DNA from: Minisyncoccota bacterium
Lineage (GTDB): Bacteria > Patescibacteriota > Minisyncoccia > Phycocordibacterales > XYD1-FULL-46-19
Assembly (NCBI GenBank): GCA_041649195.1
Contig: JBAZNO010000001.1
Span: forward strand, 1 to 30,544
Reading direction: 5' to 3'
Length of the DNA stretch: 30,544 nt
Part shown: in pieces, positions 1-30,544 of the stretch
Numbering within the stretch: position 1 is the first letter of the stretch
Layout of the letters: every line of letters starts with the position of its first letter
Notes under the pieces: model-generated
What the model was told of the DNA's origin: nothing
Database searches by the model: none
Seen by the model: the letters and a program-made list of their open reading frames with translations, nothing else
Made by a program: the position numbers and the translations under genes

Positions 1-864
1 GAGGGCGAAAGCGAAGGAGAAGGCGAAACTTTTGAGCTTGTCTTGAATGTTTCTCCAGAAGGTGCGGGTTGGATTGATAAAAATCCGGCGCCACCCTATC
101 TGGCCACGCTCCCTTACACGGTGGTTTGGTTAAATCCAATTGCCAATGATGGCTGGATTTTTGATCACTGGGAAGGTACGTACCTCAATAGCGCCACTGT
201 TTTGATGGATGGAGACAAAACCATCACGGCTGTGTTTGTCAGTGTCGGGGAAGGCGAAGGAGAAGGTGGAATTGAGATTGTTCCAACGATAAATTGGGTT
301 ATTTCCAGGATTTATGAATCGGGTGGATCACCGTATAGTGGCTTAGATGTGGCCATGCGAGCGGACCCGATGGGGAGAGAACTTCGAACTCTTATTAAGT
401 TTGATCTCTCCTCAATTTCTTCTGGCACGCAAATTGAAAGTGCTGTCTTGCGTTTATACGCATTGGAACAGATTGAGTATACATCAAGTTGGATTATGGT
501 TAGTCGGGTAATTGAAAATTGGGATCCCGTCTATACCACCTGGACAACACGCATTAATTCTTTGGAATGGGCAACTCCCGGTGGGTCATTTACTGGTAAT
601 GATCATATTTCAATTCTGTCTAAATATGGTGGTACTGGATATGAAGATTCTGGCTCGGGCCCATATAATGAGTGGTTCCAGTTAGACATAACGTCGCTAG
701 TACAGGATTGGGTAGATGGTACCTGTGACAACTATGGTCTAATGCTTTGGCAACCAAATGGTGATTTTCATTATCAAAACCAAGAAATTGATTTCGCTAC
801 GCGCGACGACGCCGATGTATCGCTAAGGCCCAGACTGGTGATATCTGTTGCCGGTACGCCCTAA
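1..864 (+). CDS. Modular surface/secreted protein, 5'-partial: InlB-B-repeat-like module, EG-rich linkers, C-terminal DNRLRE domain
   Basis: Frame 1 is open from base 1 (EGESEGEGETFELVLN...), so the gene starts before the window. Motifs: FDHWEG...VLMDGDKTITAVF (B-repeat-like); LIKFDLSSI...I.SA.L.LY, W.TPGG, DIT.LVQ.W...NYG..L, RP.L.I (DNRLRE-like). Confidence 0.7.
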   Translation, partial: EGESEGEGETFELVLNVSPEGAGWIDKNPAPPYLATLPYTVVWLNPIANDGWIFDHWEGTYLNSATVLMDGDKTITAVFVSVGEGEGEGGIEIVPTINWVISRIYESGGSPYSGLDVAMRADPMGRELRTLIKFDLSSISSGTQIESAVLRLYALEQIEYTSSWIMVSRVIENWDPVYTTWTTRINSLEWATPGGSFTGNDHISILSKYGGTGYEDSGSGPYNEWFQLDITSLVQDWVDGTCDNYGLMLWQPNGDFHYQNQEIDFATRDDADVSLRPRLVISVAGTP

Positions 865-885
865 GACATTTACTTTAATTATTGT

Positions 886-922
886 AGAGTGGCCACGATG
901 AAAATCGTCGCCACTCTTTTTC
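886..922 (+). terminator. Intrinsic terminator after the DNRLRE gene
   Basis: AGAGTGGC-C-ACGAT / GAAA / ATCGT-C-GCCACTCT followed by TTTTCTTT. Confidence 0.75.
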
Positions 923-968
923 TTTATCCCCACTTTTGTATACTGTGCGAGATTGGATATCGCACAAT
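923..968. repeat. 46-bp repeat, copy 1 (TTTATCCCCACTTTTGTATAC + TGTGCGA-core-TCGCACA-AT)
   Basis: 923-950 is identical to 1303-1330 and 960-968 to 1340-1348. The 9-nt core here is GATTGGATA. Confidence 0.95.
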
Positions 969-990
969 GTAACCAAGAATTTGAAACCAG

Positions 991-1019
991 TTGACAAGTT
1001 ATTAAAGAAGGGGCATTAT
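991..1019 (+). promoter_or_regulatory. Sigma70-type promoter for the ORFan at 1056
   Basis: TTGACA (991-996), 17-bp spacer, CATTAT (1014-1019). Confidence 0.55.
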
Positions 1020-1055
1020 CAATTGTAGAATATGTAACCTATAAGGAGATTAGCC

Positions 1056-1250
1056 GTGAACGACAAGGGTAATTTTAGCGTCTCAGACCCAAATAGTCCC
1101 CGACAAACCCCGCCGGTCTTTGAACCCCAGAGTGATTGGTTCATCCCCATCTCGGTGATGGGTGGTCCTAAAAAACGAAAGGGCGAACCTCCGACCCCGG
1201 TAACATTTCACCCGTCCGGCCCATGCGGAGGTCACGGAGAGTGGTATTAA
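1056..1250 (+). CDS. Small Pro-rich hypothetical protein (64 aa)
   Basis: AAGGAG (1043-1048) lies 7 nt before the GTG; there is a promoter upstream and a terminator downstream. No recognisable family. Confidence 0.55.
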   Translation: MNDKGNFSVSDPNSPRQTPPVFEPQSDWFIPISVMGGPKKRKGEPPTPVTFHPSGPCGGHGEWY

Positions 1251-1264
1251 GGGGAATCATTTAT

Positions 1265-1301
1265 CCCGCCGAACAGAGCCCCCTCTGTGAGGCGGGCTTT
1301 T
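1265..1301 (+). terminator. Intrinsic terminator after the ORFan
   Basis: CCCGCC-GA-ACAGAG / CCC / CTCTGT-GA-GGCGGG then CTTTT. Confidence 0.7.
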
Positions 1302-1302
1302 G

Positions 1303-1348
1303 TTTATCCCCACTTTTGTATACTGTGCGATATCCAATCTCGCACAAT
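1303..1348. repeat. 46-bp repeat, copy 2, hairpin core inverted
   Basis: Same flanks as 923-968. The core TATCCAATC is the exact reverse complement of the copy-1 core. Confidence 0.95.
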
Positions 1349-1358
1349 TAAAGGTTTT

Positions 1359-2549
1359 TTAGGTGATTACTCCCCCGCCGAGGCAGGTTTTACCAGAGTA
1401 GAGAACAAGGGATTGGCCCGGGGTGGCAAGTTGGGGTTGGTCGAAAGTTATTGTGGCGGTGCCTTTTTTGGGGTCAATTTGGGTTAATTGACAGGGTTGG
1501 AGGGGTTGGCGATAGCGGACGCGACCCCAAAGCGGGCGCCCGAGTAAGCCCGCCAAGGGTAACCCTTGAGCTGCTTTTAAAGGGTTACCCTTGGCGGTGG
1601 CGGGCAGCTTACTAATCCAATTTGTTTTTTCGATTTTTACTTCTAATTTCTCAGCGCTGATTAAATGGGGGTTTGAAGAAACGGTGAGGGTATTTTTTTT
1701 AATATCTTTGGCAATAATATAATAAGGCTTTTCGTCCGGGGCCTTGGTGAAGGTTTCGAAGCCGTGTCGTTCGCCCAAAGTGAAAAAGGTCGCTCCATCA
1801 TGTCTCCCAATTATCTCTCCCCTTTCATTCAAAACATCCCCGTCTTTTTCTTTGATCTCACGCTTCAAAAAATCTTTAAAATCAATTTGGCCAACAAAAC
1901 ATAGGCCCTGACTATCTTTTTTAAGAGCATTAGGCAAACCAAATTTCTTAGCTAAGGCGCGGACTTCGGTTTTTGTTTTGTTGCCAATCGGAAACAAAAT
2001 TTTGGCCAATTGCTCTGGTTTTAAATTCCACAAAAAATAAGTCTGATCTTTAGCGGTATCTTTTGACTCGCCAAACAAAAAGTCAGTCTTGCCTTCTCTC
2101 GGTCGATGAGGGGGATTCGAGACCAAGCCTGCTTTTTGTCTGGCTCGTAAAGATTCTTTCTGTGATAAGATTTGACTGTAATGCCCGGTAGCAACAAAAT
2201 CTGCACCGTGCGCTATCGCCCAATCATAAAATACTCCAAACTTAATATGTTTGTTGCACATTACATCAGGGTTAGGCGTGCGGCCGGCCTTATATTCGGC
2301 AATAAAATAATCCACTACTTTTTTCTTGTATTCCCGACTTAAATCAAGAGTAATGAGGGGGATGTCTAAATGGGCCGCGGCTCGTCTTGCCTCCCTCCTT
2401 TCTTCGCGCCAGGTGCAAATAAAACCAGAGGGTTCCCAAACTTTAATAAACACTCCTATCACTTTATACCCGGCCTTTTTCAACAAAGCCGCGCTGACTG
2501 ACGAATCAACGCCCCCTGACATCCCAACATAAACGCACTTAGCCTTCAT
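1359..2549 (-). CDS. mnmA: tRNA 2-thiouridine(34) synthase MnmA
   Basis: VGMSGGVDSSV, TPNPDVMCN..IKF, ATGHY, KDQTYFL, KKDSQGLCF, PGQS.V.Y...CLGGG. Start moved to ATG 2549 (MKAKCVYVG); the upstream TTG lies in an AT-rich promoter-like stretch. Confidence 0.95.
   Translation of the reverse strand: MKAKCVYVGMSGGVDSSVSAALLKKAGYKVIGVFIKVWEPSGFICTWREERREARRAAAHLDIPLITLDLSREYKKKVVDYFIAEYKAGRTPNPDVMCNKHIKFGVFYDWAIAHGADFVATGHYSQILSQKESLRARQKAGLVSNPPHRPREGKTDFLFGESKDTAKDQTYFLWNLKPEQLAKILFPIGNKTKTEVRALAKKFGLPNALKKDSQGLCFVGQIDFKDFLKREIKEKDGDVLNERGEIIGRHDGATFFTLGERHGFETFTKAPDEKPYYIIAKDIKKNTLTVSSNPHLISAEKLEVKIEKTNWISKLPATAKGNPLKAAQGLPLAGLLGRPLWGRVRYRQPLQPCQLTQIDPKKGTATITFDQPQLATPGQSLVLYSGKTCLGGGVIT
1550..1597. 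repeat. 48-bp in-frame palindromic insertion in mnmA
   Basis: Perfect 18-bp arms CCGCCAAGGGTAACCCTT / AAGGGTTACCCTTGGCGG with a 12-nt loop; falls in the ..AKGNPLKAAQGLPLAG.. segment. Confidence 0.85.
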
Positions 2550-2573
2550 GGCTAAGTTATAACACAAACTAGG

Positions 2574-3455
2574 CTACATGTGTAGTCTGATATTTTTTCG
2601 ATGATCGGTAAAATTTTCAGCATAATACATTTTACCATCGCGACCGGTGAGATAATAAAGATAAGGTGAGGGTTCGGGATAAAGGGCGGCAACAATGGAA
2701 GCTAGCCCTGGGTTATTGATGGGCACATCTGGCAAACCACGTTGTTTATAGGTTATTTTGGCCACATCCACTTGAAGGGGCATCCCAATCGAAATTCTCT
2801 TCCATAAAATTCCCGAGATGAGGTGACGATCTTTATTATATTTTGCCTCACCCTCGATGATTGAGGCCATAGTTAAAATTTGGCTAAGCGGTTTACCCGA
2901 GAGCAAGATCCCCATTTTAAGCGGGGCGATTTGATCATTGAAGTTTTGGTTCATTTCGTAAATCATATCGTCGGCCGTGTCATAAGGTGAGAAAAAATAA
3001 GTGTCAGGGAAGAGGCGTCCTTCAAAACTGGTGGCTTGGTCGAGAAAATCTTTTTTCGAAAACTTAGTGATTTGCTTGGCTAAGAGGTTGGCAATTTTAG
3101 TATTAGACATTCCCTCAAAAACGGTAATGGTGATCGGTTTATAGCCCAAAAAACGACGAGTTAATTTTAGGGCAATATTAACAGTGGAGACCGGCTGTTT
3201 GAAGAAGTAAGTCCCCACTTGCATCCGTTTTTCGCCTCCAAGAAGATAAACAAAAACCTTGAAGGCGGTGGCTGATTGGATAAATTTTTTGGCCTTAAGT
3301 TCTTTGGCGATTTGCGAAAGTGTTTTGCCCCGATCAACATGATAAAAGGGCATAGTGGGAAAATCGGCCGGGGGAAAGATGGTGGTGAGAGTGAGAGTAA
3401 AAATCAAAACAAAAACGAGAAACAAGAGGCCAATTGTCCATTTATTGTAAGGCAT
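2574..3455 (-). CDS. mltG: Endolytic transglycosylase MltG (YceG family)
   Basis: N-terminal TM; ITVFEG; EGRLFPDTY; LTMASIIEGE; PLQVD; PINNPG..S..AALYP; YLYY; YYAENF..H. Confidence 0.9.
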   Translation of the reverse strand: MPYNKWTIGLLFLVFVLIFTLTLTTIFPPADFPTMPFYHVDRGKTLSQIAKELKAKKFIQSATAFKVFVYLLGGEKRMQVGTYFFKQPVSTVNIALKLTRRFLGYKPITITVFEGMSNTKIANLLAKQITKFSKKDFLDQATSFEGRLFPDTYFFSPYDTADDMIYEMNQNFNDQIAPLKMGILLSGKPLSQILTMASIIEGEAKYNKDRHLISGILWKRISIGMPLQVDVAKITYKQRGLPDVPINNPGLASIVAALYPEPSPYLYYLTGRDGKMYYAENFTDHRKNIRLHM

Positions 3456-3458
3456 GTT

Positions 3459-4730
3459 TTAGATAGGCAAATTCGCTGGCGGTTCACCCCGTTTGGAAGT
3501 AATGCGTTCGAGATTAGGTGTGGTCGCGACTTGTCCTGGGAAGTGGTAAATTGTCGCTAACTCTTCAGACGTTAAGCCCATCGGTTTTCTAGAAGCTGGC
3601 GGGTAAAAATATGAACGATTACAGAAAAATTTAAAGAATTGGGTTTTTCGCCATTTAACTCGCCAGCCAAGTGGATCTTGCCAGGGATTAGGGAAGCCGG
3701 TGAGGTGACTATTCTTAAAAGAATTTAGACCTTCTGCTCCATATTGTTTGAAGGCTGAATTAAAACCGACAAAGACCTCCGGCCGAAGACCGGTGGTCGA
3801 GGCATAGATAGAACGTATCCCGACATCAAACGCTGGTTTGGATAAATTGCGCTGGATAGAGGCCAAGACATCTCGTTCAGTATTGGTTAAATTCATTTTT
3901 ACCCAAGCGCTCATGTCCTTAACTTCTTTGTTTCGGCTCATCAGCTCATCAACCAAGTCTCGACCGCTGGCTTTCCAATCAACTTCTTTTTTCTCTCGGT
4001 GTTTTGTTTTGAAGAAAAACCAATCTTTTTCCTTCTTTTTTTCTTTGATAAAACGTTTTTTTGCCCCCATTATTAAAATTTGGATCCAAATTTGCTCTGT
4101 CGGCTTGATCATTGAAATCGCCTCTAATAAGGGGGTCATCGGCTCGATTTTAAATTCCTCTTTGGGATCACGGTCAAGTTCGTAGTCAATGTAAGTTTTT
4201 ATTGGGTAGGCGTCTGGCTCACTTAAGCTGTATTCGAAACACATGATATTCCAAGGAGAATTGGGCTGACCAAAAGTGACTTCTTTTGTATAATCTTCAA
4301 CTTCAAAAATTTCAGCTTCTGGGTATTGCGAATAGATACGGGTTTCAACTATATTTTTGAAAAAAGCCGGGATATTTAAGAAAAAGCGAATTTTCCCTCC
4401 CAGCGAAACTAATTCAAGAGAAAACCAGTCGCGAACGCTCCCGTGGATATACTTATCAATTAACTCGCCTTCATAGGTTTGGTAAAAAACTTCCATTAGC
4501 AATTCCATTGCCTTGGGCGACTTAGTTACTTCTTTTGGGATTCTTACTTCAAACATTACTCGCTTGCGAGCGATATAACCGGCCCGGATATAGAGCAGAT
4601 ATGTTTGCCACAATAAAAAGGCGAGAAAGATTGGCGAAAGATAAATAAAGAAAATTAACCCTTGAAAAAAGGCCGGGGCGACTTGCCAAAGAAGATTATT
4701 AAATAATTGAAAAGGCGCAAGCCAAGACAT
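3459..4730 (-). CDS. Conserved CPR-type membrane protein resembling the domain found N-terminal to or beside CPR VirB4/TraD-like ATPases
   Basis: N-terminal TM; FEVRIPKEV.KSPKAME, FSLELVS, IYSQYPEAEI.EV.DY, YPIKTY, ELATIYHFP, SKRGEPP.NLP. Family assignment is from memory. Confidence 0.55.
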   Translation of the reverse strand: MSWLAPFQLFNNLLWQVAPAFFQGLIFFIYLSPIFLAFLLWQTYLLYIRAGYIARKRVMFEVRIPKEVTKSPKAMELLMEVFYQTYEGELIDKYIHGSVRDWFSLELVSLGGKIRFFLNIPAFFKNIVETRIYSQYPEAEIFEVEDYTKEVTFGQPNSPWNIMCFEYSLSEPDAYPIKTYIDYELDRDPKEEFKIEPMTPLLEAISMIKPTEQIWIQILIMGAKKRFIKEKKKEKDWFFFKTKHREKKEVDWKASGRDLVDELMSRNKEVKDMSAWVKMNLTNTERDVLASIQRNLSKPAFDVGIRSIYASTTGLRPEVFVGFNSAFKQYGAEGLNSFKNSHLTGFPNPWQDPLGWRVKWRKTQFFKFFCNRSYFYPPASRKPMGLTSEELATIYHFPGQVATTPNLERITSKRGEPPANLPI

Positions 4731-4755
4731 GCCCTAATTATAGCGCAAGAAGGGT

Positions 4756-5784
4756 TTATTTGGCTAGGTTAAAACGGCCGTCACTGAGTCGCTTGAAGAA
4801 TTTAGGGTTTTGCAAATTGACGATAATGGTATTGAGTTTGACTTGGCGTTGTTTGAGCACACCCTCAACTACTTCTTGGCGAGAAAGCGGGCCATGCTCT
4901 TTGATCAATTTTTGGATAACCTCAATGACAGTACCTTTAGAATAACCCCATTCAGTTAAAGCGTACAAACCACGGCCAACTAAAACAAAACGATTGTCTT
5001 TAATCAGCTCGTTGTGGCAGGTAGCTGGGTGAGCTTCGCGGCCAAAGGTCTTCTGAATTTGTTTGGCCACTTCACTGAAGTGAAGAGGCTTTTGGGCCTT
5101 GCGTAAAACCAAATAGGCATAATCACGAATCCCGCGCATGCGAATATTAGGTGACGAAGCCAAACCCCACTCACCGAGCGGATTCTTGGCCAAAGACTTG
5201 CTTAAGGTTAACCATTTGTCGGCAAATTGACTAACCTTTGGTTCACTAGACAGGGTTTTTAATTCTTTCAAAAACTTCTCAACTAATTCTGGTTCAGAGA
5301 CTAAATCACCTTCGGTAAAATTAGAGCAAAGATTTTTGAGTGATTGGTGAACCTTGGTCGCCAACTCTTCGTTGGTAGTCCAGCGATGATGAAAATCCTC
5401 GTCCTCTTTAATTTTGGTAAAAGCATCAGAGACAACCAGTAAAAAATGGATTTGATTTTGGGTTAATTTATCTTTGGCTTGTGATTCAAGAAAAAGTTGC
5501 TCGTGCACAATCCCGCCAAAATCATCAACGATTTTTTTAAGTTGGGCAAAAGCGCCCTGACTTCCGGCATAGGCTTTAGACTTGCGAATTAAATTAAGAG
5601 CAAAAGCCTCAATTTGGCGAACACGTTCGCGAGTAATTTTATACTCACGACCAATCCCCTCTAAGGTTTCGCGCTTAGCCACTTTGCCCAAACCATAACG
5701 CTTGGTCAAAATATCTTGGCTACGCTTTGGTAGCTCGTCGAGTAATCGCTTGGTGATGTCTTTAACTTTTATATTCATATACAT
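4756..5784 (-). CDS. Sigma70 region-4-like HTH plus HARE-HTH (RNAP delta-like) domain protein
   Basis: TLEGIGREYKITRERVRQIE (sigma r4 HTH); PLHFSEVA...HPATCHNELIKDNRFVLVGRGLYAL.EWG (HARE-HTH-like). No sigma region 2 recognised. Start may be 5778. Confidence 0.75.
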   Translation of the reverse strand: MYMNIKVKDITKRLLDELPKRSQDILTKRYGLGKVAKRETLEGIGREYKITRERVRQIEAFALNLIRKSKAYAGSQGAFAQLKKIVDDFGGIVHEQLFLESQAKDKLTQNQIHFLLVVSDAFTKIKEDEDFHHRWTTNEELATKVHQSLKNLCSNFTEGDLVSEPELVEKFLKELKTLSSEPKVSQFADKWLTLSKSLAKNPLGEWGLASSPNIRMRGIRDYAYLVLRKAQKPLHFSEVAKQIQKTFGREAHPATCHNELIKDNRFVLVGRGLYALTEWGYSKGTVIEVIQKLIKEHGPLSRQEVVEGVLKQRQVKLNTIIVNLQNPKFFKRLSDGRFNLAK

Positions 5785-5826
5785 CTATTTCTATCACTAA
5801 AGCCAAACAAAGTCAACTAGTAAATA

Positions 5827-8800
5827 TTAGACCACAAAGTTGAGCAATTTATCCTTGATATATATAGCTTTTTTGTACTTTCCTTCAGCTAGCCACTTGG
5901 CCACTAGTGGATTAGTGAGAGCAAGTTTGACAACGCTTTCTTCGCTCTGGCCAGCTGGGAGATTGAGGGTCGCTCGAACCTTACCATTGATTTGAACGAC
6001 AATTTTAACTTCGCTTGAGATTAATTTTTGGGGATCGGCTACGGGCCACGCCGAGAGATGGATTGATTTTGTCTCGCCTAAATTATGCCACAATTCTTCG
6101 GCCACATGGGGCGCTAAGGGGGCAAGTAATTTGAGAAAAATTTTAAAATCTTCGACGGGGATTTGGTCGAGCTTTTCCCAATCATTAGACAAAATCATCA
6201 GGGCCGAAACGGCCGTGTTAAAATTAAAACGATTGATATCGTCGGTCACTTGTTTGATCGTCTTGTGTAAAAGATAATCGCCACCGGTGAGAAGTCGTTT
6301 TTCGTCCTGCGAAATGCGACTTCGCACCGGTGCCACTTTCCCCGCCAAGCGCCAAATCTTCTCCACAAATCTCCGTGACCCCATCAAATTATTGGTACTC
6401 CAAGCCTTAGAGAGTTCGAATGGTCCCATAAACATTTCGTAAAGACGTAAGGTGTCGGCACCATAAAGCCTCACCATATCGTCTGGGTTGATCACATTGC
6501 CCCAGCGCTTGCTCATTTTGCGATTATCCTCGCCCAAAATTAGTCCCTGATTTTTTAATTGGGCAAACGGTTCGGGATAATTAACGACGCCAATATCTTG
6601 CAAAAACTTATGCCAAAAACGGGCGTAGATTAAGTGGCGAGTCGCATGCTCGGTTCCTCCCACATACATATCAACCCCAGTAGCAGAATCTCGCGAGCTC
6701 GATTCGCTACGGGGCAGGCCGGCTCCCAACCAATAATCTAGTTTTTTAATGTCAGCGATAGACTTGCTGTTTTTGGGATCAATAAAGCGTAAAAAGTACC
6801 ATGAAGAGCCGGCCCATTGGGGCATGGTATTAGTTTCGCGCTTGGCGGGCCCTTTGCAGACCGGGCACTTAATATTGACCCAGGTTTTAATGTCAGCCAG
6901 AGGCGATTCCCCTGTGCCGGTGGGGGCATAACTTTTAACTTTAGGTAATTTGACCGGTAAATCTTTTTCGGGTACGGGTACAGCTCGTGGTGAGCCTGCC
7001 GAACCACATTTATCACAATGAATGATCGGGATCGGTTCGCCCCAATAACGTTGACGCGAAAAGACCCAATCGCGCAATTTATATTTTATTATTTGCTGAC
7101 CCCGCGCAAATTTAGTGATCGCTTTTTTGGCTTTTTCATTATCCAGTCCGGTAAATTGCTCGGAATTAATTAGGATTCCTTCTCCAATATAAGGCCCGTC
7201 TACCCCCTTCTTAATTCGCTCTAGCCAAACATCCATTTCGGCATGGACCATGAATTCAGTCGTTAATTCTTCGGGTTTGACCCAGAGAATTTCGTTTTGA
7301 GCCTCCTTTTCTCCTTCGGGAATTTCGCTTTGCTGGTCATCGACGAGGTCAAATTGAACGAGATTGGTAAAAGAAACACGATTAACATTTTTATGATTAG
7401 CAAAATATTCGGCGCGAACTTGTCCGCCAAGAACCTGGCCGTTTTTAAGATTTTGATAACCCGTTTCTTCAAGCACTTCGCGCTTGGCAGCCGTTAACAA
7501 ATCTTCTCCTTCGCTGACCCCACCCATGGGGAAAGTTACCCAATTATATTTATGAGAGTGGAGGCAAAGAATCTTTCCGGTTTTGGGGTTGCGAACAATT
7601 ACTTGAACATTTTTTCGTTCAATTTTTTCTTTACCAGCCACTGGCGGATTTCTCTTATCAATTCGTTCGGGGATAATTACTTCCTTGATCGGTAATTTAA
7701 ATTTCTTGGCAAATTGCCAGTCGCGGTCGTCGTGGGCCGGTACGGCCATAATCGCACCGGTGCCATAATCGGGTAAAACATAATCGGCCACAAAGATTGG
7801 GATCTCCTCTTTATTGGTGGGGTTAATCGCTTTAATCCCCTTCACCTCAACGCCCGTTTTTTCTTTGCCTTCGGCGGTGCGCTCTATTTCACTTCGCTTG
7901 CCAGCCAGAGCGGCGTAATCCTTGATCGCTTTTAAGTTGGTAATATTTTCGGCCAAATCATTAATTAATTTATGCTCTGGCGCTAAGACCAAATAAGTCG
8001 CACCAAATAAAGTGTCGGGGCGAGTAGTAAAAACTTTGACTTGATCGAGACAATGCTCCAAAACGAGGGGTTCGACGGTTCCGCAAAAATGGGATTTTTC
8101 GGCTTTGAGGCGATGGGTTTTGCCACCTAGTGACTGTTGAATAATTTTCGACTCGCCATCGGGGATTAAGCTATCGTTGTCATCTTCGAGAATAACAATC
8201 TCTTTAACATTTTCTTTAATTTTATTAGTATCAAATTTCCAACTCATTAAATATTTAGCCGCTAAACGTTCTTTATCGCGGAATTTTGGCTCAATCAAGC
8301 CGGCCACTAAAATTAATTTATGAATTGGCGTTGATAGTTTTTCTAAAATGCGATAAGACACGACTGAACCGAGCGAGTGACCGACAAGGATGGTGTTAGC
8401 GTCAAATTTTACTTTCGACAAAACATAATCCGCTTGCTCTACCACATCAGGCACATAGGGATGAGGCAAATCGAAGCTAATGACTTCGTGTCCTTGGGCC
8501 TCGAGCTCGCGTTTAAGCCACGGGATAAAGCAACTCTTACTATTACTGCGCCAGCCGTGCAATAAAACATATTTATATTTGGTTTTAAGCGGAAAGGAGA
8601 TCTCGGCGCCCTCACTTTTGCCAATCCAATTGCGTTGGGACTCCTTAATTGATTCAGGCCAATTGAGACCATCAAGATCTTTGAGCAAGCGCTCGGCATA
8701 ATTAGTGATCTTGAGCACCCATTGGCGCATTGGCTTTTTTATCACTTCTGAACCGCATCGTTCGCATTTACCGTCCTCGAGATCTTCGTTGGCGAGACCG

Positions 8801-9375
8801 GTTTGGCAAGACGGGCACCAATTAATTGGCTCCCACGATTCGTAAGCTAGGCCTTTTTTAAAAAGTTGAAGAAAGGCCCATTGCGTCCATTTATAATATT
8901 TGGGGTCGGTGGTATTAATTTCGCGTGACCAATCATAATCAAAACCGATTTTCTCTAATTGCGATTTAAAAACCTTAATATTTTTTTTAACGGCCACTTC
9001 AGGATTAACCTTATTTTTAATGGCATAATTTTCGGCCGGTAAACCAAAGGCGTCCCAACCCATGGGGTGCAAAACATTGAAGCCGTTCATGCGTTTAAAA
9101 CGCGAATAAATATCGGTGGCGGTATAACCCTCAACATGGCCAACATGGAGCCCGTCGCCCGAAGGGTATGGGAACATGTCTAAAATATAGGCCTTGGGCT
9201 TGCCTTTAGAATCGGTAGTTTTATAAGTTTTTTTAGCTCGCCAAACTTTCTGCCACTTAGATTCAATCTTAGCATGATCATACTTGCTTGCTTGCCCATC
9301 CGTAGCTTTGGCGGAGGAGGGCCACTTTTTCTCAATCTTTAAGTGATCGTACTTATCAATTTTTTTAGTCGCCAT
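5827..9375 (-). CDS. leuS: Leucyl-tRNA synthetase with inserted alpha/beta-hydrolase and Nudix domains
   Basis: MFPYPSG.GLHVGH, HPMGWDAFGLPAEN, FTTRPDTLFG, GTGAIMAVPAHD.RD, RDW.FSRQRYWGEPIP, GG.EHA..HL.Y.RF, KMSKRWGN, VVQINGKVR; 1182 aa. Confidence 0.97.
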   Translation of the reverse strand: MATKKIDKYDHLKIEKKWPSSAKATDGQASKYDHAKIESKWQKVWRAKKTYKTTDSKGKPKAYILDMFPYPSGDGLHVGHVEGYTATDIYSRFKRMNGFNVLHPMGWDAFGLPAENYAIKNKVNPEVAVKKNIKVFKSQLEKIGFDYDWSREINTTDPKYYKWTQWAFLQLFKKGLAYESWEPINWCPSCQTGLANEDLEDGKCERCGSEVIKKPMRQWVLKITNYAERLLKDLDGLNWPESIKESQRNWIGKSEGAEISFPLKTKYKYVLLHGWRSNSKSCFIPWLKRELEAQGHEVISFDLPHPYVPDVVEQADYVLSKVKFDANTILVGHSLGSVVSYRILEKLSTPIHKLILVAGLIEPKFRDKERLAAKYLMSWKFDTNKIKENVKEIVILEDDNDSLIPDGESKIIQQSLGGKTHRLKAEKSHFCGTVEPLVLEHCLDQVKVFTTRPDTLFGATYLVLAPEHKLINDLAENITNLKAIKDYAALAGKRSEIERTAEGKEKTGVEVKGIKAINPTNKEEIPIFVADYVLPDYGTGAIMAVPAHDDRDWQFAKKFKLPIKEVIIPERIDKRNPPVAGKEKIERKNVQVIVRNPKTGKILCLHSHKYNWVTFPMGGVSEGEDLLTAAKREVLEETGYQNLKNGQVLGGQVRAEYFANHKNVNRVSFTNLVQFDLVDDQQSEIPEGEKEAQNEILWVKPEELTTEFMVHAEMDVWLERIKKGVDGPYIGEGILINSEQFTGLDNEKAKKAITKFARGQQIIKYKLRDWVFSRQRYWGEPIPIIHCDKCGSAGSPRAVPVPEKDLPVKLPKVKSYAPTGTGESPLADIKTWVNIKCPVCKGPAKRETNTMPQWAGSSWYFLRFIDPKNSKSIADIKKLDYWLGAGLPRSESSSRDSATGVDMYVGGTEHATRHLIYARFWHKFLQDIGVVNYPEPFAQLKNQGLILGEDNRKMSKRWGNVINPDDMVRLYGADTLRLYEMFMGPFELSKAWSTNNLMGSRRFVEKIWRLAGKVAPVRSRISQDEKRLLTGGDYLLHKTIKQVTDDINRFNFNTAVSALMILSNDWEKLDQIPVEDFKIFLKLLAPLAPHVAEELWHNLGETKSIHLSAWPVADPQKLISSEVKIVVQINGKVRATLNLPAGQSEESVVKLALTNPLVAKWLAEGKYKKAIYIKDKLLNFVV
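6282..6332. repeat. 51-bp in-frame palindromic insertion in leuS
   Basis: CACCGGTG-A-GAAGTCG...TTCG-TCCTG-CGAA...CGACTTC-G-CACCGGTG; peptide APVRSRISQDEKRLLTG. Confidence 0.8.
6675..6714. repeat. Palindromic insertion in leuS
   Basis: CCCC-A-GTAGC-A-GAATC...GATTC-GCTAC-GGGG; peptide LPRSESSSRDSATG just before the DMYVGG motif. Confidence 0.7.
6983..7005 (-). repeat. Family A mini-element in leuS
   Basis: Minus strand GGTTCGGCAGGCTCACCACGAGC; peptide GSAGSPRA between C..CG and VPVP. Confidence 0.7.
9290..9322 (-). repeat. Family B mini-element in the leuS N-terminus
   Basis: Minus strand CCCTCCTCCGCCAAAGCTACGGATGGGCAAGC; peptide PSSAKATDGQA; similar to 28441-28471. Confidence 0.75.
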
Positions 9376-9383
9376 TGCGTTTC

Positions 9384-9411
9384 ATCATAACACGAACCAA
9401 AAAGATTTCAA
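9384..9411 (-). promoter_or_regulatory. Near-leaderless leuS promoter
   Basis: TTGAAA, 16 bp, TATGAT with an extended TG, then 8 nt to the ATG; no SD. Confidence 0.55.
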
Positions 9412-9439
9412 TTTGACATCGATGGGTTTGAATTTTATG

Positions 9440-9475
9440 AAAAAGAAAAAGCTGTTTGGGTGCGCAAACAGCTTT
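9440..9475 (-). terminator. Intrinsic terminator downstream of the candidate ncRNA
   Basis: Minus strand AAAGCTGTTTG-CGCACC-CAAACAGCTTT followed by TTCTTTTT. Confidence 0.8.
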
Positions 9476-9482
9476 CCACTGC

Positions 9483-9745
9483 AATACTTGAGCCCAGCCA
9501 GACCCTGGGATCCGGGAATTCGGCCCTGAGTACCTCTTCCGATGCCCATTTGAGGGAACAACTCACACCGTTGCCAAAACCAAGCAGGGCTTGGCTAAAA
9601 GAGACGCCCTCTTCCCGTTGGAGGCCATGACCCACAGCAGAGCTTTGAAGACTTAAAGACTGCCATCATTGGTGGGGAGCATCTTTGCTGGGAGCGCTAA
9701 AACCGAGATTTTCACTCATCCCACTATTGCTTCTTCTCAAGTATC
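9483..9745 (-). ncRNA. Candidate structured ncRNA of unknown family (~263 nt)
   Basis: Perfect 9-bp closing stem ATACTTGAG/CTCAAGTAT, several internal hairpins, ~54% GC (hand count 9481-9720) between AT-rich flanks, terminator immediately 3'. Strand inferred from the terminator. Confidence 0.5.
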
Positions 9746-9815
9746 CTGCTTGATAAAAGCACGAAAAAGTCATTTTGTCTAGGAAAAATGATGTTTTATT
9801 AATTATAACACCTCT

Positions 9816-10490
9816 TTAGTTTTTTTCGATGCCGATGATTTGGCCGTCGTCGATGCGGACGATTTTTTGAGCCATTTTGCCATAAGGTTCTTCGTGGGTC
9901 ACCATGATAATCGTTTGGCCAGCGGCGTGAAGCTCGGTAAAAATTTTCATCACGGCGCGTGAGGATTCGTTATCAAGATTGGCGGTGGGCTCGTCGGCAA
10001 ATAAAATATTTGGCTGGTGGGCAATGGCCCGAGCGATGCTGGCCCGTTGTTGCTCCCCGCCTGAGAGTTGACTCGGCAATTGGTGGAGATGATTAACTAA
10101 ACCCACTTTAGATAAGGATTCGAACGATAATTCGTAAGCCTTACTTTTTTCGACCCCCTGCATCAAGAGGGGTAAAACGACATTTTCGAGAGCGGTTAAT
10201 TCGGGGATTAAAGCGTAATCTTGAAAGACGTAACCTAATTTTTCGAGTCGAAATTTAGTTTTTTCTTCAGCGGTCATCTTGTGGGTGTCGTTACCATCGA
10301 TAATAATTTCGCCGGCGGTTGGTTCGTCAAGCAAGCTCATTTGATACATTAAGGTACTCTTGCCGGCGCCCGAACGACCCATAATGGCAATAAATTCGCC
10401 GGTTTCTACCTTCAAATCAATCCCCTTGAGAACCTTGGTCTCAATGTTGCCGGTGAAGAAGGAGCGTTGTAATTTTTTGGTTTCAATCAT
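9816..10490 (-). CDS. ABC transporter ATP-binding protein, LolD/MacB type
   Basis: GRSGAGKST, LGYVFQ, LSGGEQQR, ILFADEPTANLD, MVTHE. Confidence 0.92.
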   Translation of the reverse strand: MIETKKLQRSFFTGNIETKVLKGIDLKVETGEFIAIMGRSGAGKSTLMYQMSLLDEPTAGEIIIDGNDTHKMTAEEKTKFRLEKLGYVFQDYALIPELTALENVVLPLLMQGVEKSKAYELSFESLSKVGLVNHLHQLPSQLSGGEQQRASIARAIAHQPNILFADEPTANLDNESSRAVMKIFTELHAAGQTIIMVTHEEPYGKMAQKIVRIDDGQIIGIEKN

Positions 10491-10492
10491 AA

Positions 10493-11752
10493 TTAATTGC
10501 GACCCAAGATCGAGTCGAGGGTATTTTTACGAACAATCATGCGGGCCGGCACGTAACCAGCAATTACGGTCGAAATAATTAAGAGAGCAATTCGAAAGAG
10601 GGTTGAGGAGATGGGGGCCACTAAAATGCCGTCACTGAAGGGAAAGTCGATCGGATGAGCGGCAATAAACGGTTGAAGAACGGCGTAAACGAGCAACAGG
10701 CCAATAATTGAGCCGGTAATGGCATAAAAGAAAGATTGCATCACATAGGAGACCTCAATCGCTTCGCCCGAGATGCCAATCCCCTTCAAAATGCCAATAA
10801 ATTTGCGACGGGTGATGGCATTAATGAAGATGACAATAAAAATGGTAATGGCAGCGACCACTAAGCCAATGGAACTAAAGATATCACCCAAAATCGCAAA
10901 AGTTTGGATCATGTCTTTAATAAATTTTGGCTCGGCGTCGGTAAAAGTTTGGACTTTGGCCACTTGGCCAACGCCTTGCACCAAGAGATCATCACGTACC
11001 CTCACCGGGTCATTGCCCGGTTTTAATTTAATGGAAATTTCGTTGACATTATAATCAGTTCGGCCAACGAGATTGCGAAATTGCGAATCCACCATAAAAA
11101 CGCGCATATTAATTTCGTCCAATTTGCTTTTGATAATACCCTTAACGGTTACTTCGCGCTGAACTCCGCCCACATTGATGCGGATTTTTGTTCCCGGTCG
11201 CACGTCGCTACTTAAAGTCGAGAAGCCTGGGCTATCCACTGGCATATAACGCTTGAGGAGATAAGAACCGACAACGACCTGGTCATAATCAAGCGGGGTC
11301 AAAAATGATCCTTCAACAATAAAACGAGAGATGTCGGCCACCTTATCTTCAGCGATGGGGTCAATTCCGGCAAATGAAGCCGAGGCCATGTCAGTTTTGT
11401 CGGTGGTTTTTACTTGCGCCTTATAATTGGCCTCAACCGTTCCCGCTTTTAAATAACGGGCACTAAAACTATCAATGCGCGAATCTTTTTTTAAAATTTC
11501 AATTACGGCCGGACTATTCTCAATATAATTTTTGCTTGTCGGGGTAGAAATAATGACATCACTGATATAGTGAGTCCGAACAGCGTCAACGGCACCCTGA
11601 ATTAGTCCGACCAAGATTCCCGAAACCACAACGAGGTTCAAAAAGGTCAGCACCATCACAAAGGTGATTAAAACATTAGTCCAAATACTTGATCGCCTAA
11701 TCTGCCGTACGGCCAAGAAAAAACCGATCCGATAATTGAGCAAGGAAAACAT
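10493..11752 (-). CDS. ABC transporter permease, MacB/FtsX family
   Basis: One N-terminal TM, a large extracytoplasmic domain, three C-terminal TMs; RRKFIGILKGIG, VPAR motif. Confidence 0.88.
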   Translation of the reverse strand: MFSLLNYRIGFFLAVRQIRRSSIWTNVLITFVMVLTFLNLVVVSGILVGLIQGAVDAVRTHYISDVIISTPTSKNYIENSPAVIEILKKDSRIDSFSARYLKAGTVEANYKAQVKTTDKTDMASASFAGIDPIAEDKVADISRFIVEGSFLTPLDYDQVVVGSYLLKRYMPVDSPGFSTLSSDVRPGTKIRINVGGVQREVTVKGIIKSKLDEINMRVFMVDSQFRNLVGRTDYNVNEISIKLKPGNDPVRVRDDLLVQGVGQVAKVQTFTDAEPKFIKDMIQTFAILGDIFSSIGLVVAAITIFIVIFINAITRRKFIGILKGIGISGEAIEVSYVMQSFFYAITGSIIGLLLVYAVLQPFIAAHPIDFPFSDGILVAPISSTLFRIALLIISTVIAGYVPARMIVRKNTLDSILGRN

Positions 11753-11753
11753 A

Positions 11754-13199
11754 TTATTTACTTTGCTGTTTGAGAACTATTTGATCACCCGGTCTTAGAC
11801 CGGTAAGAACCTCGGTTTGACCAAGAAAGCCGATTTGCCCTGTAGTAATTTCAACTTCGGACGTTTGATTATTGGCGATGAGGCTAACGAATTTTTTGCC
11901 ATTTTTTTCAGTAATGGCACTAGCGGGAATAGAAATAACGCCTGGTTTTTTTAGGGCGGTGACAAGGAGGTTGGCGGTCATCCCTGGTTTGATCCGAGCG
12001 TCAACGGCCGAGAATTGTAATTTAACCTTATAGGTTGAAACGCCGTCGTGAATAGTTTCGGCCGGGTCAATCGAAATTACTTGGGCCGAGAAGGGTACAC
12101 TTGAGCCATAGGCATCGAGCGTCACTTCGGCAGGGTTGCCTACTTTTAAATTGGCAATATTAATTTCGGGCACAAAACTTTCGATTTGAAAAAGCCCCGA
12201 GCTAATCATTGACACACTGGCTTGCCCGGCGATGGCTTGTTCGCCAGTTTTGATATCTAACCGCGTAATTGTCCCGGTGATGGGAGCACGAAGAAAATAA
12301 TCGGCATAATCATGCTCTTTTTGAGCGACCGTTAGCCTTTGAGACTCAATATTGAGAGTAGAATCTTTTAGAGAATTACGACTATCGCTAAGCGTGGCAA
12401 GCATGCTACTAGTGGTTACGCGCCAACTGGCAATATCGCTCTTGTCTGTTTCTAACTCAGTCGATCGGCTACTGCTGTCTGTTTGATTATAAACAAAAGA
12501 AACAAAAGTGTTCACGTCGTTTATCGCCTGGGATAAACTTTGAGCCAAAATATAAGTATCCTCGGTTAATTTAGAGATGGCTATTTTAGAAAAAGGCCTA
12601 GTTAAATTTCGATAATTAGCCAAATTTAGATCATAAGAATCTCTGGCTTTATAAAAACTACTTTGGGCCGTTCTGAAATAATTACGAGCGGTATCGCTCG
12701 TGAGGTTATTTTTGTAGGTTGAGACCTGATAATTGTTAAGGATTAAATCCAATTTCTCAAAAATTGTCGACATATCCAGATAAGCTTTATCCACATTAGA
12801 TAAACTATTCTCGTAATCCTTGGTCAATTCACTTTGGTTGGACGCATTACTATTTTCGAGCATTTTTTTAAGGTCAATCTGGGCGCTTTCTAAAGCGAGC
12901 GAGGCTTCGCGCGAGTCGATCTCGGCAATTAATTGCCCCGCTCCCACTTGTTGACCGACAATAACGGGCACCTGCGCAATTTTACCACTTCGGCTGAAGC
13001 CTAATTCAACACTCGTCGCCGGTATCACTTTACCCGACACGGAGACGGTTTGGGTAAATTCGGCTGGTTGGATAGTTAGGGTTTCGGCCCGATTGCCGTT
13101 TTTATTAGACCAGAAAAAATAGCCCGCAATTAAAACAATTACAATAATGATAGCAATAATTACCCAATAACTTTTGGCTTTAACTAAAAAATTTTTCAT
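11754..13199 (-). CDS. Efflux membrane-fusion (adaptor) protein, MacA/HlyD family
   Basis: N-terminal TM; VSVSGKV.P..SVELGF..SG; LRAPITGTI; IKPGMTA; GL.PGD.IV. Start set at ATG 13199 (the upstream TTG overlaps a -10-like TAAATT). Confidence 0.85.
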   Translation of the reverse strand: MKNFLVKAKSYWVIIAIIIVIVLIAGYFFWSNKNGNRAETLTIQPAEFTQTVSVSGKVIPATSVELGFSRSGKIAQVPVIVGQQVGAGQLIAEIDSREASLALESAQIDLKKMLENSNASNQSELTKDYENSLSNVDKAYLDMSTIFEKLDLILNNYQVSTYKNNLTSDTARNYFRTAQSSFYKARDSYDLNLANYRNLTRPFSKIAISKLTEDTYILAQSLSQAINDVNTFVSFVYNQTDSSSRSTELETDKSDIASWRVTTSSMLATLSDSRNSLKDSTLNIESQRLTVAQKEHDYADYFLRAPITGTITRLDIKTGEQAIAGQASVSMISSGLFQIESFVPEINIANLKVGNPAEVTLDAYGSSVPFSAQVISIDPAETIHDGVSTYKVKLQFSAVDARIKPGMTANLLVTALKKPGVISIPASAITEKNGKKFVSLIANNQTSEVEITTGQIGFLGQTEVLTGLRPGDQIVLKQQSK

Positions 13200-13251
13200 A
13201 AGTTTATACAATTTAGCACATTTAGGGCTCCGAGCTCAAGTTGGTAGATGT

Positions 13252-13280
13252 AAAGAGCCCCGTCCTAATTGGCGGGGCCC
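13252..13280 (-). terminator. Terminator-like hairpin after the small basic ORF
   Basis: Minus strand GGGCCCCGC-CAATTAG-GACGGGGCTC-TTTA; the U-tract is short. Confidence 0.5.
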
Positions 13281-13295
13281 TAAATGAGTTGTCGT

Positions 13296-13448
13296 CTAGC
13301 AGAGTCTTTCGAGCCTCCTCTTGGCCAGAATCCTGCCAGATGGGATAGTGGTGTTTTTGCAGCTAGCCTGCCGAGCCGAGCGGCGGCGGACCTGCCTTAG
13401 TTTTCTGGGGTTTTTCTTAACCCTTTTCCCGAAGCGTTTCGACGACAT
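13296..13448 (-). CDS. Small highly basic protein (50 aa), below the ORF-track cutoff
   Basis: MSSKRFGKRVKKNPRKLRQVRRRSARQASCKNTTIPSGRILAKRRLERLC; SD GAAAGGAGG just upstream; promoter and terminator flank it. Confidence 0.6.
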   Translation of the reverse strand: MSSKRFGKRVKKNPRKLRQVRRRSARQASCKNTTIPSGRILAKRRLERLC

Positions 13449-13492
13449 TGGCTCCTCCTTTCAGGTTCATGGCCTTTGTTTTCTCCTCCCCT

Positions 13493-13521
13493 AAACTATC
13501 ACGAGATCTAGAATATTTCAA
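13493..13521 (-). promoter_or_regulatory. Sigma70-type promoter for the small basic ORF
   Basis: TTGAAA (13521-13516), 17 bp, TAGTTT (13498-13493) with an extended TG. Confidence 0.55.
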
Positions 13522-13524
13522 TCT

Positions 13525-14628
13525 TTAAATTTTGAATTCTACGACATCGCCATCTTGGACGACATATTCTTTACCTTCGGTGCGGACGAGGCCTTTATCG
13601 CGAGCGTTGCCGTAGGAACCGGCCGAGACAAGGTCTTGCCAATTAATCACTTCGGCCTTGATAAATTTGTCATAAAAGTCGGTATGGATGGCCGTGCCGG
13701 CTTCGGGTGCGGTCGAGCCTTTTTTAATTGTCCAAGCGCGGGTTTCATCGGTGCCGGTGGTTAAGAAGGTGATTAGGCCAAGCATCTGGTAACTCTCTTT
13801 AATCAAATCATTGATCCCGTCATCTTCAACACCCAATTCTTTTTTAAATTCGGCCTTGTCCCCAGCCTCTAATTCAGAGAGTTCGCCCTCGATTTTGGCG
13901 TCAACAATCACATAATTAGCATTAAGTTTTTTTAGATATTCAATCACTGGCGCCGTATCAACAATTTTGGCGCCAGCCTTTTTATTTAAAACATATAAAA
14001 TCGGCTTAGCCGAAAGTAGGTGTAAATTTTTAATAACATCCTTAAATACTGGAGTTTGTAAGGATGGTTTATTTGTGTTGTAAAGGGCAGAATAAATTAA
14101 TTGGCCGGCTTGAAGAATTTTTTGTAATTCTAACAAAACTTCATTCTCAACCACGGCCTCCTTATCTCCCCTTTTAACATCGTGAGCTAGATTAGCGATT
14201 CGTTTACTCACCGTTTGCTCGTCGGCTAAGATTAGCTCAAGATTGATTGTCTCGATATCATCAATCGGGTCAATTCTATTTGAGACATGAGTAACGTTGC
14301 CGTCTTCGTAAATTCGCACCACCTCGGCGATAGCATCAACTTCGCGAATATGCGATAAAAATTTATTACCCAAACCTTCTCCCGTCGAAGCGCCCTTAAC
14401 CAAGCCGGCAATATCGACAAATTCGATGGCGGCAGGGATCTTTTTCGCTGATTTAGAAAAATTATTTAAAATCTCCACACGTTCATCCGGCACAGCGACA
14501 ATCCCGACCGATGGATCAATCGTGCAAAACGGATAATTCTCGGCCGGCACACCCTTTTGCGTGAGCGCGTTAAAAAGCGTCGATTTCCCGACGTTTGGTA
14601 AGCCTACGATGCCAATACTTAAACCCAT
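13525..14628 (-). CDS. ychF: Redox-regulated ATPase YchF
   Basis: [66 protein letters not shown]. Confidence 0.97.
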
Positions 14629-14664
14629 AAAAGAGAGTTTAACCTAAAAACAACAAAAAAGGAA

Positions 14665-15669
14665 TCACGGCAAAATGATTGGGGTGTCGTTTTGGATTTG
14701 TTTAAGTATCAGCGGCCGCTGATAGGTACCGTCAGATTTGAATTTGCCAGAATTCAAGAGGCCCTTTTTAATACACCCATAATCATAGTTGCAAACCTTG
14801 ATTTGGGCGACAAGGAGTTGCGTGGCCTGTTTAGATAAGCCATAAACAGCGCTTTCGCCCTCAGGAAGATCTCCCGGAAAAGAGTAAATGACCCCGGGTA
14901 CCAATTTGCGAATCGCTGGCAATTCGACAACGTAGGTACCAAAAACGGGGGCATTAACTTGTTGCTGTTTCAATTTTGGCACACCGTTAGCAAAAAACCA
15001 GGAAACATCAGGAGCATAAATAGCATCAGCCTTGGCTGCCTTAATCTTGGTGATAATTGGGGCAACATCAGCATTAACGTCGTTTATGACTTCGTCGGTG
15101 ACAATTTTCCCTTTGAAATTAGCCCGAAAACTGTCGGCGTGAGTTTTTGAAAAGGCGTTGCCATAACTAACTAAAGCCACTTTTTTGAGGCCTCGTTCGA
15201 ATATCTTGTCGGCAATAAACTTTGACTCCTCTTCTAAAGAATACTGGGTGTTTAAGAAATTATCTCCGCTTTGAGCAAAAAGGTCGGCGGATGCTGCAGC
15301 GGGGACAATTGCTAAAACATTTTGGCTCTTCAGTAGCGGAACAATTGCTTCTTGCGGCCCGCCGCAGGCTGGGCCAATTACCAACTTAATATTTTGGAAT
15401 TCGGTTAGTTTTTTGAAGGCAGAAACCGCTTCTTTGGGGTCGCATTTGTCATCTTCAAAAATAACTTTGATCGTACTGCTCCCGAGACCATCAATCACTC
15501 CTTTACGAATTTCCTCCCCATAGTCGGCCACGGGTCCAGTTAGGGGCGCAATGACTCCGATTTTAATATCCTCTTCCTTTGGGACTGATTTTGAATTTTG
15601 AAACCAAAAACAAAGTGTGATTGCGACAATTATTATCAAGATAATGATAACGTAGAGATATTTTTTCAT
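14665..15669 (-). CDS. Membrane-anchored LivJ-like (branched-chain amino acid type) solute-binding protein
   Basis: TM anchor; IKIGVIAPLTGPVA.YG; EDDKCDPKEAVSAFKKL; VIGPAC. Confidence 0.8.
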   Translation of the reverse strand: MKKYLYVIIILIIIVAITLCFWFQNSKSVPKEEDIKIGVIAPLTGPVADYGEEIRKGVIDGLGSSTIKVIFEDDKCDPKEAVSAFKKLTEFQNIKLVIGPACGGPQEAIVPLLKSQNVLAIVPAAASADLFAQSGDNFLNTQYSLEEESKFIADKIFERGLKKVALVSYGNAFSKTHADSFRANFKGKIVTDEVINDVNADVAPIITKIKAAKADAIYAPDVSWFFANGVPKLKQQQVNAPVFGTYVVELPAIRKLVPGVIYSFPGDLPEGESAVYGLSKQATQLLVAQIKVCNYDYGCIKKGLLNSGKFKSDGTYQRPLILKQIQNDTPIILP

Positions 15670-15673
15670 ACAA

Positions 15674-15904
15674 TTAAGATTTCTCGCTCAAAATTTTGGC
15701 TAATTCGGGGCCGTGTTTGGTGGCGATGGCCATCGCTGCTTCTTCATAGCTCAAATGATCTTTTTTTACCTTATCTTCAATCTCTTGCCCCAATCGCTGA
15801 AAAAGTCCGGGGTTACTTTTAACCACCTTCATCATCGCGTCGAGCTCTGGGCCTTTTACGCCCATCCCCTTCAATTGTCGTTTTACAAAAAATTCTTTAA
15901 ACAT
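15674..15904 (-). CDS. Small helical hypothetical protein (76 aa)
   Basis: ATG at 15904 overlaps the upstream stop (TAATG coupling); MFKEFFVKRQLKGMG...; resembles small conserved CPR proteins, from memory. Confidence 0.7.
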   Translation of the reverse strand: MFKEFFVKRQLKGMGVKGPELDAMMKVVKSNPGLFQRLGQEIEDKVKKDHLSYEEAAMAIATKHGPELAKILSEKS

Positions 15905-16920
15905 TACTCCAAGACGATTTTGGGTAGATATCCTCTTCGGCGACCGATAATCCAAATAATTACAACGAGGATAATGATGATAATAATTGGAGAGATCGGC
16001 GAATAAATTTTGACTAATTGCCACCAGCTAACCCAAACAACTGACACAGTGCCATTAACCGTCTCAATATTCTCGGCAAATTGCGTGTCCTGTTTATTAA
16101 CGTTTGTTAAATTATTATTAGCGTTGGCGGTCAGTCTTTCTAGATTTTGACTTTGAACAGCGTAATTGCTATTTTCGGTGTTTAATCTTTGCTTTTGCGT
16201 CCCCTCCTGCCCAATAAGAGAAGTTTCCTGTTCTCTCAGCAAAACAATGACTGAAGAATCAGTTTCCTCAGAGAGAGTGGCCCGGACATCAGCCAATTCT
16301 GTTCGAATGCGGGTTAATTCTTTGCTAATCGAGTTAACACTTTGTGTATGCTTAGTGATAAGGTCTTGCTTTTGTTTACTCAGCGTTTCCAAGTTAGTTA
16401 GAACGTTTTCGGTTTGATTTTCAATTCTTTGTTTTTGGCTAAGAAGATTTTGCGACGAAATGCTCTCCACATATAATTTAGCATAATCTAGCCCCTCAAT
16501 TTCAGATCGTAATTCTTCGAATTTGCTTTTAGCAACGACAAAAGTAAGACTACCCCTTTTTTCAGAACTGTAGAAATTATCAACTCTTCCGTCGGCCCCT
16601 TTAACAGCGTTACGCACATCCTTGATCTTTTCGGCGACATTTCGCGTTTTAATCGTGGCCGAATAGCTGGTCTTTAAAAATTCTCGAGTATCGGCAATTG
16701 AAGATTTTTGTTCACCATAATAATCGGAGGGAGCAATTGAAGTAGTGACTAATGAGCCACCATCCAATGCCGTCGGGGCATTACCAATGTCAAAGCTGGC
16801 CCTATTTCGAGCCGACGACATAGATGATAAAACTATCCACCCTAAAATTATCACTATGACAATGATCACGGCCAAAACTACCAACTTTCGACGCGAAATT
16901 CTTATTACTTTTTCGTCCAT
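15904..16920 (-). CDS. DUF4349-like membrane protein with a long coiled coil
   Basis: N- and C-terminal TMs; G.LTFVVAKSKFEE; VESISSQN followed by a long heptad region. Confidence 0.6.
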   Translation of the reverse strand: MDEKVIRISRRKLVVLAVIIVIVIILGWIVLSSMSSARNRASFDIGNAPTALDGGSLVTTSIAPSDYYGEQKSSIADTREFLKTSYSATIKTRNVAEKIKDVRNAVKGADGRVDNFYSSEKRGSLTFVVAKSKFEELRSEIEGLDYAKLYVESISSQNLLSQKQRIENQTENVLTNLETLSKQKQDLITKHTQSVNSISKELTRIRTELADVRATLSEETDSSVIVLLREQETSLIGQEGTQKQRLNTENSNYAVQSQNLERLTANANNNLTNVNKQDTQFAENIETVNGTVSVVWVSWWQLVKIYSPISPIIIIIILVVIIWIIGRRRGYLPKIVLE

Positions 16921-16983
16921 AGGGTTTATATTATTTAATAATAACTTAGATATTATAACACTGAACTTGTTGACTCACCATTG

Positions 16984-17083
16984 TGGACCGTAGCGGACTC
17001 GGACCGCTTACCTCCTGCTTGCAAAGCAGGCGCTCCCCGCCCGACTGAACGATTTCAGTCGTTCGGGCGGGTACCAGATGAGC
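16984..17083 (-). pseudogene. tRNA-Ala(TGC) pseudogene: positions ~1-9 missing, 36-bp insertion in the D arm
   Basis: Minus strand GCTCATCTGGTA[insert]GAGCG-CCTGC-TTTGCAA-GCAGG-AGGTA-AGCGG-TCCGAGT-CCGCT-ACGGTCCA; the T-loop reads TCCGA instead of TTCGA. Confidence 0.85.
17036..17071. repeat. 36-bp palindromic insertion in the tRNA pseudogene
   Basis: CCCGCCCGA...TCGGGCGGG 9-bp arms with an inner GACTGAA-CGAT-TTCAGTC hairpin. Confidence 0.85.
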
Positions 17084-17085
17084 GG

Positions 17086-17159
17086 TGGACCGCACCGGGC
17101 TCGAACCGGTTACCTCCCGCTTGCAAAGCGGGTGCTCTAGCCAGATGAGCTAGCGGCCC
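17086..17159 (-). tRNA. tRNA-Ala(TGC)
   Basis: Acceptor GGGCCGC/GCGGTCC with G3:U70, anticodon arm CCCGC-TTTGCAA-GCGGG, GGTTCGAG T-loop, discriminator A; CCA not encoded. Confidence 0.95.
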
Positions 17160-17165
17160 ATTATA

Positions 17166-17402
17166 TTAACAAATCTTGTCTTTCAAAAACCTTCTTCCCG
17201 CAGCGCTTTTAAAATAGAGCTCTCTTTTTCTCGCTTCAAATAAGGTGCCATAATTTTCAGTATACACAACTGAAAGCTCACCCATTTTGCTTGTGGTAAC
17301 AGTATGGCCAGAACGATGCTCTTTTAATCTTCGTTCGAGATTATTGGTCATCCCTTTATAAATTTTACCAGAAATATCTTTCAGGACATAAACGGTAAAC
17401 AT
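17166..17402 (-). CDS. Small GIY-YIG nuclease family protein (UPF0213-like, 78 aa)
   Basis: MFTVYVL...KIYKGMTNNLERRLKEH.SG...VYTE..GT..EARKRE.YFKS..GR; start reassigned to ATG 17402. Confidence 0.85.
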   Translation of the reverse strand: MFTVYVLKDISGKIYKGMTNNLERRLKEHRSGHTVTTSKMGELSVVYTENYGTLFEARKRELYFKSAAGRRFLKDKIC

Positions 17403-17424
17403 ATATATTGGTGAGCAAATAGTA

Positions 17425-18387
17425 CTATTTTTTGAACAAATCTTCAATAATGTCCTCAAGCGGGGTGGCCAAGATATCAATATCTAGAACGGGCACATGG
17501 CTGGTGACGGTTGAGATCAATTTGGGCATTTGGGCCGTTTTAACTTTGTAAGTAGCGCAATCTTCGCTGGTCTCAATCAATTCGCTATGGGGCACTTTGG
17601 GTAATTCGGCCGGGGTTATTTCAAAATAGAATTTAACTAATTTCTCCTCATTGTGTTCGTCAACCAAATTTTCGACGGTGCCATCATAAATTTTTTCACC
17701 TTTATTAATCACAATCACGCGGTCGCAAACTTTCTCGACATCAGTCATATCATGGCTCGTTAGGATAATGGTGACTTTGTAACGATCTTGAATTTCGCGC
17801 AAAAAGTGGCGGATCTTCTTTTTGGCGACAATGTCTAGCCCAATCGTTGGTTCATCAAGAAAAAGAATTTGCGGATTATGAATAATTGATCCAATTAATT
17901 CTAATTTCATTCGCTCGCCAAGCGAAAGCTTGCGCACGGGCACATCTAACACGTGGGTAACGGCCATTAGCTCGGCCAATTCTTTGACTCTGATCTCGCA
18001 TTGTTTAGGGTCAAGGCCATAAATTTCGCGCAAAAGGTAAAAACTTTGCTTGGCCGTAAGATCCCAATTGAGGCCTGCCTTATTGCCCATGAGGAGCCCA
18101 ATTTGCCGTAGGAACTCGGGTTTGCGGTCAAAGGGGAAGAAGCCAAGGACGCTAATGTCGCCTCTCGTAGGGTAAATTAGGCCGGTCAGGGCCTTAATGG
18201 TGGTCGTTTTACCGGCGCCATTGGGCCCTAATAGGGCAAGGCTTTCCCCACTCTTAACCTCAAAGGACACCTCTTTAACGGCCGAAACCGTGCGATGGTC
18301 TGGGCGCCAAATGCCCGTAAAGATATTTTTGTTTTGTCTGATCTTAAAATCTTTACCTAAATTTTTAACGGAAATAATGTTTTTCAT
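17425..18387 (-). CDS. ABC-2 exporter ATP-binding protein (DrrA-like)
   Basis: [34 protein letters not shown]. Confidence 0.9.
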   Translation of the reverse strand: MKNIISVKNLGKDFKIRQNKNIFTGIWRPDHRTVSAVKEVSFEVKSGESLALLGPNGAGKTTTIKALTGLIYPTRGDISVLGFFPFDRKPEFLRQIGLLMGNKAGLNWDLTAKQSFYLLREIYGLDPKQCEIRVKELAELMAVTHVLDVPVRKLSLGERMKLELIGSIIHNPQILFLDEPTIGLDIVAKKKIRHFLREIQDRYKVTIILTSHDMTDVEKVCDRVIVINKGEKIYDGTVENLVDEHNEEKLVKFYFEITPAELPKVPHSELIETSEDCATYKVKTAQMPKLISTVTSHVPVLDIDILATPLEDIIEDLFKK

Positions 18388-18399
18388 CTTATTTTTATA

Positions 18400-19212
18400 T
18401 TATGAGGCCGAAGTGTAATTTTTCAAAGCGAGATCCCAAAGTTTTTTCTTGATCATAAGGAGCATGAGGGTGATGAAAAAAGTAAAGGGCAGGAGGTACA
18501 AGGCGCTAGCCTTACCTAGCATAATCGAAACGGGGATTGAAGACAGTAAAAGAGTTGGCACAAAAAAGGAGAGAGAAAATTGAAAGAAGGGGGTATAACC
18601 CTCCCAGGGGATTTGATTATTGTCACGCAAATTATAATTTAAGGAATAAATTTGTTTGGCCTCCCCCGTCCAAAAGGCCGGTAGCACTAATAAGAAATTA
18701 AAACTTTCCCAGGCAATTTGACCAAAAACAAAAACAATCAAGCCTAGGATAAAGTTTATTAAACTGACGTGAATATTTGACCAATCAATAAGAAAAAAGA
18801 TAATAATGATGTTGGGCAGGCCATCCCGAGCAACACTCAAGAGCGGGATTTTGCGAAAAGTGACATACCACAAGGAGGGAACCGGCAAGACGAGGAGGAA
18901 ATCGAGTGACCCGCGATTAATATCTTTGATCAAAGTCTGATTGTTCATTTCGCTTATCCCCCACAAAAGGTAAAAGCCAAATTGCCCGATAAATAAGAGA
19001 AAATACATCTCGTTTTTATCATAGCCGGCAAAGGTATTAACGCGCGAATAAATCACATTGATAAATAAAATCTGAACGGTGACATAAATGATAGTGGAAA
19101 TCATGTTTCCCCAATTATTGCCAAAATACGCCGTTTCGGTTTGAAAGGTGTTAATGAGATTAGCGCGCAAAATTCGCCAATAGATTTTTAGTTTAGACCC
19201 CCACCCCTTCAT
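18400..19212 (-). CDS. ABC-2 family permease (DUF990-like)
   Basis: About 6 TMs; I..GSLDFLLVLPV motif; exact start uncertain. Confidence 0.8.
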   Translation of the reverse strand: MKGWGSKLKIYWRILRANLINTFQTETAYFGNNWGNMISTIIYVTVQILFINVIYSRVNTFAGYDKNEMYFLLFIGQFGFYLLWGISEMNNQTLIKDINRGSLDFLLVLPVPSLWYVTFRKIPLLSVARDGLPNIIIIFFLIDWSNIHVSLINFILGLIVFVFGQIAWESFNFLLVLPAFWTGEAKQIYSLNYNLRDNNQIPWEGYTPFFQFSLSFFVPTLLLSSIPVSIMLGKASALYLLPFTFFITLMLLMIKKKLWDLALKNYTSAS

Positions 19213-19975
19213 AAGTTTTTACTGAGCGTCGCCAAAAGTAACGCGTTATAAAAATTAAAATAATCGACCAAAAGAGAGCGGGCAAAAATAATTGGAGCAA
19301 TTCAGCTACCCCCAATTGATTTTGGAGCACATAGGCGGGCGAAAAAATCAGCGCCGGGAAAGGTAATAATAATAAAATTTCTTTGATCCCGGTTGGGAAG
19401 AGGTTAATGGGGATAAGGGAGCCAGATAATATTTTGTTGACGTGATTAAAAGCGTTACGAAAACCGTTGGCTTCGGGCGAATAAAAACTTAAGAGGCCAA
19501 CAATCACGTTGAAACAAAGGGAGATGATTAAGGCAAAAATAATGAAGATAAGAAAGGCCAAAACATTAAACCAAGTCATTGGTGGTAAGATCACGAGACC
19601 GATAATTAGCGTGGCTAAAGCGTAAAACATCCCCAGTCCGGTTTCGCCGGCATAAGAAAAAAAGAGGTAGGGTACCGTTTTGATTGGTTTAATAAAATGA
19701 TTATTAATCTCTCCCCTATTTACCAATTGTTGGATATAACGGCCAAACTTAGTATCTTGACCATAAGTGACCTCTCTCACTGCCGCCGCAATAAAAAAGT
19801 AGGCGATCAAAGGGCGAAAGTCGATGCCCCCACTCGAACTCATAGCAATGGCATACCAAAACAAAGCCAAAAAACCGAGGGCAATAAAACGCCCCGCAAA
19901 AAAGGCAATTATTTCAAAAGGATAAGCCAAGATCTTAAGCCAATTGAACTTAATGACCGACAAATATAATTTCAT
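19193..19975 (-). CDS. ABC-2 family permease (DUF990-like)
   Basis: About 6 TMs; V..GEI...FIKPI, LSGSLIP..LFP. Start reassigned to ATG 19975 because the longer ORF runs through a tRNA gene. Confidence 0.8.
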   Translation of the reverse strand: MKLYLSVIKFNWLKILAYPFEIIAFFAGRFIALGFLALFWYAIAMSSSGGIDFRPLIAYFFIAAAVREVTYGQDTKFGRYIQQLVNRGEINNHFIKPIKTVPYLFFSYAGETGLGMFYALATLIIGLVILPPMTWFNVLAFLIFIIFALIISLCFNVIVGLLSFYSPEANGFRNAFNHVNKILSGSLIPINLFPTGIKEILLLLPFPALIFSPAYVLQNQLGVAELLQLFLPALFWSIILIFITRYFWRRSVKTYEGVGV

Positions 19976-19980
19976 TCGAG

Positions 19981-20053
19981 TGGACCATAGCGGGATCGAA
20001 CCGCTTACCTCTTCCATGCCATGGAAGCGCTCTACCAAGTGAGCTAATGGCCC
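19981..20053 (-). tRNA. tRNA-Ala(GGC)
   Basis: Acceptor GGGCCAT/ATGGTCC with G3:U70, anticodon arm CTTCC-ATGGCAT-GGAAG, GGTTCGAT T-loop; CCA not encoded. Confidence 0.95.
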
Positions 20054-20072
20054 TAACGCTTGCCAATATAAC

Positions 20073-20103
20073 AAAAAAGGCCCTGTTTGAAAAGGCCTTT
20101 TTT
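20073..20103. terminator. Terminator hairpin after the surface protein gene
   Basis: AAAAAAGGCC...GGCCTTTTTT, with T-runs on both strands. Confidence 0.7.
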
Positions 20104-20118
20104 GTGACTAATTAGTTT

Positions 20119-21603
20119 TTACCAGAATTTCCAAAAGGGTTTCTTGGCGGTGGTTGTTGCGGTTTGGTCAGTAGAAGTCGCAGCGGTATCAGAAGCTTCT
20201 ACTAAGGGAGTAGCCGTAACGGTTAAGGTCCCAGCACCTTCGCCATCGGCGACAACGGCGGCAAATCCAGGATGCTTAAGCTCGTAAATTCTCCCGCGCA
20301 AGCCATTTAATTTTTTCTTTAATTGTTTTAATTTGTTATATTTAGCCAATTCGATAGGGTTTATCAGAGCCGTGGTTGAAGTACCAAGAACTCTTCCTCC
20401 GCCAATTGGGCCATTTGGTCCCCAGCCAGGGGCAAAGCCGCCACTGTGCCCACCCGTTGAATAGACCGAGCTAACAATAACCGTTCTCGTTACCGGTGTG
20501 GCCACATTACCCAAGCTGTCGGTAACATTATAGGTTAAAGTGTAAGTGCCAATAATGGACGTGTTAACTGTGCCAGAGATAATAATGCTGGCAGTGATAT
20601 CGCCAAATACATCGTCTAGAGCCGTCGCACCGGCTTCAGTATAAGTTTCGCCGACAGTTAAATTAATCGTTGAATTTCCGAGTAAGGTCAAAACTGGAGC
20701 AGTGCCATCAACAGTAACCGCTTGATCAGCACTTTGCGAATGTAAGAAATTATCATAAGCCTGAACAATAATCTTGGTAAGGGTCAAATCTGAAGTATCA
20801 ACTCCGCTTAAAACACAGTTGCCAACAGAGGGGACAATAATATCTGGCCAATAATTAACCGTTCCATTGTCATAGCCAAAATTACAATCTCTAACCCCCG
20901 TTCCCTCGTCGCTAACAGAAACACTCAATTCCGAAGAGGTAGAGATGTAAGTTGTCCCTCCGACAACAAAACTAGGGGTAATTGTTATTGCTCCGACAAT
21001 GGGAACATCGTTATCCACAATAATCGTTTTGCTTGTGTCGGTTGCATTACCGCCAGCGTCAGAATAAACGACTTGAACAGTGTAAGTTCCATCAGGAACA
21101 AAATTGTCAAACTCATCTTTGCCATACCAAATTTTTGGAGTTGGGTGGGTAACACTCGCCCAATTATAAATATTTTTTACCAAAACACTATTCGAGTCTA
21201 AAATATTTAAACTAGCCGTAACCGCGCCGGAAAAATCTAAATCAATACTCGAAGTCGTAGCCAAAACACCAAAAGTATCTTCTGGAGCAATAATTATGTT
21301 ATCAATAGTATAAACATCAAGCGTTGCCGTTGGCGAAGGTGGAGGCAAGGGGGGAATAATCATTGGCCCCATCATTAGCATGGGTGAACCCCCGGAAATT
21401 TCGGGGTCAGTCGTCGTAGCCGGATCGCTCGGAGGCAAAACTGGGTCGGTAGTTGTGGCCGGATCAGCCGGCGGGGTAACTGGATCAATAATTACTGGAT
21501 CTACCAAAGGAGTTGAGCTAGCTTCATCCTCGGCAAAAACCATAATCGACGGGCTGATAATTAAAGCTAAAACAAAGAGAAAAACTAGGAGTCTTTTATT
21601 CAT
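20119..21603 (-). CDS. Secreted/surface protein: Pro/Thr-rich linker, FlgD-Ig-like and DUF5011/HYR-like Ig modules
   Basis: Signal peptide; DPATTTDP twice; WYGKD..DNFVPDGTY (FlgD-Ig-like); APVLTLLG....L.VG.TY.E.GATA.D...GD, G.Y.LTY.V.DS.GN (DUF5011-like); C-terminal KKPFWKFW. Confidence 0.75.
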   Translation of the reverse strand: MNKRLLVFLFVLALIISPSIMVFAEDEASSTPLVDPVIIDPVTPPADPATTTDPVLPPSDPATTTDPEISGGSPMLMMGPMIIPPLPPPSPTATLDVYTIDNIIIAPEDTFGVLATTSSIDLDFSGAVTASLNILDSNSVLVKNIYNWASVTHPTPKIWYGKDEFDNFVPDGTYTVQVVYSDAGGNATDTSKTIIVDNDVPIVGAITITPSFVVGGTTYISTSSELSVSVSDEGTGVRDCNFGYDNGTVNYWPDIIVPSVGNCVLSGVDTSDLTLTKIIVQAYDNFLHSQSADQAVTVDGTAPVLTLLGNSTINLTVGETYTEAGATALDDVFGDITASIIISGTVNTSIIGTYTLTYNVTDSLGNVATPVTRTVIVSSVYSTGGHSGGFAPGWGPNGPIGGGRVLGTSTTALINPIELAKYNKLKQLKKKLNGLRGRIYELKHPGFAAVVADGEGAGTLTVTATPLVEASDTAATSTDQTATTTAKKPFWKFW

Positions 21604-21726
21604 AAATAAAAATAGAGCTGATAATATGCCTAATTACTGGCAAAATAACGCAGTTGGAGCCAAAATCAAAGCCTAGTAATCTGTGGATAATTCTGCTAAG
21701 ATTAGGAGTGGAAGGAGGGTATCTGA

Positions 21727-22266
21727 ATGAAGTCAAAATTCAGCCCCAGACAGAGAAAGTTCCTAAGAACTTGGTTTATTAACTGGATGGCCATCAATGC
21801 TGGTGGTCTCGTTCGGTTAGCGATTGGCGCGCCGATTGAATGGTTCCTCGGTTTCCCCGCCTTAGGGATAGCGAGCTTCAGACTCTTTAGCTGGCTAATC
21901 CTCGATTCGACCTTGGCCTTGCCGGCAGCCCTGATTAGAGAGGGGGTTTATGACCTAAAATTCGTTGACAAGGAAAGTTCTTGGCAATGGATAATCATCG
22001 ACACCACCATCTTAACGGCTTACAAGGGATTGTCCTATGCCTTGTGCCTATTGCCGGTGTGGTTGTGGATGGGGTTGCCGGGAACAACGTTTTTGGGCCT
22101 ACTGACCGTCAATCTTGGCCTTTTTCTCACGACAGGAGCCGTCAACTACTATTACGTTGACGTCCTCGACAAGAACTGGCTAGATTTGACTGAAAGACTC
22201 TTAGGCTGGACAAAAGAATCTAAGAGAAAAATGGTCAAAAAAATGCCCCGAAAAAAAAGAGAGTAA
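21727..22266 (+). CDS. AlaE-like (L-alanine exporter family) membrane protein
   Basis: The pattern IE.FL.G...RL...A.P...R...S.W...D...Y...G...N...GAV..Y..D matches, by eye, E. coli AlaE/YgaW as recalled; SD AAGGAGG. Confidence 0.55.
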   Translation: MKSKFSPRQRKFLRTWFINWMAINAGGLVRLAIGAPIEWFLGFPALGIASFRLFSWLILDSTLALPAALIREGVYDLKFVDKESSWQWIIIDTTILTAYKGLSYALCLLPVWLWMGLPGTTFLGLLTVNLGLFLTTGAVNYYYVDVLDKNWLDLTERLLGWTKESKRKMVKKMPRKKRE

Positions 22267-22280
22267 TTTATCTTTCCCTC

Positions 22281-22308
22281 CCCCGATGACGGCTTGCCGT
22301 CATCGGGG
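22281..22308. terminator. Hairpin between the convergent AlaE-like gene and ddl
   Basis: Perfect 12-bp stem CCCCGATGACGG-CTTG-CCGTCATCGGGG. Confidence 0.75.
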
Positions 22309-22327
22309 ATTGTCATTTTTAATAATT

Positions 22328-23329
22328 TTATTTTTTATTTAACGCCAGGGTGATCACGTGATCAAGAAATTGGTCGTAAGGGATACCGGCGGCTCGCAAA
22401 GATTTAGGGATTAGCGACTCTTCAGTCATCCCGGGCAAAGTATTAACCTCGAGCGCATAAATCCCCCGTGGTGAAATGATAAAATCTGACCGTGAGTAAT
22501 GACGCAGGCCAAGCACCTTATGAATTTCGGCGGCCAGCCGCTCTAATTCGGCCTTTTCTTCTTTAGTAAAACGCCCGGGACAAATTTCGGACGTAATGCC
22601 GGTATATTTGGCCTCATAATCAAAAAGGTTTTTGTCGGACGGAGTGACGATCTCGATCGGCAACAACGAGTAATGATTTTTCCCGCGCATGCCATCAACC
22701 ACGCCACAGGTGGCCTCTTTGCCCTTAATATATTCTTCAACTAAAACGGCATCGCTAAAATTAAAACAGCTCTCAACGGCCTGCACGAGTTCGGGAAAAG
22801 TTTTTGCTAAATAAAGGCCAACCGACGAACCGCTCCCGGCCGGCTTAACAATCCAAGGGGGAGAAATTTGACGAAAAACATCATGAGCAATGGCCTCAGC
22901 GTCAGCTTGTCCTGAGTCTTGTCGAAGGGTTTGATAATCTCTTTTGACCACCACTCCGTTCGGCACCTTAATCCCCGCTTTTTTAAAAACCTCTTTGGCC
23001 CGTGGCTTGTCCATCCCGAGCGCCGAGGCTACCATCCCCGAGCCAGTATAGGGCACCGCGAGATAATCTAGCAGTTGTTGCACTTGTCCATCCTCGCCAA
23101 ATTCGCCATGCAAAGCATTAAAAATGACGTCAACGCTCCGAACCGCTCGTTCGGGTGACATCGGCGCGCCATTAACATGCCAGGTGCCATCACGCGACAA
23201 AAGCATATCCACTGGTTGATATTTATCACTCGGCAGATTTTTGATTACACTGGCGCCAGTTTTAAGCGACACTTCATATTCGTGCCCAATTCCACCACGT
23301 AAAATACCGACTTTAATTAATGACGACAT
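22328..23329 (-). CDS. ddl: D-alanine--D-alanine ligase
   Basis: GG...E.EVSL.TG, FNALHGEFGEDG, PYTGSG, MDK, VKP..SGSSVG, FDYEAKY, SRSDF, LEVNTLPGMT..S. Confidence 0.95.
   Translation of the reverse strand: MSSLIKVGILRGGIGHEYEVSLKTGASVIKNLPSDKYQPVDMLLSRDGTWHVNGAPMSPERAVRSVDVIFNALHGEFGEDGQVQQLLDYLAVPYTGSGMVASALGMDKPRAKEVFKKAGIKVPNGVVVKRDYQTLRQDSGQADAEAIAHDVFRQISPPWIVKPAGSGSSVGLYLAKTFPELVQAVESCFNFSDAVLVEEYIKGKEATCGVVDGMRGKNHYSLLPIEIVTPSDKNLFDYEAKYTGITSEICPGRFTKEEKAELERLAAEIHKVLGLRHYSRSDFIISPRGIYALEVNTLPGMTEESLIPKSLRAAGIPYDQFLDHVITLALNKK
22905..22929 (-). repeat. Family A mini-element in ddl
   Basis: Minus strand CCCTTCGACAAGACTCAGGACAAGC; peptide TLRQDSGQA. Confidence 0.75.
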
Positions 23330-23351
23330 CTACTTTTTACTTGCGACTAAA

Positions 23352-23723
23352 TTATTTGAGAATCTCTTTAATTTTGAGGACGACATCATCCAGGGTAAAG
23401 TTGGCCTTAACGAGAAAGTCGATCGCTCCAAGAGCGTGTGCCTTTTCAATATCTTCTTTTTGGCCAAGATTAGAGAAAACGATCACCGGGATATCTTTAG
23501 TCTTGGGATCCTCCTTAATTTTTTTCAAAACCTCAAAACCGTCAACTCCGGGCAAGAGCAGATCCAAGAAAATTAAATTTGGCATTTCTTTAGGAATGAG
23601 ATCAATCGCATTTTGCCCATCAACCGCTACTGCCACCTTAAAACCTTCGGTCTCTAACCTTTTCGCATTAAGCGAGCGTAAAAATTCATCGTCCTCAACA
23701 ATCAACACTTTTTTTGGTTCCAT
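23352..23723 (-). CDS. Single-domain response regulator (receiver)
   Basis: VLIVEDD, LIFLDLLLP (phospho-Asp), VFSN, FLVKA. Confidence 0.92.
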   Translation of the reverse strand: MEPKKVLIVEDDEFLRSLNAKRLETEGFKVAVAVDGQNAIDLIPKEMPNLIFLDLLLPGVDGFEVLKKIKEDPKTKDIPVIVFSNLGQKEDIEKAHALGAIDFLVKANFTLDDVVLKIKEILK

Positions 23724-23761
23724 ATGGTTATCCTTATTTAAATTATTAATTATTTACCCTA

Positions 23762-23812
23762 TTGAGTAAAAATTATTTCATAATTTTATGATGCTAAAGC
23801 ATCATTACTCAA
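23762..23812. other. Perfect branched (three-way junction) palindrome
   Basis: TTGAGTA | AAAATTAT-TTC-ATAATTTT | ATGATGCT-AA-AGCATCAT | TACTCAA. Confidence 0.75.
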
Positions 23813-23821
23813 CTGGGTGAA

Positions 23822-24805
23822 TTATACTTTTTTCTGGTGTAAAGGTAAAGTGAACGAAAAGGCTGTTCCCTGCCCAGGGTGATTTTCGAACCAAATCGCT
23901 CCACCATGCTTCTCAATAATGTCTCGAGCAATAAAAAGGCCTAGGCCCGAGCCGTCTGGCTCCGCTTTAATGGCATTAGAGGCGCGAAAGAACTTCTGAA
24001 ACATTTTGTCGGCTTCGCCAGCCGGGATCCCGATACCCGAGTCGGTTACCGTAATCTCTATCGCCCCCTCGGCGCTATTGAGACGTTCGTCAGAGATTTT
24101 GATTTCCACCTTGCCTCCTTCGGGTGTGTATTTAATGGCGTTATCAACCAGATTTTCGAGCACCATCCGGATTTTGTCGGCATCTAATTCAATCTGCGGG
24201 ACAGTCGTTTGGGGTCGAAGAAAAAGAAAATTAATTTTTTTGATCGTGGCCTGATTAGTAAATTCAAAAATAATATTGGAGACCAAATTAATCAAATCGG
24301 TTGGACGAAAAGTATAATCAGCTCGATCGGTATCAATCGAATCAACTTTAAGCAAATCGTTAACGATCGAGATTACCCGTTCGGTGCTAGTTAGGCCTTG
24401 GAATAGAAACTTTTTTTGCTCCTCATTTACTGTTCCCAATTGACCTTTAGCAGCCATGTCTAGTGTCCACTTAACGGCGGCCAGCGGAGTGCGTAATTGA
24501 TGAGTGGTCACCGAGACAAATTTTGACTTGGCCTCCTCCAAGGTTTGGAGTTTTTTGTTGGCCAAGGTTAAACCAAGCTCTTTAGAATAAAGTTCGCGAT
24601 TTTTTGCGGCAAGTTCGTTATTAACTTTTTGTAATTCTTGAATCTGTTGAGTTTTGAGATTGGCCTCATTAATTAAAATCTGCAAACGACTTTCGCGACT
24701 TTGCCAAAAACGGCCAAGGTAAAAAACAGCGACAAAAAACAATAGCAACAATACCCAAAAGCCCGGGTAATTAATAAAAGAAAAATCTAGGTAGGCGTCT
24801 AACAC
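23822..24805 (-). CDS. Sensor histidine kinase (TM, coiled coil, HisKA, HATPase)
   Basis: THQLRTPL, LENLVDNAIKYT, DSGIGI, F.KFFR, GSGLGL. Start proposed at GTG 24805, 6 nt after TATAAT. Confidence 0.9.
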   Translation of the reverse strand: MLDAYLDFSFINYPGFWVLLLLFFVAVFYLGRFWQSRESRLQILINEANLKTQQIQELQKVNNELAAKNRELYSKELGLTLANKKLQTLEEAKSKFVSVTTHQLRTPLAAVKWTLDMAAKGQLGTVNEEQKKFLFQGLTSTERVISIVNDLLKVDSIDTDRADYTFRPTDLINLVSNIIFEFTNQATIKKINFLFLRPQTTVPQIELDADKIRMVLENLVDNAIKYTPEGGKVEIKISDERLNSAEGAIEITVTDSGIGIPAGEADKMFQKFFRASNAIKAEPDGSGLGLFIARDIIEKHGGAIWFENHPGQGTAFSFTLPLHQKKV

Positions 24806-24812
24806 CCATTCA

Positions 24813-26135
24813 TTATACCAATCGTCCGCGCAATTTTCTATGGTAAGAGAGTGCAAAACGATGGGCCTCGGCATTGGCCTCAATTATCGCCTGACGATAA
24901 TCCCGAATAATGGCCGAACTTTCTAATTGTCGAGGCAAGCCAATTAATCTTGAAGCCTTATGCTTATCATCTTTAGCCACCCCAATTACAACACATGCCC
25001 CCAAATCCCAAGGGTAATCCTTGGACAAATTTTGGACGACGTTGAGTTGGATTTGGTTGCCATCAACCACAATAATATCGGGCATTGGCCACTCAGGGTG
25101 ATTAAAACGTCGCTCGAGAATTTCGCGCAGATTTTCGGGATCATTGATTCCCACTTCTGCGTTATTTCTGCGTTTCGTCTGCGTCCGTCCGCGTAATTTA
25201 AATTTCTTGTATTCACTTCTCTGCATTTCACCATCTTGCCACACCGTCATTGCCCCAGTCGTGTTTTTACCCGATAAGTGGGCAATGTCGTAGGCTTCAA
25301 TTCTAATTTGAGCCCGAGGTGAGTCCTTAAGTGAGCCCAAGGTCTCTCCTCGGGCACCTTTTGCCTTCAACAACGACACATCCCGAATATGATTTAACGC
25401 AAAAATTTGATCGCGAATTTTTCCCGCTTTTTCAAATTCTTTTTTCTTGGCCAAAACCTTCATCCCGCGTTCAAGATTTTTTATCACTTCTTTTTTCTTC
25501 CCCTCAAAAAATAATTTAATATTCCGCACAATCTTGCGATAATCAGTTTTTGAAATCTCACCAGTACAAACTCCCGGACAAAGGCCAATTTGTTTGTTAA
25601 AACAAGGCTTGCCAGAATTTGGCAGACATTTATCTCTATACGGAAAAATTTTGCGGATAATCTTCAACGCCTCTTTCATCTCTGCCCCATAGGGAAATGG
25701 CCCAAATTGGTCTTTTATCCCCAGTTTTGTATGGTCTATCGAAGTCGAACTTCGATAATTTTTACTCTCTAATTCCCGGCCACGGATTGGGAGAATGCGC
25801 GGAAAGTCTTCGTCAGTGATAATCACATACCAATAACTCTTATCATCCTTCTCGCGAGTGTTATAAGGTGGTTGATGTTTCTTAATTAATTCGGTCTCCA
25901 ACAACAAGGCCTCCAAAACTGAATCCGTTTCCTGCCACTCAATTTTATTTGCTAAAGCAAGCATTTGGGTAATTTTAGGACCCCGAGTCTCCCCTAAATC
26001 TCCAACAAAATAACTCTTCACTCGATCTTTAAGCGAAGTTGCTTTGCCTATGTATAAGATATCTCGCCCACGTTTAAAAAAATACACCCCAGGCGAGTCG
26101 GGCAAATTATGGCATTTTAAGTCTTGACTAAGCAT
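24813..26135 (-). CDS. uvrC: Excinuclease UvrC, short form with no HhH tail recognised
   Basis: LPDSPGVY, LYIGKATSLKDRVKSYF, EALLLE..LIK...P.YN, FGPF, RIEAYDIAH.SG, PDIIVVDG, EAHRFA. Confidence 0.93.
   Translation of the reverse strand: MLSQDLKCHNLPDSPGVYFFKRGRDILYIGKATSLKDRVKSYFVGDLGETRGPKITQMLALANKIEWQETDSVLEALLLETELIKKHQPPYNTREKDDKSYWYVIITDEDFPRILPIRGRELESKNYRSSTSIDHTKLGIKDQFGPFPYGAEMKEALKIIRKIFPYRDKCLPNSGKPCFNKQIGLCPGVCTGEISKTDYRKIVRNIKLFFEGKKKEVIKNLERGMKVLAKKKEFEKAGKIRDQIFALNHIRDVSLLKAKGARGETLGSLKDSPRAQIRIEAYDIAHLSGKNTTGAMTVWQDGEMQRSEYKKFKLRGRTQTKRRNNAEVGINDPENLREILERRFNHPEWPMPDIIVVDGNQIQLNVVQNLSKDYPWDLGACVVIGVAKDDKHKASRLIGLPRQLESSAIIRDYRQAIIEANAEAHRFALSYHRKLRGRLV
25156..25194. repeat. 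Four ~11-bp-period TC(T/C)GCGT units in uvrC
   Basis: Units at 25156, 25167, 25178 and 25188; peptide RGRTQTKRRNNAE. Confidence 0.65.
25312..25355. repeat. Palindromic insertion in uvrC
   Basis: GCCCGAGG-T-GAG-T-CCTT...AAGG-T-CTC-T-CCTCGGGC; peptide ARGETLGSLKDSPRA. Confidence 0.75.
25714..25757. repeat. Partial third copy of the 923/1303 repeat plus a 21-bp hairpin inside uvrC
   Basis: TTTATCCCCAGTTTTGTAT (18/19 identical to 923-941), then GGTC and TATCGAAGT-CGA-ACTTCGATA. Confidence 0.75.
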
Positions 26136-26207
26136 GGTTTATATAATATAACAAATACGGAGAAGTACAAATTTTTTGTAGTAATAACCGGAAAGGAAGG
26201 AAGCACT

Positions 26208-26396
26208 ATGCCAAAGGGAGAGTACGTCAGAACGAGGCCCCCGGCGGGGAGAAAGCAATTCGGACGATTTAGCCTCCGGCCCAAGGGGGTGACCCGGGAA
26301 GATAAAAGAATTGAAGATGCCTTGGCCTCAATGCCGAGTAGCGTTCCCAAGCACCGGAATCCCAGTTTTAGGGCCTCCAAGCCCAAATTAAAATAG
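26208..26396 (+). CDS. Small basic hypothetical protein (62 aa)
   Basis: SD-like GAAAGGAAGG upstream of ATG 26208; hairpin CCCCTCT-TGTG-AGAGGGG downstream. Confidence 0.5.
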   Translation: MPKGEYVRTRPPAGRKQFGRFSLRPKGVTREDKRIEDALASMPSSVPKHRNPSFRASKPKLK

Positions 26397-26429
26397 AGCC
26401 TACCGGCACCCCCTCTTGTGAGAGGGGCC

Positions 26430-26465
26430 AACCACGCAGAGATCTGACTTCAGCTCCGCGTGGTT
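26430..26465. terminator. Hairpin at the uvrA stop (possibly bidirectional)
   Basis: AACCACGC-A-GAG...CTC-C-GCGTGGTT followed by TATTTTTTT. Confidence 0.5.
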
Positions 26466-29200
26466 TATTTTTTTCTTAACGCTCTCTTTAAATATTTGGC
26501 GGTATAAGAACCAAGCCTCTCTGCCGACGGAGCCGGCGCATAAGCCACTTCTTCGGGTGTACCCTTAGCCACTAAATTGCCCCCACCCAAGCCCCCTTCA
26601 GGACCAAGATCAATTACATAATCAGCGCATTTAATTACCTCCATATTGTGTTCAATCACCACCACCGTATTCCCCTTCTCGACTAATTTTTGCAAAATGT
26701 CGTTTAAGTTTTTAACATCTTCATAATGCAAACCAATCGTCGGTTCATCAAGAATATAGATGGTACGCTCAGTGTAGGGACGATAAAGTTCAGACGAAAT
26801 TTTAACGCGTTGGGCCTCACCACCAGAAAGATCGGTGGCTGATTGTCCCAACTCTAAATACCCGAGCCCAACTTCATTAAGCGTTTTTAATCTGTCATGA
26901 ATTGCTGGGATATCGTTAAAAAATTCTAATGCTTCCTCCACTGTCATATGCAAGATCTGGCTAATATTTTTCTTTTTGTATTGTACTTCGAGCGTATCTT
27001 TTTCATAACGTGTGCCCATACACACATCGCAAGGCACATAAATGGTTGGTAAAAAGTGCATCTCCACCGCTACTTCGCCATTACCCTGACAAGCCTCACA
27101 GCGTCCTCCTTGCACATTGAAGGAGAAGCGCGACGCCTTCCACCCCCTTGCTCGCGCGAGCGCCGTTTCGGCCAATAATTCGCGAATAAAGGTAAAGGCA
27201 CCGGTATAAGTGGCCGGATTTGAGCGTGGAGTGCGACCAATGGGCGATTGATCGATCATCACCACCCGACTTAGATATTCGGAACCAGAAAATTCCCTAC
27301 AATTAAATAATTCATTAGTGCGATAACGACGCTCTAGTCGAGCCTGCAAGTTTTTATGCAGGATTTCGTAAACCAACGACGATTTGCCTGAACCAGAGAC
27401 ACCGGTAATCGCCACTAATTTGCCGAGGGGGATATCAACATTTATGTTTTTGATATTAAAGACATTACCGCCGCGAATTTTGATGGTGCCCTTATCCTTG
27501 CTGCGTCGTTTTTCGGGCACCGGGATTTCGATATCGCCTCTTAAATAATCAACGGTAAGAGAATTATAATCATTCTTTTTAGAAGTTAAGAGTCTATCAG
27601 TTTCGCCCGCTACCACAATATGACCACCATGCACACCAGCACCCGGACCAATGTCGACAAGGTAATCAGACGCAAAAATCGTGTCTTCGTCATGCTCCAC
27701 CACCACAATTGAGTTACCTAGATCGCGAAGTTCGAGCAGGGTCTTAATTAATTTATCATTATCGCGCGCATGGAGGCCAATTGTTGGCTCATCAAGCACG
27801 TAAAGAGTACCAACGAGGCGTGAGCCAAGTTGTGAGGCCAAGCGAATACGTTGGGCTTCGCCACCCGACAAAGTGTCGGCTCGACGGCTAAGTTCAATAT
27901 AATCAAGGCCAACATCGTTTAAGAACTTCAGCCGTGCCCCAATTTCTTTAAACAAGACTTCAGAAATGGCTTTTTCTTTGGGGGTTAACTTAATTGTATC
28001 GAAAAGTTTTTTGGCCTCGCCGATCGAGAGATTAACTGTCTCAACGATATTAAGGCCCGCTTGGCCTGAGCCTGTCGAATGGCCAATTCTCACCTGCAAA
28101 GCCTCTGGTCGCAGACGCGCACCATTACAAACTTCGCAAAGCTCATTGCCCCACATATGTTTAGTGCCTAAGCCGTGACACTCTGGGCAAGCACCATAAG
28201 GCGAATTAAAAGAGAAGAGTCGTGGCTCGATTTCAGGGAAGGAGAAGCCGTCGTTGGGGCAGGCAAATTTTGACGATAAAAGGAAAGTATTCTCTTGCCC
28301 TGAGTTTGTCGAAGGGCCGGCCAAAACAATCTTGACCAAGCCCTCCGATTCTTTAAGCGCCCGCTCAACCCCCTCGGTTAGGCGTTCGTTGGCCGAGTCG
28401 GACTTAGCTGAAGCAACAATTGTCGCCAAAGACGATCCTTGCTTGCCCGTCGAAGCCTTGGCAGAGTCGGGAGAAATTTTTAAAGGGGAGTCCTTGGCGA
28501 CCTTTTGATTGAAATCAGCTAAGTTTATCTCATCAATCACCACATCAATATCATGCTTTTTGGTTTTGGTTAGGATAATCCTTTCACGTAATTTGTATTT
28601 TTTGCCATCAATCAAAACTTCGGAGTAACCCTTATCGATCAAATCATAAAGCAATTGATAGTACTCGCCCTTTCGACCCCGAACCACTGGGGCAAGAAGG
28701 GTTACGTTGGCAACGGCGCGAGATCCCATTTCGCTACGCGAAAAACGATCTCTCTCCGTCGCCCCCATTTTTTCTTTAATAAAATTCACAATCTCTTCAT
28801 GCGATAATTTCTCAATCCGCTCGCCACAAATCGGACAATGGGGTTGGCCAATGCGAGCATAAAGCACCCGCAAATAATCGTAAATTTCGGTAATCGTGGC
28901 CACGGTCGAGCGCGGATTGTGCGAACGAGATTTTTGATCAATCGAAATAGCTGGCGAGAGACCCGAGATCTCGTCAACATCTGGCTTAGGTAATTGTTTT
29001 AAAAATTGTCGAGCATAAGCCGACAGTGACTCCACATAACGACGTTGGCCTTCAGCAAAAATGGTATCGAAAGCAAGCGAAGATTTGCCTGAACCCGAGA
29101 GACCAGTAAAAACCACCAGCTTATTGCGCGGTATCTCCAAATTAATATTTTTAAGGTTGTGCGTTCGCGCCCCCTTAATTTTTATTTTATGTTCCTCCAT
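26465..29200 (-). CDS. uvrA: Excinuclease UvrA, insertion domain apparently missing
   Basis: [40 protein letters not shown], two LSGGEAQR signatures, LDEPTIGLH twice, CEAC.G/CDVC.G zinc finger. Start set at ATG 29200. Confidence 0.96.
28059..28082 (-). repeat. Family A mini-element in uvrA
   Basis: Minus strand CCATTCGACAGGCTCAGGCCAAGC; peptide HSTGSGQA. Confidence 0.75.
28294..28316 (-). repeat. Family A mini-element in uvrA
   Basis: Minus strand CCCTTCGACAAACTCAGGGCAAG; peptide PSTNSGQE. Confidence 0.75.
28441..28471 (-). repeat. Family B mini-element in uvrA
   Basis: Minus strand CCCGACTCTGCCAAGGCTTCGACGGGCAAGC; peptide [11 protein letters not shown]. Confidence 0.75.
28710..28762. repeat. 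Palindromic insertion in uvrA
   Basis: GCAACGG..GAGATC..TTTCGC-TAC-GCGAAA..GATCTC..CCGTCGC; peptide [18 protein letters not shown]. Confidence 0.75.
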
Positions 29201-29320
29201 ACAGTTCAACAGCCCTCTGGTTTGCCCATAGGGTAGTGATGCGATTATAACATATTTGTCTATAAACAGAAAGGTCCACCGCGGTGAACCTGTTCTGGCC
29301 ACCTTGGAGGACCCCATTAC

Positions 29321-29587
29321 TTACCGGTCGATGCGCACCAATAGCTTATTTCCTTCTGCCTGAACAATATTTATCCGCGAGGAGAAAGATTCCCTGGCGA
29401 CGGCAACTCCAAAAACCTGAGAATAAGCACCAGCGACAGCATTAAATAAGGATTGCTCAAATTCGACAGTCCGTATCCTACCTGATCCTGCGCCCTCTAT
29501 CTCAACCAAGCACCCTTTACCTATCCTAGTATTGACCAGATCAACGTCCTCCGTCCCGGGCAAGCGTACCAATTTAATTTCAAACAT
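29321..29587 (-). CDS. Hypothetical protein (88 aa)
   Basis: GAAAGGAG SD 7 nt before the ATG; globular composition; GC-rich hairpin with a T-run downstream (~29272-29312). Confidence 0.65.
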   Translation of the reverse strand: MFEIKLVRLPGTEDVDLVNTRIGKGCLVEIEGAGSGRIRTVEFEQSLFNAVAGAYSQVFGVAVARESFSSRINIVQAEGNKLLVRIDR

Positions 29588-29600
29588 ATTGCATCTCCTT

Positions 29601-30544
29601 TCAATCTACTAAAAGAATTGCACATTGGGCGTCACCAGTCAAACTTATTTCACAAATCCGCCGGTTTAGAGACTCTAGGGCTTGGTAGCGATTTTCTAAT
29701 TTGATATTAAAATCACTATTTTTAATAAGCTCCTCACGGTTATCGGCAATAAGGACCGTGTTGTTTTTGTCGACAATTTTTTGAAATACTTTATTTAAGG
29801 TTGGCAGATCACTTAGGTGCAGACCCCGTGAAGGGGTGTCTAATATATAAACGCAGCGATCCCCTAATTTTTTTGATAAAATTTTGGCTAAGCGAACACG
29901 TTGAGCCTCCCCGCCAGATAGGGTTCCCGACTTTTGCCCTAAGGTCAAATAGCCCAGGCCAACCTCCTTGAGAAAACCCAATTTCCGAGTAATGATAGAA
30001 TTGTCTTTAAAAATAACCAGAGCCTCATCAATCGTTTTTTTCTCTAACTCTCTGTGCGATATATTTTTTGGTTTTAATTTCTGAATTTTTGACCAAACAC
30101 CAAGATAGGTGGCCGGCAAACTCGTCTTTATTTTATTGAGTGGGGTTTGGTCAACAAAATAACTTCGGCGGACAAAAGTTTTTCCTTCAATGGGGCCATA
30201 ATGGCCGCCAGCTTCTTTTCTTAAGCGCCAAGCATTTTTACCCTTAAAGAGAGTTTGGTAAACAAGCTCTAAAATTGTTGTCTTGCCTGTGCCAACCTGA
30301 CCAGAGAGACAAACAACTTGTCCCAATGGCAGAGCCAGGTCAAAATTTGTTAAGTTATTTTTGTTAATGCTTTTAATTTTTAATAATTTACCCTTCATTT
30401 GGAGGGCTTTCAAATTAGGAGTTCTTTTATGGTCAACGATCTCAGCCTTATTTGAAAAAACATATTCTGAAGTTGGAGTCTTACTCTTTTTATACTCACT
30501 GATTGAGCCTTGAAAAACGACTTTGCCGCCATCAGAGCCCGAGC
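29601..30544 (-). CDS. Second UvrA-family ATPase, 5'-partial, degenerate C-terminal ATPase site
   Basis: The frame is open to the window edge (SGSDGGKVVFQG, equivalent to UvrA GPGAG..GG.IV..G); [45 protein letters not shown]. Confidence 0.85.
   Translation of the reverse strand, partial: SGSDGGKVVFQGSISEYKKSKTPTSEYVFSNKAEIVDHKRTPNLKALQMKGKLLKIKSINKNNLTNFDLALPLGQVVCLSGQVGTGKTTILELVYQTLFKGKNAWRLRKEAGGHYGPIEGKTFVRRSYFVDQTPLNKIKTSLPATYLGVWSKIQKLKPKNISHRELEKKTIDEALVIFKDNSIITRKLGFLKEVGLGYLTLGQKSGTLSGGEAQRVRLAKILSKKLGDRCVYILDTPSRGLHLSDLPTLNKVFQKIVDKNNTVLIADNREELIKNSDFNIKLENRYQALESLNRRICEISLTGDAQCAILLVD

What the first reader, a model, noticed from the sequence alone, without database searches (positions are those of the whole stretch)
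923..1348. Repeat pair that is both direct and inverted: flipped hairpin core flanking a 380-bp cassette
Seen: two 46-bp units 380 bp apart share 28 identical bp, then a 9-nt core, then 9 identical bp. The cores GATTGGATA and TATCCAATC are exact reverse complements, so 944-966 and 1324-1346 form a perfect 23-bp inverted repeat while the flanks are direct. Each unit directly follows a terminator, and between them lies a complete promoter-SD-ORF-terminator unit. Inference: recombination sites with a directional core (invertible segment), cassette boundaries, or a hairpin element that flips when copied. No recombinase gene is in the window.
Basis: partly seen in the sequence, partly recalled or inferred. 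Interest (0 to 1): 0.8.

Follow-up and report, generated by a model that had tools for sequence, protein, structure and literature searches.

The report
REP-like hairpin pair, core flipped
The two repeats are copies of a small palindromic DNA element that belongs to a hairpin-binding (Y1/HUH) transposase-like gene elsewhere in this tiny genome; the flipped middle is a micro-inversion that recurs in this element family, not a switch or a cassette boundary.

Summary
Units 918-968 and 1298-1348 share direct flanks, and their 9-nt cores are exact reverse complements.

It is not a private pair. The 23-nt near-palindrome H (TGTGCGA-gAT-TGG-ATa-TCGCACA) occurs 8 times in this 0.59-Mb genome and in four genera of its family, with compensatory stem changes.

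On contig C70 a Y1/HUH transposase-like gene is flanked on both sides by H and carries a third H in frame. Its best fold match is TnpA-REP (4ER8). The gene sits between rpsI and grpE in at least two genera. In each genome its flanking hairpins are of one type, and that type largely recurs at other fixed sites, such as downstream of mnmA and in a uvrC loop.

The orientation of the asymmetric centre varies between genomes at orthologous sites, and within genomes relative to the flanks. The flip is therefore a recurrent inverted-repeat spacer inversion.

No tyrosine recombinase, serine recombinase or HrcA gene was found. The 330-bp interior is an orphan promoter-ORF-terminator unit in a species-specific region that starts at unit B. 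I found no evidence that it moves or inverts.

Verdict: a REPtron/TIRtron-like system, and a new member of a known kind. Only assembled contigs were available, so in-population flipping remains untested.

The parts
884..917 (+). Intrinsic terminator of the upstream gene (1-864, disaggregatase-repeat/CBM96-like). Its T-run merges into unit A.
   Evidence: Fold energy -20.4 kcal/mol. The terminator scan found part of it.
918..968 (+). Unit A. It holds the DnaA-box-like 9-mer TTATCCCCA (924-932), an 11-nt linker ending in TATAC, and hairpin H (944-966, centre TGG). It lacks the right-hand frame X'.
   Evidence: The left frame and arm are 28/28 identical to unit B and 27/28 identical to the copy upstream of the Y1 gene on C70.
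991..1019 (+). Sigma-70-like promoter TTGACA-17-CATTAT that would serve the small ORF.
   Evidence: 10 of 12 matches. This is a consensus match only.
1056..1250 (+). Orphan 64-codon ORF with a GTG start and AAGGAG 7 nt upstream. GC is 54% against 43.5% for the window, and the coding signal is weak.
   Evidence: coding log-likelihood 0.03 per codon, against 0.16-0.35 for neighbouring genes. No protein homologue. No Rfam match in 969-1297 and no excess RNA structure, z = +0.72.
1264..1297 (+). Intrinsic terminator of the small ORF. Its T-run merges into unit B.
   Evidence: Fold energy -22.2 kcal/mol.
1298..1360 (+). Unit B, a full module. It holds the box TTATCCCCA (1304-1312), the linker, hairpin H with inverted centre (1324-1346, centre CCA) and frame X' (ATTAAAGGTTTTTT, 1347-1360), which overlaps the mnmA stop codon.
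   Evidence: The orthologous site in G008 has the same frames around a different hairpin type. G006 has a degenerate H in the unflipped orientation.
1359..2567 (-). mnmA (tRNA 2-thiouridylase). Its 3' end abuts unit B. In relatives alaS follows it; here it does not.
   Evidence: Pfam. Synteny.
25714..25757 (+). Third copy of the left frame (18/19 nt), joined to a different hairpin (TATCGAAGT-CGA-ACTTCGATA). It is read in frame inside uvrC.
   Evidence: The same uvrC loop holds a hairpin in frame in six of the seven genus genomes compared and in G028. Its type matches that genome's own in G004, G002 and G007.

Best explanation
The two units are copies of the end module of a REPtron/TIRtron-like system.

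The module has four parts: a DnaA-box-like 9-mer (TTATCC[A/C]CA), 11 nt of linker, a 23-nt near-palindrome H with a 10-bp stem, 3-nt loop and one G.A mismatch, and usually a T-rich extended -10 promoter-like tract (ATAAGGGTTTTT..TGnTAnnnT).

The cognate gene is a Y1/HUH tyrosine transposase-like gene on contig C70 (548-1219, minus strand). It is flanked on both sides by H plus the promoter-like tract, arranged as terminal inverted repeats, and it carries a third H in frame.

Enzymes of this fold bind and cut single-stranded DNA hairpins. I infer that this one has spread and keeps homogenising its hairpin at a few dozen sites per megabase.

H is almost strand-symmetric, so only five bases define its orientation. 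Those bases are inverted as a block. This could happen by a polymerase template switch across the 7-bp perfect arms (inverted-repeat spacer inversion), or by re-copying the hairpin from the opposite strand. Unit B has undergone such a flip relative to the master copy and to the orthologous site in a relative.

The 330-bp interior is an orphan promoter-ORF-terminator unit. It lies in a species-specific stretch that begins at unit B. It is not a demonstrated mobile or invertible cassette.

Shown: the repeat family, its link to the Y1 gene, the fold, the synteny, the concerted evolution and the recurrent flips. Inferred: catalysis by the Y1 protein, the flip mechanism and the promoter function.
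For: (1) H is a repeat family. Seven identical 23-mers plus one variant occur in 590 kb, making it the most abundant hairpin in the genome. It occurs in 4 of 46 genera searched, all within the same family.

(2) The Y1 gene.
- Pfam Y1_Tnp scores 32.7 bits against a cutoff of 23.
- Its best NCBIfam match is the REP-associated tyrosine transposase model.
- HUH (H78-F-H80) and Y138-x-H-x-N-P are invariant in 19 relatives.
- The AlphaFold model has pLDDT 85.8.
- The best PDB match is 4ER8, TnpA-REP bound to a REP hairpin (E 7.5e-6, TM 0.67), followed by IS608 and ISDra2 TnpA.

(3) The gene is bracketed by H at 506-528 and 1251-1273. Inner 30-nt inverted frames accompany these copies, and an in-frame H lies at 1043-1065.

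(4) The order rplM-rpsI-Y1-grpE is conserved in genera g1 and g21, with dnaK following in G004 and G036.

(5) Concerted evolution. In each genome the hairpins flanking the gene, and the internal one where it is kept, are of one type, and the stems covary between genomes (GCGAGAT/ATATCGC, CGAAGT/ACTTCG, GCGAAAT/ATTTCGC, TTCGACAT/ATGTCGAA). The site downstream of mnmA, and in most genomes the uvrC-loop site, carry the type of the host genome.

(6) All six genomes with two or more TGTGCGA-type copies carry the orthologue at 63% identity or more. G008 and G002, whose orthologue is flanked by CGAAGT-type hairpins, have 8 copies each of that type.

(7) The other two Y1 genes of this genome are each bracketed by their own hairpin plus promoter-like module. 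One of these families has about 10 copies.

(8) Flips recur. About 4-5 independent loci of 13 are flipped relative to frame X'. At the gene's own flanks the centre orientation differs within genera, G008 versus G002 and G028 versus G036. In G028 two direct hairpin+promoter modules with opposite centres bracket another gene.

(9) Spacer inversion and arm homogenisation by template switching between short inverted repeats is a described mutational process (PMC8604942, PMC8794818).

(10) No other site-specific recombinase was found.
Against: - No biochemical or read-level evidence shows that the Y1 protein acts on H.
- The NCBIfam RAYT model is below its cutoff (43 against 80).
- Copy number is about 10-fold lower per Mb than for classical REPs.
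- H has no GTAG or CGTC tag.
- The CCAAGG hairpin family shows no flips in about 10 framed copies, and the CGAAGT family none in 8. Flipping is therefore not a general property of all these hairpins.
- Covariation of a palindrome could also come from a co-evolving dimeric DNA-binding protein.
- Several copies sit next to promoter-like tracts and upstream of grpE, which is compatible with a regulatory role.
- The cassette was absent from the contigs of a second metagenome that holds identical flanking sequence. That sample also had other gaps, so this is inconclusive.
Confidence: 0.7

Rival explanations
1. H is a double-stranded operator for a dimeric regulator, for example a heat-shock regulator acting like CIRCE/HrcA. 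It would sit beside extended -10 promoters. The units would be duplicated promoter/operator modules, and the flip would be a neutral change in the spacer of the operator.
For: - The 7-N9-7 geometry resembles CIRCE (9-N9-9).
- H lies next to promoter-like tracts in g1 and next to clear TGTGTTATAAT-type -10 boxes in G028 and G036.
- One copy is conserved upstream of grpE across genera.
- No HrcA or CIRCE was found, so another heat-shock control must exist.
Against: - In-frame copies occur inside uvrC, an RNase HII-like gene and the Y1 gene itself.
- Presence varies at orthologous sites.
- Several modules point into the antisense of genes or at nothing.
- Within one genome (G032) different variants each keep perfect pairing at positions a single regulator would not constrain.
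- The spacer is identical in 31 copies across at least 7 genomes.
- Copies bracket a hairpin-binding enzyme gene in every genome.
Confidence: 0.12
2. Segment 944-1346 (403 bp, with 28-nt terminal inverted repeats) is itself a non-autonomous element. The Y1 enzyme would mobilise it and carry the small ORF as cargo, as in a PATE or TIR element.
For: - The inverted repeat is 28 nt at 93%.
- The interior is compositionally odd, 50% GC against 43.5%.
- The interior is absent from all eight other genus genomes.
- It lies in a species-specific region.
Against: - The interior is single-copy in the genome and was not found in any searched collection.
- The frame order at its right end (Y' inside, X' outside) is the opposite of the order at the Y1 gene's own ends.
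- The orthologous site in G008 already has a complete Y'-hairpin-X' module without any insert. Unit B is therefore an old resident site, not an element end.
Confidence: 0.07
3. Programmed DNA inversion. The two hairpins would be recombination sites, and the 380-bp segment, or each 9-nt core, would switch orientation as a phase-variable element.
For: A perfect 23-bp inverted repeat flanks a promoter-containing segment. Both core orientations exist in the family.
Against: - No tyrosine or serine recombinase was found.
- Inversion of the segment would break the conserved frame pair Y'...X' of unit B. That pair is intact and matches the ancestral arrangement in G008.
- No alternative joints appear in contigs from four runs (weak, because contigs drop rare variants).
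- Orientation differences between species are fixed rather than mixed.
Confidence: 0.04
4. Assembly artefact. The 383-bp piece would have been joined to its neighbours wrongly, or in the wrong orientation, through the shared 28-51-nt repeat.
For: Independent Logan contigs of the source run break exactly in both hairpins (521-951, 951-1333, 1318-1900). The window starts at a contig end.
Against: The three pieces have equal depth (6.0, 6.8, 5.4) in the source run. The repeat is shorter than a normal read. The frames on both sides are complete and match other copies.
Confidence: 0.05

Closest known systems
REPtrons: REP sequences with their RAYT / TnpA-REP (E. coli YafM, PDB 4ER8; PMC2817692, PMC3116915, PMC6006769)
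   Same: - A low-copy, vertically inherited Y1/HUH gene is flanked by its own short palindrome.
- The palindrome is also dispersed through the genome, mostly at gene ends.
- Hairpin and gene co-evolve.
- The best fold match of the protein is TnpA-REP bound to a REP hairpin.
- The Y---NP tyrosine motif is that of class 2.
   Different: - There are only about 8-15 copies per genome.
- H has no GTAG or CGTC tag.
- The NCBIfam RAYT model is below its cutoff.
- The hairpin sits in a fixed frame with a DnaA-box-like 9-mer and a promoter-like tract.
- One copy is in frame inside the gene. Intragenic REP insertions were previously noted for subclass 2.4, not for this type.
TIRtrons / TIRYT (PMC3733652) and TnpA-Y1 subclass 2.1 (PMC6006769)
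   Same: - The protein motifs NHFH, FQ, YIH(F/L)NP and the SS tail, and the length of 224-237 aa, fit subclass 2.1 in Table 1 of PMC6006769.
- The gene is bounded by terminal inverted repeats that are partly self-complementary.
- These repeats form a moderately abundant family, as described for some TIRYTs.
   Different: - Subclass 2.1 was reported to lack REP-like hairpins near the gene; here a clear hairpin is the outer part of each end.
- The GGGGWSAS motif is matched only partly (GGGGATAA).
- No DnaA_C-like or other HTH tail was detected.
IS200/IS605 (IS608, ISDra2 TnpA)
   Same: The Y1 fold is shared. Both have subterminal hairpins on either side of a gene unit of about 0.7 kb. In G000, G002, G003 and G036 both flanking hairpins read the same on one strand, as the left-end and right-end hairpins of these insertion sequences do.
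   Different: The tyrosine motif is Y---NP, not Y---Q. The gene is single-copy and syntenic across genera rather than multi-copy and identical. There is no tnpB. The orientation rule is not kept in G007, G008, G028 or G032.
Inverted-repeat spacer inversion by template switching (PMC8604942, PMC8794818); from my own knowledge, also the hairpin-loop inversions of chloroplast DNA
   Same: Exactly the bases between two perfect short arms are reverse-complemented as a block, and the arms stay perfectly paired. The event recurs at orthologous sites.
   Different: Here it occurs in a repeat family tied to a hairpin-processing enzyme. An enzyme-mediated route, re-copying from the opposite strand, cannot be excluded.
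   Same: Inverted repeats flank a promoter-bearing segment, and repeats lie at both sides of a gene-sized unit.
   Different: No recombinase of either family was found. H is 23 nt, far shorter than an attC site. There is no cassette array, and no evidence of two states.

Membership tests
REPtron (REP + RAYT) | The gene encodes a Y1/HUH transposase fold with an HUH motif and a catalytic Tyr in Y---NP. | tested here: met
   Pfam Y1_Tnp is above its cutoff. H78-F-H80 and Y138..N142-P143 are invariant. The model's best hit is 4ER8.
REPtron (REP + RAYT) | The protein passes the curated RAYT model (NCBIfam NF047646 equivalog cutoff). | tested here: not met
   43 bits against a cutoff of 80. By sequence, PDB 4ER8 matches only at E 0.063.
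REPtron (REP + RAYT) | The gene is flanked by its cognate palindromes, which are also dispersed in the genome. | tested here: met
   H lies at C70:506 and C70:1251, bracketing the gene at 548-1219. There are 5 further copies elsewhere, plus one variant. The same holds in G003, G004, G008, G002, G036, G028 and G032.
REPtron (REP + RAYT) | The flanking palindromes are in inverted orientation. | tested here: inconclusive
   The inner frames are inverted (30 nt, 73%). The asymmetric centres are direct in G000, G002, G003 and G036, and inverted in G007, G008, G028 and G032.
REPtron (REP + RAYT) | A conserved GTAG (or CGTC) tag lies at the foot of the stem. | tested here: not met
   The sequences of all copies begin with TGTG, preceded by variable bases.
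REPtron (REP + RAYT) | High copy number (usually more than 100 per genome). | tested here: not met
   There are 8 copies in 0.59 Mb. Relatives have 0-15 copies of any one type.
REPtron (REP + RAYT) | The enzyme binds and cleaves its single-stranded hairpin. | not testable with these tools
   This needs purified protein and oligonucleotides.
TIRtron / TnpA-Y1 subclass 2.1 | Signature motifs NH[YF]H, FQ, Y[IV]HLNP and the SS tail, with a length of about 238 aa. | tested here: met
   Alignment A1 compared with Table 1 of PMC6006769. The Y motif is YIHFNP in the C70 protein and its g1 orthologues, YIHLNP in most other relatives, and YLHLNP in the C36 paralogue.
TIRtron / TnpA-Y1 subclass 2.1 | The gene is bounded by terminal inverted repeats. 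| tested here: met
   H plus the 30-nt frame lies at both ends (I2 and I4).
TIRtron / TnpA-Y1 subclass 2.1 | A C-terminal HTH of the Bac_DnaA_C, HTH_23 or HTH_28 type. | tested here: not met
   PF08299 at E<=10 hits only two DnaA-like genes, not the Y1 genes. Pfam finds only Y1_Tnp.
TIRtron / TnpA-Y1 subclass 2.1 | The GGGGWSAS motif in the inverted repeat. | tested here: inconclusive
   The outer frame reads GTGGGGATAA, which matches 6 of the 8 positions.
IS200/IS605 | The Y---Q motif, a transposase of about 150 aa, and multiple near-identical copies. | tested here: not met
   The motif is Y---NP and the protein is 224 aa. The three paralogues are only 40-45% identical.
Invertible DNA switch | A dedicated invertase (tyrosine or serine recombinase). 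| tested here: not met
   PF00589 and PF00239 were not found in the 90%-complete genome.
Invertible DNA switch | Both orientations are present in one population. | not testable with these tools
   Only assembled contigs were served. No alternative joints were seen.
Integron cassette / attC | An IntI integrase, and attC sites of 55 nt or more with R/L boxes in an array. | tested here: not met
   No tyrosine recombinase was found. H is 23 nt, and there is no array.
CIRCE/HrcA operator | An HrcA gene and the TTAGCACTC-N9-GAGTGCTAA consensus. | tested here: not met
   No HrcA was found. No convincing CIRCE-like site was found: the only matches at up to 4 mismatches are two sites with exactly 4.

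The most novel reading that the evidence does not exclude
The Y1 enzyme does more than scatter its hairpin. It repeatedly overwrites hairpins at fixed, pre-existing sites, including in-frame sites in essential genes such as uvrC and in its own gene.

Because the hairpin is strand-symmetric, the new copy can land in either orientation. This targeted single-strand 'hairpin replacement' would explain three things at once:
- the concerted evolution of hairpin type across sites within a genome;
- the constant frames around interchangeable hairpins;
- the flipped cores.

A weaker variant is that loop orientation is selected to read GAUUGGAUA in the transcript of the gene whose 3' end it abuts. Both window units obey this, and close-range copies split 5:2 in its favour, which is not significant.
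Probability: 0.22. Interest if true: 0.7.

Novelty: new member of a known kind. Interest (0 to 1): 0.4.

Why it matters
REP/RAYT-type systems are known mainly from Proteobacteria and a few other phyla with large genomes. Here the same logic appears in an ultra-small genome of about 0.6 Mb. Related Y1 clusters are mostly from Minisyncoccota, a Patescibacteria/CPR phylum.

In this genome three Y1 genes each keep their own hairpin-plus-promoter-like module, and copies sit in frame in housekeeping genes.

For this finding, it turns an apparently exotic 'direct and inverted' repeat into a readable case of spacer inversion in a palindromic repeat family.

More broadly, it offers a compact system for testing how HUH enzymes maintain hairpin families. 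It could also show whether such modules distribute promoters in reduced genomes.

Tried and rejected
- **Known RNA:** Rfam found nothing above threshold in 860-1400. The cassette interior shows no excess structure.
- **Small ORF:** it has no Pfam or NCBIfam family and no homologue among 5.8 billion proteins. It has no similarity to the small ORFs next to mnmA in relatives.
- **Read-level test of both orientations:** only Logan contigs were available. They break in the hairpins, so linkage and minor variants cannot be read.
- **Metagenome contig scans:** the 3' end of gene1 and the cassette interior gave no match.
- **Empty frames:** a search for Y' joined to X' without a hairpin across the nine genus genomes (including G000) found none. 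The hairpin is therefore not a simple insert into a common target.
- **DnaA_C-like tail:** a tail on the Y1 protein could have explained the DnaA-box-like 9-mer, but none was found.
- **HrcA/CIRCE, integron and invertase models:** all rejected.
- **Fixed core orientation:** I tested whether orientation is set by frame, by gene sense or by one DNA strand. No consistent rule emerged.
- **Second hairpin type as a test set:** CGAAGT-type copies in relatives showed no flips in 8 framed singlets. Most other hits proved to be a different, doublet element.
Full report
**Observation**

- Units 918-968 and 1298-1348 are 51 nt long, 88% identical and 380 bp apart.
- 28 nt on the left and 9 nt on the right are identical in direct order.
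- The 9-nt middles (951-959 and 1331-1339) are exact reverse complements, so 944-966 and 1324-1346 form a perfect 23-bp inverted repeat.
- Shuffles give 0.03 and 0.02 expected matches for the two motifs.
- Both units start in the T-run of a strong terminator (-20.4 and -22.2 kcal/mol).
- Between them lie a consensus-like promoter, a Shine-Dalgarno sequence, a 64-codon ORF and the second terminator.

One refinement matters. The 23-mer is a 10+3+10 near-palindrome (TGTGCGA-gAT-TGG-ATa-TCGCACA) with a single G.A mismatch. Only five bases distinguish the two orientations.

**It is a repeat family**

The same 23-mer occurs seven times, plus one variant, in the 590-kb, 86-contig genome. It is the most abundant hairpin there.

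Among 60 relatives, the arms TGTGCGA/TCGCACA occur in 10 genomes of 4 genera, all in the same family. The inner stem differs between genomes but stays paired: AAT/ATT, CAT/ATG, AGT/ACT. Pairs 2, 4, 8 and 9 show double changes.

In genus g1 a sister type, CGAAGT-YGG-ACTTCG, has 8-15 copies per genome.

**The frame**

Many copies sit in a conserved frame:
- TTATCC[A/C]CA, a 9-mer identical or one base off the DnaA-box consensus;
- 11 nt of linker;
- the hairpin;
- ATAAGGGTTTTT, followed by a TGnTAnnnT extended -10-like tract.

Unit B is a complete module. Unit A has only the left frame and the hairpin. The third window copy of the left frame (25714-25732) is joined to another hairpin inside uvrC.

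No frame without a hairpin was found in the nine genus genomes, G000 included.

**The cognate gene**

Contig C70 carries a 224-aa ORF (548-1219, minus strand).
- Pfam Y1_Tnp is above its cutoff.
- The best NCBIfam hit is the REP-associated tyrosine transposase model, below its cutoff.
- The HUH motif and the Y---NP tyrosine motif are invariant across 19 relatives.
- The confident model (pLDDT 85.8) best matches 4ER8, TnpA-REP bound to a REP hairpin. IS608 and ISDra2 transposases come next.
- Its motifs (NHFH, FQ, YIHFNP, SS tail) and length fit TnpA-Y1 subclass 2.1 of Quentin et al. (PMC6006769). That subclass overlaps the TIRYT/TIRtron group of Di Nocera et al. (PMC3733652).

The gene is bracketed by H at 506-528 and 1251-1273, with 30-nt inverted inner frames. 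A third H at 1043-1065 is read in frame as LCDIQSRT, in a variable loop of the protein.

The promoter-like tract ends 8-9 nt before the ATG. By inference, this suggests a leaderless mRNA.

**Vertical inheritance and concerted evolution**

The order rplM-rpsI-Y1-grpE is kept in genera g1 and g21, with dnaK following in G004 and G036.

In each of eight genomes, the hairpins upstream and downstream of the orthologue, and the internal one where it is kept, are of one type. The type differs between genomes.

Other fixed sites largely follow the genome type rather than a site type.
- Downstream of mnmA, G000 has H. G008 has its own CGAAGT type inside the same frames. G006 has a degenerate H.
- In a variable loop of uvrC, six of the seven genus genomes compared, and G028, hold a hairpin in frame. 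The type is the genome's own in G004, G002 and G007 (YCAISNL, FAKSNF, CSKSNF). G000 instead carries a minor CGAAGT-like type (YRSSTSID).

All six genomes with two or more TGTGCGA-type copies have the orthologue at 63% identity or more. G008 and G002, whose orthologue is flanked by CGAAGT-type hairpins, have 8 copies each of that type. Relatives are not independent samples, so this is descriptive.

The other two Y1 genes of G000 are each bracketed by their own hairpin-plus-promoter module. One family (CCAAGG-ATTAC-CCTTGG followed by TGTGTTATAAT) has about 10 copies.

**The flip**

Relative to the right frame, about 4-5 independent loci of 13 carry the centre inverted. At the flanks of the Y1 gene the centre orientation differs within genera: G008 versus G002, and G028 versus G036. 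In G028 two direct hairpin-plus-promoter modules with opposite centres bracket a lipoprotein gene. That independently repeats the window's arrangement.

Unit A has the orientation of the master copy upstream of the Y1 gene. Unit B is flipped, and the degenerate orthologous copy in G006 is not. The flip therefore arose in this lineage.

I found no rule tying orientation to frame, gene sense or strand. Copies lying close behind a gene read GAUUGGAUA in that gene's sense 5:2, which is not significant.

Block inversion of the spacer between short perfect arms, together with homogenisation of the arms, is a described outcome of polymerase template switching (PMC8604942, PMC8794818). An enzyme-mediated route cannot be excluded.

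The CCAAGG and CGAAGT families show no flips in their framed copies. The lability is therefore specific to this hairpin type.

**The 'cassette'**

- The interior (969-1297) has 50% GC against 43.5% for the window.
- The ORF has a weak coding signal and no homologue.
- No RNA family or excess structure was found.
- The interior has no DNA match in the genus or in metagenome contigs.

The upstream gene (1-864) is also absent from the genus. Relatives have alaS, or other genes, after mnmA. In G000 alaS lies on another contig.

The species-specific stretch therefore starts at unit B. Unit B is an old resident site, because G008 has the full module there.

Contigs of the source run give equal depth for the three pieces but break in the hairpins. 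A groundwater sample has the left flank identical but no cassette contig, with other gaps too, so this is inconclusive.

**Alternatives**

- No tyrosine recombinase, serine recombinase or HrcA gene, and no convincing CIRCE-like site, was found in the 90%-complete genome.
- The operator model explains promoter-adjacent copies and the conserved copy upstream of grpE. It does not explain in-frame genic copies, presence/absence variation, or the perfect pairing of several variants within one genome.
- The model of a mobile 403-bp element conflicts with the frame order and with the pre-existing module in G008.

**Verdict**

This is a REPtron/TIRtron-like hairpin family in a very small genome. The striking 'direct plus inverted' geometry is a spacer inversion in a nearly strand-symmetric palindrome.

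Earlier notes of this scan on the same window had already seen the frame with another hairpin in uvrC, and in-frame mini-palindromes in housekeeping genes. My tests agree and connect them to the Y1 genes.

Noticed in passing
window 25714-25757 (uvrC, minus strand); L083-L091, L010: A variable loop of UvrC holds a palindromic element in frame in six of the seven genus genomes compared and in G028 of another genus. Its hairpin type matches the host genome's own family in G004, G002 and G007 (YCAISNL, FAKSNF, CSKSNF). G000 carries a minor CGAAGT-like type (YRSSTSID).
   Followed up: yes
window 25008-25024; G000 C4, C14, C17, C20, C22, C52: A second repeat family consists of the hairpin CCAAGG-ATTAC-CCTTGG followed by TTGGGGG..TGTGTT(A/G)TAAT, an extended -10 promoter. 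It has about 10 copies, and 12 genome-wide matches to the looser CCAAGG-N3-7-CCTTGG pattern. One copy lies inside uvrC, and two bracket the Y1 gene on C20. It looks like a mobile hairpin-plus-promoter module.
   Followed up: partly
whole genome G000, e.g. window 12787, 21011, 21682; C31, C33, C60, C85: The DnaA-box 9-mer TTATCC[A/C]CA occurs 42 times in 0.59 Mb, 4-5 times the mean of permuted 9-mers. It often lies 10-40 nt upstream of promoter-like sites. The genome has two DnaA-like genes, on C7 (473 aa) and C11 (389 aa).
   Followed up: partly
L092-L118 (G002, G006, G007, G008): REPIN-like inverted doublets occur: CGAAGT-YGG-ACTTCG, a 9-nt spacer GGCTCACTT, then the same hairpin inverted. 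Many lie inside long ORFs. They are probably the in-frame mini-elements noted elsewhere in this window.
   Followed up: no
G000:C67:460-482: A variant of the hairpin (centre GGTTGGGTC) lies in frame (VRGWVSH) in an RNase HII-like ORF.
   Followed up: no
L051 (G004), upstream of its Y1 gene: The H copy upstream of the Y1 gene is split by a GC-rich hairpin of about 27 nt inserted into its loop. This is one palindromic element nested in another.
   Followed up: no
whole genome G000: No Phage_integrase (including Xer-type), Resolvase or HrcA family gene was found in a 90%-complete genome. The three Y1 genes are the only recombinase-like genes detected.
   Followed up: partly
window 1550-1597 and G000:C78:1698-1740: The 48-nt 'palindrome of palindromes' inside mnmA (CCAAGGGTAACCCTTGG type) has a near-identical second copy on contig C78. 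It too is a repeat-family member.
   Followed up: no
window 1-1360 versus G000:C19: The mnmA-alaS adjacency seen in G001, G002, G004 and G008 (and, with a small ORF between, G006) is broken in G000. alaS lies on C19 behind unrelated genes, and mnmA is followed by unit B, the orphan ORF and a gene absent from the genus.
   Followed up: yes

Follow-up and report, generated by a model that had tools for sequence, protein, structure and literature searches.

Short in-frame inserts in housekeeping genes

The window, i.e., the whole 30,544-nt stretch of DNA analysed here, comes from a groundwater bacterium with a Patescibacteria-type reduced genome (~0.6 Mb, 89% coding) and carries the housekeeping genes mnmA, leuS, ddl, uvrC and uvrA together with a tRNA-Ala gene and its truncated copy. 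An earlier note, made from the sequence alone, had proposed that these genes are peppered with palindromic mini-elements that are read in frame. We found that the essential genes of the window do contain many short, GC-rich repeats (unit sizes 18–55 nt), mostly hairpins, which are read through as extra peptide. Ortholog alignments covered 8 genomes of the same genus and about 20 of the same family or order; the genome studied (G000 in these comparisons) is a fragmented metagenome-assembled genome (MAG) of 86 contigs, the other contigs being labelled C20, C70 and so on. The features are as follows.

923–966, forward strand: intergenic REP unit; leader TTTATCCCCACTTTTGTATAC, then a hairpin with a 7-bp stem (TGTGCGA-N9-TCGCACA)
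1303–1346: second copy of the preceding REP unit, loop flipped
1543–1613, reverse strand: REPIN-like hairpin in mnmA; the 54-nt (18-codon) insert is 1545–1598
2090–2145, reverse strand: variable insert in mnmA, about 24 codons, weak hairpin
6280–6334, reverse strand: F3 hairpin in leuS, peptide APVRSRISQDEKRLLTGG; same family as 28709–28763 in uvrA, opposite orientation
6676–6729, reverse strand: 16-codon hairpin insert in leuS, single-copy here; absent in 11 of 11 orthologs aligned over the stretch
6986–7003, reverse strand: 18-nt insert in leuS (SAGSPR) with F1-like core TTCGGCAGGCTCA
9253–9354, reverse strand: leuS N-terminus with F2 unit (9290–9321, peptide PSSAKATDGQA)
16983–17083, reverse strand: degenerate, 5'-truncated tRNA-Ala(UGC) copy adjoining the intact gene
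22905–22928, reverse strand: F1 unit in ddl (LRQDSGQA), exactly 24 nt in the alignments
24918–24938, reverse strand: 7-codon insert in uvrC (LPRQLES), from alignments
24986–25025, reverse strand: REP unit of C20 type in uvrC; CCAAGG-N5-CCTTGG hairpin, G-run and TGTGTTGTAA tail
25152–25187, reverse strand: 8-codon net insert in uvrC; three direct ACGCAGA repeats 11 nt apart, only in G000
25312–25355, reverse strand: hairpin in uvrC with conserved GGGCTCACTT loop, from folding and alignments
25714–25757, forward strand: REP unit in uvrC; leader matching that at 923 in 18 of 19 positions, then a hairpin with a 9-bp stem, TATCGAAGT-cga-ACTTCGATA
26513–26533, reverse strand: 7-codon insert in uvrA (APSAERL), absent in 17 of 17 orthologs and in PDB 9gxk
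28059–28082, reverse strand: F1 unit in uvrA (HSTGSGQA), exactly 24 nt
28293–28316, reverse strand: F1 unit in uvrA (PSTNSGQE), 24 nt
28422–28501, reverse strand: REPIN-like host hairpin in uvrA with a 30-nt F2 unit (28442–28471, 10-residue peptide) nested in its loop
28709–28763, reverse strand: F3 hairpin in uvrA, in a hot-spot loop

All 15 protein-coding sites named in the earlier note proved to be in-frame insertions or insertion hot spots without counterpart in close orthologs: each is a gap in close relatives with a length divisible by three, and all reading frames that carry inserts remain open. Altogether, the alignments revealed at least 17 lineage-specific in-frame inserts in the housekeeping genes of the window; the uvrC sites at 24918–24938 and 24986–25025, the latter an insertion hot spot in relatives, were missing from the earlier list. 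The gaps measure 18, 10, 8, 8 and 7 codons in uvrA, 18 and about 24 codons in mnmA, and 8 codons in ddl. In leuS there are gaps of 16, 6 and about 11 codons as well as a hairpin region that varies; in uvrC there is a gap of 8 codons, a hairpin that most members of the genus have in common, and a site with a net gain of 6–7 codons. That the inserts are an artefact of assembly or binning is scarcely credible: the MAG is fragmented and nothing else that would favour this was found, whereas identical contigs were recovered from two independent metagenomes, a groundwater and a landfill run, and are also present among ENA and JGI assemblies. Moreover, orthologs in other genomes contain these inserts in diverged form, and the frames are open.

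Variation of the inserts among related genomes

The presence or absence of inserts varies among congeners and further copies lie elsewhere in the genome, which bears out the proposal of tiny, non-autonomous families in essential genes. The mnmA hairpin site at 1543–1613 is empty in the G001 ortholog (L044) and holds other hairpins in 7 other relatives; the insert at 2090–2145 is absent in G005 and G008, partly common to G002, and its site has other inserts in G003, G004 and G006. Within leuS, related RSRIS..EKRLL inserts occupy the F3 site in G007 and G008, and G010 has a different 8-codon insert at the position of 6986–7003. The host sequence KYDHxKIExKW is present in leuS as two diverged, directly repeated 33-nt copies (9322–9354 and 9253–9285) that enclose the F2 unit; this arrangement is also present in G005 and lacking in seven other close orthologs. 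The ddl F1 unit is found in G000 and G006 only, without target duplication, and six congeners are empty. At the 25312 site of uvrC most congeners, and no other genera, carry a hairpin of RGE......SPR type. The unit at 25714–25757, read in frame as YRSSTSIDHTKLGIK, brings a net gain of only 6–7 codons and so replaced part of the linker. More generally, the codon gain of some units falls short of the unit length, meaning that they replaced sequence rather than being simply inserted.

For uvrA, the F1 unit at 28059 has a variant in G006 and a 15-nt remnant at the same point in G007, with four congeners empty, and the F1 unit at 28293–28316 was found only in G000 among the eight genomes compared at codon level. 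The hairpin at 28422–28501 is intact in G006 and lacks F2 there. The loop at 28709 holds the same family in opposite orientation in G004 and other hairpins in G006 and G007, and is empty in G002, G003, G008 and G010. The insert gaps recur in the alignment to the solved UvrA 9gxk, and in an AlphaFold model of UvrA (moderate quality, mean pLDDT 67) all five inserts fall in coil with pLDDT <50. The inserts in the other proteins presumably occupy loops too.

Such a patchy distribution could also reflect allele exchange, i.e., homologous recombination among strains that shuffled a few old insertions. The complex leuS N-terminus, common to G000 and G005 and absent from the closer relatives G002 and G006, would fit this scenario, as would the ddl F1 unit shared only with G006. 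However, the UvrA and MnmA hot spots hold different families or orientations in the same loop across species, and the positions of F1 in leuS differ by one or two codons between G003 and G006. Both patterns require independent insertion events, and we consider allele exchange unlikely.

Repeat families and their excess over chance

The inserts in essential genes are several families of tiny repeats that have no coding capacity of their own and add new peptide. Genome-wide, these families comprise F1, F2, F3 and REP/REPIN-like hairpins, and they far exceed codon-shuffled controls. Specifically, 112 distinct 12-mers (≥50% GC, at least 5 copies) were present in the genome vs. none in the shuffles, perfect hairpins numbered 190 vs. 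27–56 at a stem length of at least 9 bp and 95 vs. 1–7 at a stem length of at least 11 bp, and about a third of these strong hairpins (30 of 95) are genic. A hairpin is present at 1550–1597, 6282, 6675, 25312, 28294 and 28710 (folding energies of -35.8, -35.6, -28.4, -30.3, -26.9 and -37.2 kcal/mol, respectively), but not every site is palindromic: the 25156 site consists of direct repeats, and F1 showed no stem covariation when this was looked for. Folding was weak at 2090, 9290, 25156 and 28441, and the sequences at 6675, 2090, 26513 and 25152 are single-copy in this genome. The predicted hairpin in a tRNA D arm corresponds to a 36-nt palindrome (17036–17071) in the D loop of the truncated tRNA-Ala copy, which is recognised as a tRNA by ARAGORN and not by Rfam. 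An Rfam search of the window at the gathering score returned two tRNAs only, and no repeat matched a structured-RNA family.

F1 is a 24-nt unit with the peptide xSTSSGQA. All 10 copies in this genome are genic and co-oriented with their gene, 9 of them in the STSSGQA frame. Members of at least 15 phyla, and viral contigs as well, contain the exact F1 24-mer. Of 128 copies from across phyla, 82 are located outside long ORFs, and every reading frame is represented. F2 is a 30-nt hairpin with the peptide SAKAS, the stem of which covaries (4.74 of 6 positions pair vs. 3.54 in permuted data, with none of 5000 permutations as high as the real alignment), and F3 is a 55-nt hairpin with further copies on contigs C27 and C34. 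The six clean junctions of F1 and F2 delimit exact 24-nt or 30-nt inserts without target duplication; the 33-nt duplication around the leuS F2 unit is the sole exception, and no conserved target tetranucleotide was seen at the insert junctions. On the same grounds (clean F1/F2 junctions without target-site duplication, leuS excepted) we rejected an identity with MITEs, which combine terminal inverted repeats with such a duplication.

The mnmA hairpin (1550–1597) has a perfect 18-bp stem and a 12-nt loop, with a copy-specific 7-bp outer stem beyond the insert. Its arms (CCAAGG-GTAAC-CCTT) are close to the REP that flanks a transposase-like gene on contig C20 (see below), and its layout, S-L-CCTT, 12-nt spacer, AAGG-L'-S', is that of a C20-like REP doubled in inverted orientation; of its 4 genome copies, the three others lie on C78, C42 and C23. 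The GGGCTCACTT loop of uvrC recurs in at least 7 copies with other stems, both genic and intergenic.

Some of these observations would also be expected if hairpins arose and grew in place, by template switching at quasipalindromes and slippage in tolerant loops, with no transposition and with shared motifs due to convergence or gene conversion. Outer stems are copy-specific in all four members of the mnmA subfamily and all four of F3, the right end of the mnmA insert (GCTTACT) mirrors a host AGTAAGC that is conserved in the empty ortholog, the uvrC insert at 25152 is a plain direct-repeat expansion, and the leuS F2 unit is flanked by the 33-nt direct duplication. Nevertheless, growth in place leaves unexplained the identical 24-nt and 30-nt units and 40–55-nt cores in unrelated genes and contigs, as well as the spread of exact F1 over at least 15 phyla, and the CCCGACGACCCTT subfamily has no flank-specific stem extension. 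We therefore judge it improbable as the origin of the elements, and plausible as a secondary process of stem lengthening.

RAYT-like genes bracketed by their own hairpins

No mobilising enzyme was found in the window, as the earlier note had stated; the GIY-YIG domain, which it had floated as a speculative mobiliser, is the normal N-terminal nuclease domain of UvrC itself and was rejected. The search for Y1 transposase genes that it had advised yielded three Pfam Y1_Tnp matches above cut-off elsewhere in the genome, with HUH (NHFHLL) and Tyr (YIHxNP) motifs. These three proteins, diverged copies of about 225–237 aa in a single 0.6-Mb genome, have NF047646 (REP-associated tyrosine transposase, RAYT) as their sole NCBIfam match, at 34–44 bits and hence under the equivalog cut-off of 80, and we refer to them as RAYT-like candidate mobilising enzymes. 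A genome search for a TnpB gene found none.

All three genes are bracketed on both sides by their own cognate hairpin (REPtron layout). In relatives, this layout is present at about 17 of the 27 RAYT loci, again with a separate hairpin for each. The intergenic unit at 923–966 (8 genome copies) brackets the RAYT-like gene of contig C70, and the hairpin type of uvrC 25714–25757 flanks RAYT-like genes in G006, G005 and G008; two of the hairpin types that flank the three RAYT-like genes of this genome are also found in frame in uvrC (24986–25025 and 25714–25757). REP copies number 14 for the C20 type (8 intergenic, 6 genic), 8 for the C70 type (6 intergenic, 2 genic) and 4 for the C36 type. Some REP units are preceded by a TATCCCCAC-type leader, and a GTAG or CGTC tag next to the stem was absent in those examined. 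Among 27 relatives, RAYT presence and genic hairpin density were not correlated (p = 0.35). Judging by gene layout, the RAYT-like enzymes may mobilise the REP class, a proposition that we rate at somewhat under even odds.

Alternatively, hairpins might be kept for a function in cis, e.g., by terminating or initiating transcription within genes, by affecting mRNA stability or by making translation pause. Members of the same hairpin families found 3' of genes with T-runs are terminator-like, the C20-type REP unit has an extended -10-like TGTGTTATAAT tail upstream of genes, and F2 stems covary. A hairpin required for mobility would, however, be just as likely to covary, close orthologs function without the inserts, unrelated hairpins fill the same loop, and positions track protein loops rather than mRNA features, all of which makes this explanation very improbable.

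F1 and F2 flank no RAYT-like gene in this genome, and at 136 F1 loci in other organisms neither RAYT nor any other gene family recurs beside F1. The F1 24-mer of Acidobacteriota falls within matches to the Acido-Lenti-1 RNA motif (Rfam RF01687), as a 25-nt insertion in the loop of the first hairpin and outside the model; the motif itself has no match anywhere in the window. We tentatively suggest that F1, and probably F2, could represent a pan-bacterial class of 24–30-nt "nano-elements". Each insertion would add one exact unit, leave the target unduplicated and in many cases go into a single-stranded hairpin loop (the uvrA REPIN loop; the Acido-Lenti-1 hairpin in Acidobacteriota); the mechanism would work in trans and be linked neither to RAYT nor to any neighbouring gene. 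The elements would possibly be phage-borne and a regular source of new loop sequence in compact genomes.

Relation to known repeat systems

Rickettsia palindromic elements (RPE) were reportedly described by Ogata et al. in 2000 as in-frame insertions in the housekeeping genes of a bacterium with a reduced genome; they are also mentioned in PMC3733652. The RPE-1 unit is about 100–150 bp long, and the added RPE peptides are presumed surface loops. By description, the elements studied here share with RPE the palindromic structure, the in-frame position within housekeeping genes, the reduced host genome and the extra peptide; they are set apart by size (18–55 nt vs. about 100–150 bp) and by the several families that are nested in, or replace, each other at the same loops.

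Intragenic REPs, some of them in uvrA, uvrB and other replication or repair genes, have already been published (Di Nocera et al. 2013, PMC3733652). The same paper covers REPtrons, in which a RAYT gene has its cognate repeats on either side, and Bertels & Rainey (2011, PMC3116915) described REPIN/RAYT systems. The present repeats are similarly short (20–40 nt), dispersed palindromes, sometimes in inverted doublets and some of them in frame in known genes, with Y1/HUH genes bracketed by their own repeats and no target duplication. Unlike classical REPs, which carry a GTAG or CGTC tag (PMC3733652), they lack this tag and some units have the TATCCCCAC-type leader; copy numbers are low, the genic share is large where classical repeats are extragenic, and the host has a reduced, Patescibacteria-type genome. 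The open-access literature yielded no description of such intragenic repeats for genomes of this type. The inserts resemble both RPE and the intragenic REPs of other bacteria, and the comparison with RPE and REP/RAYT drawn in the earlier note is apt. IS200/IS605 elements, which move by "peel and paste" single-strand transposition (PMC6006769), share a Y1/HUH enzyme recognising DNA hairpins and insertion without target duplication; however, the repeats here are not the ends of a gene-carrying IS, and there is neither TnpB nor a conserved target tetranucleotide.

Origin and persistence of the inserts

We consider it probable that the inserts are interspersed mobile repeats filtered by selection. 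RAYT-like enzymes would move, or would once have moved, REP/REPIN-like hairpins in trans as single-stranded DNA, a mode of movement that leaves no target duplication. F1 (24 nt) and F2 (30 nt) would form a second class of exact units that occurs far outside the lineage and for which no mobiliser was found. In a genome that is 89% coding, selection would keep only those inserts that preserve the frame, contain no stop codon and are placed in tolerant surface loops, their length being divisible by three. Such a filter would account for the frame and orientation bias and for the recurrent occupation of the same loops. New inserts may additionally be attracted by hairpins already in place, and stems may later lengthen by copying the flank. 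The observed frame and orientation bias fits selection, and the recurrent hits in the same loops, along with the one nested insertion, suggest that such hairpins are to some extent targeted. Neither empty alleles lacking an insert nor direct evidence for movement was seen in the assembled contigs, at about 6x depth.

These findings indicate that selfish repeats are present even in very small, gene-dense genomes, where they persist in essential proteins and repeatedly rebuild the same surface loops. This matters for how marker genes are annotated and aligned in genomes of Patescibacteria type and for ideas on the origin of new loop sequence, and it bears on the role of REP/RAYT systems outside Proteobacteria. 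Finally, an exact 24-nt unit that has no linked enzyme and is common to at least 15 phyla poses a testable mechanistic question.

In-frame inserts in housekeeping genes, and a palindrome in a tRNA copy

The assembly of this genome (G000; 590,501 bp in 86 contigs, 90% complete) is 89% coding, and the housekeeping genes concerned lie in the window as follows:

1359-2567, minus strand, mnmA
5827-9375, minus strand, leuS
22328-23329, minus strand, ddl
24813-26135, minus strand, uvrC
26465-29317, minus strand, uvrA

An earlier note had proposed that these genes contain palindromic mini-elements inserted in frame. We aligned the proteins with orthologs from 8 congeneric genomes and about 20 others belonging to the same family or order, and also made codon-level alignments; close relatives were gapped at every coding site, which bears out the proposed in-frame inserts. 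Specifically, UvrA, whose nearest orthologs share 93% identity with it, carries five additional segments (18, 10, 8, 8 and 7 codons), which are also gaps against the solved UvrA 9gxk. MnmA has 18 codons where the G001 ortholog is empty, and its second site adds about 24 codons; Ddl has 8 additional codons, shared with G006 only. LeuRS has two inserts exclusive to G000 (16 and 6 codons), a unit of 11 codons that G005 also has, and a single hairpin region that varies. UvrC combines 8 codons exclusive to G000, one hairpin found in the majority of genus members, and a REP unit (i.e., a short palindromic repeat) with a net gain of only 6-7 codons. Two further uvrC inserts (24986-25025 and 24918-24938) came in addition to those previously listed. 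An AlphaFold model of UvrA, of moderate quality (mean pLDDT 67), places all five inserts in coil (pLDDT < 50) that separates elements of regular secondary structure, in agreement with the suggested loop position of the added peptides in this protein.

The palindromic nature of the segments held in part: six of those originally listed fold strongly (-27 to -37 kcal/mol), including the mnmA segment at 1550 with its perfect 18-bp stem, but others form weak hairpins and uvrC 25152-25187 consists of three direct ACGCAGA repeats. The palindrome reported in a tRNA D region is real: it spans 36 nt and lies within the D loop of a degenerate tRNA-Ala copy that is truncated at its 5' end and sits directly after the intact gene; this copy is called as a tRNA by ARAGORN and not by Rfam. 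At 16983-17159 the intact tRNA-Ala(UGC) runs into this second copy, which starts at about tRNA position 10 and has a mutated T loop; the doubled layout resembles a remnant of element integration into a tRNA gene. Upstream of leuS (9483-9745), no Rfam family reached the gathering score.

Two domains are nested in the synthetase LeuRS (1182 aa), an alpha/beta-hydrolase (aa 269-424) and a NUDIX domain (aa 587-715). Their distribution is mosaic: the hydrolase is found in most genus members and G022, and the NUDIX domain in G000, G002 and the orthologs of G012, G023 and G026, which have no hydrolase. In the alignment with 9gxk the chain residue jumps from 304 to 423 while the query moves from 385 to 389, and this UvrA and its relatives therefore apparently lack about 118 canonical residues. 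UvrC is only 440 aa long (orthologs about 410-490 aa), with GIY-YIG, UVR and RNase H-like endonuclease Pfam domains and no C-terminal helix-hairpin-helix domain found.

Sequence identical to the window is present in one run each from groundwater and landfill and in contigs from ENA and JGI, and so it is no assembly artefact. Positions 9250-29249 showed zero differences from contigs of 2022 groundwater and 2019 landfill metagenomes (in pieces of up to several kb), and hence essentially one strain was sampled in two studies. No empty alleles were seen in a search of low-depth assembled contigs.

Repeat families in excess of chance

The repeats were clearly over-represented relative to codon-shuffled genomes. 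We found 112 distinct 12-mers with at least 50% GC and at least 5 copies (maximum 13 copies) compared with 0 in the shuffles; perfect hairpins numbered 190 against 27-56 for stems of at least 9 bp, and 95 against 1-7 for stems of at least 11 bp. These 95 hairpins were distributed within genes (30), between genes (56) and across gene ends (9). Single-linkage clustering of K-mers was dropped as a means of defining families, given that everything merged into one giant component. Counts for F3 and the F2 core come from strict sets, since a loose F3 pattern and searches for the F2 core with 2 mismatches gave mostly false matches. Several families, as earlier suggested, were recognised, with copies across the genome (in-window copies are given for each):

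F1, 24-nt unit CCN-TTCGACAAGCTCA-GGN-CAAGC: ddl 22905, uvrA 28059, uvrA 28293; degraded at leuS 6986
F2, 30-nt hairpin with a 5-6-bp stem, loop TTCGCTAAAGCTWC and CAAG(C) tail: leuS 9290, uvrA 28442
F3, 55-nt hairpin: leuS 6280, uvrA 28709, in opposite orientations; more copies on contigs C27 and C34
Fourth class, long hairpins whose 10-13-nt loop is conserved (GGGCTCACTT and relatives) and whose stems are specific to each subfamily: mnmA 1550, uvrC 25312, the uvrA hairpin hosting F2

All 10 strict F1 copies of the genome lie within genes, in the same orientation as the gene, and 9 of them are read in the frame xSTSSGQA. In six empty/filled pairs between genomes the insert was exactly 24 nt long and followed the second base of a codon, with neither a target duplication nor an obvious target motif. 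F2 stems covary: across 23 copies a mean of 4.74 of 6 positions were paired, as opposed to 3.54 with partners permuted (0 of 5000 permutations as high), and one stem position showed three Watson-Crick pair types. By contrast, the N positions of F1 do not covary, and F1 was therefore not treated as a hairpin. Five intergenic TAG-TTCGACAAGCTCAC-TATAAA copies (C5:7896, C11:7108, C28:4479, C37:5908, C48:3323) consist of the F1 core followed by AT-rich, promoter-like sequence in place of GGNCAAGC.

Different elements occupy the same loops in different genomes. One UvrA loop holds F3 in G000, an inverted F3 family in G004 and other hairpins in G006 and G007, and is empty in G002, G003, G008 and G010; one MnmA loop holds a different hairpin in each of at least 8 genomes. 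Elements are also nested, the uvrA F2 unit being located in the loop of a hairpin that is intact in G006. Each copy in the two four-member subfamilies examined had its own outermost 6-8 bp of stem, and in mnmA half of the outer stem is host sequence kept in the empty ortholog. This is suggestive of stem growth by template switching or, alternatively, of copying of the flank at insertion, and the mnmA stem fits either.

Candidate mobilising enzymes and their hairpins

The window contains no mobilising enzyme, in line with the earlier reading; the GIY-YIG domain then entertained as a mobiliser is the catalytic domain of UvrC. A search of the genome for Y1/HUH genes was positive, with three Y1_Tnp matches above the Pfam cut-off, all outside the window. 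The proteins (224-237 aa) contain NHFHLL and YxHxNP motifs, and their sole NCBIfam match is the REP-associated tyrosine transposase (RAYT) model, with a score under its cut-off; we refer to them as RAYT-like. A sequence comparison of the RAYT-like protein with solved structures gave no match. Neither a DUF559 nuclease nor TnpB was found in the 90% complete genome. Each RAYT-like gene is bracketed by its own hairpin:

C20: TCCAAGG-N5-CCTTGGA
C70: TGTGCGA-N9-TCGCACA, with a leader in front as at window positions 923 and 1303
C36: ACGAGGA-cgg-TCCTCGT

This is the published REPtron layout, in which a RAYT is bracketed by its own repeats (PMC3733652). RAYT-like relatives were found in all of the 8 genus members, at 1-6 copies per genome, and 19 of the 31 genomes compared had them; at about 17 of 27 loci in relatives the gene has one hairpin type on both sides, the type differing by locus. 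The C70 gene also includes its flanking hairpin within itself, as a copy in frame with the loop flipped (C70:1043-1065).

Three sites in the window are tied to these hairpins, by association only. The insert at uvrC 24986-25025 is a complete C20-type unit; uvrC 25714-25757 pairs a C70-type leader with a hairpin of the kind flanking the RAYT-like genes of G005, G006 and G008; and the mnmA hairpin has as its arms two inverted C20-like REPs separated by a 12-nt spacer, an arrangement in keeping with how a REPIN is defined (PMC3116915). Across relatives, RAYT presence did not correlate with genic hairpin density. All 10 genomes with the exact F1 core also carry RAYT genes, these representing only about three independent lineages, too few to base a claim on.

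C20-type REP units in front of the RAYT-like gene and other genes (C20:6480-6600, C20:7250-7400, C20:2568, C14:7822, C4:6595) have an extended -10-like TGTGTTATAAT about 12 nt downstream and may act as portable promoters.

F1 and F2 in other organisms

The exact F1 24-mer (22 specified bases) had more than 120 matching stretches among those listed in contigs from one genome per species, where we calculate a chance expectation of about 0.07. Matches covered at least 15 phyla, and those listed include cultured Sphingopyxis, Citromicrobium, Chakrabartia and Microcoleus; among viral contigs, 12 carried F1 and 4 carried F2. Closer to home, the F1 core was found in all genus members (1-11 copies, most in G000) and two sister genera, and at chance level in the remaining relatives.

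In other organisms 82 of 128 F1 copies were outside long ORFs, and genic copies used all frames (STSSGQ being the commonest), meaning that F1 is a DNA element. For the strict frame bias in G000, where 89% of the genome is coding, the best reading is selection. Inverted repeats flanking F1 were modestly enriched (23 vs. 9.4 expected, n = 128 copies), and we accordingly rejected a general rule that F1 always occupies a hairpin loop. We found no recurring gene family adjoining F1 in these organisms, and one weak match to a RAYT near F1 in 859 kb from other phyla.

The Rfam Acido-Lenti-1 motif has a subfamily in Acidobacteriota whose first hairpin holds F1 in its loop, the 24-mer forming a 25-nt insertion there (stretches L151:6668-6737 and 6875-6944; also L122, L180 and L186). 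Arrays of F1 were seen in stretches L177:4718-4817, L119 and L132: tandem ones with a 38-nt period in a Deltaproteobacteria MAG, and dense ones of the sub-motifs CCTTCGA and AAGCTCAGGGMC in a Pseudomonadota MAG. The CAAGC tail resembles the beginning of another CAAGCTCAGG unit.

Relation to known repeat systems

The observation of in-gene mini-elements is thus confirmed, and the interpretation first placed on it is supported with corrections. Intragenic REPs have been described, many of them in genes for replication and repair, with uvrA and uvrB named explicitly, and some Rickettsia palindromic elements (RPEs) have been equated with CGTC-tagged REPs (PMC3733652). Together with the REPtrons of the same study, this means that elements of this kind were already known. 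In the open-access literature text we found no description of the motifs, the peptides or such in-gene repeats in CPR. Compared with the published REPs, the elements described here differ in their host group (Patescibacteria-type, judging by a genome of 0.59 Mb at 90% completeness), in having neither GTAG nor CGTC tags, in being accompanied within a 0.6-Mb genome by three diverged RAYT-like genes that each have a hairpin of their own, in the density of inserts and their nesting at a few loops, and in the inclusion of very small units, F1 and F2, without a linked enzyme.

Follow-up and report, generated by a model that had tools for sequence, protein, structure and literature searches.

Family A is, with a probability that we put at roughly 60%, a very small mobile palindromic insertion element, one of a cross-phylum group in which the loop is constant, the stem varies by copy and the tail varies by lineage; it possibly also has a function. 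Four copies lie in the window, by which we mean the whole 30,544-nucleotide stretch analysed here, and each is a recent in-frame insertion in an essential gene of a very small, uncultured bacterium (Table 1). An initial annotation of the window had placed four minus-strand copies in leuS, ddl and uvrA, all sense to their genes, and all four were found there. The repeat measures 18–24 nt, and the insertion element as a whole is put at ~23–24 nt. In each unit 3 variable bases pair with 3 complementary ones on either side of the 13-nt core TTCGACAAGCTCA, and a short tail follows; the loop is conserved at 90% or above. The CAAGC-like tail that had been proposed is real, taking the form CAAGC or CGAGC in coding copies; intergenic copies have TAAA.

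Table 1. Family A copies, related fragments and host genes in the window
Feature	Position	Strand	Core position	Composition	Peptide or length
leuS copy	6983..7005	-	6991-7003	GG + core TTCGGCAGGCTCA + CC + tail ACGAGC	GSAGSPRA
ddl copy	22905..22929	-	22913-22926 (one extra A)	CCC + core TTCGACAAGACTCA + GG + tail ACAAGC	TLRQDSGQA
uvrA copy 2	28059..28084	-	28067-28079	TTGGCC(a) + core TTCGACAGGCTCA + GGCCAA + GC	HSTGSGQA
uvrA copy 1	28292..28317	-	28301-28313	GCCC + core TTCGACAAACTCA + GGGC + AAGAG	PSTNSGQE
Truncated relative in uvrA	28441..28456	-		GC-TTCGAC fused straight to GGGCAAGC	ASTGKQ
Similar fragment with tail, leuS N-terminal extension	9290..9306	-		GCTACGGAT-GGGCAAGC	KATDGQAS
Host gene leuS	5827..9375	-			1182 aa
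Host gene ddl	22328..23329	-			333 aa
Host gene uvrA	26465..29317	-			950 aa as called

The core TCG.CA..CTC, which the initial annotation described as kept throughout, is intact in leuS and in both uvrA copies, whereas the ddl copy fits only with a core one base longer than this loose motif. The motif has four matches in the window, compared with 0.52 expected; the plus-strand match at 27687-27697 has no arms and was discounted as chance. The truncated fragment in uvrA, a gene that probably starts at around residue 40 of the called protein, sits in a segment missing from the uvrA of congener G006. It is plausibly a relative of family A, with which it has TTCGAC and GGGCAAGC in common, and it is probably what had earlier been called "family B".

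We observed 12 exact and 8 one-mismatch copies of the 13-mer in the 590-kb source genome and none of its reversed control. Only 0.018 exact copies would be expected by chance genome-wide, and the copy number is far above chance. The family A total is ~25 copies, a density of ~1 per 24 kb. About two-thirds of the copies in this genome are intragenic, and in this genus the units are single and mostly intragenic. Sub-families include CCC/GGG+CAAGC, TGG/CCA+CAAGC and TAG/CTA+TAAA. Cores of the form AATCTCA that show no indel relative to orthologues were set aside as chance matches, as was a run of rpoC-like LDKLK codons in G002.

The change of the closing stem from CCT/AGG to GGT/ACC that had been noted in the window is real, and is part of a much wider pattern of covariation. 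Stem cells were paired in 71.0% of cases, compared with 47.9 ± 2.0% in shuffles (0 of 500), and the covariation score was 0.567, compared with 0.222 for shuffled arms and at most 0.237 for slid controls. When only the genus was considered, the observed value was reached by none of 2000 shuffles. The covarying pairs are only three, and are of the types CG, GC, UA and AU. Three orthologous copies show compensatory changes between sister genomes, namely in alaS (GCC/GGC and CCC/GGG), in the cca spacer (TAG/CTA, TAG/CCA and TGG/CCA) and in an ileS/valS-like gene (CCC/GGG and TCC/GGA). The predicted folding energy of a three-base A/T stem with a 13-nt loop is ~0; such a hairpin cannot form unaided. 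A pseudoknot between tail and loop was rejected, as by inspection the pairing is not kept between tail variants.

Cores with variable stems are present in many unrelated bacterial phyla, with the loop identical letter for letter, and also on viral contigs. In 128 of 155 cross-phylum units both of the next pairs are Watson-Crick, compared with 9.7 expected. Of 301 sampled CPR genomes, 95 contain the exact 13-mer, whereas controls gave ~10 hits altogether, and five non-CPR genomes have 54–204 copies each. Units in other phyla are usually inverted intergenic doublets with lineage-specific tails (CGAACGG or TGACA), and tandem expansions with periods of 14 nt and 54 nt also occur there. The distribution is patchy, with 0 copies in many related genomes.

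We compared eight genomes of the genus, including the source genome (G000) and congeners G002, G004, G006 and G007; the compared genomes differ at 53% of 4-fold sites. Each of the four window copies is an in-frame insertion missing from the same gene of close relatives. The leuS copy is an 18-nt insertion missing from leuS of three congeners, and its left arm, GTGG, is host sequence found in four of four genomes. The ddl copy is an exact 24-nt insertion into a site that is empty in G002 and G004; it is shared with G006, with 1 difference in 25 nt, while the flanks differ at 39 of 120 positions. The uvrA copy 1 is a 24-nt insertion found only in G000 among the eight genomes. At the site of uvrA copy 2 (+24 nt in G000), G006 has 18 nt and G007 a decayed 12 nt, and the site is empty in the five other congeners. 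Other filled and empty sites include alaS, dus, the secD-secF spacer, dnaK of G002 and a second leuS site in G006. Copies were gained singly in coding and intergenic DNA of close relatives, without target duplication, as seen at the ddl and dnaK insertions. The insertion sites map to variable-length loops of solved UvrA and Ddl, and one solved Ddl is gapped at the ddl site. Some intergenic "copies" match the length of unrelated sequence in sister genomes, and these look more like replacement than insertion. At the uvrA copies, public contigs show breaks and joints that hint at population polymorphism but do not allow an interpretation.

Insertions of this kind might arise without a dedicated enzyme, by replication template switching or by templated insertion through microhomology: a nascent strand that stalls would copy an existing unit elsewhere and then return; pairing would then be upheld mechanically by intrastrand (quasi-palindrome) correction, not by selection. 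Consistent with this, net insertion lengths vary (15, 17, 18, 21, 23, 24 and 39 nt) round a constant core, with 18–24 nt in uvrA, ddl, leuS, dnaK, alaS and dus; the left arm at leuS and at uvrA copy 2 pre-existed in the host and the inserted right arm complements it; target duplications and an associated transposase are lacking; and tandem expansions are found in other phyla. By contrast, both arms arrive with the insertion at ddl, dnaK and secD-secF, three-base arms are very short for such correction, and neither the sameness of this particular loop across phyla nor the sense-strand bias is accounted for. We consider this explanation very unlikely. A fold-back model in which the arms always come from the host flank was rejected, since it fits leuS and uvrA copy 2 and fails at ddl, dnaK and secD-secF.

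The initial annotation had likened the conserved foot to a REP/IS200-type guide, and the motif could be a true REP moved by a RAYT-like Y1 transposase, with the tail as an IS200/IS605-type guide. All eight genus genomes have Y1_Tnp (RAYT-like) genes, three of them in G000 (contigs C36, C20 and C70), and the unit is a hairpin with a conserved foot that inserts without target duplication. However, the three G000 genes each have a different hairpin repeat on their flanks, and none of these repeats has the family A core; in two other copy-rich genomes, the ~1.5 kb around each of eight Y1 genes is likewise free of the core. Moreover, Y1_Tnp was not found in three of five copy-rich genomes of other phyla, and its presence does not track that of the motif among 41 relatives. 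The left flanks of ~10 filled/empty pairs have no common motif or tetranucleotide, and neither GTAG nor CGTC, the 5' tag that by definition adjoins the hairpin of a REP (PMC3733652), was found beside the family A hairpin. No mobilising enzyme was identified for family A, and the proposed REP/IS200 link, which we now regard as highly improbable, did not hold up; the initial interpretation is thus partly supported, its arm covariation and copy number being upheld.

Likeness to REPs and REPINs (PMC3116915, PMC3733652) extends to short palindromic repeats in dozens to hundreds of copies, to a conserved unpaired tail adjoining the hairpin and, for the core outside CPR, to REPIN-like inverted doublets in intergenic DNA. 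REPs are occasionally intragenic, notably in uvrA and other repair genes, and those of the CGTC type likewise lack a dedicated transposase (PMC3733652). The architecture is nevertheless reversed: a REP has a conserved imperfect stem of 6–13 bp and a short or variable loop, whereas family A has a conserved 13-nt loop and a varying 3-bp stem. Unlike the REP/RAYT system, family A does not flank a RAYT gene, has its core in many phyla and is largely intragenic here. Hairpin recognition, the lack of target duplication and strand-specific insertion are also reminiscent of IS200/IS605 and IS608. Those elements depend for transposition on a Y1 transposase and on pairing between an internal guide and a target tetranucleotide; neither target-guide pairing nor a linked Y1 transposase was seen for family A.

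Several other short repeats and signals were compared. SDRs, described by Elhai in 2008, are said to be units of 21–27 nt that behave as mobile DNA inside otherwise conserved coding and non-coding sequence, with no known transposase. Family A resembles them in behaviour only, as a unit of ~21–27 nt present or absent at conserved sites; SDRs differ in sequence and are confined to one lineage. DNA uptake sequences (USS/DUS) originate by point substitution, occur in both orientations and number ~1 per kb; they were ruled out, as family A arises by insertion, has sense-biased coding copies and is far sparser. Rickettsia palindromic elements (RPEs) are ~100–150 nt long and lineage-specific, whereas family A adds only 6–8 codons and has its core in common with free-living bacteria of other phyla. 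The likeness to RPEs is that a reduced genome carries palindromic repeats in its housekeeping genes, inserted in frame, where RPEs add surface peptide segments that the proteins tolerate (PMC3733652); family A copies are also read through in conserved protein genes. The intergenic form CTCACTATA resembles a T7-type promoter, a likeness judged coincidental since that part is missing from coding and cross-phylum copies, and a sigma-70 promoter was rejected on spacing, with only 7 nt from TTCGACA to TATAAA. Literature searches for the core sequence on either strand, and for its translations in six frames, matched only unrelated primers, and a search on CPR and REP gave nothing on the family A element.

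Coding copies are overwhelmingly sense. The initial claim that all copies are sense is correct within the window; across four genus genomes we counted 22 sense and 4 antisense, and in six other CPR genomes 15 and 2. The pooled ratio of 37:6 differs from the 3:2 expected from open frames (P = 2e-4), and stop codons alone do not account for the bias. Coding copies have lengths that are multiples of 3 nt and lie in loops of species-variable length, and 17 of 22 copies in the genus share one reading frame, which encodes the hydrophilic peptide PSTSSGQA (P = 3e-5). Every intergenic TAG/CTA copy is co-oriented with the gene 14–31 nt downstream. Four copies associated with minority-strand genes (three intragenic and one in the spacer that immediately precedes cca) follow the gene, not the local GC skew, and these informative cases favour gene strand over replication strand in a sample too small to settle the matter. 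Orthologous copies diverge at 25 of 211 positions (12%), compared with 20% for flanks that are largely coding and with 53% for 4-fold sites; within the copies, 7 of 28 4-fold sites changed where 53% would be expected (P = 0.002). Shared copies are therefore either constrained or refreshed.

The hairpin may instead be chiefly a signal in the sense transcript, its short stem showing the fixed 13-nt loop, whose first five bases, UUCGA, fit the T-loop pattern, to a widely conserved RNA-binding or processing factor. It would act on mRNA stability, operon intergene processing or termination, and copies would spread and be retained because the cell uses them. The sense bias, the tendency to follow the gene and the divergence well below the neutral rate all support such a signal, as do the survival of pairing via an A.C intermediate, the core's place as the loop in genuine terminator hairpins of two unrelated CPR genomes, and the same loop across phyla. 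By contrast, most sites are lineage-specific gains, not conserved positions; units outside CPR are mostly inverted doublets, and both orientations would therefore be transcribed; the distribution is patchy; and counts of G.U and A.C mismatches show no clear asymmetry as to the strand of folding, with no sense-strand G.U preference. At the gathering threshold, Rfam matched only tRNAs and one SRP RNA in the window and 18 element-bearing loci. No RNA run was found to contain this organism. The best duplexes of the core with 16S and 23S rRNA were no better than those of shuffled cores, and the lone rRNA "hit" is another family A copy just past the G004 16S gene. We regard a transcript signal as unlikely.

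For the mobile element that we favour, existing copies would template new ones, which would explain the sub-families. The copying factor would act in trans and recognise the loop on its short stem, and would not be a flanking Y1 transposase; copies that break proteins would then be purged by selection. Net inserts of 15–24 nt and a host-derived left arm in two cases suggest that joining occurs via template switching or microhomology. Old copies evolve more slowly than neutral positions and still pair, suggesting that the hairpin is still used, in re-mobilisation or conversion, or has gained a role in the cell. Against this reading, the low divergence of orthologous copies is not expected of purely selfish DNA after insertion, and the negligible folding energy of A/T stems, the sense bias beyond stop codons and the replacement-like intergenic "copies" also count against it, as do the failure to identify a mobilising enzyme and the identity of the loop across phyla, for which no lineage-specific transposase accounts.

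We also consider, as a decidedly unlikely possibility, that a factor common to most bacteria reads the 13-nt loop TTCGACAAGCTCA, presented on a minimal and freely varying 3-bp stem, as a signal on the sense strand or in its transcript, such that the copies, those in CPR genes for UvrA, Ddl and aminoacyl-tRNA synthetases included, are selected as nucleic acid and not merely tolerated. If so, family A would be a cis-element of near-universal occurrence with the spread of a mobile element, overlooked so far on account of its small size. A constant loop, a lineage-specific tail, a varying yet pairing stem and no attached transposase are hard to reconcile with REP/RAYT biology, and point to a mobilising or binding factor outside it. 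The element also gives rise to spurious ORFs and peptide inserts such as STSSGQA, LRQAQ.. and FDKLR.., which mislead annotation and alignment across many phyla. In this minimal genome, essential proteins are being reshaped by a mobile-looking unit of six to eight codons, among the smallest seen, and the clean filled and empty alleles in sister genomes could reveal how such elements move.

The genome that holds the window (G000) comprises 590,501 bp in 86 contigs, with 43.7% G+C, and was judged 90% complete; its relatives have genomes of 0.4–0.9 Mb, which fits an ultra-small bacterium of the CPR/Patescibacteria type. The four family A copies that the initial annotation had placed on the minus strand were all found, within three genes (see table). 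A loose motif has four matches in the window, against 0.52 expected; one of these, at 27687 on the plus strand, was set aside as chance. The copies share the core TTCGACAAGCTCA, which is one base longer in ddl. G000 carries 12 exact copies of this core, against 0.018 expected, and eight with one mismatch, with none for the reversed control, a copy number far above chance. Allowing up to two edits brings the number of credible copies to about 25.

Window genes that host family A copies
Gene	Position	Strand	Role
leuS	5827-9375	-	family A host gene
ddl	22328-23329	-	family A host gene
uvrA	26465-29317	-	family A host gene

In each unit the 13-nt core lies between two to four variable bases and their complement, and a short tail follows; G000 has two forms of the unit. 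The coding form is (C)CC-core-GG(N)-CAAGC or GG-core-CC-ACGAGC; host genes include uvrA (two copies), leuS, ddl, ssb, alaS, thrS, an ileS/valS-type synthetase gene, an RNB exoribonuclease gene, dus and glyA. The intergenic form is TAG-core-CTA-TAAA; intergenic copies lie 14–31 nt upstream of the start codons of rpsS, rpsI, rpsH, secF, cca and a glycosyltransferase gene, and their TAG arm sometimes doubles as the upstream gene's stop codon. On contig C16 of G000 a 14-bp terminator hairpin has the core as its loop, and an unrelated CPR genome provides a second such case. An antisense copy in the congener G004 (contig C1, ~34685–34697) lies ~1.7 kb after the 5′ end of the 16S rRNA gene, at, or just past, its 3′ end.

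We measured arm covariation in 82 units, taken without filtering from the genus and from six other CPR genomes. Of the cells for the four tested pairs, 71.0% held standard pairs, compared with 47.9 ± 2.0% after shuffling (0/500 shuffles), and the covariation score was 0.567, against 0.222 for shuffled arms and at most 0.237 with partners slid, supporting the claim of the initial annotation that the closing stem switches by compensatory change. The signal was carried by the three inner pairs, of types CG, GC, UA and AU; in this alignment the fourth tested pair is not a real pair. For the four genus genomes alone, the observed pairing was reached by none of 2000 shuffles. Sister genomes also show compensatory differences at three orthologous copies: in alaS (GCC/GGC vs CCC/GGG), in a class I synthetase gene (CCC/GGG vs TCC/GGA), and in the cca spacer (TAG/CTA in G000, TAG/CCA in G004, TGG/CCA in the congener G006), where the series is a path via an A·C intermediate. 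The hairpins are predicted to have little stability (0 to −7 kcal/mol, with 0 for TAG/CTA units), so the pairing cannot reflect a free-standing hairpin. A primary function at the RNA level is, in our judgement, an unlikely explanation of the family.

Every copy was compared with the orthologous site in three nearly whole congeners, and UvrA was aligned across eight genomes of the genus (84–93% amino-acid identity). The uvrA copy read as PSTNSGQE is a 24-nt insertion found among these eight in G000 only, and the site of the second uvrA copy (HSTGSGQA) is filled in three, G000, G006 (18 nt) and the congener G007 (12 nt), with five left empty. The insertion in ddl is exactly 24 nt long and has no target duplication; G000 and G006 have it, and the congeners G002 and G004 do not. 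In leuS, 18 nt have been inserted in G000 and in none of the three congeners at this site; leuS of G006 has other copies, at two different sites. A 24-nt copy with ACC/GGT arms occurs in dnaK of G002 only, and a 23-nt TAG/CTA unit has entered the secD–secF spacer in G000 alone. Net insertion lengths were 15–24 nt, and 39 nt for a double copy; insertion sites align to variable-length loops or gaps in solved UvrA and Ddl structures. The copies are recent insertions. No conserved target sequence was found flanking empty sites in this comparison with the congeners, a point against the suggested likeness of the tail to REP/IS200-type guide tetranucleotides. Templated insertion without an enzyme seems to us an improbable source of the copies.

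Between shared orthologous copies, 25 of 211 positions are different (12%), compared with 20% in the 60-nt flanks on each side (P = 0.001), a low divergence that is subject to ascertainment bias, since decayed copies escape recognition. G000 and G006 differ at 53% of four-fold sites in uvrA; relative to this expectation, 7 of 28 four-fold sites inside shared coding copies had changed (P = 0.002, alignments read by eye). The ddl copy has one difference in 25 nt, and its flanks 39 in 120. One shared-copy locus may have been exchanged between lineages.

Other features of the host genes were observed. Near the uvrA C-terminus (window ~26507–26527, minus strand), a 21-nt in-frame insertion read APSAERL, present only in G000 among seven UvrA sequences covering the site, carries TCGGCAGAGAGGCT, perhaps a degenerate family A relative, perhaps a mini-element of another kind. 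The called uvrA ORF begins ~40 codons upstream of the start of the congener alignment (listed under window region 26465–26580, uvrA 5′ end), and this N-terminal extension holds ARTGSPR-like repeat-derived sequence; the true start probably lies further downstream. In the public runs X1 and X2, from groundwater and landfill, where the genome is present, one unitig matching at 100% identity stops exactly at 28292, the boundary of the PSTNSGQE copy, and one contig joins 28315 to 28059, that is, the two uvrA copies, reflecting either population polymorphism, recombination between copies, or a graph or aligner artefact. LeuS (1182 aa) has, by Pfam, a serine-hydrolase/alpha-beta-hydrolase domain directly before the editing domain and a second passenger, a NUDIX domain, directly after it (residues about 269–424 and 587–715).

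The initial annotation had all copies on the sense strand; this holds for the four in the window. Four genomes of the genus together have 22 sense and 4 antisense coding copies. Seventeen of the 22 sense copies are in the PSTSSGQA frame (P = 3e-5). Coding copies in the six other CPR genomes are sense by 15:2 and prefer another frame (LRQAQGK, FDKLR); the TAAAC tail there gives a stop codon in the STSSG frame. Pooled, the sense bias is 37:6, more than the 3:2 that open frames would give (P = 2e-4). Four copies at genes that run counter to the local GC skew, three of them intragenic and one in the spacer preceding cca, still follow the gene, weakly suggesting that transcription or translation, not replication direction, sets the sense bias.

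The core is present in all eight genus genomes and patchy elsewhere in the order; the exact 13-mer occurs in 95 of 301 sampled phylum genomes, with a maximum of 31 copies, against ~10 matches in total for the reversed control. A 15-mer scan of species genomes gave at least 120 loci, in a collection where ~1100 chance matches are expected. Among the matches listed are Proteobacteria, Bacteroidota, Chloroflexota, Actinomycetota, Cyanobacteria, Planctomycetota, Nitrospirota, Acidobacteriota and CPR; within these listed matches, the next two flanking pairs are Watson-Crick in 128 of 155 units, against 9.7 expected, at pairs 2 and 3, 87% of units are Watson-Crick and several pair types are used, and units from other phyla are mostly inverted doublets with CGAACGG or TGACA tails. 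Copy number in five non-CPR genomes is 54–204 per genome, and units also occur on viral contigs (flanks paired in 81/133). Cultured bacteria rich in copies include a sphingomonad, Mucilaginibacter and Thalassotalea. The arms covary, and the loop is fixed across phyla. Unit parts are expanded as tandem arrays (periods 14 nt and 54 nt, up to ~25 repeats) in a Dehalococcoidia MAG (L052), at G045:C2:613951–614467 and in Microbacterium mangrovi (L035); in other phyla the element slips readily. In a Staskawiczbacteria MAG (L053:339–430), a unit begins 3 nt past the 3′ end of a tRNA gene, its left arm being the last bases of the tRNA.

G000 has three RAYT-like Y1 transposase genes (C36:843–1557; C20, minus strand; C70:548–1231), bracketed by hairpin repeats, one per gene (ACGAGGACGGTCCTCGT, CCAAGGATTACCCTTGG and TGTGCGAGATTGGATATCGCACA), giving at least three classical REP/RAYT pairs in this 0.59-Mb genome besides family A. 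That family A is itself a true REP/RAYT system, in line with the REP/IS200-type link of the initial annotation, is very improbable: the hairpins flanking these three genes are not family A, motif and Y1_Tnp are uncorrelated among 41 relatives, Y1_Tnp is missing from three of five copy-rich genomes elsewhere, and in the other two the core is near no Y1 gene.

Elhai reportedly described the SDRs of Nostoc in 2008 as 21–27 nt long. No Rfam match to family A was found in the window and 18 element-bearing loci, rRNA complementarity of the core was not special, and searches of the literature on core strings, peptide strings and CPR plus REP terms found no published description. Among published elements, family A comes closest to intragenic REPs (PMC3733652), REPINs (PMC3116915), Rickettsia RPEs and the Nostoc SDRs.

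New sites have repeatedly acquired this short, hairpin-shaped unit, which within genes sits in frame and on the sense strand. We read family A as a mobile element, with a probability of roughly 0.6. New units would be copied from existing units by a trans-acting factor, protein-level selection would filter orientation and frame, in part only, and the hairpin would still be constrained once inserted.

What the first reader, a model, noticed from the sequence alone, without database searches (positions are those of the whole stretch)
9483..9745. Unassigned ~263-nt structured RNA candidate upstream of leuS
Seen: a 9-bp perfect closing stem; internal hairpins (GAG-TGAAAAT-CTC, CTTT-AAGTCTTC-AAAG, CCAAGC-CCT-GCTTGG, CCCAG-GGTCTGG-CTGGG); raised GC; an upstream extended -10 (TG-T-TATAAT near 9800); and a strong terminator 3'. 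I could not match the hallmark motifs of RNase P, tmRNA, SRP or T-box. Inference: an independent ncRNA, possibly a divergent housekeeping RNA (e.g. 6S-like) or a new motif.
Basis: partly seen in the sequence, partly recalled or inferred. Interest (0 to 1): 0.7.

Follow-up and report, generated by a model that had tools for sequence, protein, structure and literature searches.

The report
Rare structured RNA gene beside leuS
The stretch upstream of leuS is most likely a real, independently transcribed, folded non-coding RNA that matches no catalogued RNA family. Only one relative was found, in a distant Saccharibacteria genome, so it is a rare accessory RNA of unknown function, not a housekeeping RNA.

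Summary
On this sequence alone the case is weak. The fold is no more stable than shuffled sequence (z +0.3). There is no Rfam match. Nothing similar was found in 8 genomes of the same genus, although this genome's tmRNA is found in all 8 by the same search.

A phylum-wide search found one true homologue, in a complete Candidatus Saccharibacteria genome (OZ246404.1). It also has its own promoter and is followed directly by a terminator, but it sits among unrelated genes.

The two copies are about 56% identical. They share seven conserved blocks and differ by indels of 31, 4, 2, 7 and 30 nt, with no shared reading frame. Their helices are kept through compensatory changes:
- The closing stem is 9 bp here and 13 bp there. 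Six of the 9 aligned pairs changed on both sides and all still pair.
- An 8-bp internal helix has 4 double changes.
- When a fold predicted from one sequence is mapped onto the other, 12 of 17 doubly changed pairs stay canonical, against 18 of 79 in slid controls (p = 3e-4).

So it is a structured ncRNA of a new, very patchy family. RNase P, SRP, 6S, tmRNA, T-box leader, small protein and MITE are rejected. Function is unknown.

Seen in passing: the sampled order appears to lack the SRP pathway.

The parts
9802..9829 (-). Upstream promoter: TCGAAA-16-TGtTATAAT (extended -10). The predicted start is near 9795, which would give a leader of about 50 nt before P1.
   Evidence: 10 of 12 matches plus TG. 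TGnTAnAAT is enriched in non-coding DNA of this genome, and many copies lie 6-9 nt before a start codon.
9753..9781 (-). Possible proximal promoter: TAGACA-17-TGcTTTTAT. It would put the start 1-3 nt before P1, as in the homologue. The -10 lacks A at position 2, so it is weak.
   Evidence: Read from the sequence. Inferred by analogy with the homologue's TTGACA-16-TATATT, which ends 7 nt before its P1.
9736..9744 (-). P1 5' strand, AUACUUGAG (closing stem).
   Evidence: It pairs with 9484-9492. In the homologue 6 of the 9 aligned pairs changed on both sides and all remain canonical.
9704..9728 (-). Conserved block 1: AAUAnnGGGAUGrGUGAAAwUCyCG. It holds the P2 5' strand (GGGA, 9722-9719) and hairpin P2a (UGAG, 7-nt loop UGAAAAU, CUCG; 9718-9704). 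The loop is T-loop-like.
   Evidence: A-U to G-C compensatory change in P2a. Weak local likeness to FMN riboswitch J1/2 plus P2.
9683..9693 (-). P2 3' strand (UCCC, 9693-9690) followed by the invariant joiner AGCAAAG (9689-9683).
9627..9682 (-). P3 domain. Outer helix AUG/CAU (9682-9680 with 9629-9627) and CCCAC/GUGGG (9676-9672 with 9635-9631). They enclose the conserved AUGGCAGUC ... AAAG ...
   Evidence: 8 pairs, 4 changed on both sides, 1 changed on one side, none broken. CCCAC/GUGGG is also in the single-sequence MFE and centroid folds.
9593..9626 (-). P4 and P4a. GGC/GCC closes a helix AA-C-GGG / CUC-UU that contains the conserved CCArCGGG.
   Evidence: one compensatory change in each. 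Weaker support than P1 and P3.
9527..9594 (-). Variable region with lineage-specific hairpins. Here it is CCAAGC-CCU-GCUUGG (9594-9580). The homologue has a different hairpin and a 30-nt insertion. A short conserved UCGG..GAGGU lies at about 9541-9531.
   Evidence: alignment A4; indel lengths.
9493..9526 (-). Conserved 3' block: GGCCGAAUUCCCsGAUCCCAGGGUCUGGCUrGGC. The blastn match over it is 89% identical over 44 nt. It may form GGG-CCGAAUU-CCC and CC.GAUC-CCAG-GGUC.GG hairpins.
   Evidence: The pairs are invariant, so the structure here is untested.
9484..9492 (-). P1 3' strand, CUCAAGUAU.
9440..9477 (-). Intrinsic terminator: a 13-bp stem, 6-nt loop and U run, starting 6 nt after P1.
   Evidence: The homologue has a hairpin plus U7 directly after its P1 (sequence).
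9384..9411 (-). leuS's own promoter, TTGAAA-16-TGtTATGAT, 8 nt before the ATG (leaderless). It is not part of the RNA and marks the end of the variable slot.
   Evidence: This is the only part of the intergenic region conserved in genomes of the same genus.

Best explanation
Window 9744..9484, minus strand, is the core of a stand-alone structured non-coding RNA gene.

The core is about 261 nt. Transcription starts at its own extended -10 promoter and ends at the intrinsic terminator immediately after the core.

The RNA is closed by a long-range stem, P1, that joins its two ends. It has at least two further conserved helices: P2/P2a, which carries a T-loop-like UGAAAWU hairpin, and P3. Invariant single-stranded joiners (AGCAAAG, AUGGCAGUC, GCUCUGCU) and a highly conserved 34-nt 3' block complete it.

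It belongs to a previously uncatalogued family with a very patchy spread in Patescibacteria. Two members are known: this one and one in a Ca. Saccharibacteria genome.

Shown:
- homology over the whole length;
- the same promoter, core and terminator layout in both copies;
- compensatory base-pair changes;
- no coding signal;
- not found in close relatives.

Inferred:
- The RNA acts in trans as a folded scaffold. Its invariant joiners and T-loop-type hairpins would bind a protein or a small ligand, rather than regulating leuS.
- It is an accessory gene, either gained by transfer or kept in very few lineages.
For: Transcription signals
- Promoter and terminator flank the core.
- The -10 type is the one this genome uses.

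Homologue
- blastn found G481:C1:3377-3420 at E 3.5e-9.
- Homology extends over the whole core, with seven conserved blocks.
- A TTGACA-16-TATATT promoter ends 7 nt before its P1.
- A hairpin plus U7 follows its P1 directly.
- Its neighbours are mscL, khpA and clpP, unrelated to the neighbours here.

Covariation
- P1: 6 of 9 aligned pairs changed on both sides and none is broken. The stem is 13 bp in the homologue.
- P3: 4 double changes in 8 pairs.
- End-to-end helix: 12 of 5000 shuffles reach the observed length here, 0 of 5000 in the homologue.
- Fold predicted from one sequence only, mapped through a sequence-only alignment: doubly changed pairs are canonical in 12 of 17, against 18 of 79 in slid controls (Fisher 2.8e-4). 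In the reverse direction it is 8 of 10 against 12 of 37 (0.009).
- G-U pairs lie on the promoter's strand.

Non-coding
- The best-frame codon score is below the 5th percentile of coding windows.
- Indels are 31, 4, 2 and 7 nt, and the open frames of the two copies are not homologous.
- A protein search found only a TGA=W gene call on this same DNA.

Real DNA
- Identical sequence in assemblies from two studies.
Against: - Only two members are known, so the covariation rests on a single pairwise comparison.
- A column-shuffle test of the RNAalifold consensus is only marginal: z = -1.6, with compensatory pairs 14 against 9.2 +/- 2.9.
- Single-sequence MFE z-scores are +0.3 here and -0.9 in the homologue.
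- Many singly changed pairs of the predicted folds are broken. Only P1, P2a, P3 and perhaps P4 are supported.
- Transcription is not shown by any data.
- No functional partner or target is known, so the trans-acting scaffold mechanism is inference.
Confidence: 0.68

Rival explanations
1. It is a cis-acting leader or riboswitch for leuS. The folded core would sense a signal and the terminator would act as the expression platform, controlling read-through into leuS.
For: - The order promoter, structured RNA, terminator, then leuS on the same strand is the usual layout of a leader.
- The T-loop hairpin and the junction resemble FMN and cobalamin aptamer modules.
Against: - leuS has its own promoter 8 nt before the ATG. 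That promoter is conserved in the genus, while the RNA was not found there.
- No T-box or any other riboswitch model matches.
- P1 and the terminator do not overlap, so no antiterminator alternative is visible (sequence).
- In the homologue the next gene is on the opposite strand and is not an aminoacyl-tRNA synthetase.
Confidence: 0.06
2. It is a DNA-level element and not an RNA. It would be a relic of a small mobile element (MITE-like, with terminal inverted repeats) or of transferred cargo DNA dropped into a variable slot, with no function of its own.
For: - The slot between the ABC transporter genes and the leuS promoter holds unrelated cargo of raised GC in each relative.
- Inverted repeats lie at both ends.
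- The distribution is extremely patchy.
Against: - There is one copy per genome.
- The end repeats differ in sequence between the two copies yet stay complementary. That is expected of an RNA helix, not of transposase-binding ends.
- Internal helices covary, and the G-U pairs are strand-specific.
- Both copies keep a promoter and a terminator.
- No transposase or integrase gene lies nearby.
Confidence: 0.1
3. It is a divergent housekeeping RNA: 6S, SRP RNA or RNase P RNA. All three go undetected in this assembly.
For: - The own genome gives no Rfam hit for RNase P A or B, small or large SRP RNA, or 6S.
- The size and the closing stem resemble such RNAs.
Against: - It was not found in 8 genomes of the same genus or in 149 relatives. 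tmRNA is found in 8 of 8 genomes of the genus.
- RNase P RNA is canonical in 8 of 8 genomes of the genus and in the homologue's genome.
- The Ffh M domain and the SRP54 GTPase domain were not found in 26 relatives.
- The fold is multi-branched, not a rod with a central bubble, and it has no stability excess.
Confidence: 0.02
4. It is a small protein gene or a recent pseudogene. The frame 9773..9435 has 112 codons with one TGA, and other pipelines have called it as a protein under TGA=W.
For: - That frame has a single stop.
- A 112-aa gene call for it exists in public collections.
Against: - The gene call is on this same DNA and needs TGA=W, yet the genome's long genes are intact under table 11.
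- The codon score of that frame is about 0.0-0.02, against a coding mean of 0.198 and a 5th percentile of 0.062.
- No homologue was found among 1.84 billion representative proteins.
- The homologue's open frame is a different frame, and the indels are not multiples of three.
- The frame runs through the terminator hairpin.
- There is no Shine-Dalgarno sequence and no leaderless start.
Confidence: 0.03

Closest known systems
FMN riboswitch aptamer (RFN element, Rfam RF00050)
   Same: - Local match in the homologue: CAGGGAUGGGUGAAAUUCCCG against the FMN consensus J1/2 plus P2, caGGGCaGGGUGaAAUUCCCu.
- A later GUCAGAAUGGCAG matches GUCcGGAUGggAG.
- Both are closed by a P1 stem.
- Both use a 3-bp hairpin with a 7-nt UGAAAUU T-loop-type loop.
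   Different: - The score is 13.5 bits against a gathering score of 66.2, at E 1.3. The window copy gives no hit at all.
- The spacing differs and the FMN six-helix junction is missing.
- There are about 170 further nucleotides with their own conserved 3' block.
- It is a stand-alone gene, not the leader of a flavin gene.
Large orphan structured bacterial ncRNAs known only from comparative genomics (for example the raiA motif, OLE, ROOL, GOLLD; named from my own knowledge of the field)
   Same: - Size of 250 nt or more.
- Own promoter and terminator.
- Conserved joiners combined with covarying helices.
- Unknown biochemical function.
   Different: - It matches none of those Rfam models.
- Those classes have hundreds to thousands of members with consistent phylogenetic spread. 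This one has two members in about 1,400 Patescibacteria genomes searched.
6S RNA (RF00013)
   Same: - A stand-alone RNA of a few hundred nucleotides whose 5' and 3' ends are joined by a closing stem.
- Poorly conserved in sequence.
   Different: - No model match.
- The fold is multi-branched and has no central bubble.
- Not found in genomes of the same genus.
T-box leader of aminoacyl-tRNA synthetase genes (RF00230)
   Same: It lies upstream of leuS, ends in a terminator, and contains a T-loop-like hairpin.
   Different: - No model match at E<=10.
- No specifier or antiterminator arrangement is visible.
- leuS has its own conserved promoter.
- The homologue is not next to any synthetase gene.

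Membership tests
Bacterial RNase P RNA (RF00010 / RF00011) | Matches the covariance model, which captures the conserved CR-I to CR-V and P4. | tested here: not met
   No hit in the window at the gathering score or at E<=10. No hit anywhere in the own genome.
Bacterial RNase P RNA (RF00010 / RF00011) | Is the genome's single RNase P RNA and is conserved in relatives. | tested here: not met
   Eight of 8 genomes of the same genus carry a canonical type A RNA elsewhere. The homologue's genome has one at 201 bits elsewhere.
SRP RNA (RF00169 / RF01854) | Matches the model (domain IV, helix 8 motif). | tested here: not met
SRP RNA (RF00169 / RF01854) | The partner protein Ffh, with its M domain, is present. 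| tested here: not met
   PF02978 found in 0 of 26 relatives. PF00448 gave only Walker-A fragments. TIGR00959 and TIGR00064 were not found in the own genome.
6S RNA (RF00013) | Model match, and a rod-like fold with a central bubble. | tested here: not met
   No hit. The predicted and consensus folds are multi-branched.
tmRNA (RF00023) | tRNA-like ends plus a tag reading frame. | tested here: not met
   ARAGORN and Rfam find nothing here. The genome's tmRNA is on contig 9 at 143.8 bits.
T-box leader (RF00230) | Model match, and conservation upstream of the regulated synthetase gene. | tested here: not met
   No hit at E<=10. Not found upstream of leuS in 29 relatives or in 80 metagenome loci.
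FMN riboswitch (RF00050) | Reaches the family's gathering score of 66.2 bits. | tested here: not met
   13.5 bits in the homologue. Not listed for the window copy.
MITE or other small mobile element | Several copies per genome, with terminal inverted repeats conserved in sequence. | tested here: not met
   A single copy in the own genome. The end repeats differ at 6 of 9 positions between the two members but stay complementary.
Protein-coding gene | A conserved reading frame, coding-like codon usage and protein homologues. | tested here: not met
Structured ncRNA with conserved secondary structure (general criterion) | Helices are maintained by compensatory changes across homologues, more often than in controls. 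| tested here: met
   P1 and P3. Canonical double changes 12 of 17 against 18 of 79 in slid controls, p = 2.8e-4. This rests on one pair of sequences only, and the column-shuffle z is just -1.6.
Structured ncRNA with conserved secondary structure (general criterion) | The RNA is transcribed with defined ends. | not testable with these tools
   No RNA run was listed. Only promoter and terminator consensus matches are available.

The most novel reading that the evidence does not exclude
This is the founding pair of a new class of large structured RNA in Patescibacteria. Its core reuses the T-loop hairpin and junction module of the flavin and cobalamin aptamers. It would work as a free-standing, trans-acting RNA that binds a ligand or a protein, carried as a horizontally mobile accessory gene made of nothing but promoter, RNA and terminator.
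Probability: 0.12. Interest if true: 0.75.

Novelty: new variant of a known kind. Interest (0 to 1): 0.45.

Why it matters
Patescibacteria (CPR bacteria) have tiny genomes and almost no described non-coding RNAs beyond the universal ones.

A folded RNA of 260-340 nt has kept its architecture across two classes of the phylum, yet is missing from close relatives of both carriers. That suggests an accessory RNA function that can be gained or lost as a single small gene.

If more members are found, the invariant joiners and the riboswitch-like T-loop module give direct handles for ligand or protein binding tests.

At present it is a two-member family of unknown function. It is a lead, not a result.

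Tried and rejected
Ideas tested and dropped
- Rfam, at the gathering score and at E<=10, on the window, the homologue and 20 relatives' leuS loci: nothing relevant.
- Single-sequence stability: z +0.14, +0.32, +0.33 and -0.88, so uninformative.
- FtsH remnant: a 21-nt blastn hit in G028 lies in the GMSEKLG coding motif. The flanks show no similarity, so it is chance.
- G457 hit: lies at the start of a coding gene, so it is chance.
- Short hits across 400 genomes of the order occur at the rate expected by chance.
- tracrRNA idea: no CRISPR array in the assembly.
- Pseudogene or small ORF idea: rejected.
- Cloning-vector look-alike: GAATTCCCGGATCC lies inside the conserved 3' block, and the sequence is present with its genomic flanks in independent assemblies, so it is a coincidence.

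Searches for more members that found nothing
- 60, 400 and 400 genomes by blastn.
- 120 relatives of G481.
- 149 relatives by covariance model R1.
- An exact 20-mer in 185,579 species genomes matched only OZ246404.1.
- IMG/VR patterns.
- Phages and plasmids. The one Erwinia phage hit lies in a protein-coding gene at E 2e-3.
- 80 metagenome leuS loci.
- Translated spurious ORFs.
- Paper full text.

Expression and variation
- No RNA holder was listed.
- Laid contigs from a second study are identical, so they add no variation.

Not attempted
- A full-length covariance model, because a model of this length exceeds the calibration limit.
- The count of structure pairs, because the long structure string would have had to be typed in. 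The equivalent counts were made by script.

Full report
**What is there**

The finding lies in the 440-nt gap between an ABC-transporter ATPase gene (9816..10490, minus strand) and leuS (5827..9375, minus strand; Pfam).

On the minus strand the gap holds, in order:
- an extended -10 promoter, TCGAAA-16-TGtTATAAT, at 9829..9802;
- the candidate;
- an intrinsic terminator at 9477..9446, with a 13-bp stem and a U run;
- a second promoter at 9411..9384, which ends 8 nt before the leuS ATG.

GC is 52% against a genome mean of 43.7%, the 95th percentile.

The genome is a 590-kb, 86-contig, 90%-complete assembly of Patescibacteria type.

**First pass: the sequence alone argues against a structured RNA**

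- No Rfam family matches, at the gathering score or at E<=10.
- The fold is no more stable than dinucleotide shuffles, with z +0.14 to +0.33 on either strand.
- blastn finds nothing in 60 relatives, including 8 genomes of the same genus, nor upstream of leuS in 29 relatives or in 80 metagenome loci.
- As a positive control, this genome's own 389-nt tmRNA is found by the same search in 8 of 8 genomes of the genus, at 72-86% identity, and in 46 of 61 genomes overall.
- In relatives the same slot holds unrelated small ORFs of raised GC. Only the leuS promoter is conserved.
- The region has no coding signal. Its best-frame codon score is 0.055, against a 5th percentile of 0.062 for coding windows.

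**Housekeeping RNAs**

The assembly gives no Rfam hit for RNase P, SRP or 6S RNA. It does contain tmRNA.

- RNase P is excluded. Eight of 8 genomes of the same genus have a canonical type A RNA, so the own copy is probably on an unassembled piece.
- SRP RNA is excluded. Neither SRP RNA model, nor the Ffh M domain, nor a real SRP54-type GTPase domain, is found in any of 26 genomes of the order. Many of those genomes are 99-100% complete. This is a notable observation in its own right.

**Turning point**

A blastn search of 400 genomes drawn across the phylum gave one significant hit, G481:C1:3377-3420 (44 nt, 89% identity, E 3.5e-9). A pattern scan names the record OZ246404.1, a complete Candidatus Saccharibacteria chromosome.

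Homology extends over the whole core. The two copies are about 56% identical and share seven conserved blocks:
- AAUAnnGGGAUGrGUGAAAwUCyCG
- CUCCyAGCAAAGrUG
- AUGGCAGUC
- AAGCUCUGCU
- CCArCGGG
- UCGG..GAGGU
- GGCCGAAUUCCCsGAUCCCAGGGUCUGGCUrGGC

The Saccharibacteria copy is also a stand-alone unit.
- A TTGACA-16-TATATT promoter ends 7 nt before its first paired base.
- A long hairpin plus U7 follows its last paired base.
- Its neighbours are mscL, khpA on the opposite strand, and clpP.
- It matches no Rfam family either.
- That genome has an ordinary RNase P RNA elsewhere.

**Structure**

The closing stem is conserved in position but not in sequence. It reads AUACUUGAG/CUCAAGUAU here and AAUCUUCUUAAGG/CCUUAAGAAGAUU there. 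In the register given by a sequence-only alignment (A4), 6 of the 9 pairs changed on both sides and all remain canonical. Helices of this length between the two ends arise in 12 of 5000 shuffles here and 0 of 5000 in the homologue.

Other helices:
- P3 (AUG..CCCAC / GUGGG..CAU against GUG..CUGGU / AUCAG..CAC) has 4 double changes and 1 single change in 8 pairs, with none broken.
- P2a (GAG/CUC against GGG/CCC) and P4 have one compensatory change each.

As a test free of circularity, I predicted the fold from one sequence alone and carried it to the other through alignment A4.
- From this copy to the homologue, pairs changed on both sides are canonical in 12 of 17 cases, against 18 of 79 when the 3' partner is slid by 1-3 columns (Fisher p = 2.8e-4).
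- In the other direction it is 8 of 10 against 12 of 37 (p = 0.009).

Further points in favour:
- G-U pairs lie on the strand of the promoter and terminator.
- Indels of 31, 4, 2, 7 and 30 nt, several of them whole hairpins, and non-homologous open frames rule out a shared protein.

Caveats:
- A column-shuffle test of the RNAalifold consensus is only marginal, at z = -1.6.
- Many singly changed pairs of the single-sequence folds break. I therefore regard only P1, P2a, P3 and perhaps P4 as supported.
The alternative pairing there is invariant and so untested.

**Distribution**

No further member was found in:
- 120 relatives of the Saccharibacteria genome;
- 149 relatives of this genome, using a covariance model of the 5' domain, where self scores 132.9 bits and the next best scores 18 bits;
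- the exact 20-mer scan of one genome for each of 185,579 species;
- IMG/VR, phage and plasmid collections;
- translated searches for spurious ORF calls.

The only 'protein' hit is a TGA=W gene call on this very DNA.

The 56% identity between the two copies is similar to that of RNase P RNA between the same two lineages (50-56%). I therefore cannot decide between an old RNA lost almost everywhere and an old transfer.

**What it resembles**

The best local likeness is to the FMN riboswitch, in its J1/2 junction, its P2 T-loop hairpin and a piece of J6/1. The score is only 13.5 bits against a gathering score of 66.2, and only the homologue shows it. From my own knowledge, cobalamin aptamers carry a similar GGGUGAnAAUCCC hairpin. 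I take this as a shared structural module, not as membership.

It is not a leader of leuS. leuS has its own conserved, apparently leaderless promoter. P1 and the terminator do not compete for bases. The homologue has no gene downstream on the same strand.

**Verdict**

This is most likely a genuine, independently transcribed structured ncRNA of a new and very rare family (confidence about 0.7). The function is unknown. My best guess is a trans-acting scaffold that binds a protein or a ligand.

Transcription itself is unproven, because no RNA run was listed. The DNA is real: identical copies occur in assemblies from a landfill study and a groundwater study.

Noticed in passing
whole genome G000 and 25 relatives of the same order: The signal recognition particle pathway was not found in this clade.
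- SRP RNA models RF00169 and RF01854: 0 of 26 genomes.
- Ffh M domain PF02978: 0 of 26 genomes.
- SRP54-type GTPase PF00448: only Walker-A-sized fragments.
- TIGR00959 (ffh) and TIGR00064 (ftsY): not found in the own genome.

The same searches found a match in 7 to 14 of the 14 control genomes, depending on the family (14 of 14 for the protein families, 7-13 for the two SRP RNA models). Many of the relatives are 99-100% complete. Two full-text paper searches did not turn up a paper reporting this.
   Followed up: partly
whole genome G000; for example window 9384-9411 before leuS: Leaderless mRNAs look common. The extended -10 motif TGnTAnAAT is enriched in non-coding DNA (74 of 181 copies in 22% of the genome). 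About 30 of those 74 copies end 6-9 nt before the start codon of an ORF of 110 aa or more, leuS among them. The leuS promoter is conserved in genomes of the same genus.
   Followed up: partly
whole genome G000: No RNase P RNA (type A or B) is detected in this assembly, although 8 of 8 genomes of the same genus have one at 98-140 bits. This is probably an assembly gap, given 86 contigs and 90% completeness. The flanks of the relatives' copies gave no useful synteny.
   Followed up: partly
window 5827-9375 (-): LeuRS is 1182 aa long. It carries an alpha/beta-hydrolase (serine hydrolase) domain at residues 269-424 and a NUDIX domain at residues 587-715, inserted around the editing domain. Its N-terminus is about 25-30 residues longer than in most relatives. 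Only the closest relative, G005, shares the extension.
   Followed up: partly
window 9404-9432 (+) and 9437-9529 (+): On the opposite strand there is a promoter-like TTGACA-17-TATGAA followed by a 30-codon ORF, MKKKKLFGC..., that runs antisense through the terminator and the conserved 3' block. It has no Shine-Dalgarno sequence. I judged it chance and did not test it.
   Followed up: no
L043 (G005 RNase P RNA) positions 184-216 of the RNA; own genome C3:5418-5443 and C27:2764-2794: A 27-33-nt piece inside the RNase P RNA of a genome of the same genus matches two places in this genome at 91-96% identity. It looks like a small repeated hairpin element inserted in that RNA.
   Followed up: no
own genome C17:7199, C20:6541, C20:2548: Three intergenic copies of GATTACCCTTGGAA..., each followed by TGTTATAAT. 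This is a repeated promoter-bearing element.
   Followed up: no

What the first reader, a model, noticed from the sequence alone, without database searches (positions are those of the whole stretch)
16984..17159. Intact tRNA-Ala(TGC) fused at its CC to position 10 of a second, dead tRNA-Ala(TGC)
Seen: the intact gene ends A73-C-C and continues directly into G10 of a second copy that lacks the 5' acceptor strand, has a 36-bp palindrome in its D arm and a mutated T-loop. The copies differ by paired changes in the anticodon stem (CCCGC/GCGGG versus CCTGC/GCAGG) and T stem (ACCGG/CCGGT versus AGCGG/CCGCT), so both were once functional. Established: ordinary integrase att duplications repeat the 3' part of a tRNA with near identity. 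Inference: replacement of a resident tRNA by an incoming one through 5'-end insertion.
Basis: partly seen in the sequence, partly recalled or inferred. Interest (0 to 1): 0.7.

Follow-up and report, generated by a model that had tools for sequence, protein, structure and literature searches.

The report
Replaced tRNA gene with palindrome scar
In a tiny CPR bacterial genome the native alanine tRNA gene is broken and carries a conserved 36-base palindrome, a foreign-looking working copy tied to a small GIY-YIG nuclease gene sits fused in front of it, and the same arrangement recurs in related bacteria, which points to an undescribed kind of tRNA-replacing mobile element.

Summary
On the minus strand a 78-aa GIY-YIG ORF (17402..17166) is followed after 6 nt by an intact tRNA-Ala(UGC) (17159..17086). 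Its A73-CC runs straight into G10 of a second copy (17083..16984). That copy lacks nt 1-9, has a 36-nt palindrome (17071..17036) between nt 21 and 22, and has C55.

With the palindrome removed, the dead copy differs only at C55 from the tRNA-Ala(UGC) of G002, which sits at the same DUF4349 locus and is one of the two closest congeners by protein identity. The intact copy is 73/74 identical to the tRNA of a more distant congener, G004. So the dead copy is the native gene and the live one came in horizontally.

The new result is that the palindrome is not a private scar:
- It occurs letter for letter in 14 metagenome contigs, and with up to 3 changes in 13 of 401 genomes of the order.
- About half of its contexts are dead partial tRNA copies, mostly at the same D-loop site.
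- These dead copies lie next to an intact tRNA of the same kind, often with a homologous GIY-YIG ORF.

GIY-YIG-then-tRNA modules are common in the order. An independent assembly bridges the junction. No integrase was found in the genome. I found no description of this system. The mechanism is inferred.

The parts
17166..17402 (-). 78-aa stand-alone GIY-YIG nuclease ORF (ATG at 17402, stop at 17168-17166), ending 6 nt before the intact tRNA
   Evidence: It matches Pfam PF01541 at 40.3 bits (cut-off 22.6). Homologues of 82-87% identity also sit 5-6 nt upstream of, or overlapping, a tRNA-Ala gene.
17086..17159 (-). Intact tRNA-Ala(UGC), nt 1-73, the only intact UGC isoacceptor found in the genome; the 'incoming' copy
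   Evidence: Called by ARAGORN and by Rfam at 60.2 bits. It is the only such gene among the 43 tRNA calls in the genome. It is 73/74 identical to the tRNA of G004.
17084..17085 (-). CC at the fusion point, either the start of an encoded CCA or the donor's 3' trailer
   Evidence: The sequence is. The G004 trailer reads C-T-GCT where the window reads C-C-GCT, and GCT is nt 10-12 of the dead copy, so a 3-nt microhomology is possible.
17072..17083 (-). Dead native tRNA-Ala(UGC), nt 10-21 (D stem 5' strand and D loop)
   Evidence: It is identical to G002 nt 10-21.
17036..17071 (.). 36-nt GC-rich imperfect palindrome ('HP'; termini CCCGCCCG...CGGGCGGG) inserted between nt 21 and 22
   Evidence: - It has exact copies in 14 metagenome contigs.
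- Copies with up to 3 mismatches occur in 13 of 401 genomes of the order, and the reversed control pattern gives 0 hits.
- In three metagenomes, loose ends of many other contigs fall exactly at 17036 and 17071.
- The fold has z = -5.2.
16984..17035 (-). Dead native tRNA-Ala(UGC), nt 22-73
   Evidence: It is identical to the G002 orthologue except for C55. Rfam scores it 27 bits, below the 29-bit threshold.
15904..16920 (-). DUF4349 gene, the syntenic anchor downstream of the native tRNA
   Evidence: It matches PF14257. Orthologues of 59-64% identity occur in G002, G005 and G008. In G002, tRNA-Ala(GGC) and tRNA-Ala(UGC) lie directly upstream of it.
19980..20053 (-). tRNA-Ala(GGC), the upstream neighbour; context only
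   Evidence: In G002 and G005 it lies 67 nt and 10 nt upstream of tRNA-Ala(UGC).
17425..19969 (-). ABC-2 transporter operon (two permeases and an ATPase) between the two tRNA-Ala loci; context only, not part of the recent event
   Evidence: Pfam assignments are. The order ABC, GIY-YIG, tRNA-Ala(UGC) is shared with L081, and the order tRNA-Ala(GGC), ABC with L084.

Best explanation
This locus is the scar of a tRNA-gene replacement.

**What is shown**
- The lineage's own tRNA-Ala(UGC) gene survives as a dead remnant. It lacks nt 1-9 and is split in the D loop by a 36-nt palindromic mini-element.
- Its function has passed to a horizontally derived allele. That allele lies directly behind a 78-aa GIY-YIG nuclease gene and is fused, without a spacer, to nt 10 of the remnant.
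- The arrangement belongs to a recurring architecture in this CPR order. A small GIY-YIG ORF and an intact tRNA lie next to a partial copy of the same tRNA species, upstream of the ORF or downstream of the intact tRNA, and that copy usually carries a palindrome of this family in its D arm.

**What is inferred**
- The GIY-YIG protein acts like a free-standing homing nuclease. It breaks tRNA genes in or near the D arm.
- The break is repaired from incoming related DNA. Here the left end would use homology in GIY-YIG and the tRNA 5' end, and the right end would be an illegitimate join at a possible GCT microhomology. The result is a whole replacement tRNA.
- The palindrome is this nuclease clade's cognate element, either a recognition or cleavage beacon or a passenger moved in trans. 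It persists only in copies that are no longer needed.
For: **1. The dead copy is the native gene.**
- G002 has tRNA-Ala(GGC), a 67-nt spacer, tRNA-Ala(UGC), then DUF4349.
- Its tRNA-Ala(UGC) equals the dead copy over nt 10-73 apart from C55.

**2. The intact copy is foreign.**
- It is 99% identical to the G004 tRNA, 88% to G002 and 82% to G005.
- The proteins say the opposite. YchF is 82-83% identical in G002 and G005 but 79% in G004. LeuRS is 83-85% against 71%.

**3. The GIY-YIG-then-tRNA module is general.**
- 94 of 201 genomes in the order have homologues.
- In at least 17 of 29 fetched loci, a same-strand tRNA starts between -10 and +34 nt from the stop codon. Twelve different tRNA identities are involved.
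- Partial copies of that tRNA flank the module.

**4. The palindrome recurs.**
- It has exact copies in 14 metagenome contigs and near copies in 13 of 401 genomes, with 1-2 copies per genome.
- About 12 of about 25 distinct contexts are tRNA fragments. The insertion sites are nt 21|22 (at least 6 cases), 9|10, 7|8, 13|14 and the T loop.

**5. The same layout appears independently.**
- G010/L076 has GIY-YIG, a divergent intact tRNA-Ala(GGC), then nt 8-21, the palindrome, and nt 22-76 of the native gene.
- L054/L063 has an intact tRNA-Thr fused to a copy truncated at its 5' end that carries the palindrome at 21|22.
- Contig C48 of the same genome has tRNA-Glu nt 1-21, a 32-nt relative of the palindrome, about nt 22-36, and then an intact but divergent tRNA-Glu.

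**6. The palindrome travels with this nuclease clade.**
- The GIY-YIG homologues of 87% and 82% identity have the exact or a one-mismatch palindrome in a tRNA-Ala 5' fragment just upstream (L084, L085).
- Other clades carry variant palindromes (L022-L024, L027, L047, L049).
- Four of 11 palindrome-positive genomes tested have a GIY-YIG of at least 55% identity, against 6 of 200 in the background.

**7. The junction is real, and no integrase was found**.
Against: - **No activity is shown.** The protein is only the 78-aa catalytic core with no DNA-binding domain, unlike characterised homing GIY-YIG enzymes.
- **The order of events is unknown.** Replacement could have come before or after the palindrome insertion.
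- **Both flanks of the palindrome are native sequence.** In the window it therefore entered the native gene separately from the incoming tRNA.
- **About half of the palindrome copies lie outside tRNA contexts,** some in frame inside long ORFs. Seven of the 11 palindrome-positive genomes tested lack a close GIY-YIG. The link between the two is therefore partial.
- **The module and the incoming tRNA are not one fixed cassette.** L081, a relative with the same ABC, GIY-YIG, tRNA-Ala(UGC) order, has no dead copy and no palindrome. In G004 the tRNA of the incoming type has no GIY-YIG beside it.
- **There is no RNA evidence.**
Confidence: 0.72

Rival explanations
1. An old tandem duplication of tRNA-Ala(UGC) arose in situ. 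Both copies diverged while functional. One then decayed through a deletion of the spacer plus nt 1-9 and a chance palindrome insertion. No horizontal transfer or nuclease is involved.
For: The two copies abut and are the same isoacceptor. The compensatory stem changes show that both were once functional.
Against: - No relative examined has a tandem UGC pair; G002, G004, G005 and G008 each have one.
- The intact copy is 99% identical to the tRNA of a distant congener, and the dead copy matches a close one. A duplication within the lineage does not predict this.
- The same layout, with the same palindrome, recurs for other tRNAs in other genomes.
Confidence: 0.08
2. Poison first. The palindrome inserted into the live native tRNA gene, on its own or moved by the neighbouring nuclease, and inactivated it. 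Acquisition of the replacement allele was then strongly selected. The 5' truncation is the illegitimate end of that rescue event.
For: - Both flanks of the palindrome are native sequence.
- The palindrome sits in the D arm or T loop of dead copies far more often than their share of the genome predicts.
- The boundary of the replacement lies only 8-18 nt from the palindrome in most loci, on either side.
Against: This genome has only one intact tRNA-Ala(UGC). Losing a sole isoacceptor should be lethal before any rescue could happen. No full-length tRNA gene that carries only the palindrome was seen.
Confidence: 0.12
3. The palindrome-bearing remnant is retained because it does something for the module. 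It could act as a 3' hairpin that ends or stabilises the GIY-YIG-tRNA transcript. It could also break up the homology that would otherwise let recombination delete the module.
For: - GC-rich palindromes of several unrelated sequences occupy the same place in tRNA fragments beside GIY-YIG ORFs (L047, L049).
- The arms are conserved, variation is concentrated in the central 3 nt, and G308 has a compensatory pair.
- The fold is stable.
Against: - No U-tract or terminator consensus is present, and there is no Rfam match.
- The element lies upstream of the ORF in some loci, downstream of the tRNA in others, and in either orientation.
- Solo copies occur inside ORFs.
Confidence: 0.06
4. Assembly artefact: two tRNA-Ala alleles from co-existing strains were joined by the assembler.
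For: The genome is a metagenome-assembled genome, and tRNA regions collapse in the read graph. Word depth rises to the hundreds over 16970-17158.
Against: - A separate Logan contig spans 17003-17500 without a difference.
- The same kind of fusion is seen in independent assemblies of other organisms (L054 and L063 from two projects; G010).
Confidence: 0.02

Closest known systems
Phage T4 SegB, a free-standing GIY-YIG homing endonuclease in the T4 tRNA gene cluster (PMC2330249; PMC13096335)
   Same: - A GIY-YIG nuclease gene is embedded among tRNA genes.
- Its target is a conserved tRNA-gene motif, and it cuts at the 3' ends of tRNA genes, often just after CCAR.
- Homing carries the neighbouring tRNA genes along and replaces the recipient's alleles.
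   Different: - SegB is a full-length enzyme with a recognition region of 27 bp. The protein here is a 78-aa catalytic core.
- This case is in a cellular CPR genome, not a phage, and the palindrome had no match in viral contigs.
- SegB has no associated palindromic element and leaves no dead, fused tRNA remnant.
Integrase-mediated insertion of genomic islands and prophages into tRNA genes (att duplication)
   Same: A partial tRNA copy lies next to an intact one, and the mobile DNA restores the function of the gene it disrupts.
   Different: - No integrase was found in the genome, and no island lies between the copies.
- The duplicated part is nt 10-73, not a short 3' segment.
- The copies agree in only about 57 of 66 aligned positions and differ by compensatory changes.
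Short palindromic mobile elements: Rickettsia palindromic elements, REP/RAYT, and yeast mitochondrial GC clusters (PMC4478555)
   Same: - The element is a 30-40-nt GC-rich hairpin in an AT-richer genome.
- The same sequence turns up in unrelated contexts, including in frame inside ORFs.
- There is a possible dedicated nuclease partner, as RAYT is for REP.
   Different: - There are only 1-2 copies per genome rather than tens or hundreds.
- It has a strong bias for the D arm and T loop of dead tRNA copies.
- Its partner, if there is one, is a GIY-YIG core and not a HUH/Y1 transposase.
Homology-facilitated illegitimate recombination during natural transformation (cited from my own knowledge)
   Same: One end of the incoming DNA is anchored by homology, and the other joins at a microhomology of a few bases. 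This fits the conserved junction between GIY-YIG and the tRNA 5' end on the left, and the CC|GCT join on the right.
   Different: This describes a repair route, not an element. It does not explain why the palindrome or the GIY-YIG linkage recurs.

Membership tests
tRNA (Rfam RF00005), intact copy | Cloverleaf scoring above the family's gathering threshold, with the Ala identity pair G3:U70 | tested here: met
   The score is 60.2 bits against a threshold of 29. ARAGORN calls Ala(tgc). G3:U70 can be read.
tRNA (Rfam RF00005), second copy | Complete cloverleaf including the 5' acceptor strand | tested here: not met
   The score is 27 bits, below 29, and only model positions 10-63 match. Nucleotides 1-9 are absent, and 36 nt are inserted at 21|22.
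Free-standing GIY-YIG homing endonuclease (Seg-like) | GIY-YIG catalytic domain | tested here: met
   PF01541 matches at 40.3 bits, cut-off 22.6.
Free-standing GIY-YIG homing endonuclease (Seg-like) | A separate DNA-binding or recognition domain, giving a protein of roughly 200 aa or more | tested here: not met
   The ORF is 78 aa and contains the catalytic core only. The match to the NCBIfam group I intron endonuclease model is 18.9 bits, far below its 56-bit cut-off.
Free-standing GIY-YIG homing endonuclease (Seg-like) | Presence or absence of the gene at orthologous loci in related genomes | tested here: met
   - G002 and G005 have no GIY-YIG upstream of tRNA-Ala(UGC).
- L081 has one in the same place as the window.
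- G004 keeps only a 3' remnant upstream of tRNA-Ala(GGC).
Free-standing GIY-YIG homing endonuclease (Seg-like) | Site-specific cleavage of the allele that lacks the gene, and co-conversion of flanking markers | not testable with these tools
   The only evidence is indirect. The adjacent tRNA is of a foreign type, and stem types differ among tRNAs behind GIY-YIGs of 82-87% identity.
Integrase att-site duplication at a tRNA gene | Tyrosine or serine recombinase gene next to the duplicated tRNA segment | tested here: not met
   PF00589 has no match anywhere in G000, which is 90% complete. The control search found it in 14 of 14 reference genomes. The neighbouring genes are an ABC transporter, GIY-YIG and DUF4349. 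Serine recombinases were not searched.
Integrase att-site duplication at a tRNA gene | Near-identical direct repeat of the tRNA 3' part, with the island between the repeats | tested here: not met
   The copies abut. They agree in about 57 of 66 aligned positions and differ by paired stem changes.
Short palindromic mobile elements (RPE, REP, GC-cluster type) | The same short palindrome in many unrelated sequence contexts | tested here: met
   It occurs in 14 metagenome contigs (about 11 contexts) and in 13 genomes, and the reversed control gives 0 hits. Loose ends in other contigs fall at its exact borders.
Short palindromic mobile elements (RPE, REP, GC-cluster type) | High copy number within a genome | tested here: not met
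   There are 1 or at most 2 copies per genome. G000 has one copy plus one 32-nt relative.
tRNA intron (archaeal bulge-helix-bulge or group I) | The flanking exons together make a complete tRNA, and a splicing motif or ribozyme is present | tested here: not met
   The 5' exon lacks nt 1-9. The insert is a plain 36-nt hairpin with no Rfam intron match. The bulge-helix-bulge motif was not examined separately.

The most novel reading that the evidence does not exclude
The minimal GIY-YIG nuclease and its cognate palindrome may together form a previously unrecognised class of selfish element in CPR bacteria that targets tRNA genes.

- The palindrome marks or disables a resident tRNA gene in the D arm or T loop.
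- The nuclease cuts 8-18 nt to either side of it.
- The break is healed by copying in the nuclease gene together with a working replacement tRNA.

The host would then depend on the element's own tRNA copy. This is a gene-replacement drive with built-in rescue. Solo palindromes in ORFs and spacers would be non-autonomous copies moved in trans.
Probability: 0.3. Interest if true: 0.9.

Novelty: new variant of a known kind. Interest (0 to 1): 0.72.

Why it matters
tRNA genes are among the most conserved and least replaceable genes in a minimal genome of about 0.6 Mb. Here one has been swapped for a foreign allele, and the wreck of the old gene sits beside it.

The same three parts recur across many CPR genomes and tRNA identities: a small GIY-YIG ORF, an intact tRNA, and a dead partial tRNA that carries a conserved palindrome.

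If the mechanism holds, it would:
- explain why stand-alone GIY-YIG genes are so abundant in CPR bacteria and why they sit against tRNA genes;
- give a route for horizontal turnover of tRNA genes;
- add a very small nuclease-plus-palindrome pair to the known kinds of mobile DNA, and the pair is simple enough to test in vitro.

It also matters for annotation. ARAGORN calls the dead copy a second tRNA-Ala.

Tried and rejected
- **Palindrome as a repeat within the genome.** A search allowing up to 8 substitutions found only the one copy. A looser pattern found a 32-nt relative on contig C48 and two doubtful ones.
- **Exact search for the intact tRNA's core in genome contigs.** A 44-nt pattern gave 0 hits. 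A 28-nt pattern gave 2, one of which is G004.
- **A 2.9-kb insertion of ABC operon, GIY-YIG and tRNA between the two tRNA-Ala genes.** I first read the locus this way, from G002 and G005. I dropped it because L084 has tRNA-Ala(GGC) followed by ABC, and L081 has ABC, GIY-YIG, then tRNA-Ala(UGC). In G008 the ABC orthologue lies elsewhere.
- **A 5' remnant (nt 1-9) of the native gene.** None was found upstream of GIY-YIG or after tRNA-Ala(GGC), by inspection.
- **Palindrome as a known RNA family, terminator or promoter.** No match.
- **Palindrome in viral contigs.** No match.
- **Integrase.** PF00589 was not found in the genome.
- **Literature.** Five full-text searches found no description of CPR GIY-YIG-tRNA modules or of this palindrome.
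- **Expression.** No RNA holder was listed among the sequencing runs.
- **Run X2.** No listed piece bridges 17060-17155.
- **A single contiguous element of palindrome plus GIY-YIG.** Rejected for the window and most other loci, because the bases between the two continue the tRNA sequence.
Full report
**Setting**

The window is contig C1 of a 590-kb genome in 86 contigs, about 90% complete. It belongs to the Candidate Phyla Radiation (Patescibacteria). Record titles of the two genomes that share the tRNA core call them Candidatus Saccharibacteria. The nearest GIY-YIG homologues are labelled Paceibacterota or Patescibacteria. I therefore give no finer taxon.

**Anatomy (minus strand)**

The gene order is as follows:
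- tRNA-Ala(GGC), 20053..19980
- two ABC-2 permeases and an ABC ATPase, down to 17425
- a 78-aa GIY-YIG ORF, 17402..17166
- 6 nt of spacer
- the intact tRNA-Ala(UGC), 17159..17086
- CC, 17085-17084
- nt 10-21 of a second tRNA-Ala(UGC), 17083..17072
- a 36-nt palindrome, 17071..17036
- nt 22-73 of the second copy, 17035..16984
- 63 nt of spacer
- the DUF4349 gene, 16920..15904

Rfam scores the first tRNA at 60.2 bits and the second at 27 bits, below the 29-bit threshold. The genome has no other tRNA-Ala(UGC). ARAGORN's second 'gene' at 16985-17060 is a mis-fold that uses half of the palindrome.

**Is the junction real?**

A 3031-nt Logan contig from run X1 matches 17003-17500 without a difference. 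It therefore spans both the CC|G10 fusion and the palindrome. X1 is a landfill metagenome and probably the source sample, but this is a different assembly. Run X2, a groundwater metagenome from another study, holds 85% of the sampled words and matches exactly over 16700-17059 and 17156-17500. No listed X2 piece crosses 17060-17155.

**Which copy is native?**

Same-genus genome G002 has tRNA-Ala(GGC), a 67-nt spacer, tRNA-Ala(UGC), then DUF4349. Its tRNA-Ala(UGC) equals the dead copy over nt 10-73 except for C55, once the MAFFT gap is placed at 21|22.

The intact copy is 73/74 identical to the only tRNA-Ala(UGC) of G004. It is 88% identical to that of G002 and 82-85% to those of G005, G008 and G003. 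Protein identities point the other way:

| Congener | YchF | LeuRS segment |
|---|---|---|
| G002 | 82% | 83% |
| G005 | 83% | 85% |
| G004 | 79% | 71% |

The dead copy therefore follows the organism, and the live copy does not. No relative examined has two UGC genes in tandem. PF00589, the tyrosine integrase family, has no match in the genome. It argues against both an att-type duplication and a simple tandem duplication.

C55 is not a sign of decay, because the otherwise intact gene of G005 has it too.

**The palindrome is a conserved element**

- The exact 36-mer occurs in 14 metagenome contigs from many projects, in about 11 distinct contexts.
- With up to 3 mismatches it occurs in 13 of 401 genomes of the order, at 1-2 copies each. 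The reversed control pattern gives no hit.
- Variation is concentrated in the central three bases. G308 carries a compensatory C-to-T and G-to-A pair in the inner stem.
- In runs X1-X3, several contigs per run break away from the window exactly at 17036 and 17071. This fixes the element's borders and shows that it sits in many other contexts in those communities.
- As single-stranded DNA it folds at -14.7 kcal/mol, z = -5.2.
- It has no Rfam match, no terminator or promoter consensus, and no match in viral contigs.

**Where it sits**

About 12 of about 25 distinct contexts are fragments of tRNA genes, which make up well under 1% of such genomes. The element always lies in a fragment and never in the intact tRNA beside it. 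The sites are nt 21|22 (GGTA|GAGC, at least six cases), 9|10, 7|8, 13|14, and the T loop after TTC.

Several loci repeat the window's layout ('type I'):
- G010/L076, same family: GIY-YIG, a divergent intact tRNA-Ala(GGC), two bases, then nt 8-21, the palindrome, and nt 22-76 of the native-type gene.
- L054/L063: an intact tRNA-Thr(UGU) fused to a second copy that starts near nt 12 and carries the palindrome at 21|22.
- L027: similar, with a 44-nt variant of the palindrome.

Other loci show the mirror form ('type II'). In these a tRNA 5' fragment carrying the palindrome is followed by the ATG of a GIY-YIG ORF at or just after the anticodon loop, then the ORF, then an intact tRNA. Examples are L084, L023, L024, L022, L053, L060, L064 and L085. 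G004/L075 keeps only the last 17 or so codons of the ORF.

The same genome holds a second case on contig C48. There, tRNA-Glu nt 1-21, a 32-nt relative of the palindrome, and about nt 22-36 are followed after about 45 nt by an intact tRNA-Glu(CUC) with a different D loop.

The remaining copies are in spacers or lie in frame within long open reading frames, where they read as P-A-R-T-T-x-x-V-Q-S-G-G.

**The GIY-YIG-then-tRNA module**

- Homologues of the 78-aa protein occur in 94 of 201 genomes of the order, often in several copies and often at contig ends.
- In at least 17 of 29 fetched loci, a tRNA on the same strand begins between -10 and +34 nt from the stop codon. In three more the open frame runs into the tRNA.
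- Twelve tRNA identities are involved.
- In several loci the stop codon is the tRNA's own U8-A9-G10.
- Short-word BLAST of each tRNA against its own locus finds partial copies of the same tRNA flanking the module.
- The closest homologues (82-87% identity) all precede a tRNA-Ala, but the tRNAs differ: GGC in L084, and UGC with three different stem types in the window, L081 and L085. The tRNA behind this nuclease clade therefore turns over quickly.
- L081 shares the window's order: the end of the ABC ATPase (EDLFKK stop), about 20 nt, GIY-YIG, then tRNA-Ala(UGC). L084 shares the order tRNA-Ala(GGC) then ABC. The ABC operon is therefore not part of the recent event, as I had first thought. What is specific to G000 is the G004-type tRNA placed between GIY-YIG and nt 10 of the native gene.

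**Link between the palindrome and the nuclease**

- The exact or one-mismatch palindrome accompanies this GIY-YIG clade in L084, L085, G004, G010 and the window. More distant clades carry variant or unrelated GC-rich palindromes at the same place.
- Of the 11 other palindrome-positive genomes tested, 4 have a GIY-YIG at least 55% identical to the window's. The background is 6 of 200. The genomes are related to one another, so this is indicative only.
- By inspection, the tRNA-derived stretch between the palindrome and the boundary of the GIY-YIG or tRNA insert is 8-18 nt in most loci, whichever side the insert lies on. It is 12 nt in the window, 13 in G010, 10 in L054, 16 in L084, L023 and G004, 17 in L024, 14 in L053, and 11-12 in L060 and L064.
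- The T-loop cases (L052, L055) do not fit this spacing.

**Mechanism: what is shown and what is inferred**

Shown:
- The native gene is dead, and its replacement is of foreign type.
- The replacement is joined to a GIY-YIG ORF.
- The palindrome is a conserved element that recurs in dead tRNA copies.

Inferred:
- The small nuclease breaks tRNA genes in or near the D arm. T4 SegB, a GIY-YIG enzyme in a tRNA cluster, recognises a tRNA motif, cuts at the 3' ends of tRNA genes, and drives inheritance of its neighbouring tRNA genes (PMC2330249).
- The break is repaired from related incoming DNA.
- In the window the left crossover would lie in the shared GIY-YIG and tRNA 5' region.
- The right end would be an illegitimate join. 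The G004 trailer reads C-T-GCT where the window reads C-C-GCT, and GCT is nt 10-12 of the native gene, which suggests a 3-nt microhomology.
- The palindrome is either the nuclease's recognition beacon or an element it moves in trans. It survives only where selection no longer protects the tRNA.

The order of events is open. Both flanks of the palindrome are native, so in this locus it entered the native gene separately from the replacement.

**What speaks against the model**

- The protein has no DNA-binding domain.
- Half of the palindrome copies lie outside tRNA contexts.
- Many palindrome-positive genomes lack a close GIY-YIG.
- L081 has the module without a dead copy or a palindrome.
- There is no activity or RNA evidence.

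**Novelty**

Five full-text searches found no account of GIY-YIG-tRNA modules in CPR bacteria or of this palindrome. The nearest published systems are SegB, integrase att duplications at tRNA genes, and short palindromic elements such as the Rickettsia elements, REP/RAYT, and the yeast mitochondrial GC clusters (PMC4478555). Each shares some features and fails others, as set out in the membership table. I rate this a new variant of known kinds, with a fair chance that the nuclease and palindrome together form a new class of element.

The census of loci here supports the linkage. It also shows that the tRNA is not a fixed passenger.

Noticed in passing
G000 contig C48:3905-4110 (own genome, outside the window): This is a second case in the same genome. 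It reads tRNA-Glu nt 1-21, a 32-nt palindrome with the same termini (C48:4038-4069), about nt 22-36, about 45 nt of spacer, then an intact tRNA-Glu(CUC) with a different D loop. No GIY-YIG ORF lies between.
   Followed up: partly
L022, L023, L024, L027, L030, L034, L049 (GIY-YIG loci in other genomes): The GIY-YIG reading frame runs 9-10 nt into the downstream tRNA, and the stop codon is the tRNA's own U8-A9-G10 (TAG). RNase P cleavage at the tRNA 5' end would therefore remove the stop codon from the mRNA.
   Followed up: no
L068, L071, L077, L078 (palindrome copies in other genomes): Solo copies of the 36-nt palindrome lie in frame inside long open frames (244-466 aa). They are always read as P-A-R-T-T-x-x-V-Q-S-G-G, which is reminiscent of Rickettsia palindromic elements in protein genes.
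   Followed up: partly
L020:177-252 (G005) and L076 (G010): Otherwise intact tRNA-Ala genes have C at position 55 (T-loops TCCGAGT and TCCGACT) in place of the near-universal U55. The G005 gene is the only tRNA-Ala(UGC) found in that genome.
   Followed up: no
window 9294-9820, compared with L017 (G008:C1:131000-145000): In G008 the orthologous ABC-2 operon (ATPase 84% identical) lies between the homologues of window genes 9820-10490 and 7675-9294. The operon has therefore moved or been lost and regained within the genus.
   Followed up: partly
G000 contigs C32:3520-3900 and C9:11375-11650: Two other GIY-YIG ORFs of a different subfamily are each preceded by a GC-rich hairpin that contains GTAGCTTTAGCGAAG. 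One follows tRNA-Ser(GGA). Each nuclease subfamily may have its own hairpin.
   Followed up: no
window 19193-20074 (minus strand): The mechanical 293-aa ORF starts inside tRNA-Ala(GGC). The real start of the ABC-2 permease is most likely the ATG 5 nt after the tRNA, near 19974 (protein begins MKLYLSV...).
   Followed up: no
whole genome G000: No tyrosine recombinase (PF00589) was detected at all, not even a XerC/D-type enzyme, in a genome estimated to be 90% complete.
   Followed up: no

What the first reader, a model, noticed from the sequence alone, without database searches (positions are those of the whole stretch)
25714..25757. The cassette-flanking repeat reappears inside uvrC, attached to a different hairpin
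Seen: 18 of 19 nt match the conserved left part of the 923/1303 repeat, followed after 4 nt by a perfect 9-bp hairpin unrelated to TGTGCGA/TCGCACA; it is read in frame on the minus strand (YRSSTSIDHTKLGIK). Inference: TTTATCCCCA-TTTTGTAT is a recognition end that travels with interchangeable hairpins, linking the cassette repeat to the coding mini-elements.
Basis: partly seen in the sequence, partly recalled or inferred. Interest (0 to 1): 0.7.

Follow-up and report, generated by a model that had tools for sequence, protein, structure and literature searches.

The report
Transposase-linked hairpin repeat inside uvrC
A 50-base stretch read as 15 amino acids in the DNA-repair gene uvrC of a tiny-genome (CPR) bacterium is a copy of the hairpin repeat that flanks a hairpin-binding transposase-like gene elsewhere in the genome. 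It sits in a floppy protein loop and has kept its DNA-level shape.

Summary
At 25714-25732, 18 of 19 bases match the 923/1303 repeat. After 4 bases comes a perfect 9-bp hairpin (25737-25757). The stretch is read in frame as UvrC residues 127-141.

It is not chance and not old UvrC sequence. It is a solo copy of a three-part element: L module, hairpin, A/T-rich R module. That element forms the left end of a single-copy Y1/HUH (RAYT, IS200-like) transposase-like gene on contig C70.

Congeners carry the same element at the same uvrC site. More distant UvrCs lack it.

The claim that the hairpin is "unrelated" fails. Orthologous uvrC copies form a graded series from TGTGCGA..TCGCACA to the window's hairpin. 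That exact hairpin flanks a second RAYT lineage in a congener, which this assembly lacks.

The "recognition end with interchangeable hairpins" idea is partly supported. L is conserved at a fixed distance from the hairpin across RAYT lineages, and far better than synonymous sites. Its core is also DnaA-box-like.

Hairpin types at orthologous sites often match each genome's own RAYT flanks, so copies are homogenised or replaced.

This is a new variant of REP/RAYT systems, resembling Rickettsia's in-frame palindromic elements. An earlier follow-up in this scan reached the REP/RAYT reading for the 923/1303 pair.

The parts
25714..25736 (+). L module (TTTATCCCCAGTTTTGTAT plus GGTC spacer). Its core TTATCCCCA is DnaA-box-like. 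Read on the minus strand as D-H-T-K-L-G-I-K.
   Evidence: 18/19 to the copies at 923 and 1303. L is conserved 5' of the hairpin at RAYT left ends in five congeners. It is 16-18/19 identical among the L-bearing uvrC orthologues L118, L119 and L121 (L120 keeps 14 contiguous bases), although 4-fold sites are only 26-52% identical.
25737..25757 (+). Hairpin, type 2 (9-bp stem, 3-nt loop). Encodes R-S-S-T-S-I on the minus strand.
   Evidence: The identical hairpin occurs at own C14:1617-1649, with a 28-nt identical run, and in congener G006 (L037). A near-identical hairpin flanks G006's RAYT-2 gene.
25758..25765 (+). Degenerate R module (A/T-rich remnant of AATAAGGGTTTTT, missing the GGG core). Encodes K-N on the minus strand.
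   Evidence: Comparison with full L+H+R copies at the same uvrC site in L118, L119 and L121, and with C70:1238-1297.
24813..26135 (-). Host gene uvrC (short, 440 aa, typical of CPR/Paceibacterota).
   Evidence: Pfam UvrC_RNaseH_dom 6e-28, UVR, GIY-YIG. Homologues are named UvrC / excinuclease ABC subunit C.
923..968 (+). Intergenic family copy (L plus hairpin type 1, no R).
1303..1360 (+). Intergenic family copy (L plus hairpin type 1 with flipped loop, plus R), at the 3' end of mnmA.
   Evidence: The orthologous site in G008 (L040) carries G008's own hairpin type.

Best explanation
The stretch is a solo copy of a roughly 50-60-nt REP-like mini-element built of three modules. L is [C/T]TTATCCCCAnTTTTGTAT. 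H is a hairpin. R is AATAAGGGTTTTT. The same L-H-R unit forms the left end of a single-copy Y1/HUH tyrosine-transposase-like gene (RAYT-like) at C70:545-1219, whose 3' end carries the hairpin again.

The element entered the linker after the GIY-YIG domain of UvrC in an ancestor of this genus-level clade. It entered in one of its three stop-free frames and survives because it codes for a disordered surface loop.

Inferred: such copies are made and kept alike by the RAYT acting on single-stranded hairpin DNA (as in IS200/IS605 and REP systems), or by gene conversion between copies. On this reading L is the part of the end that holds the cleavage or recognition site at a fixed distance 5' of the hairpin foot.

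The window's hairpin variant belongs to a sister RAYT lineage that was not found in this assembly, so this copy is probably an orphan.
For: Shown:
- The family has 3 further L-bearing copies and 7 exact type-1 hairpins in 0.59 Mb.
- The C70 gene matches Pfam Y1_Tnp at 8.8e-8. Its best PDB hit is E. coli TnpA-REP (4ER8), with the HUH and Y..NP motifs aligned.
- That gene is flanked 5' and 3' by the hairpin. Its two paralogues (C36, C20) are each flanked by their own hairpin class.
- Orthologous RAYT loci in G003, G008, G002 and G007 carry L+H+R at the 5' end.
- uvrC of relatives carries the full canonical element at the same codon position, translated in the same frame (KNPY..YTKVGIK). G004's uvrC holds the exact 23-nt type-1 hairpin.
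- On the UvrC tree the element is confined to one 17-row clade (SH-aLRT 93), carried by 12 of 17 rows and by none of the 13 outside.
- Stem pairs covary across 29 distinct copies: GC/TA 14/12, 13/6 and 14/12.
- L is conserved far above synonymous sites.
- Residues 129-135 are coil with pLDDT below 50, and the strand I140-F147 matches the ancestral IKYxFGPF.
Against: - No transposition or cleavage has been shown.
- Copy numbers are very low for a REP family (7 plus 2 hairpins).
- The NCBIfam RAYT model scores 43 bits, below its 80-bit cut-off.
- There is no GTAG tag 5' of the hairpin.
- The window's hairpin type does not match this genome's own RAYT flanks, and no cognate RAYT-2 was found (the assembly is 90% complete).
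- Part of L (ATAAA, coding I-K) may be ancestral UvrC sequence rather than inserted DNA.
- Quasi-palindrome correction during replication could mimic compensatory stem changes without selection.
Confidence: 0.75

Rival explanations
1. The L module is a DnaA box and the element is a host-used or DnaA-dependent cis element rather than a mere passenger. It could be a dispersed DnaA-binding site, or a site coupling RAYT expression to replication. The uvrC copy would then be kept for DNA-level function.
For: - The L core TTATCCCCA is 8/9 to the TTATCCACA consensus (established DnaA-box consensus; my knowledge).
- L variants stay in that sequence space: perfect TTATCCACA in G007's RAYT left end and at C11:6517 beside a type-1 hairpin, and TTGTCCACA at C14.
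- The same 9-mer lies in the AT-rich dnaA-dnaN spacer (C7:6129) with two more box-like sites about 22 nt apart.
- TTATCCACA and TTATCCCCA are each about 4-fold over-represented, 22 and 20 copies against about 6 and 5 expected.
- A second box-like site (ATATCCACA) sits between the -10 and the ATG of RAYT-1.
- L is conserved in uvrC beyond synonymous expectation.
Against: - An 8/9 match inside a 20-nt conserved motif has a prior chance of order 1%, but it was noticed post hoc.
- G002's L is 2 mismatches off.
- The C36-type RAYT and more distant RAYT loci lack it.
- No binding data exist.
- The oriC assignment rests only on gene order and AT-richness.
Confidence: 0.15
2. Each genome acquired its uvrC copy separately. 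The linker is an insertion hot spot that is hit repeatedly, by this family and by others, rather than one old insertion later homogenised.
For: - The same uvrC site holds unrelated palindromic inserts in G006 (the ..TSSEPEV.. type), G010 and G003.
- The uvrC hairpin equals the same genome's RAYT-flank hairpin in G007, G002 and G004.
- IS200/IS605-type enzymes insert next to short specific targets (PMC3333891).
Against: - Same orientation, same frame and the same boundaries in all family-bearing orthologues.
- The element is confined to one clade of the UvrC tree.
- G008 and the window genome carry hairpins that do not match their own RAYT flanks.
Confidence: 0.07
3. The peptide is ordinary ancestral UvrC sequence and the DNA match is chance or convergence.
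For: The I-K codons at the end of L align with an ancestral IKY/IKF strand in distant UvrCs.
Against: - An 18/19 match is expected about 2e-4 times in this genome (own arithmetic). The reversed control gave 0 hits.
- There is an identical 28-nt run with C14.
- The same L plus type-2 hairpin occurs at an unrelated locus in G006.
- 13 of 13 UvrCs outside the clade lack it.
Confidence: 0.03

Closest known systems
REP / REPIN sequences with their RAYT (REPtrons; E. coli TnpA-REP, PDB 4ER8; PMC2817692, PMC3116915, PMC3333891, PMC5581495)
   Same: - A Y1/HUH transposase-like gene, one copy per lineage, sits at a conserved locus.
- It is flanked on both sides by short imperfect-palindrome repeats that are also scattered through the genome.
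- Different RAYT paralogues pair with different hairpin classes.
- A conserved motif lies 5' of the hairpin foot.
   Different: - Copies also lie inside protein-coding genes and are translated, whereas REPs are by definition extragenic.
- Copy number is 7-10 rather than hundreds.
- There is no GTAG tag; instead a 20-nt L module with a DnaA-box-like core.
- The protein is about 220 aa with a C-terminal extension and scores below NCBI's RAYT cut-off.
- The host is a 0.6-Mb CPR genome. The full-text searches found no paper linking RAYTs with Patescibacteria/CPR or describing in-frame palindromic repeats there.
Rickettsia palindromic elements (RPEs; Ogata et al. 2000, as summarised in PMC10969869)
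   Same: Palindromic selfish repeats inserted in frame into unrelated housekeeping genes of a reduced genome. They add peptide segments at positions compatible with the fold.
   Different: - RPEs are about 100-150 bp and have no known cognate transposase.
- The element here is 45-60 nt and is visibly the end of a RAYT-like locus.
- Sequence relatedness to RPEs was not tested.
IS200/IS605 (IS608, ISDra2) ends and their derivatives
   Same: A subterminal hairpin sits roughly 20 nt from the left boundary (19 nt in IS608, from my own knowledge). The Y1 enzyme acts on single-stranded DNA. The cleavage site is read through a guide 5' of the hairpin foot (PMC3333891).
   Different: - No multi-copy full-length element: each RAYT lineage occurs once per genome.
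- The dispersed copies are solo left ends, not left-end plus right-end pairs.
- Cleavage and guide sites have not been identified.

Membership tests
REP/RAYT system (REPtron) | A Y1/HUH tyrosine transposase-like (RAYT) gene is present | tested here: met
   C70:545-1219(-), 224 aa. Pfam Y1_Tnp 8.8e-8, 32.7 bits against a 23-bit cut-off. Top PDB hit is 4ER8 TnpA-REP with the HUH (HFH) and Y..NP motifs aligned, E 0.063.
REP/RAYT system (REPtron) | The protein passes the curated RAYT equivalog model | tested here: not met
   NCBIfam NF047646 REP_Tyr_transpos scores 43 bits; the cut-off is 80.
REP/RAYT system (REPtron) | The RAYT gene is flanked by the palindromic repeat that is dispersed in the genome (abundant flanking 16-mers; PMC5581495) | tested here: met
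   The type-1 hairpin lies 5', 3' and inside the C70 gene, and its 14-mers occur 7 times in 0.59 Mb. The same holds for the C20 and C36 paralogues with their own hairpins.
REP/RAYT system (REPtron) | Conserved GTAG (or CGTC) tetranucleotide 5' of the hairpin foot (PMC3333891, PMC3733652) | tested here: not met
   The feet read GTATAC, GTATAG, CCATAC or GTATGGTC. No GTAG.
REP/RAYT system (REPtron) | Repeats are extragenic | tested here: not met
   This copy is translated within uvrC. A copy lies in frame inside the RAYT gene itself. A C20-type hairpin is in frame at 25008-25024.
REP/RAYT system (REPtron) | One RAYT of a lineage per genome, vertically inherited | tested here: met
   One orthologue at 70% identity or more in each of G002, G003, G004, G007 and G008. 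The 3' neighbourhoods are alike in G003 and G008.
REP/RAYT system (REPtron) | RAYT binds and cleaves its single-stranded REP | not testable with these tools
   Needs protein biochemistry.
IS200/IS605 insertion sequence | Full-length element (left end, tnpA, right end) present in several copies | tested here: not met
   Three paralogues at only 41-45% identity, each single.
Rickettsia palindromic elements | In-frame palindromic insert in housekeeping genes; unit about 100-150 bp | tested here: inconclusive
   In-frame insertion is met. The unit here is about 45-60 nt. Homology to RPEs was not tested.
DnaA box | 9-mer close to TTATCCACA that is also used at the organism's origin | tested here: inconclusive
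   The L core matches 8/9, and the identical 9-mer lies in the dnaA-dnaN spacer. No binding evidence.

The most novel reading that the evidence does not exclude
The L module is a working DnaA box. The hairpin elements of this CPR clade would then be composite 'DnaA box plus transposase hairpin' units that tie RAYT activity (which needs single-stranded DNA at forks) to replication initiation. They would scatter DnaA sites through the genome, even inside genes. Copies at orthologous coding sites would be actively overwritten, so protein loops are continually rewritten by a DNA-level system.
Probability: 0.2. Interest if true: 0.8.

Novelty: new variant of a known kind. Interest (0 to 1): 0.55.

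Why it matters
REP/RAYT systems are known as extragenic, high-copy features of large proteobacterial genomes. Here the same logic appears in a 0.6-Mb CPR genome with almost no intergenic space, and the repeats are tolerated inside essential genes as translated loops. That explains part of the odd lineage-specific inserts that pepper CPR proteins.

It also gives a natural experiment. The same element sits at the same codon in many genomes next to RAYTs with different hairpins. With that one can ask whether RAYTs maintain, replace or homogenise their repeats, which is an open question for REPINs.

The conserved L module offers a concrete candidate for the recognition or cleavage site, and a possible link to DnaA.

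Tried and rejected
- Promoter reading of L (a TATACT -10 within L): rejected. The spacing does not fit, and the RAYT promoters are extended -10 boxes downstream of the hairpin.
- Rfam scan of the window: only two tRNAs, nothing at the element.
- Chance or ancestral reading: rejected.
- 'Unrelated hairpin': rejected.
- A C20-type link through L: only the two RAYT-adjacent C20 hairpins have a TTATCC-like motif 5' of them; the dispersed C20-type copies do not. L is therefore not a universal partner of all hairpin classes.
- Search for a RAYT-2 orthologue in this genome: none; the best hit is RAYT-1 at 52%.
- Literature searches for CPR/Patescibacteria RAYTs or in-frame palindromic repeats returned nothing relevant.
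- Antisense terminator: the hairpin followed by a T-run on the + strand matches the terminator pattern. I give it no weight without transcript data.
- One Pfam call failed on a wrong frame and was repeated.

Full report
**Observation.** The window is contig C1 of a 590-kb, 86-contig, 90%-complete genome. Its proteins match Paceibacterota/Vogelbacteria (CPR) records.
- Bases 25714-25732 match the 19-mer of the repeats at 923 and 1303 in 18 of 19 positions.
- In the whole genome only four places match at two mismatches or fewer, and none matches the reversed control.
- Four bases later comes a perfect 9-bp hairpin with a 3-nt loop, 25737-25757.
- On the minus strand the stretch is in frame in ORF 24813-26135. 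This is a 440-aa short UvrC with GIY-YIG, UVR and UvrC-RNaseH domains. The stretch gives residues 127-141, YRSSTSIDHTKLGIK.

**Anatomy of the repeat.** Comparing all copies shows three modules. L is [C/T]TTATCCCCAnTTTTGTAT plus 2-4 nt. H is a hairpin. R is AATAAGGGTTTTT.

In this genome the type-1 hairpin (TGTGCGA-N9-TCGCACA) occurs seven times with an identical 23-nt sequence, and a loop variant occurs once more at C67:460.
- L+H+R: C70:1238-1297 and C1:1303-1360.
- L+H: C1:923-968.
- H+R: C11:6547 and C14:1686.
- H alone: C70:506 and C70:1043.

The uvrC copy is L plus a type-2 hairpin plus an R remnant that has lost its GGG core. A second type-2 copy lies in an intergenic region at C14:1617-1649. 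It shares a 28-nt identical run with the uvrC copy.

**Link to a transposase-like gene.** C70:545-1219 (minus strand) encodes a 224-aa protein.
- It matches Pfam Y1_Tnp (IS200-like) at 8.8e-8.
- It matches NCBI's REP-associated tyrosine transposase model at 43 bits, below the 80-bit cut-off.
- Its best solved relative is E. coli TnpA-REP (4ER8). The match is weak, but the HUH and tyrosine motifs align.
- L+H+R lies directly 5' of the gene, followed by an extended -10 box and the ATG. The hairpin recurs just 3' of the stop.
- A further copy lies in frame inside the gene (LCDIQSRT).

Two paralogues (C36, C20; 41-45% identity) are each flanked on both sides by their own hairpin class. The C20 class is the commonest repeat of the genome, and it occurs in frame in uvrC at 25008-25024.

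This is the REPtron layout: a RAYT flanked by the repeats it is thought to spread (PMC2817692, PMC3333891, PMC5581495). An earlier follow-up in this scan (e1-5316851) reached the same reading for the 923/1303 pair. I arrived at it independently.

**The uvrC site in relatives.** Distant UvrCs have 22-23 residues between RGxxL and FGPFP and no repeat. Close relatives carry the element at the same codon position, in the same orientation and frame.
- L118, L119 and L121 hold full L+H+R copies, read as KNPY..SKSNF..YTKVGIK.
- L120 holds L+H.
- G002, G008 and G004 hold H+R.
- G004's uvrC contains the exact 23-nt type-1 hairpin.

The frame used is one of the three stop-free frames of the canonical element. 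On a UvrC tree built without the insert columns, the element is confined to one 17-row clade (SH-aLRT 93). Twelve of the 17 rows carry it. The exceptions are nested inside the clade, and none of the 13 outside rows has it.

The peptide is therefore not ancestral UvrC, but the insertion is old: orthologues are 68-78% identical in protein. The same site holds other, unrelated palindromic inserts in G006, G010 and G003, so it is also a tolerant hot spot.

**The hairpin is not unrelated.** The orthologous uvrC hairpins form a graded series. It runs from type 1 (G004) through TGTGCGAAGTCCAACCTCGCACA (L120), TTTTCGAAATCCAACTTCGAAAA (L119) and TTATCGAAGTCCAACTTCG.. (L118) to the window's TTATCGAAGTTCGACTTCGATAG.

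Across 29 distinct family copies three stem positions switch between G-C and T-A (14/12, 13/6, 14/12), and the stem stays paired in 22-29 of 29 copies. The type-2 hairpin, preceded by an L module (TTATCCACTTTTTACCATAC), flanks both sides of a second RAYT lineage in congener G006. That lineage is 51% identical to the C70 protein. G006 also has L plus the exact type-2 hairpin at another locus (L037). This genome has no closer match to that second lineage than its own C70 gene, at 52%. The uvrC and C14 copies are therefore orphans here, unless the gene lies in the missing 10%.

**Copies evolve together.** In G007, G002 and G004 the uvrC hairpin is identical over 22-24 nt to the hairpins flanking the same genome's RAYT, although these types differ between genomes. 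In G008 and in this genome it is not.

A second orthologous site behaves the same way. At the 3' end of mnmA, this genome has type 1 (its RAYT type) and G008 has G008's type.

Four-fold synonymous sites of uvrC are only 26-52% identical between this genome and its orthologues. Yet L is 16-18 of 19 identical in L118, L119 and L121, and L120 keeps a 14-nt identical run. The one freely varying L position is the same in coding and non-coding copies.

So the DNA sequence, not the peptide, is what is kept. The cause could be constraint, gene conversion, or repeated replacement; I cannot tell which. Replication-slippage 'correction' of quasi-palindromes could also produce paired stem changes without selection.

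**Effect on the protein.** In an AlphaFold2 model built from 30 sequences (mean pLDDT 74), residues 129-135 are coil with pLDDT below 50. The strand I140-F147 corresponds to the ancestral IKYxFGPF. The hairpin-coded part is thus a floppy loop in the linker after the GIY-YIG domain. The last codons of L (I-K) may partly be ancestral sequence or a target-site mimic.

**What L might be.** L keeps a constant distance of 20-23 nt from the left boundary to the hairpin foot. It does so beside two RAYT lineages and, in a shorter form, beside the C20 RAYT gene. This recalls the IS608 left end, where the cleavage site lies about 19 nt 5' of the hairpin and is read by a guide at the hairpin foot (PMC3333891; the 19-nt distance is from my own knowledge).

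Separately, the L core is 8/9, and in some copies 9/9, to the DnaA-box consensus. The same 9-mer lies in the AT-rich dnaA-dnaN spacer with two further box-like sites about 22 nt apart. Both 9-mers are about four-fold over-represented. This was noticed after the fact and is untested.

**Verdict.** 'Unrelated hairpin' is wrong. 'Recognition end' is plausible but unproven. The thing works like a REP/RAYT system, but it fails three defining features of classical REPs: it is not extragenic, it has no GTAG tag, and it does not reach the curated RAYT score. Its in-frame life style is that of Rickettsia palindromic elements (PMC10969869). I class it as a new variant of a known kind.

**Limits.** All genomes are metagenome bins. 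The relatives are kin, not independent samples. The tree used a quick search. No expression or biochemical data were used.

Noticed in passing
window 24980-25024 (minus strand, in uvrC): A second in-frame mini-element lies in uvrC: hairpin CCAAGGATTACCCTTGG plus a conserved tail, read as ..KDYPWDLGACVVI.. . It is the hairpin class that flanks the RAYT paralogue at C20:6605-7237, with 10 or more copies genome-wide.
   Followed up: partly
G000 C70:1043-1065 (L004): The type-1 hairpin lies in frame inside the RAYT-like gene itself (..RLCDIQSRT..). It is present in the orthologues of G003 and G004 and missing from those of G008, G002 and G007.
   Followed up: partly
G000 C7:5955-6172: Likely replication origin: the AT-rich dnaA-dnaN spacer holds TTATCCCCA (6129), TTATCCAAA (6152) and TTATTCACA (6174) about 22 nt apart. 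A perfect TTATCCACA lies at the dnaA 5' end (7570).
   Followed up: partly
whole genome G000: TTATCCACA (22 copies, about 6 expected) and TTATCCCCA (20 copies, about 5 expected) are each about 4-fold over-represented. 13 of the 22 perfect boxes lie outside long open frames, several of them 30-35 nt upstream of -10-like boxes.
   Followed up: no
L126 (G004 RAYT 5' flank): The 5' hairpin of G004's RAYT has another small hairpin nested in its loop, and no L module upstream.
   Followed up: no
uvrC linker of G006 (L152/L043), G010 (L009), G003 (L023): The same UvrC linker position holds unrelated palindromic inserts in other genomes: the ..TSSEPEV.. type in G006, ..PPDLGLARGLAG.. in G010, and ..YQLKAKS.. 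in G003. The site is an insertion hot spot.
   Followed up: partly
G000 C22, C44, C11:117; L138, L151: Another hairpin family (TGAGCC-CGAAGTCCAACTTCG-GGCTCA, source of the ..SSEPEV.. peptides) shares the core CGAAGTCCAACTTCG with variants of the family studied here.
   Followed up: no
G000 C67:460-482: A loop variant of the type-1 hairpin (same stem, loop GACCCAACC) lies inside a 227-codon open frame (20-700, minus strand).
   Followed up: no
window 25737-25766 (+): On the strand antisense to uvrC, the hairpin followed by ATTTTTAC fits the intrinsic-terminator pattern.
   Followed up: no
genus level (G005, G006 versus G000, G002, G003, G004, G007, G008): Two alternative RAYT lineages exist in the genus. 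G006 has RAYT-2 but one orphan type-1 hairpin element (L138). This genome has RAYT-1 but two orphan type-2 elements.
   Followed up: partly
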